From Tricharina praecox (lineage: Eukaryota): a stretch of DNA of 64,000 nucleotides. Under the pieces are notes generated by a model, which was not told the DNA's origin, searched no databases, and worked only from the letters and a program-made list of their open reading frames with translations. Each line of letters starts with the position of its first letter. Within the stretch, counting starts at the first letter, position 1. The DNA lies in the NCBI RefSeq assembly GCF_024521635.1, contig NW_026250405.1:682001-746000 (forward strand), given 5' to 3'. The translations under genes were made by a program, and so were the position numbers. Shown here one piece after another: positions 1 through 64,000 of the stretch.

Positions 1-68
1 TCAGCTTTCACAGCTATCCAGGGCTAAGACAGCTTCATGCTTCAAAACTAGCGAGGGAACTGGATTCA

Positions 69-1115
69 ATGATGACCCTTCCCTTGGTCTCCACTACCGT
101 TAGTGCTACCACCACTACTACTGATCCCACCACCCCCGCCGTCGCTAGAAGCTTCCCTATGGTCTCCACAACCTTCATCCCCAGTGGCTCTGACTCCGGA
201 ACTCCCGCCCCCACTACCACCATCCATAACACACCACCAATGCTGCTTCAAATCCCCAACGAAATCGTCATCCTTGTCGCCAACGAGCTGTCGCTGAGCG
301 ACCGGGCAGCGTTCCTGCGCACAAACAAACACCTCAACTCGCTATGCACCGCCGACTTCTACCGGCAAGCGCTCCGCGAAAACGGTGGCACCCGTGGGCT
401 GCGTTACGCCGCAATCAACGGCAATCCCGACGTTGCCTCCGTCTTCATCCACCGCTACAATGTCTCACCCAATCTGTGTTTCCGCGACGGCCCGATGGCC
501 GACCAAACCTGCCTGCACGGTGCGGCGTCCCGCGGTCACATCAAGCTCATTAAGGTGCTGCTCGAGGCAGGCGCCGACGTCCAGGTCCGGAACGACGCGG
601 GGCGAACTCCGCTGCACTATGCCGCCCGTGGTGGGTTCCTGGAGGTGGTGAAGCTGCTGGTCGAGCACAATGCGAATATCATGGCACGCGGTGAGACGGA
701 GGTTACGCCACTGCATTCCGCCGCGAAGAAGGGACATCACCTCGTGTGCAAGTTTCTGCTCGAGCACGGCGCCGAGGTCGATGCGATGTGCAAGGACCCG
801 CAGAACGAGGTCGATGATGGCTACACGGCGCTCCATGGCGCGGCGGATTTCGGACATGCCGAGGTCGCTAAGTTGTTGCTGGAGAATGGAGCGTCGGTTG
901 ATGCCAAGATTGATCAGAGTGAATGGACTCCGCTCGGCTGTAGTTCGGCTGAGGGTCATGTCGAGGTCGTCAAGCATCTGCTGAAGTGGGGAGCTGAAGT
1001 CAATGTTGGGCCGGAGGTGCCGCTGAGGTTGGCCGTGGATGGCAAGTGGCATGAGGGTGTGCTGAGGCTGCTGTTAGAGGCTGGGGCAAATGTGGAGAGG
1101 GCTCTGGAAGGGTGA
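69..1115 (+). CDS. F-box-like + ankyrin repeat protein (start may be ATG 240)
   Basis: Intronless ORF. LLQIPNEIVILVANELSLSDRAAFLRTNKHL is F-box-like and is followed by about 6 ankyrin repeats (TCLHGAASRGH, GRTPLHYAARGG, TPLHSAAKKGH, GYTALHGAADFGH, WTPLGCSSAEGH). Confidence 0.85.
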   Translation: MMTLPLVSTTVSATTTTTDPTTPAVARSFPMVSTTFIPSGSDSGTPAPTTTIHNTPPMLLQIPNEIVILVANELSLSDRAAFLRTNKHLNSLCTADFYRQALRENGGTRGLRYAAINGNPDVASVFIHRYNVSPNLCFRDGPMADQTCLHGAASRGHIKLIKVLLEAGADVQVRNDAGRTPLHYAARGGFLEVVKLLVEHNANIMARGETEVTPLHSAAKKGHHLVCKFLLEHGAEVDAMCKDPQNEVDDGYTALHGAADFGHAEVAKLLLENGASVDAKIDQSEWTPLGCSSAEGHVEVVKHLLKWGAEVNVGPEVPLRLAVDGKWHEGVLRLLLEAGANVERALEG

Positions 1116-1714
1116 GGTGCTTCTGCTATAGATATTATGAGTACAGGCTGACCTTTGTAGATTGTTTCATACCGACACGGCCACTCGATTGACCGAATTC
1201 GCCGAGAAGTGGAAGACCGGTTCCCTGCCGAGGAGGGATGGAGCGACCGAAGATGAAGATTCAGTGATGACGGATGCGGCAGACAAACAGCCCTCGATGT
1301 TACCAGACGTCACTCTGACCCTGCATACGACAGCGGCCGATCCCATAGTTCCAGCGGTTCCTTCTTCTTGAAATCATTCACCCGCCTACATCTACATTGA
1401 CTTTTGTACAACTATCGCATTACGCGGAGAGACAGAGCACATTATTATTCTTTTCGGTTGGCTGGCGAGTTTCTTCCTTTCCTATGTTCTATTTTCCATG
1501 TAAACCTTACCTTGGCCTATCTGATATTTTGAGTGCGCGGCGTACTGGCGAATCACGGAATGCATGCTTGTTTGCTTATTTGCTTGTCTTTTCGTATTGC
1601 TTTGAGTGTGTTGAAGCGGAGAGGCGTAGATATATGGGTACTTAGCTTTTTTCCGCCGGGTTGCGTAGGATGCTTGGTACGATTTGTGTAGCAGGGTCAC
1701 CATGGTATATCCCA

Positions 1715-1800
1715 GGCCGCGTGGCCCAATGGCAAGGCGCTTGACTACGAGTAACAACTCCGATATCAAGAGATTGCAGGTTCGAGCCCTGCCGTGGTCA
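1715..1800 (+). tRNA. tRNA-Arg(ACG) with 14-nt intron (1751-1764)
   Basis: Cloverleaf GGCCGCG...CGTGGTCA, anticodon loop CTACGA^A, intron GTAACAACTCCGAT after position 37, T-loop TTCGAGC, oligo-T downstream. Confidence 0.95.
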
Positions 1801-2258
1801 TATGATCTTAACACTTCCTGCGGATTTCTTTTTCGGTGTTTCCCCTTCCGTATTGGTGCTCGAAACGAATTTTGCGGGATATCCTTCACGGACGCTAGTG
1901 GAGGCCGATAGGTTGAATCCCGAAACCCAGGTTTTGTCTCCGCCGTGAAATCGCCGTGCACCGCTCGAGTGTCGGTCAAACGTCCGACGCTGCGTCTTGC
2001 TGACCGGCAGCGGCGTGGTCACGCAGCTTCACTCAGTAGCAGAAACGCATGGTTAAAAACAATTTCGCCATCACATGACCGTTTCCCAAATGCTCTTTCG
2101 CACTCCCTGTAGGAATGCCGGATTACCGTAAAGTATGAGCCGTGACGGTAAAGTGTCCACGTAACGATGTAAGCTTGGCAGTAATGTTACTGCCAAGCTC
2201 CCCACACGCCACACGCCACACTGCGCCATCCGCATGACTCCGCCATGGCCGGTCGATC

Positions 2259-3480
2259 ATGGCCGATACTAGTGGGCGGGCGGCAGGCGGCGGGCGGCGG
2301 ACGGCGGGTGGGGTGAAATCTCTGCCATTCACTACACTCACTGAGGAAGATGCCAAACCCCAAGTCCAACCGCGATGTGGCTGCAGCTTTTACCAAGTCC
2401 ATGAAGCTTGGCCTCAAGGTACCTACCTATATGCTCTAATAGGGGTGCTTGACATTATGCGAAATCAAAAGCTGATGGCTGGGTGGATTGAAGTGCCCAC
2501 GGATGGGGTGCAATGCTTGCGGGGCAGACGATGCGATGAACACTACTCGCCAGGAGTACGAACGCGCCGCGAAGTGGAAGAAATGCTAGACGGACGAGCC
2601 TTGAACATCATCACCGACGAAAGCGCCGACATCACAAAGCATCGTATCGTTAGCATGAGCGTCAATGTCGGTCGTTTGACCTTTTTTCACAGGGCAGAAG
2701 ATGTTGGCAGTCGTAGTCTCACTGCACGCAATTACACCAATTGGATCCTAGAGCAGTTGGGAGTTATTACCCGCGGAGACTACCATCGGATCAATTATGT
2801 TGCCACAGATACCTGCTCTACGATGTTCACTGTCTGGAGGCTACTTGAAGAGGATTTCGAACAGCGGCTTCCGGATATTCGGATTCTATTTGTTCCATAT
2901 GATTCACACGGCCTGCAACTCTTAATCAAAGACGTGGTTGAGAAGATTCCGTGGTTTCAGATCGTCAGTCAGGGAGTGAGAAAGGTTGTGTCCTACTTCC
3001 GCGGTGCACATCTTCAGTATGCGATTCTTCGAGGCCGTCAACTACATCATTACGGCAAACATCTTTCGCTTCTTGCTTCAGTCATTACGCGATAGGGGTA
3101 GGACACAACCTTTCTCACTCCCTGACTGACGATCTGAAACCACGGAATCTTCTCAACCACGTCTTTGATTAAGAGTTGCAGGCCGTGTGAATCATATGGA
3201 ACAAATAGAATCCGAATATCCGGAAGCCGCTGTTCGAAATCCTCTTCAAGTAGCCTCCAGACAGTGAACATCGTAGAGCAGGTATCTGTGGCAACACAAT
3301 TGATCCGATGGTAGTCTCCCTGAGGGATCTAGCTGAGGCGAGTTCTTAACGTGCCGAGCCCTCAAATGATCTCGAAAAAGACCTTTCGCAAACTGAGATC
3401 ACAGGTAGGCGGGCTAAGCGAAAGTAGACTACTCGGGAAATAAGCGGTTTGACTAGTGTGTATAGACTCAGTAAGAATTC
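2259..3480. mobile_element. Degenerate, rearranged hAT-family transposase remnant
   Basis: The + ORF contains IITDES, VATDTCSTM, PYDSHGLQL (CxxH motif with C->Y) and ends ITR* where the hAT TRW motif is expected (TGG->TAG). The minus strand at about 3325-3480 reads PLISRVVYFRLARLPVISVCERSFS, resembling the hAT C-terminal dimerisation motif. Confidence 0.75.
2775..3319. repeat. 222-bp inverted duplication (arms 2775-2996 and 3098-3319, 101-bp spacer)
   Basis: The arms are reverse complements. The same peptide MFTVWRLLEEDF...VRKVVSY appears in ORFs on both strands; one mismatch was seen (2797 vs 3297). Confidence 0.95.
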
Positions 3481-4230
3481 TTCGGGAGAATGATTGTACA
3501 TATTCTATACATACTTCATATATACAACGATTCATGAGCAACAAAATTTTCCAGAAAATGGCAGCGGCCACGCCGGGCAGAGCGCCTCTATTTGAGGTGG
3601 TGGCGGAGGGGAGAGGAGAGCGGAATATGGCAGCGGCGAGGAGAGGAGAGCTGAATAGGTACAGCGGCGCGGAGAATGGAGCAGAGCACAACGGCGTCGA
3701 GAGGAGGGTTGAGTACAGAGGCACAGAGGAGAATAGAGGAGAGCAGAGCACGGCCGTATATACAGGAGTACACCAGCTGTTAGTCTTCCCTACCAGGCCC
3801 TCGCATATCACCGTGAGGCCAGTGTCACCGCACTGTCGGAGGGCCTGGTAAGGGAGACCGACAACTGGCGTACTTCTGTCTATACTGCGATGCTATGTTT
3901 TCCGCTCTGTACTGCTGCACTCCGCTCTCATCTCGCCGCCGCTGTGCTCTGCTCTCCTCTCCGCACCACCATACTCTGCAAAGTTCCCATCTACAAATGT
4001 ACACATCTACCACTATTCATTTTGCAGTGTAACTCTTGTTTTCCCACGCTTTCTGATCGCAATCTGGTAGGCAAGCATGCATGCATGGAGCTGGGCATGT
4101 GAGAAAATATGAATCTCGAGACCGAACCAGCAAAAGTTGCCGTTAATCTTCTGGAAGAAAACTGAAGACATTTTGATATCTCTGGAGCCCATAAAAAAGG
4201 CAAAAAGGTATTTTTCACACTCATGTTGAG

Positions 4231-4302
4231 TGACCACGGCAGGGATCGAACCTGCAATCTCTTGATTCGTAGTCAAGCGCCTTGCCATTGGGCCACGCGG
4301 CC
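4231..4302 (-). tRNA. tRNA-Arg(ACG), intronless
   Basis: 72-nt cloverleaf GGCCGCGTGGCCCAATGGCAAGGCGCTTGACTACGAATCAAGAGATTGCAGGTTCGATCCCTGCCGTGGTCA on the minus strand. Confidence 0.97.
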
Positions 4303-5112
4303 GATTATGTTTGTTCTCAGAATTAACACACTTGAGCAAACTACGCCGGATATGGCTTGGATGGACACTTGGGGATCGTCCGTAGGCGCAGTCTGGCGAG
4401 GGGTGGGGGGTTGACCGCGCATGCGGCAATCAAATTGACGAAAGCCACCCGAGCTGGTGACCGTGGCCGAAAAGTTTTCACGATTGTGCGACTGCACATA
4501 CATAGTAGGTGGCAGCCATCAACGGAGTGAAGCACACACTCTCACGCCATCCCATGGCCCGAATGTTCGCATGTAAATCAACAATGTAGTATAAAAACCA
4601 CCTGGAAACACATGAGAACACTCGCTCCGCCACCTGAGTGGTTCTGGACACCTTGCCTGCAAAGCCCGTGATCTCCTACCATCCCGCGGGGCCCCAATCG
4701 GCGCGGAGATCCCGCCGTCTCAGAGACCGTAGCCTGTGGTGGACTGTGGGCAGCCTGAATCAGTGCTACCACTGCCAGACGATATCGTAGGCACTGTATC
4801 CACTGCCAAAACCTTACCAGTCGATCGGATCGCATGCGAATGCGCACTTGGCAACGCAGTCCTGGGTGGAGAATGTGAGGCACAAGTAGAGACTCTGGTG
4901 GAACCCGTGAAGCTCAAGCAATGCTGCGCCCATCTGTTCTACGCTCCCCTCTCACGAGCAGACTGCTCAGTGATCTTATTCTAGACGTCAAAAGGCGGTC
5001 GTATGGACTGTATTTAAGAAGGGTGGCTTCCTGACCCCATAACGAATCATCCTCACAATCCTCACAATCCCCACAATCCTCACAATCATCTACATACACC
5101 GATACGAAAACC

Positions 5113-5792
5113 ATGCTCTTCAAAGACGTCTTCGTCCCCGCCCCGGCCGTCGGCGACCCTCGCTGGAAATCGCAGAATCCCATCCGCATCCTCTGGGGAA
5201 TCATCGCCACCTCTGCCATCGGCCTAGTGATCCAAGGCTACTACATCAACCTAGTGTGCGATATCCCCCACCCCCACCCCCCACCCCCCGCATTCCTGGA
5301 CAGTCCTCCTGAGTAGTAGCTGAGAATCCAACCATAGAACCCCGTTCCTATGCTGGTTCATCCTGGTCTCCGCCCTGGACTTGATCCTCTTCTTCAAGAA
5401 GCATCTGAGGCCCACCTACGCGGTATCGATCGCATCGATATGGATCGTATTTGCGCTGTTCTGTATTGGCTGGGCATCCTACCGTATGTCTTTTTTTGCC
5501 CCGTGCCTCTGGTACGACCACACGTCGCGAGGGTATTCGGATATTGTCCAGTTGATCGTTACCGTGGTCGTGCTGTGAGTTTTCTCCATCCAAAGGGTAT
5601 GCGTACATATGTACGGATACTGGCTGGCAAGTACTGACTTCTGGTCCTGCCGGAAGGGCGTTGTACCTTGCGTACTTGACGTTTGCGGTAAAGGCGTTTA
5701 GGCATGGAAGCGTGGTGGGAAACAGAAGACAAGTGTGGATGACTGCGACGGGAGAGGGACCCTCTTTTCAGGGGTTGGGTCCATTGCAATAG
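5113..5792 (+). CDS. Small multi-pass (about 4 TM) membrane protein, about 171 aa; exons 5113-5255, 5338-5574, 5657-5792
   Basis: In-frame splicing via GTGCGA..TAG and GTGAGT..AAG introns with CTGAG/CTGAC branch sites. Four hydrophobic segments; upstream TATTTAA. A paralogue at 9137 conserves the exon structure. The C-terminal frame differs from the paralogue by one base, so the tail may be frameshifted. Confidence 0.6.
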
Positions 5793-6078
5793 GGCGCTGT
5801 ACGTGAGGCGGGTGCCGGGGGCTTCTGAGCGAGAAAGGTTTAATGCTGGGTTGATATTATTTTCTTATTTAATGGCGAGAATGGGGGGTTTCGAGATTTT
5901 CTCTATGTAGTGCCCGCGAATGCTGTTTTTGCAGACTTCATCAGGCTCCAAAACCAACCCGAGTGATCGAAAAGAATAAAGGATCTTTATCAGCCATGGA
6001 GAGGAAACACCAAAAGATAATGCCTGATGAGCCACCAGAAGGAGCAAAAAGATATTCACAAAAAGTGATGAGATCATA

Positions 6079-6164
6079 TGACCACGGCAGGGATCGAACC
6101 TGCAATCTCTTGATATCGGAGTTGTTACTCGTAGTCAAGCGCCTTGCCATTGGGCCACGCGGCC
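6079..6164 (-). tRNA. tRNA-Arg(ACG) with 14-nt intron
   Basis: Same body as the intronless copies plus intron GTAACAACTCCGAT. Confidence 0.95.
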
Positions 6165-7358
6165 TGTGATGATTGCCTCCGAGAAACTGGAAAATTTAGA
6201 GTATTAAGCTAGACATAGCAGCCGTGGGCAGGTGCTTGGGGTTGGCCATAGACGCGGTCTGGGCGTGGGGCAGGTGAATGCATGGCGGTTCGATAGATTC
6301 AGAATATGAGTGCTGCAGTTGGGTCAACGGAGCCGCCCGAGCTGGCGGCTGTTCTACAAAGGTTTTTACGACTGTGCACTAGTTGGAGTGGTGACGGCCT
6401 TTAGATATCTACATAACGCGAACCAGGAAGCGAATAAGCTTTCCCCGCAACCACCACATCTTAGCCTAAATATGGCACAAAAACTGAGGAAAAAAAACCG
6501 AAACTGTGTGGCCCCGGCGATGAAACGGGAACTAACCTCTGGAGGTCAGTTTCTTCACCAGCACTCAGTACCGTATTTTAACTTCAACCATGGAGAAAAA
6601 AGCGGGACTGCAATGTGTCTGCTATTAAAGTTCCGGTGAAGCCTATTATTCAGACTTATGGCCGAGTACACTGAGAACTGCCAAACACTCTGTTTACCTC
6701 AAGGTTTTCCAGAAACTGAAACCGAACAGTACGGTATTCGGTGTCCCGACGGGGAACTGAATTTTACTCTAAAACTGGAACTGAAAACCGAGGCCATCCA
6801 AAGGGAGTAGCCTCATCAGATCGTAGGTATAGAACACTCTAGACCCTACAGAATACGGGTGTACTGTACTCGAATTGCATCATCATGCTTTAACTTCGTT
6901 CAGTGGGTTTCTTGAATGAGTGATGGGTGGTGTAGCTCGGCCGCTGAATTGTCGACTCGATCAAATTGCATCCAATTGACTGAATCCATCCTCAGAAGGG
7001 GTGAAGCAGCTGCGGACGCCGATCGCAGCGGAAAAGACTCGGGTCGAACGCTTGGTAACGTGACTACATAATCATTCTTTTGGGCCGCAACAAAATACCA
7101 AATATATATTGGAGGAAGAAACGCCAGCAATGGAAGTCTAGGTAAGATATAATCGAGCGCAGTAGACCAAGGAACCAGTAGATAAAATATGAACCAACAA
7201 AGCCAATGAAAATGAAAAGGAAAAAGAAACAATAGTATATCGACGAATTATGGGAAAAAAGAAGGGGAAAAAAGGTGAGGGGGTTTCCCGAGATCACCAC
7301 CTATTCATGTAACCACACTATCAGTATAACGCACACCGGGGGGGACTTTCGTTTCAAC

Positions 7359-8151
7359 TCACTCAGTATCCGAGTCATCGGTGCGATGTATACGCGTCTG
7401 CCACAACAACAGGGTGTGCGCCAGCTCCCTGAATTCCTTGACCAACGCCACGAACACGGTGCATTTCAACAATGCACTCATGTTCCTAGCGCAGTGCTCC
7501 GTGACAATGTCGCGGAGACTGGCCTTGCGGCTTGGCCATGCTTCCCCATCGGCGTATTCGTCCTCGGTCTCATCGTAGACGTAGGCCAACAACAAAACAA
7601 TCTCGTACTCCCAATCAGCTCCAGAGGCATGACGCCGAAGCGCCGAAGAGATGTTCCTCGTTGCCACGTCTTTGAGCTCGGCCATGAGCATCTCGTCTGC
7701 AAACATGGCCAGCTCCGCGTGCAAGAGGAGCTGATTGGTGGCGCCTTGAGGAAACGTGTAGGTTCCAGTATACAGGAGCCCCACGAATGCCTCGAAGACT
7801 TTGGACGAGACGGGATTGGGAAGCCTCGCGGAATACGCAGAGGCTTCCTCACCATCTGCCGACAGCAGGCTGGCGAAGTAGGGACAACGCCCCACGAGAA
7901 GCTCCCGATGGAGATGGTAGGTGTCGGCCCCAGCCCACCAACCATTAATAACGGCAAAAAGCACGAGGTTCTTGAAGATGTTGGTAAGAGAATTCTGGTC
8001 AGCGGAGACTGAGGATGAGGGCGGGGTGTGATTCTTACTCGGCCTTGAACTCTTGGGCTTTGGTGGTCGGCCGCGGCTGCCGTGGCTGCCGCTTCTCTGA
8101 GATCCTGGACGACTACCTAGGAATCTTGGGGATTTTCTCTGCACGAGGCAT
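7359..8151 (-). pseudogene. BTB/POZ-domain gene copy A, probably disrupted
   Basis: BTB-like YHLHRELLVGRCPYF...VFEAFVGLLYTGTY...HAELAMFADEMLMAELKDVA. Relative to copy B the ATG is at 8151, codon 13 is TAG (8113-8115; CAG in B), and the intron acceptor is CAA instead of CAG (7981). Confidence 0.75.
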
Positions 8152-8305
8152 CTTGACGGTGTGTTCGAAGCGTAAGGTCGGTGGAGAGAGAGGTAGAGTG
8201 TGTGCGTGTGTTTGTGGACAGAAAGATTGTGTGTGTGTCTATGTTGGTGAGAGAGGAGAAGGTAGGAAGAGAAAGAGAGAAGATAAAGTAGCGCGGCAAA
8301 GGATC

Positions 8306-8459
8306 GGCGAAAATGAAGATGAATGAGAAGTTGAGAAGCTGAGGTTTTATTCAACTTTGAAGAGCCATCTTAGCTCTCTGCTGCCACAAGCTATGATACC
8401 TCCACCGTTCGAGGCCACCCAATCCGGCTAGTGTGGCTATGATCCGACTTGCCACTCCT
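8306..8459. repeat. Dispersed ~200-bp element, copy 1 (upstream of BTB copy A)
   Basis: Shares GAAGTTGA..GTTYTATTCAACTT.GAAGAGCCATC...CGTTCG...ATCCGGCTAG with the copies at 28981, 43022, 58560 and 63442. Confidence 0.75.
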
Positions 8460-9136
8460 GTCAGCAAAAAGAAATATATACTCGAAAAAGGAAAGACAAA
8501 AGCCAGCGATCATCCAAGTCCCTTGGCTTTCGAGTACCTACCCGCGGCCCGTCACACGCCGGTGCTTCCTATCTTTTCCAGTACGAAACCCTTGCATAAT
8601 ACCCGTAGTCATCGTGGGGAAAAGAGTCGGTGAAATTTGAATGGGAGGATCCATCTTCCAAGCAGGTGGGGAACTTGGAAGTGCTGTTGTATTCTTGGCT
8701 TATGCGCAATGCACATGGCGCGTTGGTTCAATATTCGAATTGTGCCCCGGTAATAGTAACAGCCTCCTACATACAACCTCTTGACGGAGTCGAAACTGTT
8801 GCACTAGTTACCGGTAAGTACCACCGTTTGAGCTACGTACCGGTACATATATATTTCCCCATTGGACGGCAGCTCAAGTGCTGCATGTAGGTGGGGTTTG
8901 TGAGACACGGCTGAAGAATTTTCACGCGGTTGGAGAACCCAAGCGAATACTCACTATGCGGTGTGACCACCTGCCAGACCGCCATTCGATCCCGCTCCCC
9001 GAATAGATCCATGGGGGCATTGGCTATGCATCTACCCGTCGTCAAGGCGGTCGTGTAGGCCATATTTAAGGAGGGTAGTTCCCGACCCCACACACCACAG
9101 ATGATTCCCACGATCAATTTAAACGAAACGAAAACC

Positions 9137-9840
9137 ATGCCCATCAAGAACGTCTTCGTCTCAAACCCGGCTGTCGGTGATCCGCGCTGGAAAGACCACA
9201 ATCCCATCCGCATCCTCTGGAGAATCATCGGGGACCGTCGGCGTCAACCTAGTGGTCCACGGCTACTTCATTGATGTTTTCACGTGCGATTTTCCCTCTT
9301 CCCTAGCCAAATGTTCCCTCCCTAGGTAGATACATAGGTTGCTAAAGTAATCACAGATGGCCGATCCAGATCTAGTTCATCCTCCTTTCGGCACTGGACC
9401 TAATCCTCTTCTTTAAATGCCATCTACGGCCCACCTACGCGGTATCGATCGCATCGATATGGAGCCTGCTGGCGATAATCTTCACTCTGGCCGGGTGTCT
9501 CCATGGTGAATTATATTACCAGTTACGGCACCGGTGTAATTACTTATGCGAATGTTACTCGGTTCATTGGGTACCTTATAGTGCTGTGAGAATTCCTTCC
9601 GAGGGGGTACGGGCACGGGTGCGAGTTCTGGCAATTGATTGCTGACTTCCAGTCACTCGCGAAAGGGTGTTGTACCTCACGTACCTGACGTTTGCGGTGA
9701 AGATGTTCAGACCGTGGAAGCGTGGCGGGAAGCAGAAGATTAGTCAGGGTGACCCCGAGGCCGGAGTAGGACATGGCGTTTATGAGCTGGATCCGTCAAA
9801 GCAAGGCACTGTCCAGGAGTTAAGCGCGAGGCCGCTCTGA
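9137..9840 (+). pseudogene. Disrupted paralogue of the 5113 membrane-protein gene
   Basis: MPIKNVFVSNPAVGDPRWKDHNPIRILW matches the 5113 gene, with a conserved upstream region and introns. There is an extra G near 9230 (frameshift) and TGG->TAG at 9373-9375. Confidence 0.75.
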
Positions 9841-10245
9841 GAGGGAAGGTCTGATGTTGGCCAATGTACATATTATGGTTAATAGTCGGGGATAGGGGTT
9901 CTTTTCATCTCGTAGGAACGAATGAGGTAGCTAGCTTTTTTTGGTCTCCTGATTATTTCAACGACTGGTTACTGAGGGCACTCGTCTGCCATGTGGTCCA
10001 GGACGAAAACCTTCTTCCAGCCTCTGTTCAGGTGGAACGATCACGGGGGAAGACAGCGGAGACAACAGTAGTGGGAAAGATTACTAAATTATATTCCTAA
10101 GTAAAAAAAAAAGAATGAAAAAAATTACCCCCAGGAGATGGCCGTAGATTCAAGGGTATATGCTCCTTATTGCTTCTCTTCAAGCTCCAAGGGGTACTCC
10201 ACCCCCAGCAGATACATACACCCCATCATCATCTTCGTCCTGGCC

Positions 10246-11031
10246 CTACTCCTCCTCATCCTCATCATCTTCGTCCTCATCCTCATCATCCGAATCTTCG
10301 TCGTCATCATCGGTCCAGTAACAATCATCCCCCTTACTGGTCTTAAATTCCCCAGCCTGCTTCGCAACTCTCATCCCAACACCATACTTCTGATCCAGCC
10401 TCTTCTGCTGGGACCGCGACAACCTCTCCTGTCTTTCCCAGAACGCCGTATACTGCCACGACGTCTCATGCCTCCGTGCTCCCCAATTCCGACTCAGGAG
10501 TCCCCGGATGGGAGGCTCGTACGGGTAATTGCTCTCTACCCATTCTGGATCGTTGTCCTCGCATGGCGTGATAATAATTGTTGGCGGAAGGATGAGGACG
10601 TAGTCGACGCGCTGAAGTACGTATTCTTTGTGGAAGGTGTGGTAGTGGTTGGGCAGTTGTTTGATGGTGGTAGTGGTGGTGGTGGTAGTGGTGGCGGTGA
10701 AGGCGTAGACTGGGTCTGCCTGGCACAGTAAGGTTACATCCTCCGTGTAGTTCGGGTGACTGTCGGCGGGCTCTGGTGGCGGACTGTCGCGGATAGAAAT
10801 GCCTTTCATGCTGTCGTCGATCTGGCTATCGAGAGAGGCGCCGCGGATATTAGGCGCTTCAACGCTGTCGTCGGTCTGCTTGGCGAAGGCAGCGTCGCGG
10901 GCAGCCTTTGCTTTTTCCCATGGAGCGGGACGCCGACGGGAAAGCCGGCGGAAAAATCGGTAGAAGGGCGTACTGGCTATGTAGGCCAGCATGGCGCGAA
11001 GTTTCTTGATAATGGGATTCATGTCGCCCAC
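10246..11031 (-). CDS. Hypothetical protein with Thr-rich linker and acidic C-terminal tail
   Basis: 261-codon ORF with protein-like composition and a D/E tail. No family recognised; the start is uncertain (first ATG at 11022). Confidence 0.5.
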   Translation of the reverse strand: MGDMNPIIKKLRAMLAYIASTPFYRFFRRLSRRRPAPWEKAKAARDAAFAKQTDDSVEAPNIRGASLDSQIDDSMKGISIRDSPPPEPADSHPNYTEDVTLLCQADPVYAFTATTTTTTTTTIKQLPNHYHTFHKEYVLQRVDYVLILPPTIIITPCEDNDPEWVESNYPYEPPIRGLLSRNWGARRHETSWQYTAFWERQERLSRSQQKRLDQKYGVGMRVAKQAGEFKTSKGDDCYWTDDDDEDSDDEDEDEDDEDEEE

Positions 11032-11209
11032 CGCTCTCCAGGGGATGTGTTCTTCGGAAAGCTGGAGTTACTGTTAGCGATGGTCCAAACCCTCAGAGTA
11101 GGAAGTTGCATGTACGTACACTGCGCGTTGTTCTGCAGTCAAGGTTCTAAATCCAAGTCGAGTGTATCGACGGTGCCAGTGGATAGTATGGGTCGGGGCA
11201 AAGAGTGTT

Positions 11210-11385
11210 GGTAGAGGAGAGATGTTGGTTGAGGAGAGTTGTTGGTTGAGGAGAGTTGTGGGTCGAAAGGGATATTGAGGAGAGTTGTGGGTCGAAGAGA
11301 GTTGTTGGTTGAGGAGAGATATAGGTAGAAAGAGGTATTGAAGAGAAAGATGGAGAGCTGTGGGTTGAAGAGAGATGTTGGTCGA
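11210..11385. repeat. Degenerate tandem repeat (GAGGAGAGTTGTTGGTT-like)
   Basis: Repeated GAGAGTTGT(T)GG(T/G)T units. Confidence 0.6.
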
Positions 11386-11912
11386 GGCGGAATGTAAGTT
11401 AAGATGTGAGTTAGGGCGTGAACTCCCGTCACAGCAAACCTTCAAACGAGCAGCCGTGAATAGCAAGTTTTGGTGCTATTATTCTTGGAACGTTTTCGAA
11501 CTCAAGCCTAGCTCCAGAAACCTTCAGCCTTTCACACTCAAAGTATATTCGCGATGCACTTCGCATGCGAGTGCTAGCTTGTGAAAATTCCCTGGAAAAG
11601 CGACGTACACGGGATAAGACCGCGTCAAACCCCGTATAGATCCATTCCGTCCCCAAGCTTATGGATATTCAGGCTTCACGGCCTGTATACATATGCCCGC
11701 TTCGGATCACGTCTTTCTTGGTAAGGTCCCTCGCCTCCTTATGAGAATTGGGTCTGTTTGGTGAGCTCTTAGTAGGCTTCGGGGTTTTCCGATTAGTGGA
11801 ACTTTCCGCCTGCCTCGCCCCCCGAAAGTTATGACCGACCTCAACCATCCGAAGCTACCGTGCAAATCCAAATTGATGTTGAAACAATATGCTCTCAAGA
11901 CAAACAATTACT

Positions 11913-11997
11913 GGCCGCGTGGCCCAATGGCAAGGCGCTTGACTACGAGTAACACTCCGATATCAAGAGATTGCAGGTTCGATCCCTGCCGTGGTCA
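11913..11997 (+). tRNA. tRNA-Arg(ACG) with 13-nt intron
   Basis: Same body with intron GTAACACTCCGAT; TTTTT terminator downstream. Confidence 0.95.
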
Positions 11998-13333
11998 TAT
12001 GATCTCATCAGTTCCAATATGTATCTTTTTGGTGTTTTAGTGGGGGGCGACGGGACGAGCACGTGAAGGACTTTGTGAGTGAGAATCCAGACCCCCGTTC
12101 CAGGGGGAAAGTGTTAGAGGATGACCTTGAGGCGGTTTTGGGAGCCTTAGGAAAGGGAAGAAACCTCCGGACGACGGTTATCCGGTGGAGATTAAACTTT
12201 TCCTTCGTCTGAGAGACTTTGAGTTTATATTGCGGCGGTGGTGGTCCAGGGAGATACTCTTCTGTAGTCACGAAGAGCTATTGAAAGCCTGGGAGCTAGC
12301 ATTGTGTGATCATGTGATCTCCGTTTATCGTCAGAGTGCCACTGTACAGCAATTTTGCAAACAGAAAGTTCGAGTTTAGTGATTCGTTAGCATCCGATGT
12401 GTTCGTTCGAGGCTGGTTGAGACAAATCTGTACAAAGGCCGCAGCGAGACCGGTGCTCTTTCTCCGGTACTCTGTCATGTCACTAAGCCCGGTACTGGCT
12501 CGTATCTTGTTGAGCCGATCCCCACATAGAGCAGTCCTGAGAACGAATGGCATCCCGACAGCATTTCCCAGTGGGCTAGTACATCATCACATACGGGGGG
12601 TCGGAATCGGTGAGGCCTCGCCTATCAGTCGTCGGGTAGGCAACTCCACCTTGAATGATTCCTCATTCTTCTTGGTCCATTAGTTGGGGCAGAAGGGATC
12701 CTTGCGGGTATTAGACATCAGGAGGATGCGGGCGACAAACACCCTTGGTAGTTAACTGAGAGCAGAAGATAAGGTGCATGATGTTCCTCGAGTTGCTATG
12801 AAAGATTCTGTAGTCGCAAAGCCTGTGGAGGATGTTGGTACGGTAGCCATGTTCAGGAGGGTGTCCCAATCGGTGAAAGCGTTGGTCCTGGTATGGAGAG
12901 CAGTTAAGAACATGTTTCTCCAGAGTAACGAGTTAGAACATCCTTGTATGTAAAAGTTTACATCATACTTCTACATACCGCTCAAATACCTACCGCTCAA
13001 ATATCTACCGCTCAAATACCTACTCGACAGTGTGCAAGAGATGTTTAGGACTGCTGTTAGGTATTATGGACTCACGGAAATAGCATCGAGGGGTTGAGAC
13101 GACTTTCGGTTACCTCAAATTCCAAATTGAATCCACTCAACTCTCTGTCACCCGAGCACCGTCCAGCGTCTGCTAGTGAACCTTTAAGTCACGTGTCCGG
13201 TCACCGGCCCTATCCTATGTATCTTATCGTTAGCTTAGCTTACCCATCTTCAGCCGCCAACCTCCATTATCCCACGCAGCTTGAGCAAGCACCTTCAACC
13301 ACAGCACACCCTCACCTCCCTCCATCCCCAATC

Positions 13334-14954
13334 ATGTCGTCCGACCCAATAAATGCCTACTTCGAAGGCCGGGCAGCTGCAAACCATACCGTTGTTCATG
13401 GTACCTTTCTTCATCTGTTCTTTCTATGCCTGGGAAGGTCTTGTTAACCCCACTAGGCGCCCCACGTTTAGACCTTGAGACCTACATCGCGAACTACCAT
13501 GGTGCGACACCCTCGAACATCATCCCCATTGCTGGAAGCTGATGTATCTGATACTACAGGCCGTACGCAAATCAGCCGTCTGATCCATATCGCCACGCAC
13601 TCTGTCCCACTCTCGGTCGAAGCCGTGAAGATCGCCATCAAGCTCCTCAAGCAAGGTTCCGACGTCAAGTGCTACAGGCTTGCAGTCTCGTTCCTACAGA
13701 AGATCGCTCCGAACGATCCCGATGCGAAGCCGGATGAAGAATGGGCGGATAGGACTACACGTAAGGTTGCGGCCGAGACGGAAAAGATGGAGGCGGCGTT
13801 GAAGAGCTACAAGCATAACTTGATCAAAGAAAGCATCAGGGTATTTTTCAGCGCTCCGATCCCATGCTCTCTCTCTGTGAATGCGGCAACTGACGGGTTA
13901 TCTTTGCGCAGATGGGCCACGAAGACTTAGGCAATCACTACTACGCCTCGGGCGAGCTACCTAACGCGTTCAAGTCGTACAGCCGCATGCGCGACTTCTG
14001 TACGGCTCCCAAACACGTCCTCGACATGTCACTTCAGATCATCCGCGTTTGTGTTGAGCAGGGGAACTACATGTCGGTGCAGTCCCACGTTTCAAAGATC
14101 GGGAACCTTCAGAGGACGCCGGACGAGGAAGAGGAACTCAAACCGAAGCTTGCCGCCGCCATGGGACTGGCAAACCTCAGTAACAGCCACTACCTGGACG
14201 CTGCAAGATGCTTCCTCGATTGCCCGTCGACACTAGGTAATAGCTTCAACGAGGTTATCTCGGCCAACGATGTCGCAGTATACGGTGGTCTGTGCGCTCT
14301 AGCGTCTATGGACCGCAGCACCCTCAAAGCAGAGGTTCTTGACAACAGTAACTTTCGATCCTTCTTGGAGCTGGAACCGCAAATCCGTCATGCCATCTCA
14401 TACTTCTACACGGCAAAATACAGCAACTGTCTACAGATTCTAAACGAGTACAGGAATGACTACCTACTTGATATTCACCTTACGCGACACGTGAAGTGGC
14501 TCTACGATATCATCCAATCCAAGAGTATTGTACAATACTTTATCCCGTTTTCGTGCGTCACTTTGGCAAGCATGGCCGAAGCGTTCGATACCAATGAGAC
14601 TCAACTGGAGAAAGAGCTGGTGAGCATGATTGGCCAAGGAATCCTGGATGCTCGGATTGATACCAAAAACAGAGTACGTGGTTCTATGTTTCGTTCCCGG
14701 GGTCTTCTTACTAACAAACGAAGCTCCTCGTGGCGAAGGAAACGGACATGCGGGCGACGGTACACAAAGACACCCTTACGATGGCACGCAACTACGAACG
14801 GGCAGCACGGCTTAAGTTGGTGAGGGTGAACATGGTGCGCGCGGGGCTGGAAGTCAAAGGAGTGAAAGGACAGAATCACGCAGGAATGCCTTTCCAAGAG
14901 GGTGGCCGCGCTATCGGCAGTCGGCCGCCGGGCTTCTTAGAGAGATTCACATAG
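13334..14954 (+). CDS. CSN1: COP9 signalosome subunit 1; exons 13334-13400, 13457-13501, 13560-13840, 13912-14673, 14724-14954
   Basis: Hallmark motifs LDLETYIANYHGRT, LKSYKHNLIKESIRMGHEDLGNHYY, DVAVYGGLCALASMDR, FRSFLELEP, DYLLDIHL and the PCI-domain end LDARID. Canonical introns join the exons in frame. Confidence 0.93.
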
Positions 14955-15623
14955 GCTGGTCCGCGGGGTTTTCGGGCGTTTCGTTTTACTTGGAGGTTAA
15001 AAGGCTCATTTCATGATTGATGTTTCTGGTGTCGTGCTGTGTCATAACTTGCCTTTGCCACAATTTCTGGGTTGTTTTCATGAGGCATCTGCACTGTTTT
15101 TAATGTTGCATGAATGGAGAATTGGCTGGGTGACTATTGCAATTAAATCACTAACCGCGATTGACGCATTCTTGAGTGACGGTGTGATACCTGCGCTTCA
15201 GCGGTGATCCATTCCACAAAGGCAGTCTAGTGGATTGTTCTCGTATCATCCGGCTCTCCGCTGTGCGTTTACCTGGTAAAACTCCCTGCTCCTTGACTGT
15301 CGGTACGGCCCGGCGGCAGCTAGATAGATCGCCAAACTTACCGATCAACAGACCTTGATTCTCCAAGCTCTCTCACCCGAGAGTCAATATGCTCTGCAGA
15401 AGCCATCCAAAGTTGCCAGTTGATTGTGACTCCCCCCCTCCCTCCCCACAAATAGATTTGTGTTTTGTCATCATGCACCAAACAGACCATGACGCACTTG
15501 ACTGCAGCCCTGCTGCTCGCCTACTTCTTCACCTTTGTTATCAAGAGGTACAGAAGATACGTATTCTTAACCTCCTACATCTCCTGCAAACTCCTTCAAA
15601 TCGATTTTCTCTACACGACATAC

Positions 15624-17478
15624 ATGGACAACAAGCAACCAGCCAACCAACCAACGACCACAACCGCCATTAAGCCGCAGCCGGTACTCGCGACCCTCCC
15701 GTTCGACCTCCTCCACGCGGTAATCGCACACATCCCGGACGCGTCCTCCCTCGCCGCCCTCAGCCGCACCTGCCGGACGCTCCACCAGTTCGTCGCGCGC
15801 CAACACGGCTGGCAAATCTTCGTGCAGGCCCGGTTTCCGTCGATCTACGCCACGCTATCGCCGCCGGAAGATGTCGCTGCCGTCGCCGCCGTCGCCGCGG
15901 ACGCAAAGTTCTGGCAGAGACACGCGCAGGAGCTGACGCTGCTGTCGCACAACTTCGACCGTCGCGCGTTCGTCGCAGAGGTCCTGGATCCTGATGTGTT
16001 GATCCAGAAGCCGCTGAGGTTCTATGCCGCGAGGCATACTCGCGGGGATTGGAGGGGTGGCGCGGCTGCCCAGGGTGCGCACTGGAGGCCTGCCGCGCCA
16101 CAGTACCATCGCTGGGCAGCGGCTGTCCAGGTCAAGGACGGGAAGCAGAGTGTCGGGTATCATCCCGTGCTGCATGCTGTGGGCAACACCCTGGGTATGG
16201 GCGCCGGTCAGGATCTGCTGATTAGGCGCCGCGGAGGGGTCAAGGAGAAGTGGTGGGTGTATGCAGATGCGGCGCACGTGGCCGGCAAAGACGATATCAC
16301 GGCGATGCAGCTATTTTCGGATGCGGATTCGAACGGAGATGAGGCCAGAGCGCTGGTCGGAAGAGCTAACGGCACGATGTCGTGCATAAGGCTTTTGACG
16401 CCGGATGCGACGGCCGGTGGCGTGGGCTCCGTGGCGGTCGATATGTCCCTCAATACTAGGGGACAGCAGGTACGAAATGCGAGTATGCTCGGGGATTTGG
16501 TGTCAAGTGTGCTGGGAAATGATCTTGTTGCGCTGCATAGACTACCACCTGAAGGTGGTGGTGGGGGTGGCGGGAAGGTGATGGTGGATATCGCGAGCGA
16601 AATCACGACATGGTCGACTGAAGATCAACCATGGAGCACCCAGCTGCTCTCGCCAGGTTTGCTCGCGGTTGGGAAGAGCAGCGAGGATCCACTCGCTATT
16701 TACAGCATCACCCCGACCGGACTGACGCTCTTACGCAAGTACGATGCCTCGGGCTGTGTCGGCTGCCAGACATCCTCAGTGAATCCCATCGCGCCCTTCC
16801 CAGACATCAGAGCCAAATCAGATGTGTTCATCACGGGATGGTACACCGGTGCCACACTGTAGGTTTCCATCCTTTCCACCTCTCGGTTCCCGTGGATTAA
16901 CATTCCGCAGAGTCCACGACCTCCGTTCGCCAGACTTGCACGTAGCCGAGTTCTTCGACCCTATCGATAACTCCAAGATCTATTCCCTGCTACCGATCGG
17001 ACGCGAGAGGATCATCGCTGGCGGAGCCCGCCACAGTCTCCTAAAAGTGTTCGATATCCGCATGCCGGGCGGCCGCGCCTACAGCTCCCCGCTGCACCAC
17101 CCATCCTTCGACGCAAACAACAGCTCCGACGAGCGCACCCACGGCTGGGCAACCTACTTGCACAGCTCGACCGGCAACCGCTACACGCCGCACCGGAACA
17201 CCCGCAACGCTGTTATACGGGAATCGCCCGTGTACTCGCTCGCCTCGGGATCCCCTGGCGGTGGGGAGGTGCTTGCGGGTGTGGAGGGCGGGGTCTGGGA
17301 GTTCGATTTCGTCGGAAGGAAAGTGGGTACTGGCGAGAAGAGGGCGGGACGCAGGAACTGCGTCATGTATGAGTTTGAGAAGACGAGGATGTGGGTGCAG
17401 GGCCGTGAGGAGTTGATGGGTAGGGCGGGCATCATGAGGGCGACTGGCGCGTTGGATGGCCGCTGGGGACCGTTGTGA
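15624..17478 (+). CDS. F-box protein with WD40-like C-terminal region; exons 15624-16858, 16911-17478
   Basis: F-box LATLPFDLLHAVIAHIPDASSLAALSRTCRTLH; WD-like segments HDLRSP, IYSLLPIG, GGARHSLLKVFDIR, ESPVYSLAS; intron GTAGGT..TTAAC..CAG in frame. Confidence 0.85.
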
Positions 17479-18963
17479 AGGCGCCGGAGCATGGGGGTAG
17501 AATCGTTTTGGTCGTTACGGGGTTGCTACAGTATTTGCACTTGTGGGATTAAGTATTGGCGGTTTTCGAAAATACAAAAGGTGGGATAGTGTGAGTCATG
17601 GCGCATGATGTTGCGGGTTAGCTACAGAAAAGAATTCATGGACAATTTTACTTTTACATCCTGCTTTCTTTCTCTCAATATCCCCGTCTCTGAACGTTCA
17701 CGTCTAGTCGGCAGTCACGGCGAGCAATGTGAAGGACAGTATAGTAAATCCCTTCAACCAACGAGCAGGATACGCAGAATGAACGACGTATTATCGAATA
17801 TCAATTCCACCATATGTCACTCGTTATTTACTCTCTAGCAATGATCGGAGCCCGCCGTAGAAGGAGCCATGTAAGGAACGAGCCAAGCTGCAAGCTACGA
17901 GCTCAAATACTATCCTATGGATCGTACCGCGCTAGAGTTCCAAATCGTCTCAGAAATGGCCACTCCTCCACCCACCCAGTCGCACCACCAACACTCCAGA
18001 TTAGGACTATAACTATATAGTTGTTCTTTAGATACCATAAAGGGTTTCAATTATCTCATGGTGGTTGTGAGGATGGTTTAAGGCCCACTTTCCACACAGA
18101 AGTGCAAATTCGCGTGATTTTCACAGCTTTTCACGACCATACTGCCCCCCCCCCCCACCACCACATGAAATCCTGCCCTCAACCCCTAGGATTCAGAAAA
18201 TATGATGCAGTCGTTCTTGAAATTGCTGTGACGTAGCGACAACCCCCAGACCTTGCGCGATCGTTGGATTTTGGGCGCAAATATCGACATTTTCACTGAA
18301 CGGAACGGTAAATTTGAGTGATCCCGTGTGATTGTCAGATTCCGGCCGGCGGACAGTAGACATCTGGGGGCTTTGCTTTCCCGAATCTTTTCCCGAATCA
18401 CGGGGGGTTACTCGAGTAGGTACTAGTTACTGGTTATTGCGAAGGACATCGACATGCGTCGAAGGCTGCCGATGATTACTATAGCTACATAGATAAAGTG
18501 GGTGAACCGTAGTACCGTACCGTACCGTACCGGCGTATCGTGTGTGCCTATGTAACTACGTACCTACCTGCCTGTATACGGGCGTCGGGGGCGTGCAAAT
18601 TTGGTACCTACCTAGCTACAATTCGCGATCGCGACGAGTAACTTGCAAGAACTATCGGTCCTCGGAAGCCTTGCTCGGCCGGTATGTACTGAGGCCACAG
18701 CTACGGCAGCCGCTACTAGGCACTCTAGTATGTACATACCGTGTCGTGCCGTGCCAGTGCGGTGAGAGCGGCGAGTGACAGGTTGCAGACCGGCGGTGAG
18801 ACCGGCGGTACTCTGCATACTAACAGCAGCAGTAGTGTGTAATCAACACCACACAAGCCCCCCCCCCCCACTAGGTCCACTAGATCCACCAGATCTACGC
18901 CCTAGGGTACAAGGAATGCGTAGTCGCCGAGATATACGTTAACGTCGTAAAATGGGCTGCAGA

Positions 18964-19090
18964 ATGTAGTCCACGATGTCGCAAAACGCGCTGCAGAATG
19001 TAGTCCACGGTGTCGGAAAATGTAGTCCACGGTGTCGCAAAATGCAGCCCACGGTGTCGCAAAATGGGATTCCACGATGTCGCAAAATGG
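18964..19090. repeat. Minisatellite, ~21-bp unit ATGTAGTCCACGRTGTCGCAAA, about 5 copies
   Basis: Direct imperfect repeats visible in the sequence. Confidence 0.75.
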
Positions 19091-19470
19091 GCTGGTGTAT
19101 AATGCGTTCTTTTGGGTAATTTGCAGTGTTATCAAATGTGTTGCATTAATCTATAATACTAAATACTCCATATGTGCCTTGTCCCCCTATGCCTTCCTAC
19201 AGTTGCCTCGCTGCATACCGCACTCTCCCCGCCGCTGATAGCAGACTCTCCCATCATGGATACCATACCCCACCCGTCTCGGCAGATAGCACATTTCCGC
19301 TGGTGCCGTAGTCATCCATGTCCCTGTTCTTGCTGTCCTGCGCTGGCTGTCAACCTTTGGTCTTCCCACACTCTTCCAGCCGGGGACACTACACAACTCC
19401 TTCTCGCCGGGGGTTGTACACTGTTGTGGCGGAGTGGTGATGGAGCTGTAGGCGAGAGGAGAAAGTGGGG

Positions 19471-19582
19471 GAGGAGCTGTCTGTGAGAGGAGGAGCTGTC
19501 TGTGAGAGGAGGAGCTGTCTGTGAGAGGAGGAGCTGTCTGTGAGAGGAGGAGCTGTCTGTGAGAGGAGCTGTCAGCGAGAGG
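19471..19582. repeat. 19-bp tandem repeat GAGGAGCTGTCTGTGAGAG x5 plus a partial unit
   Basis: Perfect tandem copies at 19471-19565. Confidence 0.9.
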
Positions 19583-20549
19583 AAACGAATGTGGTAGTAG
19601 TGGGCATCAACTTTGGTGGGCATGGCCGGGTTGACCAAATGAGGAGGGGGACCTAAGTCGGCACCCAAAGATTCTCTTCTTCTTGATCATCATCTATCTA
19701 ATAGACGGCCAACCTCCCATCTCTGGTCTCTCTTGTGTGTGTGCTCTCTCCACTGTCACCTGTGTGTGCTCCCCATCCTCGTCACGCCGGTCGACCTGGA
19801 GAAGAATCAGCAAAAGATATTGATGCCAATGGATGTATTGACGCTCATGTAAAGACAGTGTATGATACAGAAGTAAAATAGAGAGTGTACTATGTACAAA
19901 AGGACACGGTGTGATAACGAGCTTAACTTCTTGGTGACGAGGCCACAAACTTAGCGACGGTGGCCTACCGCCGCCGGTGCTTCAACAAAAGAGCCCTCGC
20001 AAGACTAAATAACCTAATATCCTCGCCATGGATCTGTTGCTCTCGTTGAAATGGGTACTATGTAGAGAGGGATGAGGTAGAGGTTGATCGTCTATTCTGT
20101 AGATGATGATGATGCTGAGAGAGAGAGGAGGTGTCAAACTTTGGATGCCTAGAGATGTTGGCACAAATACGGTCTGGTGGACGCGCATATGGTTGCGCGG
20201 CGGGCGGTCGAAGGATCTCTAAACCTATACACTACTCACAGCCGGAAATTTAGGTTCTCCCCCCCCCCCCCCCTCTACCTTCTCGCCCTTTGAATAGTTA
20301 CTCATGAACGAGGCTTCTTCAATGTCCTCACATAGGAGAAGGAGTGCCGATGCGTATACCTACTCTACAGCGGCGCCGAGAGGAGACCAGACTACGGCAG
20401 TTTACCTAGGTAGACAGGAGTACTCCAACATCACCGTGATGCGCATCGCGAAGGCCAAAATCATCGCGCTGTCGACATAAACTTCAATAGACTGTTGAGG
20501 TTGGGTTTTTATTCGAGTCTCGCAGGTTTACTTGGTCATTCCTACTCGG

Positions 20550-20628
20550 TGACTGGAGTCATTCCTGCTAATTGACTAAAGTCATTCCTTCAATGACTAG
20601 AGTCATTCGTGATCATTGATTAGAGTCA
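20550..20628. repeat. Array of four palindromic TGAYTnnAGTCA motifs at 21-23 bp spacing
   Basis: Motifs start at 20550, 20573, 20594 and 20617. Confidence 0.75.
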
Positions 20629-22097
20629 TACCCTCAATGACTCCAACTACTTCGGTTGATTGACTCTTCCAATGCTTTCCGGATGACACTTGTACGTAAA
20701 AAGACCAATACAAAAGCTTTCCTTTGGTCCGGCACTGCACCAATAGTCGTAACCACCACAGGCCCAATTTTTGGCGTGGTGAATGGTCACGAATTATGGT
20801 GTGGCGCCGTACGAATTACACTCCTGCCCGGCCGAGGTTTTTTGTCCCCCCTCAGTATGTCACCTGCGAGTAAAGCTTTGGCAGAATTCACGCATTTACT
20901 AGCAACAACGCAATTATCACAGTGCGTATCTGTCAAAAACCGATGTGCAACGCATTTTGCGACAATCCGGGTGCAATAAATGCGTGATTAGCGCATTGCT
21001 TGTACCCTAGGGACGCAGCGGTGTAAATCATGCCGAATTCGGCGTATGTATGTACAATATCTACATACAAACGAAAGGACTCAGAGATGATTCAACCAAG
21101 CCAGCAAGTCCTTACCTCTTACTTACATACATCCTACTTATTTATACTAGTAGTAGTTAGTGCAGTGCAGTGCACTCACCCGCCCGGCGCCCGCTTCTTG
21201 TGTGCTAGCCTATTGTAGCGGGCACTAGTCATCACTCGCGACTCGCACCAGGCGCCCAGGTATGTATGATATGAGGTATGTAGGATGTATGTAGGATGTA
21301 TGTATGTACCGGAAGACGCTCTCCCGCCGCCCAGCTAGCCAAACCGACCGGCGGACCGACCGACCAATCAAGGGATAGGTATTCTGACTGATAGCCATGG
21401 CCACTCACCCTACCCTAGCCGGCCAACCGGCCGTAGTTACATGTCATGCTCTAAGTAACTACGGTAAATGAAACCGCGCAGGAAAAGTCGTCGTCGTCGG
21501 CGGGCTCGGCAACGGCAATGTCAGTGCAGCACACAGTACACTGCACACGCAAGGCGCGTGTACGTTTAAGCAGGCAAGCAGGCAGTGACCCAGTAGATAG
21601 ATACATCTTACAGTCATACGCAGGTAACCGTGTAAGGAGCTTCCAGGACATCCTTGAGTGTGCAGAACGCCCAGCGGAGTTTGAACTTTGAGCCTGACGG
21701 CGCAGCGGCAGCGGCAGCGTATGGCATAGGTGGAAAATGAAGCGAAGGGAGCGAGGTAGAGTATCATACCTAACTCTCCAAAATGCGGCGATACTCCACC
21801 TAGATGAATAGAAAAAGGAAGCAAAGGGAAAGCGGGAGGAAGACGCGAGCGAGTGGGGTGCAGGCCCCAGGGAGCTCGAGGGACTTCGACAGGCCACAAG
21901 TGCCGTGAAAAGGGAAGGGAGGGGGGAGGAGAGGCTTGCGGCCTAACGGAGCTGGGCTGAGCTGGTGTGAAGCGGTAAGCAGGCAGGCAGGTTGGCAGGT
22001 AGTTAAGAAAGATCCAGAAACCGCCGACGGGTACGGTGCTGCTGCTGCGGCGGCGGCGGTGGTGTTGTGCAGCCGGCTGTCTCTTTGGGGTGCAATA

Positions 22098-22151
22098 CCG
22101 CTGCTACCGCTGCTACCGCTGCTACCGCTGCTACCGCTGCTACCGCTGCTA
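22098..22151. repeat. 9-bp tandem repeat (CCGCTGCTA) x6
   Basis: Direct reading of the sequence. Confidence 0.85.
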
Positions 22152-24947
22152 CATACTGCTCCTGCTACTGGTGTTCACTGGCTCACGAGCAGGTAACTAC
22201 ATCTTACCTACATAGGCGGAGAACACCGTTCGATGCGTCTCAAGTTTCCACCTACCGTTTTCTGTGCCAGGCAGGTGAAACATGCGCCAGCACTCGGCAC
22301 ATCTTTGCACCCACCCACCCACCCACCCACCCACCCGAACTGTTTTTAAAAACCAAACGCGGCAGATGGATCATGGATCAGCCATAGTTAGCCATAGTCT
22401 TAAGTTACTTACTTAGTTAACCAAGGCTCCTCGGAATCGGACTATGTTTGTGCGAGACTGCGAGGGCAGGGGCAACCCTCTGGAACGTAACAGCAGAAGG
22501 CCTCACATACCCACTCTACAACTCCGATCCGAAGCCGTAGCCTCGGAGTTGTGCCGGCGCAGGAGAAAGCGCGCGTATGTAGGTATGTAGGTATGTATGT
22601 AGCCTCGGAGGATTTCGCGATCGTCACCGGGGGATCGCGGTGAGCACTCTACTCTACCTACATACACACATCCATCTATAGGTGGCAAAAAACGAGTTAC
22701 ATACGAAGCAGAGTCGTCGTCGTCTAACGGCCCCCAAAGCCCCCCAATATCTAATGGAAGGTTGAGCGTTTTTCGCGAACCGGTCAATGTATTGCCTCCC
22801 TGGGTATGTCGCCTGTCGTTTGCATGAGATGCGATGCTTATTTCCCCGGGCACCGGCTTTTCTAATGATCATGATCACCGCCGCCGTTGAAAGTCCGGGC
22901 AAATGGATCATCCCGCAGGAGAGTCGCAGGAGAGTCGCAGAGTCGCAGGCATGTAATAAAAAAAACCCCTCTCATGGATCTCGAAGCCCTTTCGATTCGG
23001 ACGGGCTGCAGATGGCGGAGAGGAGATGGGGGCGGCCGCGGCGGAGAGGGGCGGTCCCGTCCGTCCGTCCGTCCGCTGTCGTCCGTCCGCTGTCGTCCGT
23101 CCGTCCGTCCTCTGTCGTCCTGCCGTCCGTCGGAAGGTTCAGATCGCATCGACCGTATGATGTAGGTATAGTATAGTTGTTGTATGCGTTGGAGAAGGAA
23201 AAAAGGAAAATTCGCTGTCACATCAAACCCAACCCAGCGTCGTCTTTGTCGCCCGCCGCCCGTCGTCGTCATCATCCCGATCGATTCGATTCGATTCTCA
23301 CCGGTAACTTCATACCTAGATGCGGTACCGTAACCACATAACGATAGATACCCTATTCGAGACCCGCCCCCCGCCCCCCTTCCCCCCACAATTCCCACGT
23401 TTCCGCCACGTTTTTATTTGATCCAACTACATACTGGCGCGAAGTGGATTGGGAAAACGGAGTTCGGAAAGGTAGATATGTATGTAGGTCTACTACTGCT
23501 TACTCTAGGTATAGTTAGTAGCGTCCGGTTGTCCGACCTTACCGAGAGCCCTATGGGGCCGACATCGAGTTCCGGACTCTGGACTTCGCCCAGCGCTGGG
23601 CTGGTAGAGTAGCATCCATGACTACCTATGTGGGTTGCGCATAATACTGGGTACTCCCAAAACTTAACCGCTGCTGGAGCGCTTACGTGCTTAGTTAGGC
23701 CCCACATCTAGTGGGGTGAAGGGGGAGGGGCCGGATGGTGGATGTGGATTACGGATTGTGATTGTGGAGTGCGAACCGTTGGCTTCGTCTGGTTGGCCGG
23801 GCTTACACGGTGCATCACTCACAGCCATCCACCACCACCACTATCAACCGAGCACGGGCTTCGATGTGAGCTTCTGTTTCTGCATCTGCATCTGCATCTG
23901 GCTGTTCCATCTCCCCCCCAGTCAACGCGCGCTTATCCGAAAATGAGCAACCGTTAGAGAGTCCGAGTGCACATCCTGACTCGGTCTGAGGCTCCCCGTT
24001 GTGTATCCAGAGTACCTATCTAGAGTAGAGGGTGTCGAGAACACGACATCACATCACGGAGGAGCCGTGTTTGCAATGCAACCGTGCGCCTGCGTGGAAC
24101 CTGCAACCGACTGTCGCAGTGTCGCCGCCACCAACATCACCATCACCACCAACAACGACACACGGGGCACCCACCAGCTCAGCTCGGGGAGCTCAGCTAT
24201 CGATGATCAACAATCAACAACGGCGAACACGACACGATACGAGCCTTGCCAAGCATGGCAAGGGCAAGGGCAAGGACATGGCGAGAATCAGCGACCTATT
24301 TCGGACACGCAACACCGTCTCCGCGATCAGATCCAATCAGGCATAGATATCAAGTTTCGGGCATCAGCGGTCGAAGAAAATCCGTCGAATGATGATGAAT
24401 CCCAGGAGCCGGTAGGTACCCTCTAGGTAGAGTAGAGTACGGTACGGTATGTGCGGTATGTAGCAAAAAGGTTTGGTCACAAAATTCGCTAGGCAGGCAG
24501 GCAAGTATGTAGAGTGGTAGAGTAAGTTGCCTCATGAGCGCAGGCAGAGGAGAGCAGAGCTGTGCAGAGTATTGGCTTCGCTAGATATCGGCGCTTCGAG
24601 ACTAGCTCATTATGCACGAACGTTGACAACGGTGGTGGAGGGGGTCGCACAGAGCAGCAGATGTCAATAATTATCAGCGACCCGCCGGGGAAGGGGGGGG
24701 GAGGGTGGGCGTGGTATGGAAACCTGACGTGTGCAGGCGGAAGCTCCATTCAGCATCGATTATTTGATCCCCCCCTGGCCTGTAGTCTGAGCCCCGGATT
24801 TGAGGTGATCCATGAGCCGAACCTACAGGGCTTTACTAGGTGCTTAAGTCAGTTAGTTAGTGAGCTCCGGAAGCGCCATTTCAGCTCCCCTCCAGCAGCT
24901 GCCGACAGGAAAGAACGAAAGAAAAAGAAAGAAAAAAAGGGTGCCTA

Positions 24948-25524
24948 TGGTTGGGGACGCCTATAACCGGAGTAAAATGCGACATTCATTTCGCTGACAA
25001 ATCACGAGTGAGTAAGTGTGTCTACGCCAAAATGAGGGTCAAGAAGTGCGGCGCAGGCAATTTTTCGAATACAGAGCAAGTAATTCTCGTAATTGTGAAG
25101 ATTTTTGGGCCGTATGGCCCCATTTTTGACCTATTTGCGTGTGTCCTGAGGAGGTCCAAGTCGAACAGCACTCATGCGCGAGCTCAGTTGGGGTGAGCAA
25201 GGATCAATCGGCGCCAAGGCCTGGATTAAGGTTCAATATCTGTCACTCGTATTGTCGCTTGAAGAAAATAAAAGAGCGCTAGAGCCTTAATGCATGCTAT
25301 CATTTGCGACATTCCAAAATCCTCCCCATACAAATCAGTTTTTTTCAACCCGCTTAAATTAATTCACCACGCTTTTCATTTTTATTTTACTTCTATAGCG
25401 ACCTACTATAACCCTTTCTCTATCGTGCTATAGAGCTCTTTTAATTTTACTGGGTGTTGTGGTTGAGTTAAACCGAGGGTGGAGTTGGGCATTTTTTCAC
25501 TCCTATTTTAGGCGTCCCCAACCA
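24948..25524. mobile_element. Non-autonomous TIR element (MITE-like, Tc1/mariner-type ends), 577 bp
   Basis: TA|TGGTTGGGGACGCCTA ... TAGGCGTCCCCAACCA|TA: perfect 16-bp TIRs with imperfect extension, TA on both sides, an AT-rich interior and no long ORF. Confidence 0.8.
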
Positions 25525-26899
25525 TACATTACGTATTGTCCGTCGCAAGCTAGAGCCAGGCGTTCGTGGTTCTCGGGTGATGTTCCGGGCGCCGAATCCA
25601 CAAAATTGGAGGAAAAATATTAAAAATTAAAAGCAATGCGCCGCGTAAGTATATCTCCGAAGGGCTTTCTATGTAGCGTGCTCTATGGTCAGGACGAGGA
25701 GAATCTCAGGACCATCATCGTATACCTAGTACCATACCGTAGTACATACCGGTAACCATGCTTCAACTCTCGTCAAAGAGCACGCGGGACAAAGTAACGA
25801 TGCCTACCTGTACTAGCAGTACGGTATTCTTCCGTGCCAAAGAGCACGCGGGACGGATACTGCCATATCTACTGGTACTCTAGTTACATAGTAACGGTAT
25901 GTACCTCACACTACCTACCGGTACCATATACTAGGTAGTAGTACGGCACCCTCCCGTATCTAAAACCCTCATGATGCATCTTCGGGCCTTCGGCAAATGG
26001 TCGAGAAGGAGAACATTGTCCCGATTGTTGGACTTTCTCCTCCATCTTCTCCTCCTCTTCTTTCTCCTCCTCCTCATCGCCGCCGTCGTAGCGCGGTGCT
26101 CACTCCCACTCCCCTATGTATGCATGTACATACCAGGTATGATATGTAGCATACCTCAACGATTCCTCAACGACTCCCCCCACCCCACTCCAACAAGCTC
26201 AACAGTCAAGAGTCAAGGCTGGCGCGTGGGAGATCTCTACCGGTAATAGCTATCATACTAGCAGTAGATACATGATAGCCGTGCAGCAAAGCTAGGCTGC
26301 GATCACGCAAACGGCCGGAGCGCACGTGCGGGAATGGCTGGTGGAGAACGAGATGGTTCCAGGCGACGACGGAGACCTGAGACACGGCGACGAACACGTT
26401 GGTAGGTAGTCCCTTTGGCGGATATGTAGAGATGTGTGGATGGATGGTAGGTAGGAGATCGATTCGTTGCCTTCGGATGCTTATCTATCGGATCCAGTAC
26501 CGGTGTACTAATCATACGGTAAGGTGCACGTGAGGAGGTATCGTGACTCTACCGCCGCCGCACCTGCGCAGCTGCGCGGCGCAACTAGTAAAGTACCGTA
26601 GACTACCGTACGGTAGTTGCGAACCGTGGAACAGCGGCTGCCCACCCCAAACGTCAGGCCCGTCCGTCGTGTACCTAGTACGAACTTACCTAAGTCCTAG
26701 TAGGTAGTGACGGCTTTGTTTTCATCCGGCTAACTAGCCGATCTCGTCGATTGCATCGTGCATCGAGACCACCACACGTGAAAAGCTCCGATTCCCCACA
26801 AACAAGGAGGCGCGTATGTATGTACGTAGAGTAGAGTTTGGAGTAAAAGGTAAACTCCCTAAAACGATGTGCGGTGTTCCTATGCATACATTCGCCGTG

Positions 26900-26981
26900 C
26901 ATCATCATCAGCATCATCATCAGCATCATCATCAGCATCATCATCAGCATCATCATAATCATCATCAGAGAGAGAGAGAGA
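26900..26981. repeat. (CAT/CAG)n plus (AG)n microsatellite
   Basis: Direct reading of the sequence. Confidence 0.85.
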
Positions 26982-28980
26982 GTCCATCACCGGTGATCAC
27001 AATCTTCATTAGTTCCAGCGAGCGAGCGAGCGGCGATTATCCGTCCTCGGTGGTTCGAGGTGTAAGCACCAGTACTGGTACCTTGGTTATCAAGACAACC
27101 GCCGTTCGAGCAGAATACCAACAGATTGGCGAAGCGGCCTGAGCATCGCATCGCAACGCATCAGGAGTCGTTCCGAAACCCGGGCCTTCCGAAACCAGGT
27201 GATCAGGTAGGTGCTCTGGAGTAGAGTTATCTGTGTCCGGCACATCTTCCATGCTGGAATGGAATGGAAGGGAAGGGAAGGCCTCAACCCAACCCCCAAC
27301 CCCCCACCTGCAACCCCCACCAGCTCTGAAGCTCGTGCGGTTTCAATAGCAAGCCACCGCCATGGCATGGCAGCACATCGCGACGCGACCGCACAAGAGG
27401 AAGCGTCCGACCGACCGACGTCCGCAACAGTTAGAGTCTGGTCTGGTCGCATTCCATGCCAGTACTCTGCGTACGGTACGGTGCTCTAGAGTTGAGGTTT
27501 GTGTGTGTGGCAGGCTTCCGGCTGAATGTGATTTAGGAAGGTCAGGTCGGCGTTGCCCTGTCTGGCCGGGCACCCGGGGGAGGGGGATCGTCTGCGCACA
27601 TACCATACATACGGGCCATAGTCCGTAGCCGGGCTTTGGAGAGTCGAGACTAATGGGAGTGGGACTGAGAGTGGACTTCGCAGTTGCCGCTCCGTACCGT
27701 AGTCGTCTGTGTCTGGAGCAGGGTAGAGTTGAGTGGGGTGGAGGGAGTGGAGTGGATTTGCGTGACCTGGTGCTTGATTGATCAATTGAGTTGAGCCCGC
27801 TGCTGGGCTTCGGATTCGCGATACTACACACACTCTCGATAGGCTCCCCCCGTAAGGCTTCGGGCCGGATCCAAATTGCAGGTGCTTTTTTACCACCCCC
27901 TCCCCTTCTCCCCCCTCCCTCCCCTTCTCCCCCCTCCCACCCCCCAGCGGATCGCAATTTCCAGCCGCAGGGTCCAGCCGCCTGGAGCTCGATTCACCCA
28001 ACCAGCTGGGAGGATGTTATACCCAGTACCGTAGTGGAACAACCAACCAACTTACGGGCGGGCCCCCGAACCCGAACCTGAACCTGAACCTGAACCTACC
28101 GCACAGCAACTCGACACGACTGCAGTCATCCATCCATCCATCCTCCTGGCCGTTCCCCTGTTTTTGATTATTATTTTTTCGCTACTTTGGCCAATTGTGG
28201 AGGGGGCTCAAGCGCAGCGCAGGCTACCTACGTAGCGATCCGGATCCTCCTCCTCCCTTCCCCCCACTCCACTCCACCGGCTCGGAACTCGATTTCAACG
28301 GTAGTTAGATACTCTACCTAGATATCGCCCGCGGAAATTCATCTCCCATCTCCCACTTAGACGAGTGGGTGTCAGCCTCACGGAACGCAGAACGCACGTA
28401 CGCACGCCCACCCGTAGGTAACTGGTTATGTCGAGTAACTACCAGTCGACTCCATGGGCGCCTGGTGCGAGCTCAGTTCAGAATGCAAATAATCGTGCCT
28501 AAAAATACCCGACCCATAGTTAGCCACCGCGTGCGTGCAATTGGGAATTTGGAAGAGAAGATGAACAGGGAAAGAAAGGAAAAAAAGAAAAAAACCAACA
28601 CGTTCGGAGAAGCCGGTGGGAATGATATGATGCCAGTCATACTCTATGTTACAACAAATTGGTGTCGATATGGATATGGCCGATCTCGAAAGGGCCCGCT
28701 TCAGATACGGTACTCTGGTGGGATCCTTTCCGATCAGATTTCTGTTGGTAACTAGCATACGGATGGAGAGATGGATGGTTATGTAGAATACTATTATGTA
28801 TGCCAGTGACGGTGACGGTCTGCATCCCCGTTTAACTGCCTGCCTATGCTTGTGTTTCAGTCTCTGATCGTGATGATGATGGTGATGACAGATCACGTGC
28901 ACCAAACTCGGTAGATACTATGAGAGCTCTCGGGTTCGCAGTTTTCGGTTCCCTGGCGGGGGCCGCGTGATGTCGCCCTG

Positions 28981-29163
28981 GAAGGGAAATGGCGAGTATG
29001 TAGGATGATGGAGAAGTTGAGGTTCTATTCAACTTCGAAGAGCCATCGAACATGGCTCTCCTCCGCTGCCTACAACGTTCGGAACCACCTGATCCGGCTA
29101 GCCCTTCATCCTATCTTATCTGATCCCCTAGATATCTCTCCTCTCATGGTGGTGGCAGACAAC
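28981..29163. repeat. Dispersed ~200-bp element, copy 2 (solo)
   Basis: 61 nt (29022-29082) identical to 43067-43127; two hairpins. Confidence 0.85.
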
Positions 29164-32100
29164 ACCGCGGGGGGACCGAATGTATGTAGAGTAGAGTACA
29201 TACCTCATACATCCCCACCGAATCATCTGTGGCCCGAATACACAGAGTAGTTCTTCGGTTTGCATCTTTACTATTCCAGAGTAGCTCCACGTGGAATCGT
29301 GGATGATACGAAGGCCGCTCCATAACTCCGACATGCTTTGGCGGAAACATATTTTTGCGTGTCCCGACTCCATCTTCGTTAGTTTGCGTATGTAATCCAA
29401 AATCCAGATCAGCCCGCAGTTCGACGGCCACCCTCCTCCGTGCCGTGTCGCCGTTGCAACGAGATTTCTGTCTACCGATATCTAGTCTGAGGGAGAAAAC
29501 GACCGCTCGGGCGCTCGGTTCTCGGCGCTCGTTTTCCCGGTGTCAGCAATCGCCGTCATTGATGAAGACGACGACGCCTTGTCTAGCCTGGCATGGTGGC
29601 TCACTAGAGCACTCTATAGAACGGCGATGTCAGCAACGCGAAGAAGAAAAGAAAGGAAAAAACGTTGAAACACGGAGGAAGATGACGGCGAACGCTGGTG
29701 GGTACATGTGCATGATATGTATGTTACGGAGGGGTTCGTCCTCTGCTTAACTATATAACGATGTGTCAGACGGGTTGGAGGAGTATGTAGACGTGGATTG
29801 TAAGGACGTCGGTGATCATGCTGTCGTTTGACATCCGCGAGAGAGGATATCTGATAGACCAGGATCGGAGATGTAGGATGCGCACTTTGTAAGGGACCGT
29901 ACCTATAGGCTATCGCCTTATTCGCCGGAGAGATCTACGACGGAGTGACCAGTGCCCACCCCGTTATGTAGGAATCAGAAAGAAACATGTCGCCGGCGCG
30001 GGGTTCTAGTGAAGTTTTGCACCGTGGGTTGTATGCAGGATGGGCGGTTGCAACTTGCCGCCTCCGTGGTGAGGATGGAACTCCGTGGGGAAGATAAGCA
30101 CAGCACAGCACAGTACTCTACAGCAGTGACAGCACGGTTGACGTGAAACGGACAGAGCGATGCGCCTGCTCTTCAGCATCCGTCAGGAGTGCATGTACAT
30201 ACAAAGTAGTTACATACATGAGGTGGTCACTTCCACAGCACCAAGCTTTAGAGTATGTACCAAAGCTCCCATCGCCAATGGCCAACGGCCAAAGGCCAAC
30301 CCTGACCCTTGGGCAGCATGGAAAAGGGAGATCTCCCCGCGCCGCCACGTTCCGTCCAGCGATCACACGTGCACTCACGTGCACACGGCTTATGTGCCCG
30401 CCCCACAACCTCACCTCCGCGGCCAGGTGCAATATGCCTCCTCCGCTTTTTCACGCCCGCTATGATGGCCCGATGGGGCTTCCGCTCCTTGGAGCGGGCC
30501 GGGCCCGGGGATGGCCTTTCCCGTGTGTTTATATCAGGGCGGCAGTAGTGTTGTTGTTGTTGTTGGCTGGTATGTACGGTACTTTACTCTACTACCCTTG
30601 AGGTCAGTGAGGCCAGTGAGGAGGAGGTGGAGGAGGAAGAGGCTCACACACGCGGAGTAAGACACTGAAGGGGGAAGTTGAGAGACTCATTGCTCGTAAT
30701 GGTAGGGATAGTAGATACTCTATAGCTACTATACTCTCCTCTCTCTCAAAGGTGAGCCATGTCCGTGTGCAATCGTTGTTGGGGTTACATAAGTGTTTGT
30801 TACTAGTAGTTAGATCCCCCGTTCCCCGGCATGATGGAACAGACCGACCCGGCATCTGCCTCAGCAGTTGAGATGGCCAACCAGGGTTTTTGGTACTATG
30901 TGCTCTACTATATATACGGTAGATACAGGTTGGTTATCCAATTCCAACTACTCGAGTTGGTCCGTGGTTCGTAGAGTGAGTACAAGGTAGGTACGGTAGA
31001 TAGTCCCCGGACGGGAAAGTGAACCCCTTGTTTGTTCGTACTGACCGTTCCACACCATCACCATCACCACCTTTACCTGTTTGGTGGCCGCCGTGTTCGC
31101 TGCATCCAGAGTACTTACCGATACTTATGTATGCAGGTATTTTCTACTATGACTAATAGTAAGGTAGTAAGGTAGGTGCATATTGGTTACGTTCGCCATC
31201 CTTTGCAGCTCTGCTATGCTGGAGTAAACGATCTTCCGTCTCGCCGACTCTCGCCTCGAAACTTGCAAGCGTTTCTCCGGGACGCGCCCTGGGACGGGGT
31301 TGGTCCCGGTCCCGGTCCGGGGGCTGGGGTGTTTCTTGCGGCCGTTGCCTAAACTACCAGTACCAGTATCTACCGTGTGAATGTAGGTACTTGCACAATA
31401 CATAGCAGTCCTCGGCGATTCGGCGGACAGTTGACAGGAGCCAAGACCACGACGACAAGGACGACGACGACAAGCTGAAGGAAGAAGGAAGCTGGAAGCT
31501 GGAGGCTAGAAATACCCCACGTCCAAGGTTTCTTGCTGATTTCGGCGACGCAAAAAAAACCGACGAAAATAAATATCCGACAGATAGTTGCTGGCTTCGC
31601 GGCGGGGGATACGGTTATCGATACGGAGCTGATAACCACCGCTTATTTACTTAGTAAGTGCTTACTTGTGTATGTACAATGTTTGTATGTAGATGCTCTG
31701 CGTCGGTCGTCGGTCGTCGGTCGTCGGGTCGGTACTCGGTACTCGATGCATCGAGCTTTTGGTGCAGTCGCAGGTGCGGGCGTGTGCGTGTGCGTGTGCG
31801 CAGTTTTTCCCCGTCCCCCTGGATCCCCCGGCTCTGCTGCGCAGTCAGTGCGTACCCAAGTTCCAGCGTGAACTTTTGCTGCCATGTACAATACCGTATC
31901 TATGTACCGTATGTACCGTACCGTATCTCACGATCAGTTGCTTGCGCTCCTCCGACCCAACATGTCGGGATGCTCCAGTCCAGTGTCCAGTGCTCCACCC
32001 GTACGCAGCGGCGGCGGCGGCGCGGCCGGGTATCGTGGTTCACATCAGCCGTTCAGGGAGATCAGTAGCGAATATACCGTAGTATGGTAGGTATGGTAGA

Positions 32101-35100
32101 TACCGGTACCTAGAGTGCCCTCGCTTAGGAGGTATGCTGCTTTGGTGCTTGCTTGGGTTCCTGGTTGGGAGTTGTCAATATTATTGTGTGTTATTACTGT
32201 ATTATTACCGTATTATCGTTGTTGTTGTTGTTGGCGCCGGCGGCTAATAATTGAATGTTGGGTACGGCGTCCACGCAAAAACACCCAGTTCCAGTGCCAG
32301 TTATTGCCAGACTCTAGTTGTTATTGCTATTGCTATTGTCAACTACATTTTACTACTACTATACCGTTGCACGACTCACGAGTAGATAGCAGTTTTGTTT
32401 TCGCGGAATCCCCGACCCAAACTCCAATTCCAACTCCGATATTGAATAGGAGACCAACTGGCAACCAGAATAGCATGTTCCGATGCCCTGGCTGCCTGCA
32501 CATCATGCCGAACGATCTCCCTGGGAGTACAGGTACGGGTACGGGTGCGGGAGAAGGGGAGAACACGCATACACTCGATGGCGGTTCTCAATGGAGGAAG
32601 TCCGGGCCCATGGTTGAGGCGGAAGCTGTGCTACTATACTACTAGGTATAGATACAGTAGAGTATAGGTACTCTACATATCATATATACGGCTTCAAGCT
32701 GTGGCCCGTAAGATCCCTCATTGTTCAAGAGTCAAGGCGGAAAGTTTCGACTTTCAAAACTACTTACATACGAGTCGGTAGATACATATGATGCGGGCGG
32801 GAGTGTCCCCCATCCCCCGCTCCAAGCCAAGGCGATGGTTCCGGGATCTGGCAGACACGGACACGGACAACCTAAACCATCACCGTCTCCTAGCTGGTTG
32901 GTTGGGCCTCGAAAGGAAGGAGCAAAAAAGGAGGAGATGAATCATGGTCCTCGTGCTCGGTAGAGTTGGTAGAGTAGAGTACGGTACGGTATACGCCTCG
33001 TCCAGCGCCTCGTCGTCGTTGATGCCCCCGTCCCCCCGTGGGGACAAAAAGTAGAGTATCATCTCTGTATCGTTTCGAGAGGAGTGGCAATTGCAATGCA
33101 TCCCCTCGTGCCGGCATTTCGGTGATCCCCTAAAGGTTTTTCCACCTGGCACCATCAGACATCAGCGAGATGCATTGCTTTACTTTCGGTGAAGGATTAA
33201 TTAACTATCGGATCTTTTTTTTCACGTAGGTACTAGTTAGCTTGATGATTCGGCGACCTCCTGTCCGTGATTACTGATTGGATTGGATTGGACAGGATTG
33301 GATCTGTGTCGAAGAAAAAACCCACGGACACGGGGAACAGAGGCGAAATCTGTCCCACACGAGCACGAGGCACGGTAAATATCTGAGGACCGTGCGTCTC
33401 ATGGGGGATGGGAGGGATAAGGGGGAAGGGGGGGAGGGGGGGTTGTTCTAATTTATTCCTCCCGAGATCGAGGATCCTCCACTCGCTCCACTCGCTCGCG
33501 AGCAAGCAAGCAAGCTCTAGCACGCACTGTAGCTCACTCGCAGGGGAAAAATTATTAGGTATCATACATACTGTGGCCTGCCTTACATACATAGCGACTA
33601 CGGTACTACTTCACTCTAGTATCTAGTACCGTGGTATCTACATGGCCCACCCAGGTGTGCAGCTGCTGGACCGTCCACTGGTGTTGGCTGGGAACCCTGT
33701 CGAACTACTAGTATCTAGAGTATCCAACTACTGAAATCGTCTTTTGAGAGCCCTGATTGAACACCGTGACAGATCGAAATCGGAGTAATTCAAGTTTTTC
33801 GGGAGCGGAGCGGAGGGGAAAGAAAGGAAGAAGCCTAGTTACCTGGATACATTTGCGTGTGTAGATATAGTAGAAAGTAGAGTACTCTATTCTAAGGTAG
33901 GTACGCACGCACTTAGCAGCCTCATGGCTAACCACCTACTCTACTCTGGAATAAGTGTAATTATTTGGTCGTGTTTAGTCCTGTTTAGTGCTGTGTATGA
34001 TGACGATGATGATGTGCTGCCTTCGGCAGTTGATGGGCTTCCCGACCAGCCAGTAGCCAGCAGTTTCCGACAGCGCGAACAGGAAACGGTCTGTAACCCG
34101 ATTCGAATGGACCAATGTTAAAAAAGCAACCAAGGGGCGGAGTGAGCCAACGCCACCGTCTGGCTGCCATATCAAGACCGACGGCGTGCGTATTTTGCGC
34201 AAGTGCAAAAAGGGAGAAATAAGAAAGAAAGAACGAAAGAAAGACAGAAAGAAAAGGAAAAAAGAGAGTCAGCCGATGAGAAAGTTGTGGCCCGAGCGAG
34301 AGGGAAAAAAAGAAAGAAAAGAAACAAAGGCTGAGAAATCGTAACTAATCTTGCGGGGTGGGCATCCTCCGGGCCTAGCGGACGATAGAGATGTCTTTGC
34401 CCGTGAGATCATCATGAGTTACGGAGACTATCGAAGAACTAAGACCCTTCATCCGTGCTGAACAGTCTAATCGATGATGCTCGAAAAGGAGCCCGTCCGA
34501 GATGGCGGTCGAGTATGTACCTGCTTTAGGAGGCTACGGCCAGATGTCCCGGGTGGGAGTGTATCTCGCAGCCAGCAGTGAGCACGCACCGGTAGATACA
34601 TGGTTGGCAGGTACTCCTGATTCCTTGGTATCCGGACGTGCTTCGTGCAATTGGAAGCCCGACGACGGCGACGGCGGCTCTCTGCCCTGTCTCCTGTAGT
34701 TTGCTTGACAGAAGTTGGCCCAAGTAAGTAGGTAGGTACTCTGATAGTCGATTGTAACATTGCATTACATGTCGATCTGGCAGAAGGGCGAGAGCCGTCA
34801 GCCAGCCATCCATCCGCACCAACGCCCAGCGGGGAGAATGCTGAACAGGGCGCGGGACCGTGTAGAGCATACTCTAGGTACTACTCTATAGTAGTAGATC
34901 ACAGGAACTTATCTTTGGAAGCCTCACTTTCACTTTCCCTCTCACCCTCATTTTGGCTATTTCGAGTACATAGATGCTCTCGAATGGCGGTGATCGTTAC
35001 ACGGTGCCCCGTCCGTTGGGTTCGCTAGTTGGTGGTTCGTCGTTACTCAAGAACCAACTGTTCAGGCAATGCCAAATCGATTGACATCCATATCCATGGA

Positions 35101-36489
35101 CGAACCTGCCATCATGCTCGCCCTCGCTGCCAATAAGTCCGTGTCTCCCTTCCGTCGAGATTGGACACGATTGACAAGAACGAGCTTAGCAACAACATGC
35201 CGGGCATGCCCTGCCCTGCCCTGTCCATCCTGTCCTGGCCCTCGTTGCCCCGTCTGTCCGTCCGTCCGTCCTCCTGTCCGATCCAGGCCTGACCTGGCCT
35301 GCTTCTGATCCGCCGCCGAGTGCCTCCCGGCAAGTCGAGTCTCGCGAGTCAGGGCCCTCTCGCCTCGCCGCGTGTGTTTCTCCGCTGCCTGTGCTGTGTT
35401 GTGCTGTGCGATGCTATGCGGTGACATACAATCAATAATCACAATCATGTCGCCCGTAAATGCGTTTCTCCCGGGATGGGGGAGGGGGGTGAGGGAGGGG
35501 GGAGGGGACAGGGGATGGTGATGGTGGTGATGATGCGCGGGTTGTATCGAGTACTTGCGACCTTAGTGTTGTCTCTCGCCCGTCGCCTGCCACAAAACTC
35601 GGCCTGATATTATTGCATCCCGCACAACGGCGGCCCCTGTCGCACATCCCACCCAGCTAACTCTTTATTTGCTTCCCAGGAATCTGGCACCAACTTTTCC
35701 CACAGACAGACACCCACATTGTTTTTTCTCGTTTGTAGGGTGCCAAAACAGACAGCGCGGGTACCGCCTAAGCACCCCCATTCCCTTCTCCGCATATAAT
35801 AAGCCTGGACGCCCTGGCGGAAGTTTCGCCAGCCACACGAGAGCTCCCCCCCGACCCCGACCCATCGGATCTCCCACTCCATCAAAAAATAACCAACCCA
35901 CCTCCACCCACACACCCCCCTCCCCACCCCAAGTGCATACTCACATCCTCTTGGTCCCGAACAAATATCCGGCCTCTTCCACATCAAACATCTTGTCTGA
36001 AGAGTATTTACTTTGCTCCTCATCCTCATCATCCTACCTCCTCCCCTTCCTATTCCATCTCGAGACCGCAATAAATATATACACTTCCCGCACCACCACC
36101 ACCCCACCTGACGCCCCACACACACACCTCGCCCTCCGATCCCACCTCGACCGTTCTGTGTAGTCACGTAGCCAGCGCCATCAATCTCGGAGCTTTGGTC
36201 GACTTAAGCTTGCGCACCGAACCCTAGATTCCCTTCAGTTTACCGCACCCCACGATTAGCATCTCAACCAGCAAGTGCCAGCACGCGCCACGCTAGCCCG
36301 GCCCCACTACCACCAGCAGCAACCACATCATAAGTCCGCCCAGGTCCCGTTCCTGTGACATTTGTTTTGGACTCGAAGTACCCCACCGGAAAAACCATCA
36401 CCACATAATCCCAAAGCTGTTTTCTCTCGGATCAATATCTGTTTACACAGGATACTGGGACCCATAACGACTTTTCGATAGTTATCTCG

Positions 36490-36558
36490 GTGAGTTGTTT
36501 TCCCCTTGAATTTTTGCTCCGTAAGCACAGTCCTCAGGCTAACGAAGTCGGCCCTTAG
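36490..36558 (+). other. Probable 5'UTR intron of the Myb gene
   Basis: GTGAGT donor, GCTAAC branch at 36538 and TAG acceptor 50 nt upstream of the ATG. Confidence 0.65.
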
Positions 36559-36607
36559 AAAAAACATCAACATCATCACCTACCCAAAGACACACACACA
36601 CATCAAA

Positions 36608-37480
36608 ATGCAGGGACACCGACGAGGCCCTTGGTCCGCAAATGAGGACACCATGCTTGTTTCATTGGTCAAGACACATGGAGCTCACAACTGGGTTCGG
36701 ATTTCGGCTCTGATCGGCTCGAGGACTCCTAAGCAGTGTCGGGAACGCTTTCACCAGAACCTGAAGCCAACACTCAACCACGACCCCATCACACCGGAGG
36801 AGGGGCAGATGATCGAGCGTCTGGTAGCGGAGATGGGAAAGCGGTGGGCGGAAATCGCCCGGCGGCTCAACGGAAGGAGCGATAATGCCGTCAAGAACTG
36901 GTGGAACGGTGGGATGAACCGACGACGACGGATGATCGGCCGTCAGAGGGGTAGCCAGAGCCACAGCCATCGTTCCAGCAACAGCAACAACCACCACGAT
37001 ATGTCGCCATCTCCCATGTCTTCGCCATCGCTTCTGCCTCAACAGAGTGGACTCCACATTTTCATCCACGGCAACACAGACGAACCGATGGTCTCGCCCA
37101 CCTACTCCCAGTACTCCGAGTACTCGCGGGGCCAGACTCCTTCCCTCATCTCCGACACGGCCTCCTCGCTTTCCACCTCCTCCCCAAGGGTCCCGGCTTC
37201 GCCGACATACGAGAACACTCTCCCTCCTCTTCTGGGCCACCACGACAACCAGTTGAGGCGTCAGTCGATGCCGGCGATGTATACTTCTCCCGAAATCTAC
37301 GACTCGCCGCGGTACACGCACCAACACGGCTCGTTCCAGGAGAGAGCGGAGATGAAGCTCTCGCACATTTCGGACCACCTCGGATCGAAGCCCATGCAGC
37401 GAGCGGTCTCCTATTCCGAGGCCCAACTGCAGGAGCAAAACGACGGCAACAAGATGAGCCTCGGATTCCTCCTGGGCTGA
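36608..37480 (+). CDS. flbD: Two-repeat Myb transcription factor, FlbD/RCA-1-like, 290 aa
   Basis: HRRGPWS..ED..L..LV..HGAHNWVRIS..IGSRTPKQCRERFHQNLKP.LNHDPI.PEEG..IERLV.EMGKRWAEIARRL.GRSDNAVKNWWNG.MNRRRR, a low-complexity tail and a terminal KMSLGFLL motif, all typical of fungal FlbD. Confidence 0.88.
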   Translation: MQGHRRGPWSANEDTMLVSLVKTHGAHNWVRISALIGSRTPKQCRERFHQNLKPTLNHDPITPEEGQMIERLVAEMGKRWAEIARRLNGRSDNAVKNWWNGGMNRRRRMIGRQRGSQSHSHRSSNSNNHHDMSPSPMSSPSLLPQQSGLHIFIHGNTDEPMVSPTYSQYSEYSRGQTPSLISDTASSLSTSSPRVPASPTYENTLPPLLGHHDNQLRRQSMPAMYTSPEIYDSPRYTHQHGSFQERAEMKLSHISDHLGSKPMQRAVSYSEAQLQEQNDGNKMSLGFLLG

Positions 37481-39474
37481 GATGTTTCATCCATCCACTC
37501 CCTCCCACGCACCTCTTGCATCATCATTCTTGAAAATACTTCATTTCCTTGACGTCAAAAACTTATATACATACTACTTCGAGGCTTTTTTCTGGTCCCT
37601 CATCTTGGGAATATTTCTTTTGTCACTAGGGTATTCATTCTGGGGGTTTCCATCTTTGGGTTTTCTTTTTCTTTTTCTTTTCAAATCTACAATCCTGTAT
37701 AGCTGCGTCGGATGGGGTGGGGAGGGGGGTAGCTTTTCGGGATACTTCACGGTATGATTTTCTATTGTTTTGGTCAAGGGGTGGGGATGGGCGTGGGGAG
37801 TGGGTTTTTATTATTATTCGGGTCGGATTTTTATGTGGAGAGGAGCATGTTTTGGCTACTGCCGTTTTCTTGTACCATTATTTTATTTTATTTAGCGGAA
37901 ATGGGGGACTTGGGTGTATTTCTCGTGGTTTTCTTTTAAAAATGGAGGCGTTCTGCGTACTTTTTTTCTTTTCTTTTTTTTCTTTCCTGTTGCTTCAAAA
38001 TATTCTTTTTATTTGTTTTATGTGGGGATACTTAGGATAGGTTTTTATTGTATTGGGTTCTATCATCATCATTTTCATCATCAACGACGGGCGGGGGAAG
38101 TGGATGACGAAGCGGATGGGGAAGGGAATGGGCAATATCAGTTCTTTTGTTGCTTCCTTTTCTTTTTTTTCCTTTTTTTTTTTGGTATGTGTGTATGTGT
38201 GTGTGTGTTTTTGCTACGCTCTGCGATTCTGCGAATATCCATGATGCTTTCGAATAATAACCTGGGGGAGGAGGCGGCGGTGGTGGTGGTGGGGGGAGGT
38301 ATGCGTATACGTCGTATTCGCCTGAGGGGGGGACAAATATCAACAGAAGGAGGATTTTCGGGGACTATACACAGTCTACACTACCTACACTACACTACAC
38401 TTGACTTTCAACGACTTCTCTTTTGGATTATACATGGTGACTTTTCCAACTGCCCCCCCCCCCATACCCTTACCCATACCCATACCATATCCTTGTCGGA
38501 ACGAGCGGGGAGATGGGTATGAGGGGGATGGGGGGATGTCCTATTGCTTCTCCCAGTTAAGCCCGGCAGTTATTCGAGAGAGCTCAGTAGGGAAAATAGA
38601 TTGTCTATCCACCACCACTACCACCACCACTACCACCACCGTCCACCACCACTGCAACTGCAACTGCAACTGCTGCATCATTTTCCCCACTACCACCACC
38701 ACCATTACTACTGCTACTGCTACTACCACTACTACCACCACTGCTACTATAGTACTACTAACTCGCCCTGTGACCTCGCTCAATCAACCAATGAGATGGC
38801 GGATGGATGGCCGATATTTAGAGGATGGATCCAGGGACGGTCCAACGTTTCCCATGCGGCATGCGGATTGACGTGATGATCTTGAACTACCTATCCATCC
38901 ATCGAAGTATGTATCATACGTAGTCTACCTACGGTATAATATGTAGATACATTTGTTAGCTGCTGGTGCTGGTGTTGGTGCTGTTGCTGGGGAAACATCT
39001 CCCGCTGTGAGCTGGAGGAGAGTAGAGTAGAGTAGACCAGACCGCAGACCTTCACCACGGGTCCGCAGAAGACCGTAGCTTATCCGCCATCTTGATGTAT
39101 GTACACCCTGTTGCATCGAGTCGACGGCCGGCCATCGCCGGCCTTGCAGATAGTTAGCACCGGTACCGGTACCGTATCCCACCGTCCACGGCAGCCCTGT
39201 GGGCGCGTGCGCGCGCAGTAGCAGCAGCAGCAGCAGAAGCAGTAGGAAGGCCACGATACATATCTCATATCTCATATCTCCTGCGGTGTGTGTCGGCTCG
39301 CCGTTGTGACATACGGTACATACCTCATATCACACCTACATACATAACTTCTACACATGTGGTTACCTGTAGCTACTGATCCAGATACCTACCGGTAGCT
39401 ACATACATAGAAAAAAGCCCTCTGCGCCCCCGACCCCCTCACAAGCAGCAGCAAGCAAGCCCTCACGCCCTCAC

Positions 39475-39497
39475 GCCGCCGCCGCCGCCGCCGCCGC

Positions 39498-39541
<44 letters not shown>
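39475..39541. repeat. (GCC)n(GCT)n compound trinucleotide repeat
   Basis: Direct reading of the sequence. Confidence 0.9.
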
Positions 39542-39542
<1 letters not shown>

Positions 39543-42500
39543 CTCCGGTTTGCTCCCACGACTCACGAGGGATCTAGGTGGTTACCTAGTGGACGCCACG
39601 AAACGCACGGCGCGAGGCACCCCCCCCCCCCCCCCCCCTCCCTCTCCACCTCCTCCGAGCCGTTGCATTGTGGAGAAGAGAGATGCCGCGGCGGCTTTCC
39701 GTGTGGAACCTGGGTAAGCTCGTGGAGTCGGTACCTATGTTAGGTTGTTAGGTGCCGACGGTACTCGACTCGTCCTCAGGACTACATATCAGCCGACCAG
39801 CCAGCCTTCCAACTCCCCCGTACCGTACGTAGGCCCCAAGGCTGCGGTGCAGCCCTAGACGAAACGCGGCCGGACCGGTCACCGAACCCAGTTACATACG
39901 CAGTTACGCAGTTACGCAGTTACGCAGGACGGGAACGAACGAACGAGCGAACGAACCAACAGCCAATGAACCAGCGGACGAACCAACCGACCAACGAACC
40001 AACGAACCAACGAACCAACGAACCAACGAAGGAACTTGGAAGGAAGCACAAAGAAGCAGATACAGAAGCAGAAGCAGAAGCAGAAGCAAACGGCCCAGCC
40101 CGTTGGCCGGGGACGCGATTCTATGTATGCATGTATGTGTGTAGGTAATTATGTATGTACGGCACGCAACGCACCCAACTACGGCAAGTAGGCACAGGGG
40201 ACGCCGGCAGGCAGGCAGGCATTCAGTGGTGGTGGTGGTAGTGGTGGTGGTGTGTCGTGTGTGTCATGCGCTACTACCGGTAGCTAGTAGTCACGGCGGC
40301 GGCGGCAACAGCGGAAACGACTGGAAAGGCTGGCTGGATGGCTGTGGCCGAGATGTGGCCGATAGTCGGACCTCCTGCATCGATTGCATAATCGACGGCC
40401 CCGCAGGCCGCATCGTCACCGCGTCGCCCCATCGCCGCCAATCGTGTCTTCCGCAACGCCCCAACGCCCAACGCCCAGATCAACGCCCAGCTCAACCCGC
40501 GAGCGAGGAGTGAGGAGTCCCCGGTTTTCGCATTCGTTTTCTTTTGTTCGTGCAGCAGCAGCAGAAGCAGCACCAGAAAGAAGAAAAAGAAGAAGAAGAA
40601 AGAAGAAGAAACAGCACCATCACACAAGGCGGAAGTGTACTAATGTTGAATGTTGGTATGAAGCATGAAGATACCGAGCTATCGTTGGCTGGCTGGAGCG
40701 CTGCGAGTGTCCCACCCAGCACCCCTCCCGGCCCGTCTCGCTTCCCCCCGATATTCTACCTACATCATACATCATACATACATGTGCATACCCACCCACC
40801 TCATGCCTGCCTGACTGACCGGCCGACTGTGCGGTGAAGCAAGTAGAGCATGCACGAAGACACGCAGGTAGCCAGCCGTTGGTATGATATGTATAATGTA
40901 ACCATCTCAGGCTTCAGCCAGTGTAGATTGTGTATGGTTTTTTTTATTTTTACATCCCTTTGCTTTTGCTTTTGCCCTCCACACACACTCCGAGACTCCT
41001 CAGAGTCCGACTGTCCGAGGAGGAGGAGGAGGCGGCGGCAGGATGATGATGATCCTCGCCACCCCCACCACCCTCAGCCTTGTGTCTCGGGCTGCTTCCT
41101 CTCGCCGTCACCCTCACGCTCACCCTGCATCGAGAGCTCAAGAAGAGAGAGAGGGAGAGGGAGAGGGAGAAGAGAAAGATCTAGACTGAACTAGAGATGA
41201 GGAGGGTGTGTTGCGTTTGCACTTCCTTTTGGAATCGGAGATCGGCCCCGACGCCGCCGTTCATGGGCTTCGGTTTTCTGATGTGAATGGGCAGAGACAC
41301 ACACACACACCCACACACCCACATACACCCGCACGCACGCACACCGTTCGTACAAACCTACACTATCGACGCGCATCGGGAATCAGGATCTGATATAATA
41401 ACGGTGGCTTCGGTTGATGGTGAACCGTGACTTGGAAGGGAAGGGTGGGGATAGGGCGGCGGCGAAGCACTGCTGGAGAAGAGGGGAAATAGGTACTAGT
41501 GAATGGGGGGGGTGGGTGTTTTTTTCCTCTTTCTTTCTTTCTTTCTTCTCGGGAGCTGTCTGGACTCTGGTGCGTTGTAACTTGTGCCCCGGGAGTGGGT
41601 GCTTGTGATGTTATAGCCCAGGTTTGCCTGAATAATGTGATGAATCTGGGAAGGCGGAGTGGTTCAACGATTCGGATAGAGATAGGTAGGTCGTTGACTG
41701 AGCACTGTACATAGGTTTGAAGTACTTTGAAGTACTTTGCATGTACGATGAAGTGTGCATGTCCTGGTAGATAGTTGAATGTACCCAACGCGGTGGCATT
41801 GGATGGAGACGGTAACTGTAGTTACCTGTGTTGTATTGGGTGCTGTGCTGTGTAGCCTCCCTGCTGCCCTCATCCGTCGACGCGGCGGTACGGTTGTAAG
41901 AAGTAATACAAGCATAACTGGACGAGGGGGGGAGGGGGTGGGGCGCGTCGGCAGCGGTGGATAAAACACCGTGCCAGTGGTTCAGATCTTGCGGGATGCC
42001 CTTTCGTTCCGAATCGATGGAGACAGCTCCAGCAGTCGCAATGTTTTTTCTTGGCTCCCTGGTGTGTGTGGTGTGTGGTGTGTGTGGGTGGGCTTCCGAG
42101 TGTGCGTGTGTGCGTGTGTGCGTGTGTGCGTGTGTGTGTGTGGGCTGGCTTCCGAGTCGAATGGGTAGATAGTTCGAGCTCAGGGTTTAGCTGAAGATGT
42201 TGTTGGGTGTGTAACAAGGTGTTCGATGTGCCGGAGCATTGCAGCATTGCAGCCTTGGAAAAAGCAAAAGCAAACTGCGGGCTGAAGGTGGGATCTCTCA
42301 GAAAAAAAAGACGTTATGCCCAAGCGCCCAATGGGTTCCCAAAGCGGCATCCTTCCTTTTTCCCTCCCACGGGCGCCGCTCGCGAAGCGAAGGACCCCCC
42401 CTTGTCCGTTTTATTCTTTCTGGCCTTTCGTGCGCAATGCGGTTTAGCCTGGCAGTTGACGATTGGGTTGGTGAGGCGAGGTGAGGCGAGGTGGTGGGGA

Positions 42501-43021
42501 GGGAGCGTGAGGTTGGATCACGGTGCGCACAAAGGTCTTCTCCATCGACAACCTCCCTAAGCTACTCTAGATCAACATCGGTCGATAGAGTATCGCAACA
42601 ACAACAACAGCTAAAGCGCACACGTGTTGTCTCAAACCGATAGCACTTCCGTTTCAGACCGATTGCGGCGACTGCGGCTGCTGAGCCGGGAGAGAGAGAG
42701 AGCTCTTGGCCGGATGATCCAAACCAAGGTAGGTATCTCAGCATCTGAAGGTGATGATACCTCCGAGGCGAGTGGTTGTCACTTGGAGTAGTTAGTTGGT
42801 ACTTAACTGCCGGTACCCAACCCAGCGAAGCAAATCCGATCCTTCATGGCTAGAAGCTGTTGGCAGCCGGACCCCGAGCTGTGATGACTGCTGGGTATGT
42901 CGCAGTAGACCGATCAGCAGCAGCGTGCTGGAGAATGAGCGACTCGACTGTGTGGATGTTGAATGTTGAGCGGGTAGGACAGGTAGATACTGAAGAGCGG
43001 CAGCTGCAGAGGTGACGCAGC

Positions 43022-43262
43022 CTTGGAAGTGAAACGGCGAGTATGAAGGATGATTGAGACGTTGAAGTTCTATTCAACTTCGAAGAGCCATCGAACATGG
43101 CTCTCCTCCGCTGCCTACAACGTTCGGTGCCACTCGATCCGGCTAGCCCGGCTATCTCCACCATTCGGACCCACCGATCCCACTAACTAGCACCTCCTCC
43201 CATCTTATCTGATCCCTATATCTATCCTACATCTCGCTGCTCGCATGGTGATGGCAGACAAC
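43022..43262. repeat. Dispersed ~200-bp element, copy 3 (solo)
   Basis: Colinear with 28981-29163 from GGAAG..GGCGAGTATG to GGCAGACAAC. Confidence 0.85.
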
Positions 43263-45254
43263 AAGAAGATCGTAGACTACCGGTAGATATCGTGCTATCA
43301 TATTCTACACACTCCAAGGTGAGTTGCCTGGCCAGCGCGCTGCAAGCCATCACCACCATGCAAGCCACACCATCCGCCACTCGTCGCTCGATGCTCGAGA
43401 AAGACATAGCTACTCTACTACAGGTAGATAGCTGCAGCACTAATCCACGGGCTGCCGAGTACCTACTCTCGTAGGACATAGAATCAAGCAAGCGGTCAGG
43501 CGTGTCCGGGTCCAACCGGAGGAGTACCATCAGGCTCGGCGCGAGTCTCAACGGCTGTTTGTTACCAGCACTCGATTGATGATGATGATGATCGCCTGCG
43601 TGATGATTGATCGGAAGCACGCACGCACGCACGTACTTCAAGGTGATTACACCCCACTATATCCGCACTCTACTCTACACTGGTGGCATACACCTACCGT
43701 TTCGAGAGGTTGCAGACTTGCAGACTTGCAGTTGCTCGTGTGACTTTGATCACCAGTGCGCCGTTCAACTCGGTGATCGGATTATGGAGCTGTGGTGGGT
43801 ACATACTACTATCTTGTACCGGACAAATGAATGATGTCGGACTCGTGGCGTCGACGTTCATCAATTTGCAAGCGATGAAGGAGGAGGACGACCTTCAAGC
43901 CTCCGGCCTTCCCCTCCGTCTCCACCTCCGTCTCCGTCTCCGGCTCCTTTCCTCCTGCACGGACGGATGCTGAACATTCATTCCAGTGAGCGAGTGAATG
44001 GGAGCCTGCTTGCTGCGCATGCATCGACATCTTGTACGAACCAGCTAACTAGCCAACACCCGTATGTATGCAAGCAAGCGCTGACCTACTCGCCTGTGGG
44101 GGAGGGGAGCAGCTGTATGATGACGAGATATAGTTCACCCCGGCGGAAGTTCAGTTTGCGACTCGATGTTGGGAACAGTTTGTATGGTATGCATGGTATG
44201 TATGATACGTAGTCGGGCTGGATCCCCCCGGTCCCGATGGTTAATCCCGTCCCAGAACACCACCAGTGACCACTGGAGTATGTACCACATAACTGCCACC
44301 ACACCGGTGGACAGCCGAATAATATTGACCTCTGCTATGACTACTACCGTACATAGTACTAGTTCCTGCTCGTATCGATTGGTCTGCCATGTCCGAGAGT
44401 CCCTGGCTCCCCGGCTTTCGATATCATCTTTCTGAGAATCGTGGGGGGTTCTGACTGTCTTCTCCCGGTACCTACGTACGTACGTCCGATACGTTACTAA
44501 TCTACGATTATGGCCCTTTGCCCGCTTACTCACTCACTCACTCACTCACTCAGTTGTACATGCCTAATCGCCGCTGGGGGGGCTTCAATCAGGCGACACT
44601 CTATCGCGCATACCCATCATGCCACGATCAATCATGAGTCCCTCGGATCTACCCTTGTTTATTCCTCGGGGTTTTCCATCGAATATTCGGTACCTTCCAT
44701 CAGCGTCGTCATCTCTGCCTCCTTCTAAGTTCTCGGCTCGTGAATGCTCGCTCGAGGGAAATGTTACATCCACGTATCTAATCGACCATGGTGGTTCAGC
44801 AGCACAGCACATCAGATTATTCCGGCGCCAAAACACCTTTTCCGACACCGTGACCTGCCGACCGTTCGGAAGCTTGCGCCTTGTCGGATTCCGCTGGCGG
44901 CCGCGGTGTGTGTGAGAGAGAGAGTGTGTGTGAGCGTAGTTATGTGTGTGTGGTGGGCGCACGAATGTGGGTGTAATGGGTGTATAAGGAAATCATCCCC
45001 CACAGATTCAATATATCGGGATTTGAGCGAGGTTCCAGGGAACAGGGAGAAGGAGCGGGAAGCTACGACCAACTTCCTGACTGATGGGAATTGGAACTCC
45101 CCTCCACCCCCCTCCTTCGTCGCTCGCACAAGGATGTACCGTTTCCATTCGCTGCAGCTAACACCAAAGCTGTGCTACAGTGGATGAAGATCCGGAGATG
45201 TGTCCATGTCACCCCTCCACCCTCCACCATCCACAACCCACAACCCCTCCAGAG

Positions 45255-45312
45255 TCCACCCCCTCCACCCCTCCACCCCTCCACCCCTCCACCCCTCCAC
45301 CCCTCCACCCCT
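45255..45312. repeat. (CCACCCCT)n octamer repeat, about 7 copies
   Basis: Direct reading of the sequence. Confidence 0.85.
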
Positions 45313-46931
45313 CCCCCTCACTGCACCGCACTTCTCTTCACGCCTCCTCTTTTTCCTGGACAATTCACCAACTCCGAACTAACTAGTAGCCTTCGGTAGT
45401 TGACACGAATAGATTGCGGTGGGCACTGGGCTGACTGGTATGTGTGTAGGTATGTAGGTGACTCGGAGCTTGGGGGATTGTGTGACCTCAATCTCTTGTC
45501 GACAGGGAAACTGCCTGGCAGCTGGCAGTTGGGATGAGGGAACGGACGAACGCGAACGTTGAGGCCCATCCTCAGGAAGGCCTTGTCGGTTTCTGGCCTA
45601 CTCGCCCACCATCATGTCGACAGTGTCCCACGTAACCTAACCCCGTGAAGCCTGCTGATGAGGAGCGCGCGCGCGAGCGGGGGACCGGGAGGTTTCTCAA
45701 GTTGCTCGCCTGCTTTGACTCCTTGCCCTGCTGCCTGTATGTTTCTTCTGCGCCTGTGTGTTGTACCTATCTGAGACCGTAGCTATGGACGGATAGGCTA
45801 CCCGTAGGGTAGGATAGGGTAGGATAGGACAGGATGGATGCTCTGCGCATATTTCCCTGGATAGCTGGCAGACGCGAAATATTTCTAACAGGTCGTCTTG
45901 TCGTTGTTGTTCGCCGGGCTTCCTCCACCGTGGATGGCCGCAGTGCGGTACCGTTATCGATTGATTTTCTTTGACGCAATCCTTTTTTTCTTTGCTGCAT
46001 GCCGTTGGCTCAGCTGCGTTATGCTTGCTCCCCTCTGCAACCTCTGCTGCCGCCGCCGGACGTCTGCACCGTTTGATCTGACTGACTGACTGACAGGACA
46101 TGGCAGTATACCTACGCCGTCATTGACGCTGCTGACAGCTGAGGCGGGGTCTAGAGTATGGGGTCTGGACGTGCTCTTTGGAGGATTTAGACGGAAGTTA
46201 CAAAGATGAGGGGAAGCTTTACTACATACGTAGCAAATCAGCTCGGCGAAGAGGTAATTATGGCGGTTTGCTTTCTTCTTCAGTTTTCCTTTCTTTTGGT
46301 GGAAGACCGTTTGTTCCTGTATCTGTAACCAGCGGATGTCCAGGGTAAAAGTTGAAACTAGTAGTGCTCCAGCAAAAGGAACTTTTAGGATGCGCGTTCG
46401 GTTTGTTTTCGGCGATGATACGTTTTTTTTTTTCCGCAGGAGATCCATGGCAGGCCAGACGTGCGTTGTGCGCGAACGAGACTTTTTTTTTTGCGGGGAA
46501 CGGAGGGGTTGTGTTCTCCGACTGAGGCTCTGCTGGATTGGGCGGGGCCACTAATCACAGCACTAGCTCTCAGTCCAACCAAAGTTACTGCGGGTTGCAA
46601 CTTGTGCTTGACTTTCTTCTTTTCTTTGGGCCCGTGCATGTGGTGAACACAGCGCAACCCCGACGACCGTTGCACTTCCAACCTCACTTCCCACACACAT
46701 CGCAACCAACGACCAACGACTCAACGGCCCCAACGATCAACGACCGACCACCTCCACCTCCATCACCCACGACCGCCACCTCCACCTCCCCCGCGAACTT
46801 CGCCGCCACACAGCGCCATCATCTCCGCGGTCCTCTCGGCTCGAATCCTCTCTACCGTCATCAGCAGAAAAAAAGATCCTTGAAAGACACCTAAACACGT
46901 CATCCCCAAACAAAGCTAAACGAACACCACA

Positions 46932-48459
46932 ATGAACTCCGGCAGTGACGACCAGAGGTGAGCTCCCCTCCGATGCAAGCAGCTCAGCTCACGCACACTG
47001 CCACGCTCCCCCGCCCCCGCGGTTATCAGACCTCCAATGATCTACATACACCCATCAATTACACTTTCGCCGACACGCCGTGGCGGAGATGGGGGCTAAC
47101 ATGGTGAACAGATGGCGCAGCTCCGATGCCCGGCGAGGAGGTCAGGGCCGGGGACGCAACATGCCCCGTGACGGTGGCTACTCCGGTCAGGGCTACAATA
47201 ATCAGAACAACAACAATAACAACAACAACAACAACAACAACAACAGCAACGGCAATACGAATGCATGGGGTGGCGGCGGTGGTGGGCGCGGGGGCATGAA
47301 CAACCAGAATCATCACCATCAACAGCAGCAGCAGCACTCCCAGTCCGGCAGCAACACGGGATACCATGAGCAGCATGTGCCGGTGAATGGATTCAACGCT
47401 CAGGAAGCTATCGAGATGCTCACTAGAGGTATGTACTTAATTACTGCCGTTTCTTCTTCTTTCCTGTCTTCGGCGTCTTGGCCACTCTTGACGTCGTGGA
47501 ACTTCCGCTTCCGAACTTCTCGGATGGGCTCCTCGCTACGCGTCCTGAGCACGGCAGACCTTAGGTCTTGGCCCCATGTCGAAGCTGTTCATTTGCATAG
47601 CCAAATATATTCAAAACGCTTTTGTGTGCGACATTCGGTCCATGTTGCCCTTTTCGGATACCCTGCGCAACTCGACTGTGACTGCTGAAAAGTTGCAAGG
47701 CCGCTACGGTGGTGGTGGGGTCAATTCCCTCGCACTTATCGCCCTCCATCTGACGGGGTGGTTGGGGCTGCTGTATCTCGGCGATGCGGTAGATGCACAT
47801 ATCTTCTGGCGCCTAACCGGCCCATATGCCTTTACCGGGACCCCCAATTGCGCCATTATGTCTTGCAGACGGTCCCAACTACTTGGTATCCGACACATGA
47901 GGAATGGGCGCTTGGGGATATCCCTAAGATCCCGTCACGCTTGCTTGCTTCATTCTTTCCTCAATCGATCATCGGCCGAACGAAAGTGGACAGGCGGCTG
48001 ACGTTTTTTCCCTTTAGCCTATGACACTCACATTCAGGCTGCCCGCTCATCGCTCGTAGATGGTATGTTACATACCTCGATGCATTTTCGGTGATCCGTA
48101 TCCGTGCTTCTTCTATACGCGGACCTGTCACCGATAGAGCTTTGCGGAATGCTACGGTATTCGGCTGTTGGTGGATTCGGCTGACTGATTGCTTGCTTGC
48201 GGCTCAGGCGATAAGCCCATCCTCTACAAGGGCGATAAGGGCTGGTCTACTCCGAAGGGCAACAACAACGCGTGGGGACCGAAACGTAAGTCCATCCCAC
48301 CAACTCTTGTATCGCCTTGGTGGTGCCTGACTCTCTTTTTTCTCTATAGGAAACGCCATGGCATCGGGCAACGACTTCTTGGCTCAGCTCAAGAAGAGCC
48401 ACCAGGCATTCCAGCAGAGCAATGGCCGTGGCGAGCAGCAGGGCAATGCTCGCGAATAG
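46932..48459 (+). CDS. Small N/Q/G-rich hypothetical protein; exons 46932-46957, 47112-47428, 48018-48062, 48208-48285, 48350-48459
   Basis: Four canonical introns (GTGAGC/GTATGT/GTATGT/GTAAGT donors, CTAAC/CTGAC branches) join in frame: MNSGSDDQRWRSSDARRGGQGRG...EQHVPVNGFNAQEAIEMLTRAYDTHIQAARSSLVDGDKPILYKGDKGW...AWGPKRNAMASGNDFLAQLKK...RE*. Function not recognised. Confidence 0.75.
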
Positions 48460-50381
48460 TGGCTTCGGGGGAGTAGGTACTTAGTGAGTGGGGGGTGGTG
48501 TTTTTTTCTTCTTCTCTGAGCGTCGGATGGGAGACCCTTCTTTGCGGAACATCCACTTTTATGCGATGTGATGCTCCGCGTCGATAATAAATGCTATCAT
48601 GACTTGTCACCGAGCTACCTTTCGGTTCACAACGTGAAATTCGGCATAACGACTACCTAGATCCAACACGTTCCCGCACTGGAAAAAGGATAATCTCGGG
48701 CCGAAGATGGTGACTTTCACCCGGGAATTACATTGTACCACTCCCGGTCACTCATTACACTCCGTCCTATCGGTACCCGTAGCCCAGTCCGACGGCCGGC
48801 TCAGATTGATATCATGTGTACTCGGTAGGATATAGAAGAACTATTTCCAAGCATCCTTTCCACAGACCACCTACCACTAGAAAATTCCCACTACCTAGTA
48901 TCCGAGCATGATTCAACCGTCAAGTCCCCTCGGCCGTGATGAGTTGTATATAGCGATGTAGTGATTTTCCTTGCGCTTTAGCCTTCCATCTGCTTTGTCA
49001 TGCGGTCAGAACAGAACAGAGCAGAGCAGAGGTCTAGATCTCCAGATTCCAGTCCAGTGTCCAGTATCCACAAGCTCCATTCAAACGCCCAGATACGGCA
49101 TGTACGGTATGTACTCTCTACATACATATGAGGAGTCTGCGAGTCCAACCAAGCCTGCAATAGCCGGTTTCGCCACGCCACGCCACGCCTCGTGCGTCGT
49201 GCGTCGTGCGTCGTGCATGCTTCGGGGGGGTAGTCACTGGCTGACTGGGTCCCGTCCGTCGTCTTGCTTGCTTGGGAGTGCGTGGGAGTGCCCGGGAGTG
49301 CGCACGGCGGGTAGCTCGCGCGAAACGGATGGATGGTGCACAAACAAGCTCACAAGGTTACATAACGGTGCCGTACATACCGTACCGTCAGAGCACCGTA
49401 TTGGCTGCGGGGACGCGGGAGTGGGAGTGGGAGTGGGAGTGGGAGGGAGAATCGCGATGAGGTGTTTACTGGTATCATAGGTAGTTTCTGCGATTGGGCA
49501 ATTATCAGGGACGTAGAGTAGGGTAGGATGTGTATGCATCCATACGTAGGAGGGGTGGTCGACATAACGTTGCGTTGCGGACGTGGATGCGGACGTGGGT
49601 GGATGCAAGGGACGTTTGTCTCGGGGAAGCCTATATTCCTCCCGGCCCCCCGGGGGGGCGCGGGGGATTATTTGTCCGTCCGTATGTGTGGCGGCTTTGC
49701 GACTCGACTCAACTCGGGAGGTCGGTATGCATGAGGAGGTATGAGGTATGTATGCACATACGGTACGAGGAGGTTGCATGTATGTACGTTCGTACTTACC
49801 TAAGGTAAGATGTATGTCCCGGTATGTAGCGGAGACGACGTCGGAGAAGGCCAGCGGTGGGCAAGGGTCCATCCACCCATCCATCCCATCCATCCAGAAC
49901 GTGAATACGGAGATGGAGGGGGGTTGAGCGGGGTAGGTAACTATTATGTCTCACCCGACCTGGCCTGGGCTGGACTGGAAAGGGAATTGAATGGGAATGG
50001 AAGGGGGCACGTGGTATCAGCGGTTGGATGGACCATGGCGTGCTCTTTCCCCTCTTCAGTGTCATCCAGGCTCCAGAGGGCCAGAAGGAGGGTCATGTAG
50101 TTATTGACTCGGAAACCGCGGTGCTGAGTTATGTACCTACCTGCTCTGCTGCATGGGCCATCATCAATATCAGCAGCAGCAGCATCATCATCATCATCTC
50201 ATCTCTTGAAACGAAACACCCTCATTCTGCACCGTTTACCCCACCCTCCCAGCTCTCCCAGCTCCCGAGTCCCAGCACCACCACCACTACCACCACTACC
50301 AACCCACCACGGCGACGTCACATCATTTCCACTCCCAACAACACCCGCATCCGCATCCGCATCAACATCAGCATCAACATC

Positions 50382-50415
<34 letters not shown>

Positions 50416-53400
50416 CCGGACGGCCCGCCCCCGCACCCAGACTCCAGTGCAGCCTGTGCCGGAATCCCGAGGGGCTGGAATGTGTGCATGCGTCTGTCTC
50501 AGCGTCTGTGTCTGTGTCGGCGGATTCCGACGCGGTACCTACGGCAGGTGTAGGTAACCAACTACCTAGGTAACTACCTGGGTAGCGATGGGTGTTACGT
50601 TTATTCTCGATCGGCGGATTTGTGATTCCGCGGGGGCTCGAGAAATACTGCTACCGAGGCAATCAAGCTATACGGCAGATGGAATGAGTAGGGAGGGGGC
50701 GTGGGAGGGAGGAAGGGAGGGAGGGATGCTCGAATTGGGTGGTGGTGGTGGTCATCTCCAGCTCGAAGGGACGAGTGCGGCCTGCGGGGAACCGGTGAGC
50801 GGAATCCGAAGCGCGACAGGCAGACAGACAGAGAGAGAGAGAGAGAGGTGAGATGAACTCGGTTTTGATTGCTGCAGTGAATTTGCCGAGCTGACTTTAC
50901 AGAGTAGAATGCGCTCTACCGGCGTCGACGCGATGCATCGGCAGACTACTCGGAAGTCGAGGTCAGTTTCCTTCGGTGGGCAATGCTATGTAATGGCGAC
51001 GATGGTATTGGCTCCCCGGCATGGGGGGTTGCTATCCTCCTGTCGCTTGAGGCAATCGGACGCGGTTCTGTGATCGCATTGTTGGTGTGACGGGGCACGG
51101 GGATGCATATCCGGATCCGGTGTTCATTCGAAGGCCTCTCTGCGGATGGATGGACTGGTGCCGGCGTTCGAATCCTGAAGGTGCGTCCGCATAATCCTAC
51201 CGACGAAATATGCAAGAGCCAGGAGGTCAAAGTTCCAGCAGCAGCACCCGATGGCAGGCTATTCTTCACGGTCGTAGAGATCACTGAGCAGCAGCAAGCT
51301 GAGGTTGTGGAGACGCGACGACGACGACGGACAACGACAGACCAAAGCTTGTTGTGTGGTTATGGCTCGCTTGGACGGGAGATCGCCGCTTGGCATGCAC
51401 CATGCCGTCATCAGAGAGAAGGTTAATATTCTTTCTTTCCGCAGTATCATACATAGTTGCAGTTGTGTTGCCGGATACGGAGCTGTGTTTTATCTCTGAG
51501 GAACCCAGGAGTTATCTTCGTCTCGCGCGTGCGACACGACTGAGCTGGCGGAGCTGATACGGCATCAGTCGGTGGTGATGGTTCGAGCTGGAGGGGACTC
51601 ATCGCACCGATTCCCCAACCAAATTAATGGCCTTGTGGGAATGCACGACCGAGAAGTTGGGGGCCCACGCGCCCGGCCCGCGGGAGGAATCATACCGAAG
51701 AATGCGGGCGGGCAGAAGGAGAGCCCGTGCAGCCGGTACGAGATCTGCAGACTCGCTTTCTCGTCTCGCCTCGTCTCGCCTTTCGCCTCGAGCGATGATC
51801 TCTGGGGGGGTTGGTTTCGAAAGGTCAGTTCCTCCTTTTCCACACAACGATATATTTTTAACACGGTAGCTGAAGATTATCTAGCAACAAGGATATTCCT
51901 TACCACAGTGACTTCAGCCGGATGCTCCGGACGCGGGACCTGTCCGGAAGATGACGACATGCACTCTACTATATGGAATCTTTGGATGGATATATCTTAC
52001 ATGTCGCCGACCGCGTACCGGCGATGGCCATGGACCATGGTCGGAGTTGCCACTCCGCGGATGTGTGCGCGTGGCGTTATGGTTTCTACTCCATTGGCGT
52101 TAATTCGTAGATTGCTTTGACACCTGCAGCAAGCGCAGGATATGGGGGGGTTGTGGATCGGGGGCTGGGGGCTGGAAGGATTGGTGGGTTGAAGGAACTG
52201 GCAATTTACTGGAATGGATGGACCTTGGAGGGATCGGTGACAGGTGGCGGCGATCGCGAGATCGAGTGAGGGGATGTGATACGCTCGGTCGGTTGTGGGT
52301 TTAGTTATCGGCTAATAAGAAAGCAGAAGGATATCGATATGCCGTGCGCACGGGGGTGGGTCCGGCATCTAGAAATGAGGAGAATATACACCTATCTACT
52401 GCTGGAGGATGAAGGCTCGGTACTCTATAGTACTTTCCGTGCAATCCTCCGTCTACATAGTACTAACGGCGGCTAACGCACGATGTATCTAGGCTAAATT
52501 GAAGCCAGGTGGTTACAGTAAGTAAATATTCCGGTGAAGATTTGAGTTTTTTATTCGTGAGGCAGAGAGGCCGTTTGCGTCTACCAAGAGCCATAGTGCT
52601 TTGTATATGGGCTGGTAAGGATGATGGCCACTGCCGCTATTCGGATACACAGTAACTACTGTAGCTGATGGTTACTCGGTGGGAGTTAATACCGTACGGA
52701 CAGGGCCCCCCCGCGGCTAGGATGCGACTCGAAACGCCGGATGGGTGAAGGTGAAGGTGGTGATCACTGGCCAGTGGGTGCCATGAATACATACATACAT
52801 ACTCTCCGGCACCTATAGTTACGGCACACCGAAACACTCGACGGTAGTGGTCTCCCTCCCCCGACATGGTCAGGACGGCGTACACGATGGGTGCGCAATG
52901 TGGTATGCGCGGCCTGTATGCTCCGGCGGGATTTGTTGCATCCATATTCACTATCCGGCACTTTAGATTTTCCCAGCATCGTGGAACCGCACCCCCCAGC
53001 TTCAGCACAACATACCTCTACATACTAGGTATACTGTTATCCCTTGCTCACTCCTCGCCTCTCCCCCTCCTCAGGCTCCTCCTCCTCTACCTCCTCCTCT
53101 ACCTCCTCCTCCTTCTCCAAGACTCCAACAGTCGCCACCGCATTCCGCCACGCCCACATCCCTGAACCAATGAAGCCCTGACTGACTGGCAGCTCACATC
53201 CCAGAAGTTTCTTAGGCCGCAATTCGGCAATTGGATCCAGAAGCGAAACGCTGCGCTGCACAGCACAGCAGAGAGCAAGGAAGAAGAAGCAGCAGAAAAC
53301 GAAGAAGAGCAGAAGAAGAACTAGAGGAAGAACTGGAATCCCAAGGGGCTGGCCGCTGGCCGCTGGCCAATCGGTCTGTGCACCATTCATCCCCTCCCCC

Positions 53401-55594
53401 CTCCCCTTTCTTTTCAAGAGAGAGCGCAACGGAGAGTGCTGGTTGGTGGATCGGAGCGAGACCGCTGCGGTTTCTGAAGATTGCTGGAAAGTTCCACATA
53501 GTTACCTACCTACTCGATGTGCGCTGCGCTGTTCTGTGCACAGCTATAGATAACCACTGCATACTACCGGTAGCTGGTTACTCGGGCTTGTCGTTAGTTA
53601 TTCCATCACTCTCCTGCTGTTGCTGTTGAAGTATTTAATTGCGACAAAGAGTCCAACAAGTACAAGATACCTACCTCCCACCTAGGTGGTAGTATGTAGT
53701 CATGATTCGGGACCGAACAGCAATGCGATCGACACAAACACAAGCACAACACAAGACAAGAGGCACAGGCACAGCAGGGGGTTTCATGTTGAATGTGTAT
53801 GTGTATATAGCGAGGAGGACGCAGCAGCATGTATGTCTCAGAAATTCTCGGTGCTGCTGTGTTACTGCAGAGTACCCAAGTACAATACATGGCAAACAAC
53901 CCCAACCGCTGGCTGGATCAGCAGCGGGCTGGCTCGCCGGCTGGGTAGAAACAGCGAGCGAGCGAGAGGCCGGTCGGTCGGTCCGCGAAGCATTCCGATT
54001 GGTGGTCTCTGCTTGCTGCTCTGCTCCGTTGGGTGTGGCGGGGGTTAGGGGCGGGCAGCAGGGATTCGGGAATTCGGGGATTCGCCGCGAGTGAGCGCAA
54101 GTGATTCGTCGAGCGCGGAGCGCGGAGAGTAGCCTTACGGCTGATACTTTCGTTTTTTTTCGGTTTTTGTGGCGGGGGGAGGGGGGAGGGGTGAAGGGGG
54201 GATGTACTGGTACGGCAGCGAAAATACTTGCCGACAGTTTCTTTCGTGATGCGAGATGCGAGATGGTGGGGAATTGGAATGGTGTGTTGGTGGTGATGGT
54301 AGGGGGGGCTAGTACCGTTCGAATTTCCGAAGCGAGAACGGCTGATGTCTGATGTCTGATGCCTGGGCTGGCGATGGGCCGCGGGCGTGGGAGGCGCACG
54401 GGAAAAGACATGGGAAACAATATTGAAACATACATACCGCAATACCGCATTCGCCGCGCCAGGCGGCCAGCCAGCCAGCCAGCACCGCACCCCCGAGTGT
54501 TGAGATGTCGAGGCACCAACCGAACCGAACCAATGCAATGCGTGCGGCGTTCCATGTCAATCATGTCAATCTCTGCTCTTTCCAGTGAGTCGAGCATGGC
54601 AGAAACGCTAGCTAACTATGTGACTATGTCGAATCCATCTGTGGCTGCAGCACGGGAGGGAGGGAAGGAGTGAAGGACGGTGGGACGGTGGGTCTCGTTC
54701 TGTTCCTCCCTCTCCCTCTCCCTCGCCATCCTGAGACCGACTGACTGACCGAGACACACCGGCACACCGACACACCGTCACACTGTCGCTTCGGTGTGGA
54801 ACATCGCAGCCAGCCAGCCAGCCAGCACACCGGTGGTGGTGGATGGTGGATGGTGGGTGGGTGGTGGTAGTAGACGGTGGCAATTGTGGCTGCGCGGCAT
54901 CATTCCTGTTCCTTATTCGTTCGTTCGGTGAGGACTCTCGTGCAAGGCTACGTGGCTCAGTCCGTCCGTCCTTTCCCTTTTTGCGAACGAATGCTGGTGA
55001 TCAATGCTCGACATACCACCGTAACGTAACGTAAAGCTGGCCGGTTGTTCTTTTCTGGGTTTCATTGTTCCGCACGGCGCATCGCACAGACTCGGTTCTC
55101 GCCAGTGGCCATGGATGGCAGTGCGTTACCTACATACTTGTTAGCCGGTGGTAGGTATGATAGCGGAAGTTGAAGTCGGAAGGGCTGACGGAATGGGATG
55201 GGGATATATCAGCCACCGGCCAGCCAGTGCAGTGCCTCTCACTCTGTATGTGTGTGTAATGAAGAGGTAAAAAAGAAGAAGAAGAAGCGGAAGTCGAAGT
55301 CGAATGAATGCTTTGGCTGGCTTCGGAGCGCGAGTGAGTATGTAGCTATGCGATGCTACTGTATCAGTCGATGCCCATCCATAGGTGCATAGCTCGTGCT
55401 TTCGGACAGCAGGCTTGACATTGTATCTCGCCCGGGCCCGGGCAAGTATCCGTTCATTCGAGGTGGACGAGTGACAGCAGAGGAGAATCACGGCGCTGAG
55501 CTGAGAAGAGTGACCGTTCATGTATGAGCGGAGCGAGCAGAGTGAAACGAATGTAGTCCATGAGTGTAAAGATGCCCAGAGGGACATAGTGGCT

Positions 55595-55666
55595 GGCCGC
55601 GTGGCCCAATGGCAAGGCGCTTGACTACGAATCAAGAGATTGCAGGTTCGATCCCTGCCGTGGTCA
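55595..55666 (+). tRNA. tRNA-Arg(ACG), intronless
   Basis: 72-nt cloverleaf with oligo-T downstream. Confidence 0.97.
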
Positions 55667-56711
55667 CTTCATTCTTTTGTGTTTGTGCTTTTTTTTTTTT
55701 TTTTGCCGGTCTCGCGAGTCGCGACTAGCCGTGCTGCGGTGGCCCTACTATGTTGGTAGGACACTCCTTCACCTAGCCGGCTAATAAATATGTAAATAAT
55801 CCGTGCAATCCGCGCACGGACGGCGGGATGGTGCCGTTCCGCTATGTAGACCGATGTCCCGGACCGGGACTTCCAAAAGTCTGTGGTGTACTATGTGTAC
55901 ATAGGTAGCCTAGGTGGACACTTAATCAACTCTATTGGAGCTCAAGCTCGCAGCTCGGCTCGTTCCTTACGCGGCTCATACAGTATTGAAACGGTTCGCA
56001 ACCTAGGATTAAGAAACCATTGTGGCCGATGGTACTGGTTATCGGACGGTCACGCAGAATCACTCGAGGTGCTCGCGGGGCGGGGGATCTCGGAGTTTTG
56101 TCGTTCTTGAATCTACCCAGCGAAATGGGGTTCTTCTTCTTCCCCGAGAGGAGCGCGAGCGGCGCCTGTTGGTACAGACTTTAGCTGGAAAGGAATGATG
56201 GAGCGCAGGATCGGTATTTACTTATCTATAGTACTCTACTGTGACATATCAGGCCCATCATTGAGGTACCTAGTCTGGATTCTGGTCCTTCAATTGTACG
56301 TAACCAACATTTAATAAGAATCAAGTGTACATATTCAGTTCAGAAGCTGGATCATACCTAGATGTACCTAATGTACCGTAGTCGGGCCGCATCGTGGAGA
56401 TCGAGTGCCCCGGATAGGAATCCCCACGATAGGCGGCCAGCGGTCTTACATATAGTAGAACGGCTACGGCTTGAAAGTTAAAGGACGTTGTGTTCCGTAC
56501 CTGTTCATCCCATATTCTATATATCCTCTTTATGCGGCGAGACGGCGGATTGTTCCACATTCGATGCTCCTCCGCACAGCTACTACCCCCTCCCCCCCCC
56601 CCAATCGCCCATCACCCACCCGCAATCCCCCGCCGCCGCCCTCGTAGTCCGAAGCAGAACAAAATAAAAAACATCTAAAAAAGAACCCAGAAGTCTGATG
56701 ATGTGATAATC

Positions 56712-56783
56712 TGACCACGGCAGGGCTCGAACCTGCAATCTCTTGATTCGTAGTCAAGCGCCTTGCCATTGGGCCACGCGGCC
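56712..56783 (-). tRNA. tRNA-Arg(ACG), intronless, T-loop TTCGAGC variant
   Basis: 72-nt cloverleaf on the minus strand. Confidence 0.97.
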
Positions 56784-57603
56784 GGGATTGATGGCTTGAG
56801 TTAGCCACACAGACTTTGTACATATTCACCCGGCTTTCAGTTATTATTCTCCCAGGACTGAATCAACCGGCTGTGCTTGCGGTGGGAGACGGCGTTGAAG
56901 GGTGGTGGGCGATGAGTCAGTTTTCTGGTATGCTAGGTAGTGTATTTCGAGGCACCGTGATAGAGTAGACCGTAGAAACCGTGCTGCTCACGGTCAACGT
57001 CTGGATGACTTTGAGAGGAGCCGGTTGAGTAGAGTTCACCACGGGATTACTTGGGGATATTTTTCCCGAGAGACTCCGCCGGCATCCGATACTGACCTAC
57101 GAAGGCATCTATGCGTACATGGGGGAGAATGATACATGACGGCCGATACAATAACACTCGTGTATGGTGCTTGAGGAGGAAGCGGGTGAAGTAGACTCCT
57201 TGGGCGTGAGATTGGAAACCTCGAATGGAATATTGTCTGATGGGAAAATTAAGTACTTGTGCCATTGAAATTTACATATTTTCTATCTAATCATTCTTTT
57301 GGGCCGCAACAAAACTCCAAGCTTAACGATGAAATTATCGGATATGTACCAAATAGATATTGAGGGAAGAAACGCCAGCAACGCAAATCTAGGTAAGATA
57401 CCAATGGGCACAGTAGACCAAGGAACCAGCAGATGAAATATGACCCAACAAAGCCAATGAAAATGAAAAGGAAAAGGAGAAAATGGTATATTGACGAATT
57501 AAGGAACTTAAAAAAAAAAGGTGCGGGGGTTTCCCTCGATCACCACCTATTTATGAAGCCATATTATCAGCATACCGCACAGCAGGGGGGCTTTCGTTTC
57601 AAC

Positions 57604-58381
57604 TCACTCGGCATCCGAGTCCTCGTCACGAAGTATACGTGTCTGCCACAACAGAAGAGTATGGGCCAACTCTCCAAAGTCCTTGACCAACGCCACGAAC
57701 ACGGTGCATTTCAACAATGCACGCATGTTCCTGGCGCAGTACTCCGTGACAATGTCGCGGAGACTGGCCTTGCGGCTTGGCCACTCTTCTTCACCGGCGT
57801 ACTCGTCCTCGGTTCTCTCGTAGATATCGGCCAACAACGAAACAATCCCCCAGTCAGCTCCCGAGGAGGAATGACAACGAAGCGCTGAGGAGAGGTTTCT
57901 CGTTGCAGCGTCTTTGAGGTCCGCCATGAGCATTTCGTCTGCAAACATGGCTAGTTCTGCGTGCGATAGGAGCTGATCGGTGGCGTCTGGAGGGAAACGT
58001 ATAGGTTCCAGTATATAGGAACCCTACGAATGGCTCAAAGACTTTGGACGAGACTGGATCGGGAAGCCTCGCCAAATTCGCAGAGGCTTCCTCGCCATCG
58101 ACCGACAGCAGGCTGGTAAAGTAGGGACAACGCCCCATGAGAAGCTCCCGATGGAGATGGTAGGTGTCGGCCCCAGCCCCCCAGCCATTAATGACGGTGA
58201 AGAGCGTGGGGTTCTTGAAATAGCTGGGAAGGGAATTCCGGTCAGCAGAGACCGAGAATGAGGGCGGGTGTGATTCTTACCTGGCTTTGAACTCTGTGCC
58301 TTTGGTGGTCGGCCGCGGCCGCCGCTCCTTGGCGATCCTGAACGACTGCTTGGGAATTGACTTCTTTGCTGCACGAGGCAT
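57604..58381 (-). pseudogene. BTB/POZ-domain gene copy B, single frameshift; exon 1 58381-58281, intron 58280-58224
   Basis: MPRAAKK...EFKA^SYFKNPTLFTVINGWGAGADTYHLHRELLMGRCPYF splices in frame. One extra C near 57992 (TTTCCCTCCAG vs TTTCCTCAAG in copy A) shifts the frame; this could be a sequencing error. Confidence 0.75.
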
Positions 58382-58484
58382 TGTGATGGTGTGGTGGTTG
58401 AAGCGTAAGGTTTGTGATGAGAGAGATAGATAGTGGGGGTGTAGGCTTGCGGAGAGAGAGATTGTCTGTGTGTGTCGGTTGATG

Positions 58485-58522
<38 letters not shown>

Positions 58523-58559
58523 GAGAAAGAGAGAAGATAACGTGGCCCGGCAAAGGATC

Positions 58560-58694
58560 GGCGAAAGTGAAGATGAATGAGAATTTGAGGTTCTATTCAA
58601 CTTCGAAGAGCCATCTCAGCTCTCTGCTGCCACAGACTATCACACCTGCACCGTTCGGGGCCACCACTAGCCACTCCTCCTATCTTATCTGATC
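58560..58694. repeat. Dispersed ~200-bp element, copy 4 (upstream of BTB copy B, 3'-truncated)
   Basis: GAGGTTCTATTCAACTTCGAAGAGCCATC...CCTATCTTATCTGATC. Confidence 0.8.
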
Positions 58695-58699
58695 TCAAA

Positions 58700-58766
58700 G
58701 CAATCTCTTGATATCGGAGGTGTTACATACTCGTAGTCAAGCGCCATACCATTGGGCCACGCGGTC
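58700..58766 (-). pseudogene. Truncated intron-containing tRNA-Arg(ACG) pseudogene
   Basis: The minus strand reads GACCGCGTGGCCCAATGGTATGGCGCTTGACTACGA-GTATGTAACACCTCCGAT-ATCAAGAGATTGC and then stops, with no T-loop or 3' acceptor strand. Confidence 0.9.
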
Positions 58767-60271
58767 TGGATGAGGGAGGACGGGATTCATGCCATTATGA
58801 CCAGAGGGTCAAATTGCAAGGAGGAGGAGGAAGGCAGGCTGATGGCCCGCGGTCGGATACAGAGCCGATACTCGGATCAGCGGGGGTTATCGCCAGGCAA
58901 CCGGAGAAGGGAATACCTGCGTGAGAGCACGGCTTCCACCCGCTCCATAGGTGTTCGCTCGGCTTGAACCAGGGTTTCGCCGGCACTTCCGTGGATCCCT
59001 CGATGTGGTAGCATTCGCCCCGTAGCGTCCGGACGCAGCGAGGTAAACGCCCTTCAACTTATGTACATTCCGGAGCACTCGACCATACGAGCGAAGTCAA
59101 TGTTGTAATATCTCACTCGTCGCTTAGTTTGTCGGACTGGTCGGTACTGGGGCGGGCAGGAAACGGAGTTCGTTGGTTCGCCATAGTCTAGATAGGCTGC
59201 ATGCGAAATAAAACAGGAAGATCTCTCCCTCTCTCTCGTTGCTTAGTCGTTTGTGCGGTCATGACGTCGGGGAGCACTAGCCGCCTACCACCCCTCTTTT
59301 ATGTCTTCTCTCGAGGCTTTCAGACTCTTACAATACAACAACAATACATTGCTTGTTCACACATTCCAACAGTCAAGCCCGGAGTGCACCTGTTTATCAT
59401 GAAACGAACCGAGAGCATTTCGAATTTCGCAAGAAGCGTGGTATGTACTAGTAGTAAGCGGTATCCGTGTGCCGGACCAACCCGTCGTTCATGTAAAGTC
59501 ACTCACTGTCCACACCCGCTGTTCGAGTTCCCGGACTTCGGATTTCAGGCGCAGCGGACCCTCCGTCGAGTCACTCGTATGTACGGATAACTCGTTTCCC
59601 CCACGGCTAGCTTGCTATTCTGTCCTGTATACCGTACACACTGCCTTCTCACAGCCCGCGACGCGCAAGCGGCTGCGAGGGCGGACCGACACCGACACCT
59701 TTTTCTACATACCGCCGGGATTGGCTAGGAGTAGGCTGTCTAGTCTCACAGTCCCAGTGGGGGGATGCACAGGACGGTCGGCGGCGGCCGGTCACCGATC
59801 CATCCCGTTCGTCCCGTGGGTATGTAGCACTGCCCGTAGCATCCACACACGAGTCTGTACTGAGAGTATGTACTGTTCTTGTAGGTAGCCCGTTGAACCT
59901 GCGCTACTCTACAGACAGATACATCTCTCTGGCTGCGTGTCAGTATCGAATCCTTCTCTGCGTATGAATTATCCTGGCGCCGAGGATGTGGTCATGATCA
60001 GCTCGACCGTGATTGGGACGGAATTCAACAGACCTCGATCCTCAATTGATCGATCGCCGGTGTTGTGCATGATCCGTCTACCCGCCCCGGCCCGTTCCGG
60101 GACGCTGTGGTGCCCGATCGAAAGGCAACAGAGCGAGATGTGGAGCACAGTCATGCCGGACCGTACAATATGTTGATGCCTCAGCCGGGACACAAGGGAT
60201 ACAAAGTGGGGGTGAATCGTGTCCGAACAAAAGGTAAAAAAAAGAGTTTCAAAGAACCTGTTGTCTGGTTG

Positions 60272-60343
60272 TGACCACGGCAGGGATCGAACCTGCAATC
60301 TCTTGATTCGTAGTCAAGCGCCTTGCCATTGGGCCACGCGGCC
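60272..60343 (-). tRNA. tRNA-Arg(ACG), intronless
   Basis: 72-nt cloverleaf on the minus strand. Confidence 0.97.
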
Positions 60344-60784
60344 AATATGATGATGAATCGGCCTTGTACTACAACCATCGTAAAGTGCATAGCACGGCAC
60401 AATAATTGGTAGAGAGGGATTGAAGGTGCGGTGTCACCTGACTCGGAGCCGGCGACGAGGGGACACCGGATTATTTTGGTGCCTCTACGGCCGAGGATCA
60501 GTGCAGAGACTCGGCCCCACGGCGATTGGAGGAGTTGGCGAGAGGACGGGAGAGAGCCGTTGAGGCTCATTTGTTTGGTCACGGAGGGTCCACTAGTACG
60601 TCACATGGGAGAGAAGTGTAATACCTAGTACTCAAGTTGCGATGACCGACGCCCATGCCAGATTTCGCAACCCATTCCGCAATTCTCCCAAGTCTAATCT
60701 TCTAGAGTACATTCCTTCCTCCCCCGTTTTTCAGCGAAATAAAGTCGCACTCAACCTGCCCAGCTCAGAAGCGGTAGCGAAATC

Positions 60785-61318
60785 TCAGAAAGCGCTGCCC
60801 GACGGCGGTTCCGGAATGTCATGCGCCCTAAACAAGAACTTCTCGGGGAGGCAGTAGAGCCTGACCAGCTTCCTGAGCGGCAGAACGTCGTAGCCGTGCT
60901 GGAACAGCCACATGTGCTTTGTGTACCACATGTCCTCGAAGCGGAGTTCGTTCTGGATCAGCAGCTCGAGGACGCGCCACGACTGGTGCACCACGCACAT
61001 GACCCACAGCGGGATCGGCGGGAAATACCAGTCGTGCTGGTAGATCCAGCCGCGCATCTCGGCTCGGTAGTTGCGGTGCGGCCGCGCATCCCAGCGGAAT
61101 TGGTGCTCGAGCATCGCCGGCGTGAGGAGCGGCGCGAGGAACGTGTCCGAGTCGTTAACGATCGCGTAGTACAGGATTCCTGCCGTGCTGTATTTTTTGA
61201 GTGTCGGATGGGTGACGTCCAGCATCGCCTTGTTCGTGAGACACAGAGAGAAGAGATCGGGGAACGGAAGGTAGGATATGACCCGGAAGTAGAGCTCGAG
61301 CGGGAGTTGTTGGAGCAT
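60785..61318 (-). CDS. Small F-box domain protein, 177 aa
   Basis: N-terminal MLQQLPLELYFRVISYLPFPDLFSLCLTNKAM F-box pattern; intact intronless ORF with C/G-ending codon bias. Confidence 0.75.
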   Translation of the reverse strand: MLQQLPLELYFRVISYLPFPDLFSLCLTNKAMLDVTHPTLKKYSTAGILYYAIVNDSDTFLAPLLTPAMLEHQFRWDARPHRNYRAEMRGWIYQHDWYFPPIPLWVMCVVHQSWRVLELLIQNELRFEDMWYTKHMWLFQHGYDVLPLRKLVRLYCLPEKFLFRAHDIPEPPSGSAF

Positions 61319-62230
61319 CGTGGGCAGGTGGTAGGTGGTTTGGCGGTGGTATTAAGGGTTGTTTTTGTGTGGTGATGGTATTAACGGTTTTTTGTGTGTA
61401 TCCGTCAGTGGTGAATGAGGGGAGTGGGAGAAAGAAAGTGTGGAGTATCAACTCGCTTATCTAACAAGCCGGCGGATAGTGGAACGCCGTTCTCACATCC
61501 GCCACACGCTAGCGTGGCAAGCTCCGTCGGCAACATCCTTCAATTTTCACATGCTATGAGAAACGTTGAAATCCATCTCCCGTTCGTTTGATTTACTTGT
61601 GGCTGGGGATGGCTGATGCAAGCCGATAATAACACCTCAGGCTGGCCTAACCCGATTGCAGCTAGCGTTAATCTTCTTCTTCAGACATCAGTGATCCGGC
61701 GCATTCTATATAGCATCCATCTCCCCCGTGGTGACAATTGAGATGGCAGACAACACCTGCCGCGTGTCCCGGTCACCACTAAACTCTAGGTAGGTTGTGT
61801 AGCCGCTGTGTAAAATATATACACCGTTCAGTAAACGCAAAGCCATGCCGAAGCTTCTGACGCTTGCCGGACCCGCTTCCCCCTCGTGTCTCCGGCAAAA
61901 GTATTGGCGAGATGGCTCGCTACCAGAGTGCGGACTCGAGTGCGAAGCTCCGCGTTCTGGACTCCGGACGGGAAAGGCGCCGACGAGTATATGCAGCCGT
62001 GGCCGTGCAGCTGTTGAACGAGCGAGTCCCACAGTAGTTACCGGTGTGCCACTTTTCGGTCCGAGACCCTAACTTCACTCCACCTTGTAACCCTGGTAGA
62101 TAGTGCAAGATAGCCGATCTTATGCTACTCGATGCCGATCCTGCTCGATACCGAAGTCAACGGGCTGTCCATCTGCGTCTCTGCATCCCGAGTCCGCTGG
62201 GTACGTAGCAAAATGACAAAAAGAAATCAT

Positions 62231-62302
62231 TGACCACGGCAGGGATCGAACCTGCAATCTCTTGATTCGTAGTCAAGCGCCTTGCCATTGGGCCACGCGG
62301 CC
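62231..62302 (-). tRNA. tRNA-Arg(ACG), intronless
   Basis: 72-nt cloverleaf on the minus strand. Confidence 0.97.
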
Positions 62303-63061
62303 GGATTCATGTCTCGTTTCAGCGACACACAATTTGTCTAGCTTTGCTGGATTTCAGTTTATTTCGTGGGGACCGAATCAACCGGTAGTGCGGCAGTGTC
62401 TGCGCTGGGAGACGGCGTTGGAGGTTGGTGGGCGATGAGCACGAGCTGGTATATCCGGGGGCACCATGATAGGATGTGCCGTAGAAACCGTGCTGCTCAC
62501 GGTCAACGTCAGGATGACTTTGAGAGGAGACGGTTGAGGAGAGCTAGCTAGAGGATTGAAGTACATCGGGCCAGTTTTCCCAAGAGACCCCGCCGGCAAT
62601 AGCGAGCGTGCCACATTATAACCTGATCAGCGGCGGCGGTGGAAACATCGATCTGATACTGACCTAAGAAGGCACTGTAAAATCGATAGGTGCATGGATA
62701 GAATGATATATGACGGCCTATACAATAAATACTCGTGTACCGGTGCTTGAGGAGGGAGCGGGTGAAGTGGACTCAGTGGACGTGTGATTTGAAACCTCGA
62801 ATGGAATGGTGTCCAATGGGGAAAAGTACTTATGCCATTGAAATTTACATATTTTCTATCTAATGATATTGGAGGAAGAAACGCCAGCAACGGAAGTCTA
62901 TGTAAGATATCAACGAGCACAATAGACCAGGGAACCAGCAGATGATGACCCAACAAAGCCAATGAAAATGAAAAGGAAAAAGAGAAAATGGTATATTGAC
63001 GAACTGGAAGAAAAAAAGAAAAAAAAGGTGAGGGGTTTTCCCGAGATCACCACCTATTCAT

Positions 63062-63089
63062 CAGGCTGGCGAAGTACGGACAGCGCTCC

Positions 63090-63136
<47 letters not shown>

Positions 63137-63351
63137 CCATTAATGATGGTAAACAGCAAGAGGTTCTTGAAGAAGCTGGTAAGGGAATTCTGGTCAGCTC
63201 TCCGGGAGACTGAGGATGATGGCGGGTGTGATTCTTACTCGGCTTCGAACTCCGGGCCTTTCATGGTCGGCCGCGGCTGCCGTGGCTGCCGCTTCTTTGA
63301 AATGTTGGATGACTACTTGGGAATCTTGGGAGCTTTCTCTGCGCGAGGCAT
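63062..63351 (-). pseudogene. BTB/POZ gene copy C, mostly deleted
   Basis: Exon 1 and the intron are homologous to copies A and B, with the same TAG at codon 13 as copy A (63313-63315). A C45 run lies at 63091-63135, followed by a deletion of about 560 bp that joins directly to the conserved 3' flank. Confidence 0.8.
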
Positions 63352-63441
63352 CCTGACGGTGTGTTGGTCGAATGGAAGGTTTGTGGAGAAGAGATAGTGT
63401 GTGCGTAGGCTTGCGGAGGGAGAGAGATTGTCTGTGTGTGT

Positions 63442-63938
63442 AGATGAATGAGAAGTTGCGGTTCAATTCAACTTCTCGAGCCATAATCTCAGCTCTCAAC
63501 CTCCGGTTCCAACTCCTGACTGATGAACAAGCCGGTATCTTCCGTGATGAAAGAGTTTATGGGGTGCCGTTGACGACGCGGATGTCTATATATATGGAAT
63601 CAGCTCCACCAGCTTCTTGCCCTCTAGGCTCTGAAAGCAGTACCCAGATGTGCCAAAGGCAGCGTACCCAGGTGCCGCGGGCAAAACATTTGTACAAACC
63701 GATGTGCAATTCGTCGCAGCCGCGCCGCGTTGCTCAGTCGCCATCAGTTCTTCATACAGGGTCCGCTTTACGATTGACAATCGTAGCTACTGCCACAGGC
63801 TATGATACCTCCACTGTTCGGGACCACTCAATCCGGCTAGTGTGGCTATGATCCGACTACATAGCCACTCCTCGTAGGTATCGTATCTGATTCATATATC
63901 TATCCTGCATATCGTTCCTCTCATGGTGGTGGTAGACA
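63442..63938. repeat. Dispersed ~200-bp element, copy 5, split by a ~290-bp insertion (about 63498-63787)
   Basis: 5' half GAGAAGTTGCGGTTCAATTCAACTTC..GAGCCAT; 3' half CTGCCACAGGCTATGATACCTCCACTGTTCG...CTCTCATGGTGGTGGTAGACA. Confidence 0.75.
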
Positions 63939-64000
63939 GACGATGGACCCTGGAGGGCTTCAGCCAATAACCGATTCAGGCCTCTTCAGCAATAGGTAGT

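What the first reader, a model, noticed from the sequence alone, without database searches (positions are those of the whole stretch)
1715..62302. Nine tRNA-Arg(ACG) copies, and no other tRNA seen, in two arrays bracketing a conserved core
Seen: four copies at 1.7-12 kb and five at 55.6-62.3 kb, in mixed orientation and spaced about 1-6 kb apart. The bodies are identical apart from one T-loop base, while most flanks are unrelated. No copy lies in the 43-kb core (CSN1, F-box/WD, flbD, N/Q protein). Known: fungal tDNAs are usually dispersed, and tDNAs can act as chromatin barriers, recombination hotspots and insertion targets. Inference: a single-isoacceptor tDNA scaffold that seeds local duplication and gene capture, and may insulate the flbD domain.
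Basis: partly seen in the sequence, partly recalled or inferred. Interest (0 to 1): 0.75.

Follow-up and report, generated by a model that had tools for sequence, protein, structure and literature searches.

The report
Clustered arginine tRNA genes, cup fungus
A 61-kb stretch of a cup-fungus chromosome carries eight working copies and one broken copy of the same arginine tRNA gene, made by repeated local duplication in a rearrangement-prone region; this is a real but fairly ordinary kind of tRNA gene cluster.

Summary
The cluster is real. The window holds eight intact tRNA-Arg(ACG) genes and no other tRNA type. The "ninth copy" (58697-58766) is a truncated relic without a T-arm.

Flanks are not all unrelated. 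A tRNA + BTB-gene unit occurs three times at 70-87% identity, and two of the BTB copies are decayed.

The best protein match names Tricharina praecox (99% identity). Metagenome contigs of at least two related fungi carry Arg(ACG) genes beside the same neighbour genes: Ank, CSN1/F-box and a second F-box. Part of the cluster is therefore ancestral.

Relative to those contigs, the "core" is inverted or transposed, with a breakpoint within about 1 kb 3' of the 55595 copy. The core is therefore not a fixed, conserved block.

Best reading: serial local DNA duplication, purifying selection on the tRNA bodies, and some gene conversion.

Not testable here: insulation of the Myb (flbD-like) domain, and the genome-wide distribution of Arg(ACG) genes.

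Verdict: a new member of a known kind, of modest interest.

The parts
1715..1800 (+). tRNA-Arg(ACG) gene with a 14-nt intron; T-loop position 59 is G
   Evidence: Rfam RF00005 scores 50.8 bits against a gathering score of 29. Sequence. T5 run 28 nt downstream. The fold gives an anticodon-intron helix (copies 6079 and 11913).
4231..4302 (-). tRNA-Arg(ACG) gene, intron-less. Its flanks resemble those of the 55595 copy and of the L016 copy in a relative.
   Evidence: Rfam 62 bits. 74 nt are 100% identical to 55595-55668. L016 2124-2238 matches 4310-4193 at 87%.
6079..6164 (-). tRNA-Arg(ACG) gene with a 14-nt intron; the tRNA of unit A
   Evidence: Rfam 51.3 bits. 125 nt are 92.8% identical to 1709-1833.
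11913..11997 (+). tRNA-Arg(ACG) gene with a 13-nt intron, 1.3 kb upstream of CSN1
   Evidence: Rfam 51.4 bits. 127 nt are 89.8% identical to 1715-1841. No counterpart in the 5 kb upstream of CSN1 in L006.
55595..55666 (+). tRNA-Arg(ACG) gene, intron-less. It is the ortholog of the F-box-adjacent tRNA in related fungi.
   Evidence: Rfam 62 bits. L012 5910-5996 matches 55594-55680 at 98.9%, including the trailer. The trailer is shared with L006/L004.
56712..56783 (-). tRNA-Arg(ACG) gene, intron-less; T-loop position 59 is G; the tRNA of unit B
   Evidence: Rfam 61.5 bits. 56712-57559 aligns continuously to 62231-63066 at 70%.
58697..58766 (-). Truncated tRNA-Arg(ACG) relic. It keeps the 5' half (3 substitutions), an 18-nt intron variant and 13 nt of the 3' exon. 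It has no T-arm.
   Evidence: Pattern match with 3 mismatches. Sequence read. No tRNA hit at E<=10. Aligned with the intron-bearing copies.
60272..60343 (-). tRNA-Arg(ACG) gene, intron-less, 445 nt from the second F-box ORF
   Evidence: Rfam 62 bits. T8 run downstream.
62231..62302 (-). tRNA-Arg(ACG) gene, intron-less; the tRNA of unit C. It is the positional counterpart of the L014/L015 tRNA in a relative.
   Evidence: Rfam 62 bits. The L014 tRNA lies 910 nt from the 5' end of the F-box2 homolog, as here (880 nt).
6045..8459 (-). Unit A: tRNA, about 0.9 kb of spacer, the BTB/POZ ORF (7362-8369) and small repeat R
   Evidence: 7096-8419 is 81.4% identical to 57347-58665. BTB domain E=2.8e-7. 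Atlas places it with small ascomycete BTB clusters.
56699..58773 (-). Unit B: tRNA, spacer, a frameshifted BTB copy, repeat R and the tRNA relic
   Evidence: tblastn of BTB-A returns pieces in two frames, 52% over 339 aa and 81.5% over 92 aa.
62219..63872 (-). Unit C: tRNA, spacer and a fragmentary BTB copy interrupted by a ~46-nt poly-C run, plus repeat R
   Evidence: tblastn returns three short pieces in three frames. Nothing matches beyond residue 170 of BTB-A's 336 aa.
13261..17654 (+). CSN1 + F-box gene pair, colinear with related fungi. In those fungi a tRNA-Arg(ACG) follows directly.
   Evidence: L004/L006 are about 80% identical in nucleotides over 13261-15099 and 15448-17491. L012 covers 15479-17654. 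Pfam RPN7+PCI and F-box. 99% identity to a Tricharina praecox protein.
51625..55680 (+). Block colinear with L012 up to and including the 55595 tRNA and 14 nt of its trailer. In L012 the F-box gene follows.
   Evidence: L012 876-3986 maps to 52227-54665 in the same order. L012 149-646 maps to 52202-51625, locally inverted.
55681..56711 (.). Interval that holds the right-hand rearrangement breakpoint, between two tail-to-tail tRNA genes
   Evidence: Homology to L012 and L006 ends at about 55680-55684. In the relatives the F-box gene follows; here the 56712 tRNA follows.

Best explanation
This is a genuine chromosomal cluster of nuclear tRNA-Arg(ACG) genes in Tricharina praecox or a very close relative (Pezizomycetes, Pyronemataceae). 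It holds eight apparently functional Pol III genes and one dead relic.

The genes are of two old gene types that give the same mature tRNA: intron-less, and with a canonical 37/38 intron.

The cluster grew by repeated local DNA-level duplication of short units of roughly 0.1-2 kb. At least once such a unit carried a neighbouring BTB gene along.

The tRNA bodies stay identical mainly through purifying selection. The surrounding DNA and the co-duplicated BTB copies decay, which is why most flanks now look unrelated.

Short-tract gene conversion between copies probably homogenises the intron and trailer, and has switched intron state in some copies.

Part of the cluster predates the split from at least two related fungi. 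The region has since been rearranged with breakpoints next to tDNAs.

The copy number plausibly serves demand: this tRNA reads CGU, CGC and CGA.

Shown: the gene set, the introns, the paralogous units, the decay of the BTB copies, the orthologous positions in relatives and the changed junction.
Inferred: gene conversion, the order of events and the dosage rationale.
For: Gene integrity:
- 8 of 8 copies score 50.8-62 bits against the Rfam gathering score of 29.
- 8 of 8 have a B-box match, against 0.69 expected in the window.
- 8 of 8 have a run of at least 5 T within about 10-35 nt downstream.
- Copies 6079 and 11913 fold as a cloverleaf with an anticodon-intron helix.

Duplication:
- Units B and C align continuously from the tRNA into the BTB gene, 70% over 926 nt. 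A-B is 81.4% over 1353 nt.
- The tRNA exons in these units are 98.6-100% identical.
- BTB-B is frameshifted and BTB-C is a fragment.
- The four right-hand minus-strand copies have start-to-start spacings of 1985, 1575 and 1959 nt.

Selection:
- The exons are identical to those of related fungi whose coding DNA is only about 80% identical. L006 9963-10037 matches the window at 100%.

Conversion (inferred):
- The three intron-bearing copies share intron, about 6 nt of leader and 33-41 nt of trailer at 90-93% identity. Their wider flanks are unrelated.
- Unit A carries an intron-bearing tRNA, while units B and C carry intron-less ones whose trailers still resemble the intron-type trailer.

Ancestry:
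- 4 of 8 distinct relative loci share neighbour genes with the window. These are L016 (Ank), L004/L006 (CSN1 + F-box), L012 (F-box + the 52-55 kb block) and L014/L015 (F-box2).
- Intron-bearing Arg(ACG) genes also occur in the relatives: L003, L011, L017, and a degenerate one in L016.

Demand:
- 82 of 150 Arg codons in six ORF stretches (1902 codons) are CGT, CGC or CGA.
Against: - No whole genome was available. I cannot say how many Arg(ACG) genes lie elsewhere, or whether such clusters are the rule in this genome.
- Pyronema confluens, of the same family, is reported with 605 predicted tRNAs in 50 Mb (PMC3778014, passages). Large tRNA families may be normal here.
- Gene conversion is inferred only from patterns of identity. 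Recent duplication of ~130-nt units would give the same picture.
- The spacer of unit A does not align with those of B and C, apart from 32 nt. Common descent of A's tRNA with those of B and C is therefore not shown.
- The inversion cannot be polarised. The window species and relatives X and Y are about equally distant (~80% nucleotide identity).
- The metagenome contigs are short-read assemblies that could be chimeric at a 72-nt repeat. The shared trailer on the F-box side argues against this.
- Expression of the copies is not shown.
Confidence: 0.75

Rival explanations
1. The two tDNA arrays are a selected scaffold that acts as chromatin barriers (TFIIIC/Pol III) insulating the Myb (flbD-like) domain, and actively seeds duplication and gene capture.
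For: tDNAs lie on both sides of the 43.6-kb tRNA-free interval. In the relatives too, a tRNA-Arg sits at the F-box edge of that block.
Against: There are no chromatin or Pol III data. The block is not positionally conserved: it is inverted or transposed relative to two relatives. There are no orphan B-box sites inside it. The 'captured' genes are one BTB gene co-duplicated with the tRNA and then decaying. The relatives' loci hold no BTB copy: 0 of 17 loci have a tblastn hit.
Confidence: 0.08
2. Home-locus reading. Most or all Arg(ACG) genes of these fungi are kept in one chromosomal neighbourhood, an isoacceptor-specific locus maintained over speciation. The reason could be co-regulation or concerted evolution.
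For: The window holds 8 intact copies of one isoacceptor and no other tRNA. In the relatives, loci (i)-(vi), which I collapsed at 97% identity or more, hold 7 intact genes. Of these, 5 lie on contigs that share genes with the window: L006 has 1, L016 has 1, and the L001/L014 contig has 3.
Against: 2 of those 7 genes have no similarity to the window outside the tRNA. These are L005, next to an inositol-polyphosphate kinase gene, and L003, next to an EF3/New1-like gene. It is not known that the six loci belong to one species. Only copies with an exact 36-nt 5' half could be found. A family relative is reported with 605 tRNAs, which would imply many more Arg genes.
Confidence: 0.12
3. RNA-mediated spread. 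The copies are retroposed pre-tRNA or tRNA copies, or heads of a tRNA-derived SINE, which would explain identical bodies with unrelated flanks.
For: The shared stretch of the intron-bearing trio runs from about 6 nt upstream to just past the T-run, roughly the predicted primary transcript. A ~200-300 nt dispersed repeat (R) abuts the relic.
Against: Every copy has its own terminator and an intact body. No common SINE body or tail follows the tRNA. Similarity between 1715 and 11913 runs about 8 nt past the T-run. B and C are duplicated together with 0.5 kb of spacer and a gene. The other four R copies carry no tRNA head.
Confidence: 0.03
4. Assembly artefact: the arrays are produced by mis-assembly of a repeated 72-nt sequence.
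For: A perfect 222-nt inverted repeat at 2775-3319 could be a fold-back artefact. No read-level check could be made.
Against: Each copy has unique flanks, and the repeat is shorter than any read type. Independent metagenome assemblies of related fungi carry tRNA-Arg genes beside the same genes. The matching named protein sits on a 1.89-Mb contig.
Confidence: 0.02

Closest known systems
Homogeneous nuclear tDNA clusters of eukaryotes (surveyed by Bermudez-Santana et al. 2010, PMC2888827, passages read). Examples are the Arabidopsis tRNA-Cys repeats (PMC10701932, abstract start only) and Drosophila tRNA families (PMC2997554, abstract start only).
   Same: Several genes of one isoacceptor lie close together. 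They arise by local duplication, evolve in concert or under constraint, and turn over between species.
   Different: Spacing here is 1.0-5.7 kb, above that survey's 1-kb cluster threshold. Orientation is mixed and the units are heterogeneous rather than a regular tandem repeat. Intron-bearing and intron-less genes of the same isodecoder are interleaved. I found no description for Pezizomycetes.
tDNA chromatin barriers: the yeast HMR tDNA, fission-yeast centromeric tDNA clusters, and the human 1q23.3 tRNA repeat proposed as a boundary (PMC4041453, abstract start only; the yeast cases are recalled)
   Same: tDNAs flank a gene block on both sides.
   Different: No heterochromatin, centromere or silenced domain is evident. 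No functional data exist. The flanked block is rearranged between species.
tRNA genes at synteny or rearrangement breakpoints in yeasts (recalled from the literature, not checked here)
   Same: The junction 3' of the 55595 copy and the Ank-side tRNA pair differ in arrangement from related fungi. The breaks lie within about 1 kb of tDNAs.
   Different: There is no evidence that the exchange went through the tRNA sequences themselves. No tRNA or relic remains at the left edge near 17.6 kb.
tRNA-derived SINEs of fungi
   Same: Many copies of a tRNA-like sequence with differing flanks.
   Different: The bodies are full, canonical tRNA genes with their own terminators. There is no shared 3' body or tail, and some copies are duplicated together with kilobases of flanking DNA.

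Membership tests
Nuclear tRNA gene (Rfam RF00005), Arg anticodon ACG | Cloverleaf covariance-model score above the gathering threshold | tested here: met
   8 of 8 copies score 50.8-62 bits against 29. The relic gets no hit even at E<=10.
Nuclear tRNA gene (Rfam RF00005), Arg anticodon ACG | Anticodon ACG at positions 34-36 | tested here: met
   ARAGORN types 5 of 8 as Arg(acg). The other 3 have identical exons interrupted after position 37.
Nuclear tRNA gene (Rfam RF00005), Arg anticodon ACG | Internal Pol III promoter (B box; consensus recalled) and a downstream T-run terminator | tested here: met
   There are 8 B-box matches, all inside the 8 genes, against 0.69 expected. Runs of at least 5 T lie within about 10-35 nt downstream of all 8.
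Nuclear tRNA gene (Rfam RF00005), Arg anticodon ACG | Transcribed, processed and charged | not testable with these tools
   No RNA data could be obtained.
Intron-containing eukaryotic tRNA gene | Short intron one base 3' of the anticodon (37/38) that pairs with the anticodon region | tested here: met
   An insert of 13-14 nt follows position 37 in 3 copies. The MFE fold of 6079 and 11913 gives a cloverleaf with an anticodon-intron helix; 1715 folded otherwise. The same gene type is present in relatives.
Homogeneous tDNA cluster as defined in PMC2888827 | Adjacent tDNAs of the same isoacceptor family less than 1000 nt apart | tested here: not met
   The smallest gap in the window is 1045 nt. 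The pair in relatives L001/L008 is about 900 nt apart and would qualify.
Regular tandem tRNA array (Entamoeba or Arabidopsis type) | Head-to-tail repeats of one unit with high identity | tested here: not met
   Only units B and C align throughout, at 70%. The other spacers are unrelated and orientation is mixed.
tRNA-derived SINE | A tRNA-related head followed by a shared non-tRNA body and tail | tested here: not met
   Trailers end in T-runs within 35 nt and the downstream sequences differ.
tDNA chromatin barrier or insulator | TFIIIC/Pol III occupancy and a chromatin-state boundary at the tDNAs | not testable with these tools
   No chromatin or ChIP data were available.

The most novel reading that the evidence does not exclude
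In Pyronemataceae the Arg(ACG) gene family may be held largely in one chromosomal neighbourhood, an isoacceptor 'home locus' that has persisted across species. There, intron-bearing and intron-less genes exchange sequence by gene conversion. Its tDNAs would also define the breakpoints of local inversions around a developmental Myb regulator.
Probability: 0.12. Interest if true: 0.55.

Novelty: new member of a known kind. Interest (0 to 1): 0.3.

Why it matters
The locus is a clean natural example of how a tRNA gene family grows. The tRNA bodies are kept letter-perfect while co-duplicated DNA, including a protein gene, decays at 13-30% divergence.

Intron-bearing and intron-less genes for the same mature tRNA sit side by side. 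That makes tRNA intron gain, loss and conversion directly comparable within one locus and across related species.

It also adds a filamentous-ascomycete case to the association of tDNAs with rearrangement breakpoints.

If the family really is concentrated at one locus, the window would be a handy system for asking whether tDNA clustering matters for Pol III regulation or chromatin in filamentous fungi. As it stands, nothing here demands a new mechanism.

Tried and rejected
Routes that gave nothing:
- The whole-genome route failed. No genome is held for the window, and the records behind the metagenome loci are not held. The genome-wide distribution of Arg(ACG) and other isoacceptors was therefore not tested.
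- A read-level check of the assembly and of expression could not be made (one search gave no result).
- Three look-ups of earlier scan findings returned nothing.
- A scan of prokaryote genome contigs for the 36-nt half found 0 matches.

Attempts to place the relatives' two unplaced loci:
- I tried to place L005 and L003 on the T. praecox scaffold through their neighbour genes.
- The searches used an inositol-polyphosphate kinase and an EF3/New1-like ATPase.
- Neither gave a T. praecox-named protein among the 120 listed each, so there is no conclusion.

Literature:
- Seven searches found no paper on nuclear tRNA gene organisation in Pezizomycetes.
- Supplements were not consulted. The co-occurrence tables of PMC2888827 may contain fungal data that I did not see.

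Readings considered and rejected:
- A tRNA-derived SINE. The bodies are intact, each has its own terminator, and there is no shared tail.
- An assembly artefact. Flanks are unique and relatives have orthologous copies.
- Exchange through inverted tRNA copies as the cause of the inversion. No tRNA or relic remains at the left edge.
- Repeat R as a tRNA-headed element. 4 of 5 R copies have no tRNA part.

Full report
OBSERVATION

ARAGORN and Rfam at gathering thresholds each report eight tRNA genes in the 64-kb window. They lie at 1715-1800(+), 4231-4302(-), 6079-6164(-), 11913-11997(+), 55595-55666(+), 56712-56783(-), 60272-60343(-) and 62231-62302(-).

Reading the sequences shows one exon sequence with anticodon ACG (Arg). 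One variable T-loop base, position 59 by my numbering, is G instead of T in 2 of 8 copies (1715 and 56712).

Five genes are 72 nt long. Three (1715, 6079, 11913) carry an insert of 14, 14 and 13 nt directly after position 37. This is why ARAGORN mistypes those three.

The 36-nt 5' half matches nine times, eight exactly and one with 3 mismatches, against 0.00 expected from shuffles. The 3' half matches eight times.

The ninth place, 58697-58766(-), is a relic. It has a mutated 5' half, an 18-nt intron variant and 13 nt of the 3' exon, and then unrelated sequence. It gets no tRNA hit even at E<=10.

A permissive Rfam scan of the whole window (E<=1) gave 17 matches. Eight are these genes and nine are sub-threshold matches to other families. 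A B-box pattern search gave 8 matches, all inside the genes, against 0.69 expected. Both show nothing tRNA-like between 12.0 and 55.6 kb.

- There are eight intact genes plus one dead fragment.
- Introns are present in three genes and in the relic.
- The flanks are only partly unrelated.

ANATOMY

All eight genes have a run of at least five T within roughly 10-35 nt downstream and score 50.8-62 bits against the tRNA model. Copies 6079 and 11913 fold into a cloverleaf in which the insert pairs with the anticodon region, the usual form of a eukaryotic pre-tRNA. The MFE fold of 1715 came out differently.

Gaps between neighbouring copies are 2430, 1776 and 5748 nt on the left. On the right they are 1045, 1913, 1505 and 1887 nt. 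The four right-hand minus-strand copies are 1985, 1575 and 1959 nt apart start to start.

FLANKS AND DUPLICATION

Self-comparison shows three paralogous units:
- Unit A, 6045-8459.
- Unit B, 56699-58773.
- Unit C, 62219-63872.

Each has a minus-strand tRNA followed after 0.5-0.9 kb by a BTB/POZ gene (Pfam; small ascomycete BTB clusters in the Atlas). A and B are 81.4% identical over 1353 nt. B and C align continuously from the tRNA through the spacer into the gene, at 70% over 926 nt.

BTB-A is one long open frame. BTB-B is split over two frames. BTB-C is three short pieces interrupted by a ~46-nt poly-C run. The tRNA exons inside these units are 98.6-100% identical.

The spacer of A does not align with those of B and C, except for 32 nt.

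The three intron-bearing genes share intron, about 6 nt of leader and 33-41 nt of trailer at 90-93% identity. Their wider flanks are unrelated. Copies 4231 and 55595 share about 40 nt on each side. The trailers of 56712 and 62231 still resemble the trailer of the intron-bearing type.

ORGANISM AND RELATIVES

The CSN1 frame is 99% identical to a protein that its source names Tricharina praecox, on a contig of 1,887,961 bp. Other Pezizales follow at 70-78%.

An exact-match scan of metagenome contigs with the 36-nt half gave 17 loci. After collapsing contigs that are 97% or more identical, these are eight distinct loci from at least two related fungi. I call the relatives X and Y. Each is about 80% identical to the window in coding DNA.

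ARAGORN finds only Arg(ACG) genes in these loci. Three of them are intron-bearing and mistyped, and L016 adds one degenerate intron-bearing copy.

Four of the eight distinct loci share neighbour genes with the window:
- L016: the Ank gene is followed by an intron-less tRNA and then an inverted intron-type copy. This is the reverse order and orientation of the window's 1715/4231 pair.
- L004/L006: CSN1 and the F-box gene are followed after about 0.7 kb by a tRNA.
- L012: the window's 52.2-54.7 kb block runs in the same order. It is followed by a tRNA with the trailer of the 55595 copy (98.9% over 87 nt), and then by the F-box gene.
- L014/L015: a tRNA lies 910 nt from the 5' end of the second F-box gene, as with the 62231 copy.

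A further pair of tRNAs lies 19 kb from the L014 tRNA on the same contig.

Three distinct loci show no similarity to the window outside the tRNA: L005/L009, L003/L011/L017 and L013. L005 sits beside an inositol-polyphosphate kinase gene, and L003 beside an EF3/New1-like gene.

The 5 kb upstream of CSN1 in L006 shows no similarity to the window's left array. None of the 17 loci has a BTB homolog.

REARRANGEMENT

In X and Y the ortholog of the 55595 copy abuts the F-box gene. In the window the two are 38 kb apart, with the Myb gene between them, and the 52-55.7 kb block has the opposite orientation relative to F-box.

The simplest account is an inversion of about 17.6-55.7 kb. An inverted transposition of the ~4-kb block plus tRNA is not excluded, because the relatives' contigs end there.

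One breakpoint lies in 55681-56711, between two tail-to-tail tRNA genes. The other lies to the right of 17654. No tRNA or relic remains there.

The direction of change cannot be set without an outgroup.

Chimeric assembly at the repeated tRNA is a caveat for the metagenome contigs. However, the trailer shared with the 55595 copy lies on the F-box side, in unique sequence, in both X and Y.

MECHANISM

I read this as serial local DNA duplication of tRNA-bearing units, with purifying selection holding the tRNA exons. The exons are also identical between species whose coding DNA differs by about 20%, so selection alone explains the identical bodies.

Gene conversion is the likely cause of two features: the near-identical introns and trailers of the intron-bearing trio, and the mismatch between unit membership and intron state. 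This is inference.

A dosage rationale is plausible. 82 of 150 Arg codons in six confident ORF stretches are CGT, CGC or CGA. By established decoding rules an A34-to-inosine tRNA reads these three codons.

Nothing tested speaks for or against a barrier function.

COMPARISON WITH WHAT IS KNOWN

Homogeneous tDNA clusters are widespread in eukaryotes (PMC2888827, passages). By that paper's <1-kb criterion the window's copies are not formally clustered, since the smallest gap is 1045 nt.

For density context:
- Sclerotinia and Botrytis are listed with 191-200 tRNAs in about 38-40 Mb (PMC3158057, passages).
- Pyronema confluens is listed with 605 in 50 Mb (PMC3778014, passages).

Eight genes in 61 kb is therefore roughly 10-25 times those all-tRNA averages, and far more than that for a single isoacceptor. 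The Pyronema figure also warns that tRNA families may be generally enlarged in this family of fungi.

I found no paper on nuclear tRNA organisation in Pezizomycetes.

VERDICT

The cluster is real and partly ancestral, and it is built by duplication in a rearrangement-prone region. It is a new member of a known kind. The insulator idea remains untested, and the 'conserved core' is not conserved in arrangement.

Noticed in passing
window 2775-3319 (arms 2775-2996 and 3098-3319): A perfect 222-nt inverted repeat with a 101-nt spacer. It overlaps the 3' part of an ORF (2238-3092) with a weak DUF659 (hAT-associated) match, E=8e-6, below the Pfam cutoff. It could be a fold-back of a transposase remnant or an assembly artefact.
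   Followed up: partly
window 3657-3977: A second long imperfect palindrome (about 70% self-complementary over 310 nt). It gives a sub-threshold hit to a plant miRNA-precursor model and looks like a MITE-type hairpin between two tRNA genes.
   Followed up: no
window 8333-8459, 28967-29139, 43012-43260, 58559-58708, 63787-63938: A small dispersed repeat ('R', about 130-250 nt, 70-90% identity). It has three copies at the 5' side of the BTB units and two inside the tRNA-free core. It is absent from the 17 relative loci. In unit B it abuts the tRNA relic.
   Followed up: partly
window 63090-63135, 50383-50412, 39620-39640: Long poly-C runs (about 46, 30 and 20 nt), all on the plus strand. The longest replaces the middle of BTB copy C.
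   Followed up: no
window 5100-5743 and 9124-9753: A pair of direct paralogous segments (67% over about 650 nt) inside the left array, with no Pfam domain in their ORFs. This is further local duplication, separate from the BTB units.
   Followed up: no
window 11197-11412 and 19451-19587: Tandem repeats of 17 nt (about 8 copies, roughly 0.5 kb upstream of the 11913 tRNA) and 19 nt (about 6 copies, 4 of them identical).
   Followed up: no
L016 about 2070-2131: Directly upstream of the tRNA gene in a related fungus is a 22-nt micro-tandem (about 2.5 units). Each unit consists of the leader plus the first 11 nt of the tRNA, which looks like slippage at the 5' end of the gene.
   Followed up: no
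L001 8130-9569 (relative's contig): The closely spaced tRNA-Arg pair of the relative lies next to a TsaD/Kae1-family gene, which acts in tRNA t6A modification. This is probably coincidence.
   Followed up: no
L012 149-646 against window 52202-51625: A ~0.6-kb segment is locally inverted between relative Y and the window, at the inner edge of the block that is otherwise colinear.
   Followed up: no

Follow-up and report, generated by a model that had tools for sequence, protein, structure and literature searches.

How tRNA genes with otherwise identical bodies come to differ in the possession of an intron is the question raised by a cluster of tRNA-Arg(ACG) genes in this 64-kb stretch of DNA (hereafter referred to as the window). 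An earlier note had interpreted the cluster as intron gain or loss caught in progress, with gene conversion homogenising the gene bodies. The window contains nine tRNA-Arg(ACG) loci, of which eight are intact (five without an intron and three with one) and the ninth is a truncated, intron-bearing pseudogene. Eight tRNA genes were called by ARAGORN, and the same eight loci were recognized with the Rfam tRNA model (RF00005) at 50.8–62 bits, for which the gathering score is 29; the pseudogene was the only one of the nine loci undetected in this Rfam scan of the window. Search with a 36-mer of the 5′ half gave nine matches, eight of them exact and one with three mismatches at 58731–58766, and search with a 36-mer of the 3′ half gave eight, six exact and two with a single T-to-G change. 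Neither 36-mer found any match in 100 shuffles each, and the loci of the window lie far beyond chance expectation.

All the intronless genes are 72 nt long: gene B (4231–4302, minus strand; called by ARAGORN, Rfam 62 bits), gene E (55595–55666, plus strand; ARAGORN and Rfam), gene F (56712–56783, minus strand), gene H (60272–60343, minus strand; ARAGORN and Rfam), and gene I (62231–62302, minus strand). The intact intron-bearing genes are gene A (1715–1800, plus strand; 50.8 bits), with the 14-nt intron GTAACAACTCCGAT after position 37, gene C (6079–6164, minus strand; 51.3 bits), with the same 14-nt intron, and gene D (11913–11997, plus strand; 51.4 bits), with the 13-nt intron GTAACACTCCGAT, one base less than the introns of A and C. 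Because of its intron, gene D is wrongly labelled Thr by ARAGORN. The pseudogene, G (about 58700–58766, minus strand), consists of a 5′ exon with three mismatches, the 18-nt intron GTATGTAACACCTCCGAT, and about 13 nt of the 3′ exon. The previously claimed five intronless and four intron-bearing copies, with introns of 14, 14, 13, and 18 nt, were thus borne out in both number and length; the span 1715..58766 given for them was too short, as the nine loci do exist but two of the five intronless genes sit past 58766. The 72-nt exons are the same in the two classes apart from a T-to-G change at position 59 (T59G), which is present in both classes. The genes therefore form one family, in which the intron state has changed at least once.

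Comparison of intron-bearing and intronless genes placed the insert between ...CTACGA and ATCAAG, i.e. at 37/38. The claimed CCGAT end is present in all four window introns, and so are C32 and the intron G at −3. The anticodon–intron pair proposed between this G and C32 is formable as a prediction: when forced, it costs 2.3 kcal/mol, and the 3′ splice site then lies in a predicted 3-nt bulge. The minimum-energy fold predicted for genes C and D is a cloverleaf with an intron hairpin. Gene A, left unconstrained, reaches its minimum energy in a fold other than the cloverleaf (−29.8 versus −27.4 kcal/mol), and the intronless gene B likewise lacks a cloverleaf minimum, so that the fold criterion is uninformative. 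In their placement, a single nucleotide downstream of the anticodon, in the intact mature domain, in the predicted C32–G(−3) pair, and in the bulged 3′ splice site, the window introns match the canonical 37/38 tRNA introns (Sen/TSEN, fungal Trl1). No structural difference from canonical introns was noted, and splicing of the window introns is predicted. Their lengths, 13–18 nt, fall inside the range of 6–133 nt given for tRNA introns in PMC4090602.

The T-arm 25-mer, which covers the internal B-box region, was detected at the eight intact loci with at most one mismatch, and was absent at pseudogene G. All eight intact genes are followed by a run of five or more T, starting at +9 to +30. The first T5 run is at +29 for gene A, +25 for gene B, +15 for gene C, and +29 for gene D, and longer runs were found for gene E (T16 at +23) and gene H (T8 at +29). 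In the intron-bearing genes A, C, and D, both the A-box and the B-box region are retained, as are the T5 terminators. Judged from these signals, all eight intact genes appear to be functional Pol III genes.

The flanking sequences divide the family into groups. By self-BLAST, a duplicated unit of about 125–130 nt, composed of a leader of about 6 nt, the gene itself, and its trailer up to and including the T run, was identified at 1709–1841 (plus strand), with copies at 6046–6170 (minus strand) and 11907–12037 (plus strand); the identities were 92.8% (125 nt), 89.8% (127 nt), and 91.3% (126 nt). The 3′ trailer TATGATCT, described before as common to the intact intron-bearing genes, is present at all three of them. 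With trailers of unrelated tRNA-Arg genes as the null (186 comparisons; 184 for leaders), scores as high as those of the A/C/D trailer pairs occurred 0, 1, and 0 times. Between genes A and C, 25 of 33 trailer positions match and 8 differ, and the intron, identical at 14/14 positions, is more conserved than the trailers.

The second group consists of the intronless genes F and I. The region 56712–57294 matched 62231–62867 in self-BLAST, i.e. the gene plus a spacer of about 570 nt, with 399 of 487 aligned spacer positions identical (spacer divergence about 18–28%), and the leader similarity score of this pair was attained in 0 of 184 null comparisons. A segment with a BTB-domain gene is present in three copies (7096–8419; 57347–58665; and, in pieces, 62866–63872), each with a minus-strand tRNA-Arg(ACG) gene, namely C, F, or I, at a distance of 563–941 nt. 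A positional paralogy of gene C with F and I was set aside as unproven, for forced spacer alignments gave only 52% and 46% identity. The spacer of gene C holds a high-copy repeat.

Intron state is uniform inside each of the two significant flank groups, A/C/D and F/I, at a flank divergence of about 18–28%, and within these groups no window paralogues with homologous flanks and differing intron state were found. The trailers of the intronless genes had been regarded as unrelated to that of the intron-bearing genes, which holds statistically, but those of F and I resemble it weakly and non-significantly. The weak resemblances include trailer A–F (9/186 nulls as high), trailer A–I (4/186), and leader I–G (3/184). 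As a whole, the cross-class links A–F, A–I, I–G, A–G, and F–G, with 3–13 of 184–186 nulls as high, were discarded as non-significant among 64 tests. One possible meaning of the weak likeness between the flanks of A, F, I, and G is a descent of F and I from the intron-bearing lineage via intron loss. In pseudogene G, the gene body breaks off after ATCAAGAGATTG(C), and a T arm (B box) was not found there even with three mismatches permitted. Joined to the truncated pseudogene is the truncated end of a dispersed-repeat copy (58572–58708), other copies of which are located at 28967–29139, 43012–43260, 63787–63938, and 8378–8459.

These observations are probably best accounted for by an old, stable mixed family of two lineages under purifying selection, and not by a recent change of intron state that gene conversion has evened out. 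The window would then represent a single-family tRNA-Arg(ACG) cluster of a soil-found ascomycete, in which two old lineages give the same mature tRNA. The lineage with the canonical, protein-spliced 37/38 intron would comprise A, C, D, and the dead G, and would have multiplied locally as the unit of about 125 nt; the intronless genes would be B, E, and H plus the segmental-duplicate pair F and I. Maturation of the A, C, and D precursors would depend on the tRNA splicing endonuclease and Trl1 ligase. The main reason for the lasting identity of the exons would be strong purifying selection on a tRNA with a single isodecoder. Intron state would be passed on stably inside each duplicated lineage, and the mixture would resolve slowly, the ancestral state probably being intron-bearing and the trend being toward intronless copies. 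We infer the long-term stability of intron state from the flanks of the paralogues only. The earlier interpretation of a gain or loss caught in progress was not upheld, because the state is uniform per flank lineage despite the divergence and both states occur in relatives.

The relatives come from a metagenome scan that gave at least 99 unique canonical loci, among which one exon type may pool several species. For the exon type that differs from the window's by one acceptor base pair (GGCCGCATGG), an intron was present in all seven unique loci among the matches listed, and an eighth, indel-bearing locus (L115) is intron-bearing too. Seven distinct introns occur in those eight listed loci; five of the seven end in TCCGA(T/A/C), as in the window, and the introns of L114 and L115 end in TCTGAA. 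Intact genes with window-type exons were intronless in 5/5 unique loci in relatives among the matches listed. In one of these relatives, L009, with exons equal to those of the window, two intact intronless genes flank one decayed, 5′-truncated intron-bearing copy, all three within about 1 kb. Two other exon types each include genes with and without an intron whose 72-nt exons are identical, and the two kinds occur under the same assembly prefixes (L043/L056 and L033/L085; L095/L116 and L101/L065), although a shared prefix need not mean one genome. A G at −3 is present in 17 of 20 distinct introns among the related loci listed, and the intron sequences of the listed loci are unrelated between exon types. 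Taken together, the listed matches suggest that the mixture occurs for tRNA-Arg(ACG) in other fungi as well.

Among the 121 metagenome stretches listed, no orthologues of the window loci were found, the best flank scores being those of unrelated exon types. The earlier note had named an ancient and stable presence of both classes at orthologous loci in distant relatives as an observation against its proposal; both states do occur in relatives, but none was mapped to orthologous loci. L048 and L055 were rejected as orthologues, as their identity of about 80% is to window positions 17196–17491, where the window has no tRNA. The second tRNA-like match in L025 was rejected as the same isodecoder, being a tRNA-Arg(TCG) gene with a 24-nt intron. 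Soil-metagenome contigs matching the window break at tRNA genes.

We consider it unlikely, though deserving of discussion, that the family is at present losing (or gaining) introns and that frequent conversion unifies the exons and moves T59G between the classes. The T-loop variant TTCGAGC was indeed detected, as claimed, in the genes at 1715 (A) and 56712 (F) and in no other copy, that is, in one intron-bearing and one intronless gene. Together with the identity of the A and C introns (14/14, against 25/33 in the trailers), this is also compatible with conversion acting on the gene body. The dead copies are intron-bearing only, 1/4 versus 0/5 intronless in the window and 1/1 versus 0/2 in L009, and the 5/5 intronless loci with window-type exons among the relatives listed point in the same direction. 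Drift between all-intron and no-intron states by intergenic conversion is proposed in the review PMC4090602, which also cites intergenic conversion among dispersed tRNA genes of Schizosaccharomyces pombe (Amstutz 1985; Heyer 1986). Under conversion of the S. pombe type, gene bodies would be kept the same while the flanks diverge, and T59G could be carried between genes. Frequent conversion, however, predicts a homogenised intron state, which the window does not show. Since intron state is uniform per flank lineage despite a flank divergence of about 18–28%, conversion tracts across 37/38 must be rare. The only disagreement between body and flank is the T59G of A and F, and position 59 is hypervariable in relatives, where T, A, C, or G is found in related genes among the matches listed; T59G may therefore be a recurrent neutral change. 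Selection alone predicts identical exons, and the recurrence of the mixture in at least two further exon types, whose introns are unrelated, speaks against a rare transient. Homogenisation of constrained tRNA exons by conversion, as had been put forward, is thus not needed, its sole specific support being T59G at a variable position.

It is rather improbable that selection keeps both forms, for instance through different maturation routes or timing, or because the freed intron has a function. In favour of this, mixed families are seen in the window and in two other exon types, the introns of A, C, and D are better conserved than the trailers, and regulation of mRNAs by freed tRNA introns is reported from yeast (PMC13079951). 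The intron sequences are, however, unrelated between exon types, the counts are small, and drift with rare conversion accounts for the same facts. In its widest form, with little chance of being correct, this explanation would have fungal tRNA-Arg(ACG) families kept mixed in several ascomycete lineages by a regulatory benefit of the maturation routes or the freed intron; if it were true, the all-or-none rule for introns would fail systematically for tRNA-Arg(ACG). Even less probable is that the intron-bearing copies are untranscribed or unspliceable relics and that tRNA-Arg(ACG) is supplied from the intronless genes only: one of the four window loci with an intron (G) is clearly dead, as is the sole intron-bearing copy in L009, and gene A has a non-cloverleaf minimum, but that minimum is shared in kind by the intronless gene B, the exons of A, C, and D match working genes except for T59G, they retain the T5 terminators and both box regions (A and B), and the G at −3 and the intron sequence were conserved while the trailers diverged.

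As the earlier note stated, isodecoder families usually share intron status; this is also said in PMC4090602 and PMC10946435, which describe such families as usually all-or-none for introns. In PMC4090602 (Yoshihisa 2014), mixed isodecoder families are said to have different origins. The window differs in this respect, as its two classes share identical exons and thus have a common origin. With regard to the drift model of that review, the window is the same multi-copy type of family, and its mixed state is the predicted intermediate, but this state seems to have lasted long and is found in other fungal lineages as well. In nematodes, one intron-containing gene among 15–24 intronless genes is reported for tG(GCC), tV(CAC), and tL(CAG) of Pristionchus pacificus, and two intronless tL(CAA) genes for Diplogasteroides magnus (PMC12530127). 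Like the window, these families have both intron states for one anticodon per genome; they are single outliers of uncertain function, whereas in the window the intron is present in 3/8 intact genes, with a common duplicated flank and in one cluster. No papers on mixed intron status of fungal tRNA-Arg(ACG) were found in our literature search. The window cluster is a clean counter-example to the all-or-none rule, with identical exons, 3/8 intact genes with an intron, and linkage; it reveals no new mechanism. The family offers a natural system for studying the neutrality of tRNA introns and the speed of gene conversion on tRNA genes, and is also suited to asking how A34-to-I editing and anticodon-loop modifications compare between intron-bearing and intronless precursors.

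With respect to neighbouring genes, the contigs of run X3, taken as RNA, correspond to spliced mRNAs with 0 differences; these contigs span the neighbouring mRNAs only, and none of the tRNA genes is covered by them. The gene at 7196–7970 in the BTB segment near gene C is expressed, as a matching RNA contig with a spliced intron was found.

A mixed intron status was found for tRNA-Arg(ACG), the sole tRNA of the window. Eight tRNA genes were called by ARAGORN, and the same eight scored 50.8-62 bits with the Rfam tRNA model (gathering score, 29); neither detected any other tRNA type in 64 kb. The 5' half of the gene (36 nt) gave nine matches in the window, of which eight were exact and the ninth, at 58731-58766, had three mismatches, and the 3' half (36 nt) gave eight, while 100 shuffles of each gave none. 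After reading of the loci, five genes were found to be intronless and 72 nt long: B (4231-4302, minus strand), E (55595-55666, plus), F (56712-56783, minus), H (60272-60343, minus) and I (62231-62302, minus). Three intact genes carry an insert after position 37, which is the same 14 nt in A (1715-1800, plus) and C (6079-6164, minus) and one base shorter, 13 nt, in D (11913-11997, plus). The ninth locus, G (about 58700-58766, minus), is a dead copy with a related 18-nt insert. CCGAT forms the 3' end of each of the four inserts, the trailer TATGATCT is common to A, C and D, and the T-loop variant TTCGAGC (T59G) is limited to A and F in the window. The presence/absence of the intron among the same tRNA genes, as described in an earlier note, was thus correct in all sequence details; the loci inside its span of 1715..58766 are real, the only formal slip being that two intronless genes lie beyond 58766.

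The insert is located at the canonical 37/38 position. Both bases of the anticodon-intron pair that had been proposed are present, C at position 32 and G third-last in the intron, so that the pair can form. The predicted minimum-energy fold of C and D was a cloverleaf plus a small intron hairpin; enforcing the C32-G pair would cost 2.3 kcal/mol and put the 3' splice site into a bulge of three bases. For A, an alternative fold was predicted to be more stable than the cloverleaf by 2.4 kcal/mol. The in silico fold of the intronless B was likewise not a cloverleaf, and so the fold criterion says little. A run of at least five T, starting at +9 to +30, was observed in all eight intact genes. As judged from the sequence, the insert can be classified as an element of already known kind, namely a tRNA intron of canonical type, and its host as an ordinary Pol III gene. 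In one run that behaves like RNA from this species (its mRNA contigs are spliced and show 0 differences), contigs covered the neighbouring protein genes only, and contigs from soil metagenomes break at the repeated tRNA bodies. Variant introns of the same tRNA, seen in soil-metagenome contigs over C (6115-6126) and D (11948-11960), belong to other gene copies or to related fungi that were sampled with it.

By self-comparison, a unit of about 125-130 nt, 90-93% identical between copies, was found to be common to A, C and D; it takes in about 6 nt of leader, the intron-containing gene and the trailer down through its T run. Flank kinship was judged against the flanks of 92-93 unrelated tRNA-Arg(ACG) metagenome loci (186 trailer and 184 leader comparisons). 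The trailer scores of A-C, A-D and C-D were reached by 0, 1 and 0 of the 186 null comparisons. Homology between F and I covers the gene and then a spacer of about 570 nt, and continues into a BTB-domain gene segment present in three copies (7096-8419, 57347-58665 and 62866-63872); 399 of 487 aligned spacer positions were identical, and the F-I leader score was above all 184 null comparisons. No further pair was significant against this null. Among the suggestive links, the trailer scores of A-F and A-I were equalled by 9 and 4 of 186 comparisons, and the leader scores of I-G, A-G and F-G by 3, 9 and 13 of 184. The trailers of A and C differ at 8 of 33 positions and the spacers of F and I by about 18-28%. 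Both demonstrable duplicate groups, A/C/D and F/I, are uniform in intron state despite diverged neutral flanks. Gene C, beside the third BTB copy, was also considered as a positional paralogue of F and I that would differ from them in intron state, a relationship that was not borne out; its spacer, which includes a high-copy repeat, did not align with theirs (forced identity, 52% and 46%). In three runs, one of them the RNA-like run, a high-copy element at about 6534-6802 had a summed contig depth 20- to 100-fold above that of its surroundings, and many contigs end there.

The mixture had been interpreted as intron gain or loss caught in progress, with gene conversion homogenising the gene bodies, and this interpretation was partly supported. 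It was upheld in that both classes share an origin and the intron state has changed at least once in the past; given the uniformity of the duplicate groups, a change in progress was not supported. Diverged flanks with identical exons are what would be expected under purifying selection on a sole isodecoder. Homogenisation by conversion was not borne out: the sole character crossing flank groups is T59G, common to A and F, and all four bases occur at position 59 among the related metagenome genes listed, and therefore a recurrent T59G change is plausible. Between A and C the intron is identical at 14 of 14 positions and the trailer at 25 of 33, numbers too small to choose between intron constraint and gene-body conversion, both of which they fit. 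Frequent whole-gene conversion would have spread or erased the intron within the cluster, and neither happened.

The dead copy G has three mismatches in the 5' exon and a 3' exon reduced to about 13 nt, and no T arm was found there even at up to three mismatches. Directly next to G lies a dispersed repeat in truncated form, and therefore the 3' end of G was lost by deletion or rearrangement. Copies of this repeat family (about 140-250 nt, 71-90% identity between copies, one fused to G) were located by self-comparison at 8378-8459, 28967-29139, 43012-43260, 58572-58708 and 63787-63938.

Metagenome contigs were then scanned with the anticodon arm, allowing 0-30 nt at 37/38. In at least 121 stretches, at least 127 matches were obtained, at least 113 of them with a normal 5' half; after collapse, at least 99 unique loci remained, at least 23 with and at least 76 without an intron; one exon type (a distinct 72-nt exon sequence) may pool several species. 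Among the matches listed, exons the same as those of the window were intronless in all five unique loci. In one relative with such exons (L009/L010, and again L079/L080), a decayed copy, 5'-truncated and with an 18-nt insert at 37/38, lies between two intact intronless genes within about 1 kb. The exon type one compensated acceptor pair away carried an intron in all seven unique loci plus one indel copy among the matches listed; of its seven distinct introns listed, five end in TCCGA(T/A/C), resembling CTCCGAT in the window, and two in TCTGAA. The intron of L017, which differs by one acceptor-stem base, ends in TCCGAA. The similar ends in near exon types point to an old intron common to these fungi, the alternative being a shared constraint. 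In two exon types that are more distant, genes with and without an intron but with the same 72-nt exons were found under the same assembly prefixes, each mixed pair in two assemblies (L043/L056 and L033/L085; L095/L116 and L101/L065), and their introns are unrelated to those of the window. G at -3, as expected of spliced introns, was present in 17 of the 20 distinct introns among the matches listed. No flank orthologous to any window locus was found among the metagenome loci listed. These observations indicate that the mixed state is old and recurrent in other fungi, and not a momentary snapshot. Separately, window positions 17196-17491 matched positions 1-296 of L048/L055 at about 80% nucleotide identity; in these contigs, which come from a relative, the matched part is about 700 nt from a tRNA-Arg(ACG) gene that lacks an intron, and there is no tRNA at the window counterpart, and so tRNA positions turn over between these fungi. 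On one short contig, an intronless tRNA-Arg(ACG) gene is followed about 250 nt downstream by a tRNA-Arg(TCG) gene (L025:587-682, minus) whose intron is 24 nt long.

According to PMC4090602, isodecoder genes tend to be all intron-bearing or all intronless, and stochastic drift between both fixed states through intergenic conversion is proposed. The all-or-none rule is repeated for fungal pathogens in PMC10946435, and nematode families with single intron-containing outliers are noted in PMC12530127. The window holds a family that is clearly mixed and of one origin, which corresponds to the state that the drift model of PMC4090602 places between the two fixed ones. No description of mixed intron status of fungal tRNA-Arg(ACG) was found in the literature searched, and a prior GtRNAdb listing is possible; the window adds a new and well-documented case of a family state that is uncommon.

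Other inserts were noticed in metagenome tRNA-Arg(ACG) genes. In L069, L089, L107 and L005, an insert of about 50 nt lies in the D loop after ...GGCCCAATG, and L098 is the uninterrupted counterpart. With its GTAAG or GTATG start, CTAAC branch-like motif and AG end, this insert looks like an mRNA-type intron. Ten mostly marine loci (L021, L026, L028, L029, L040, L052, L058, L060, L112 and L119) have the same anticodon and T arm, but their 5' part, of GGGCCTGTGGCAAAATTGGAT type, is separated from the anticodon stem by 25-30 unrelated bases; these bases may represent a non-canonical intron close to the D arm, in a different group of eukaryotes.

The protein genes of the window encode ankyrin, BTB, RPN7/PCI, F-box and Myb domains and, according to RNA contigs, contain GT-AG introns. 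The nearest atlas clusters of the RPN7 fragment were mainly from Ascomycota, and sampled words of the window were present at 74% and 48% in two soil-metagenome runs. A perfect 222-nt inverted repeat (arms 2775-2996 and 3098-3319, spacer 101 nt) overlaps the end of an ORF at 2259-3095 with a weak DUF659 match; one soil contig showed many differences in one arm. A foldback element and an artefact of assembly are both possible explanations of the repeat. Intergenic homopolymer runs of up to about 45 C were observed at 63090-63135, 50383-50412 and 39620-39640.
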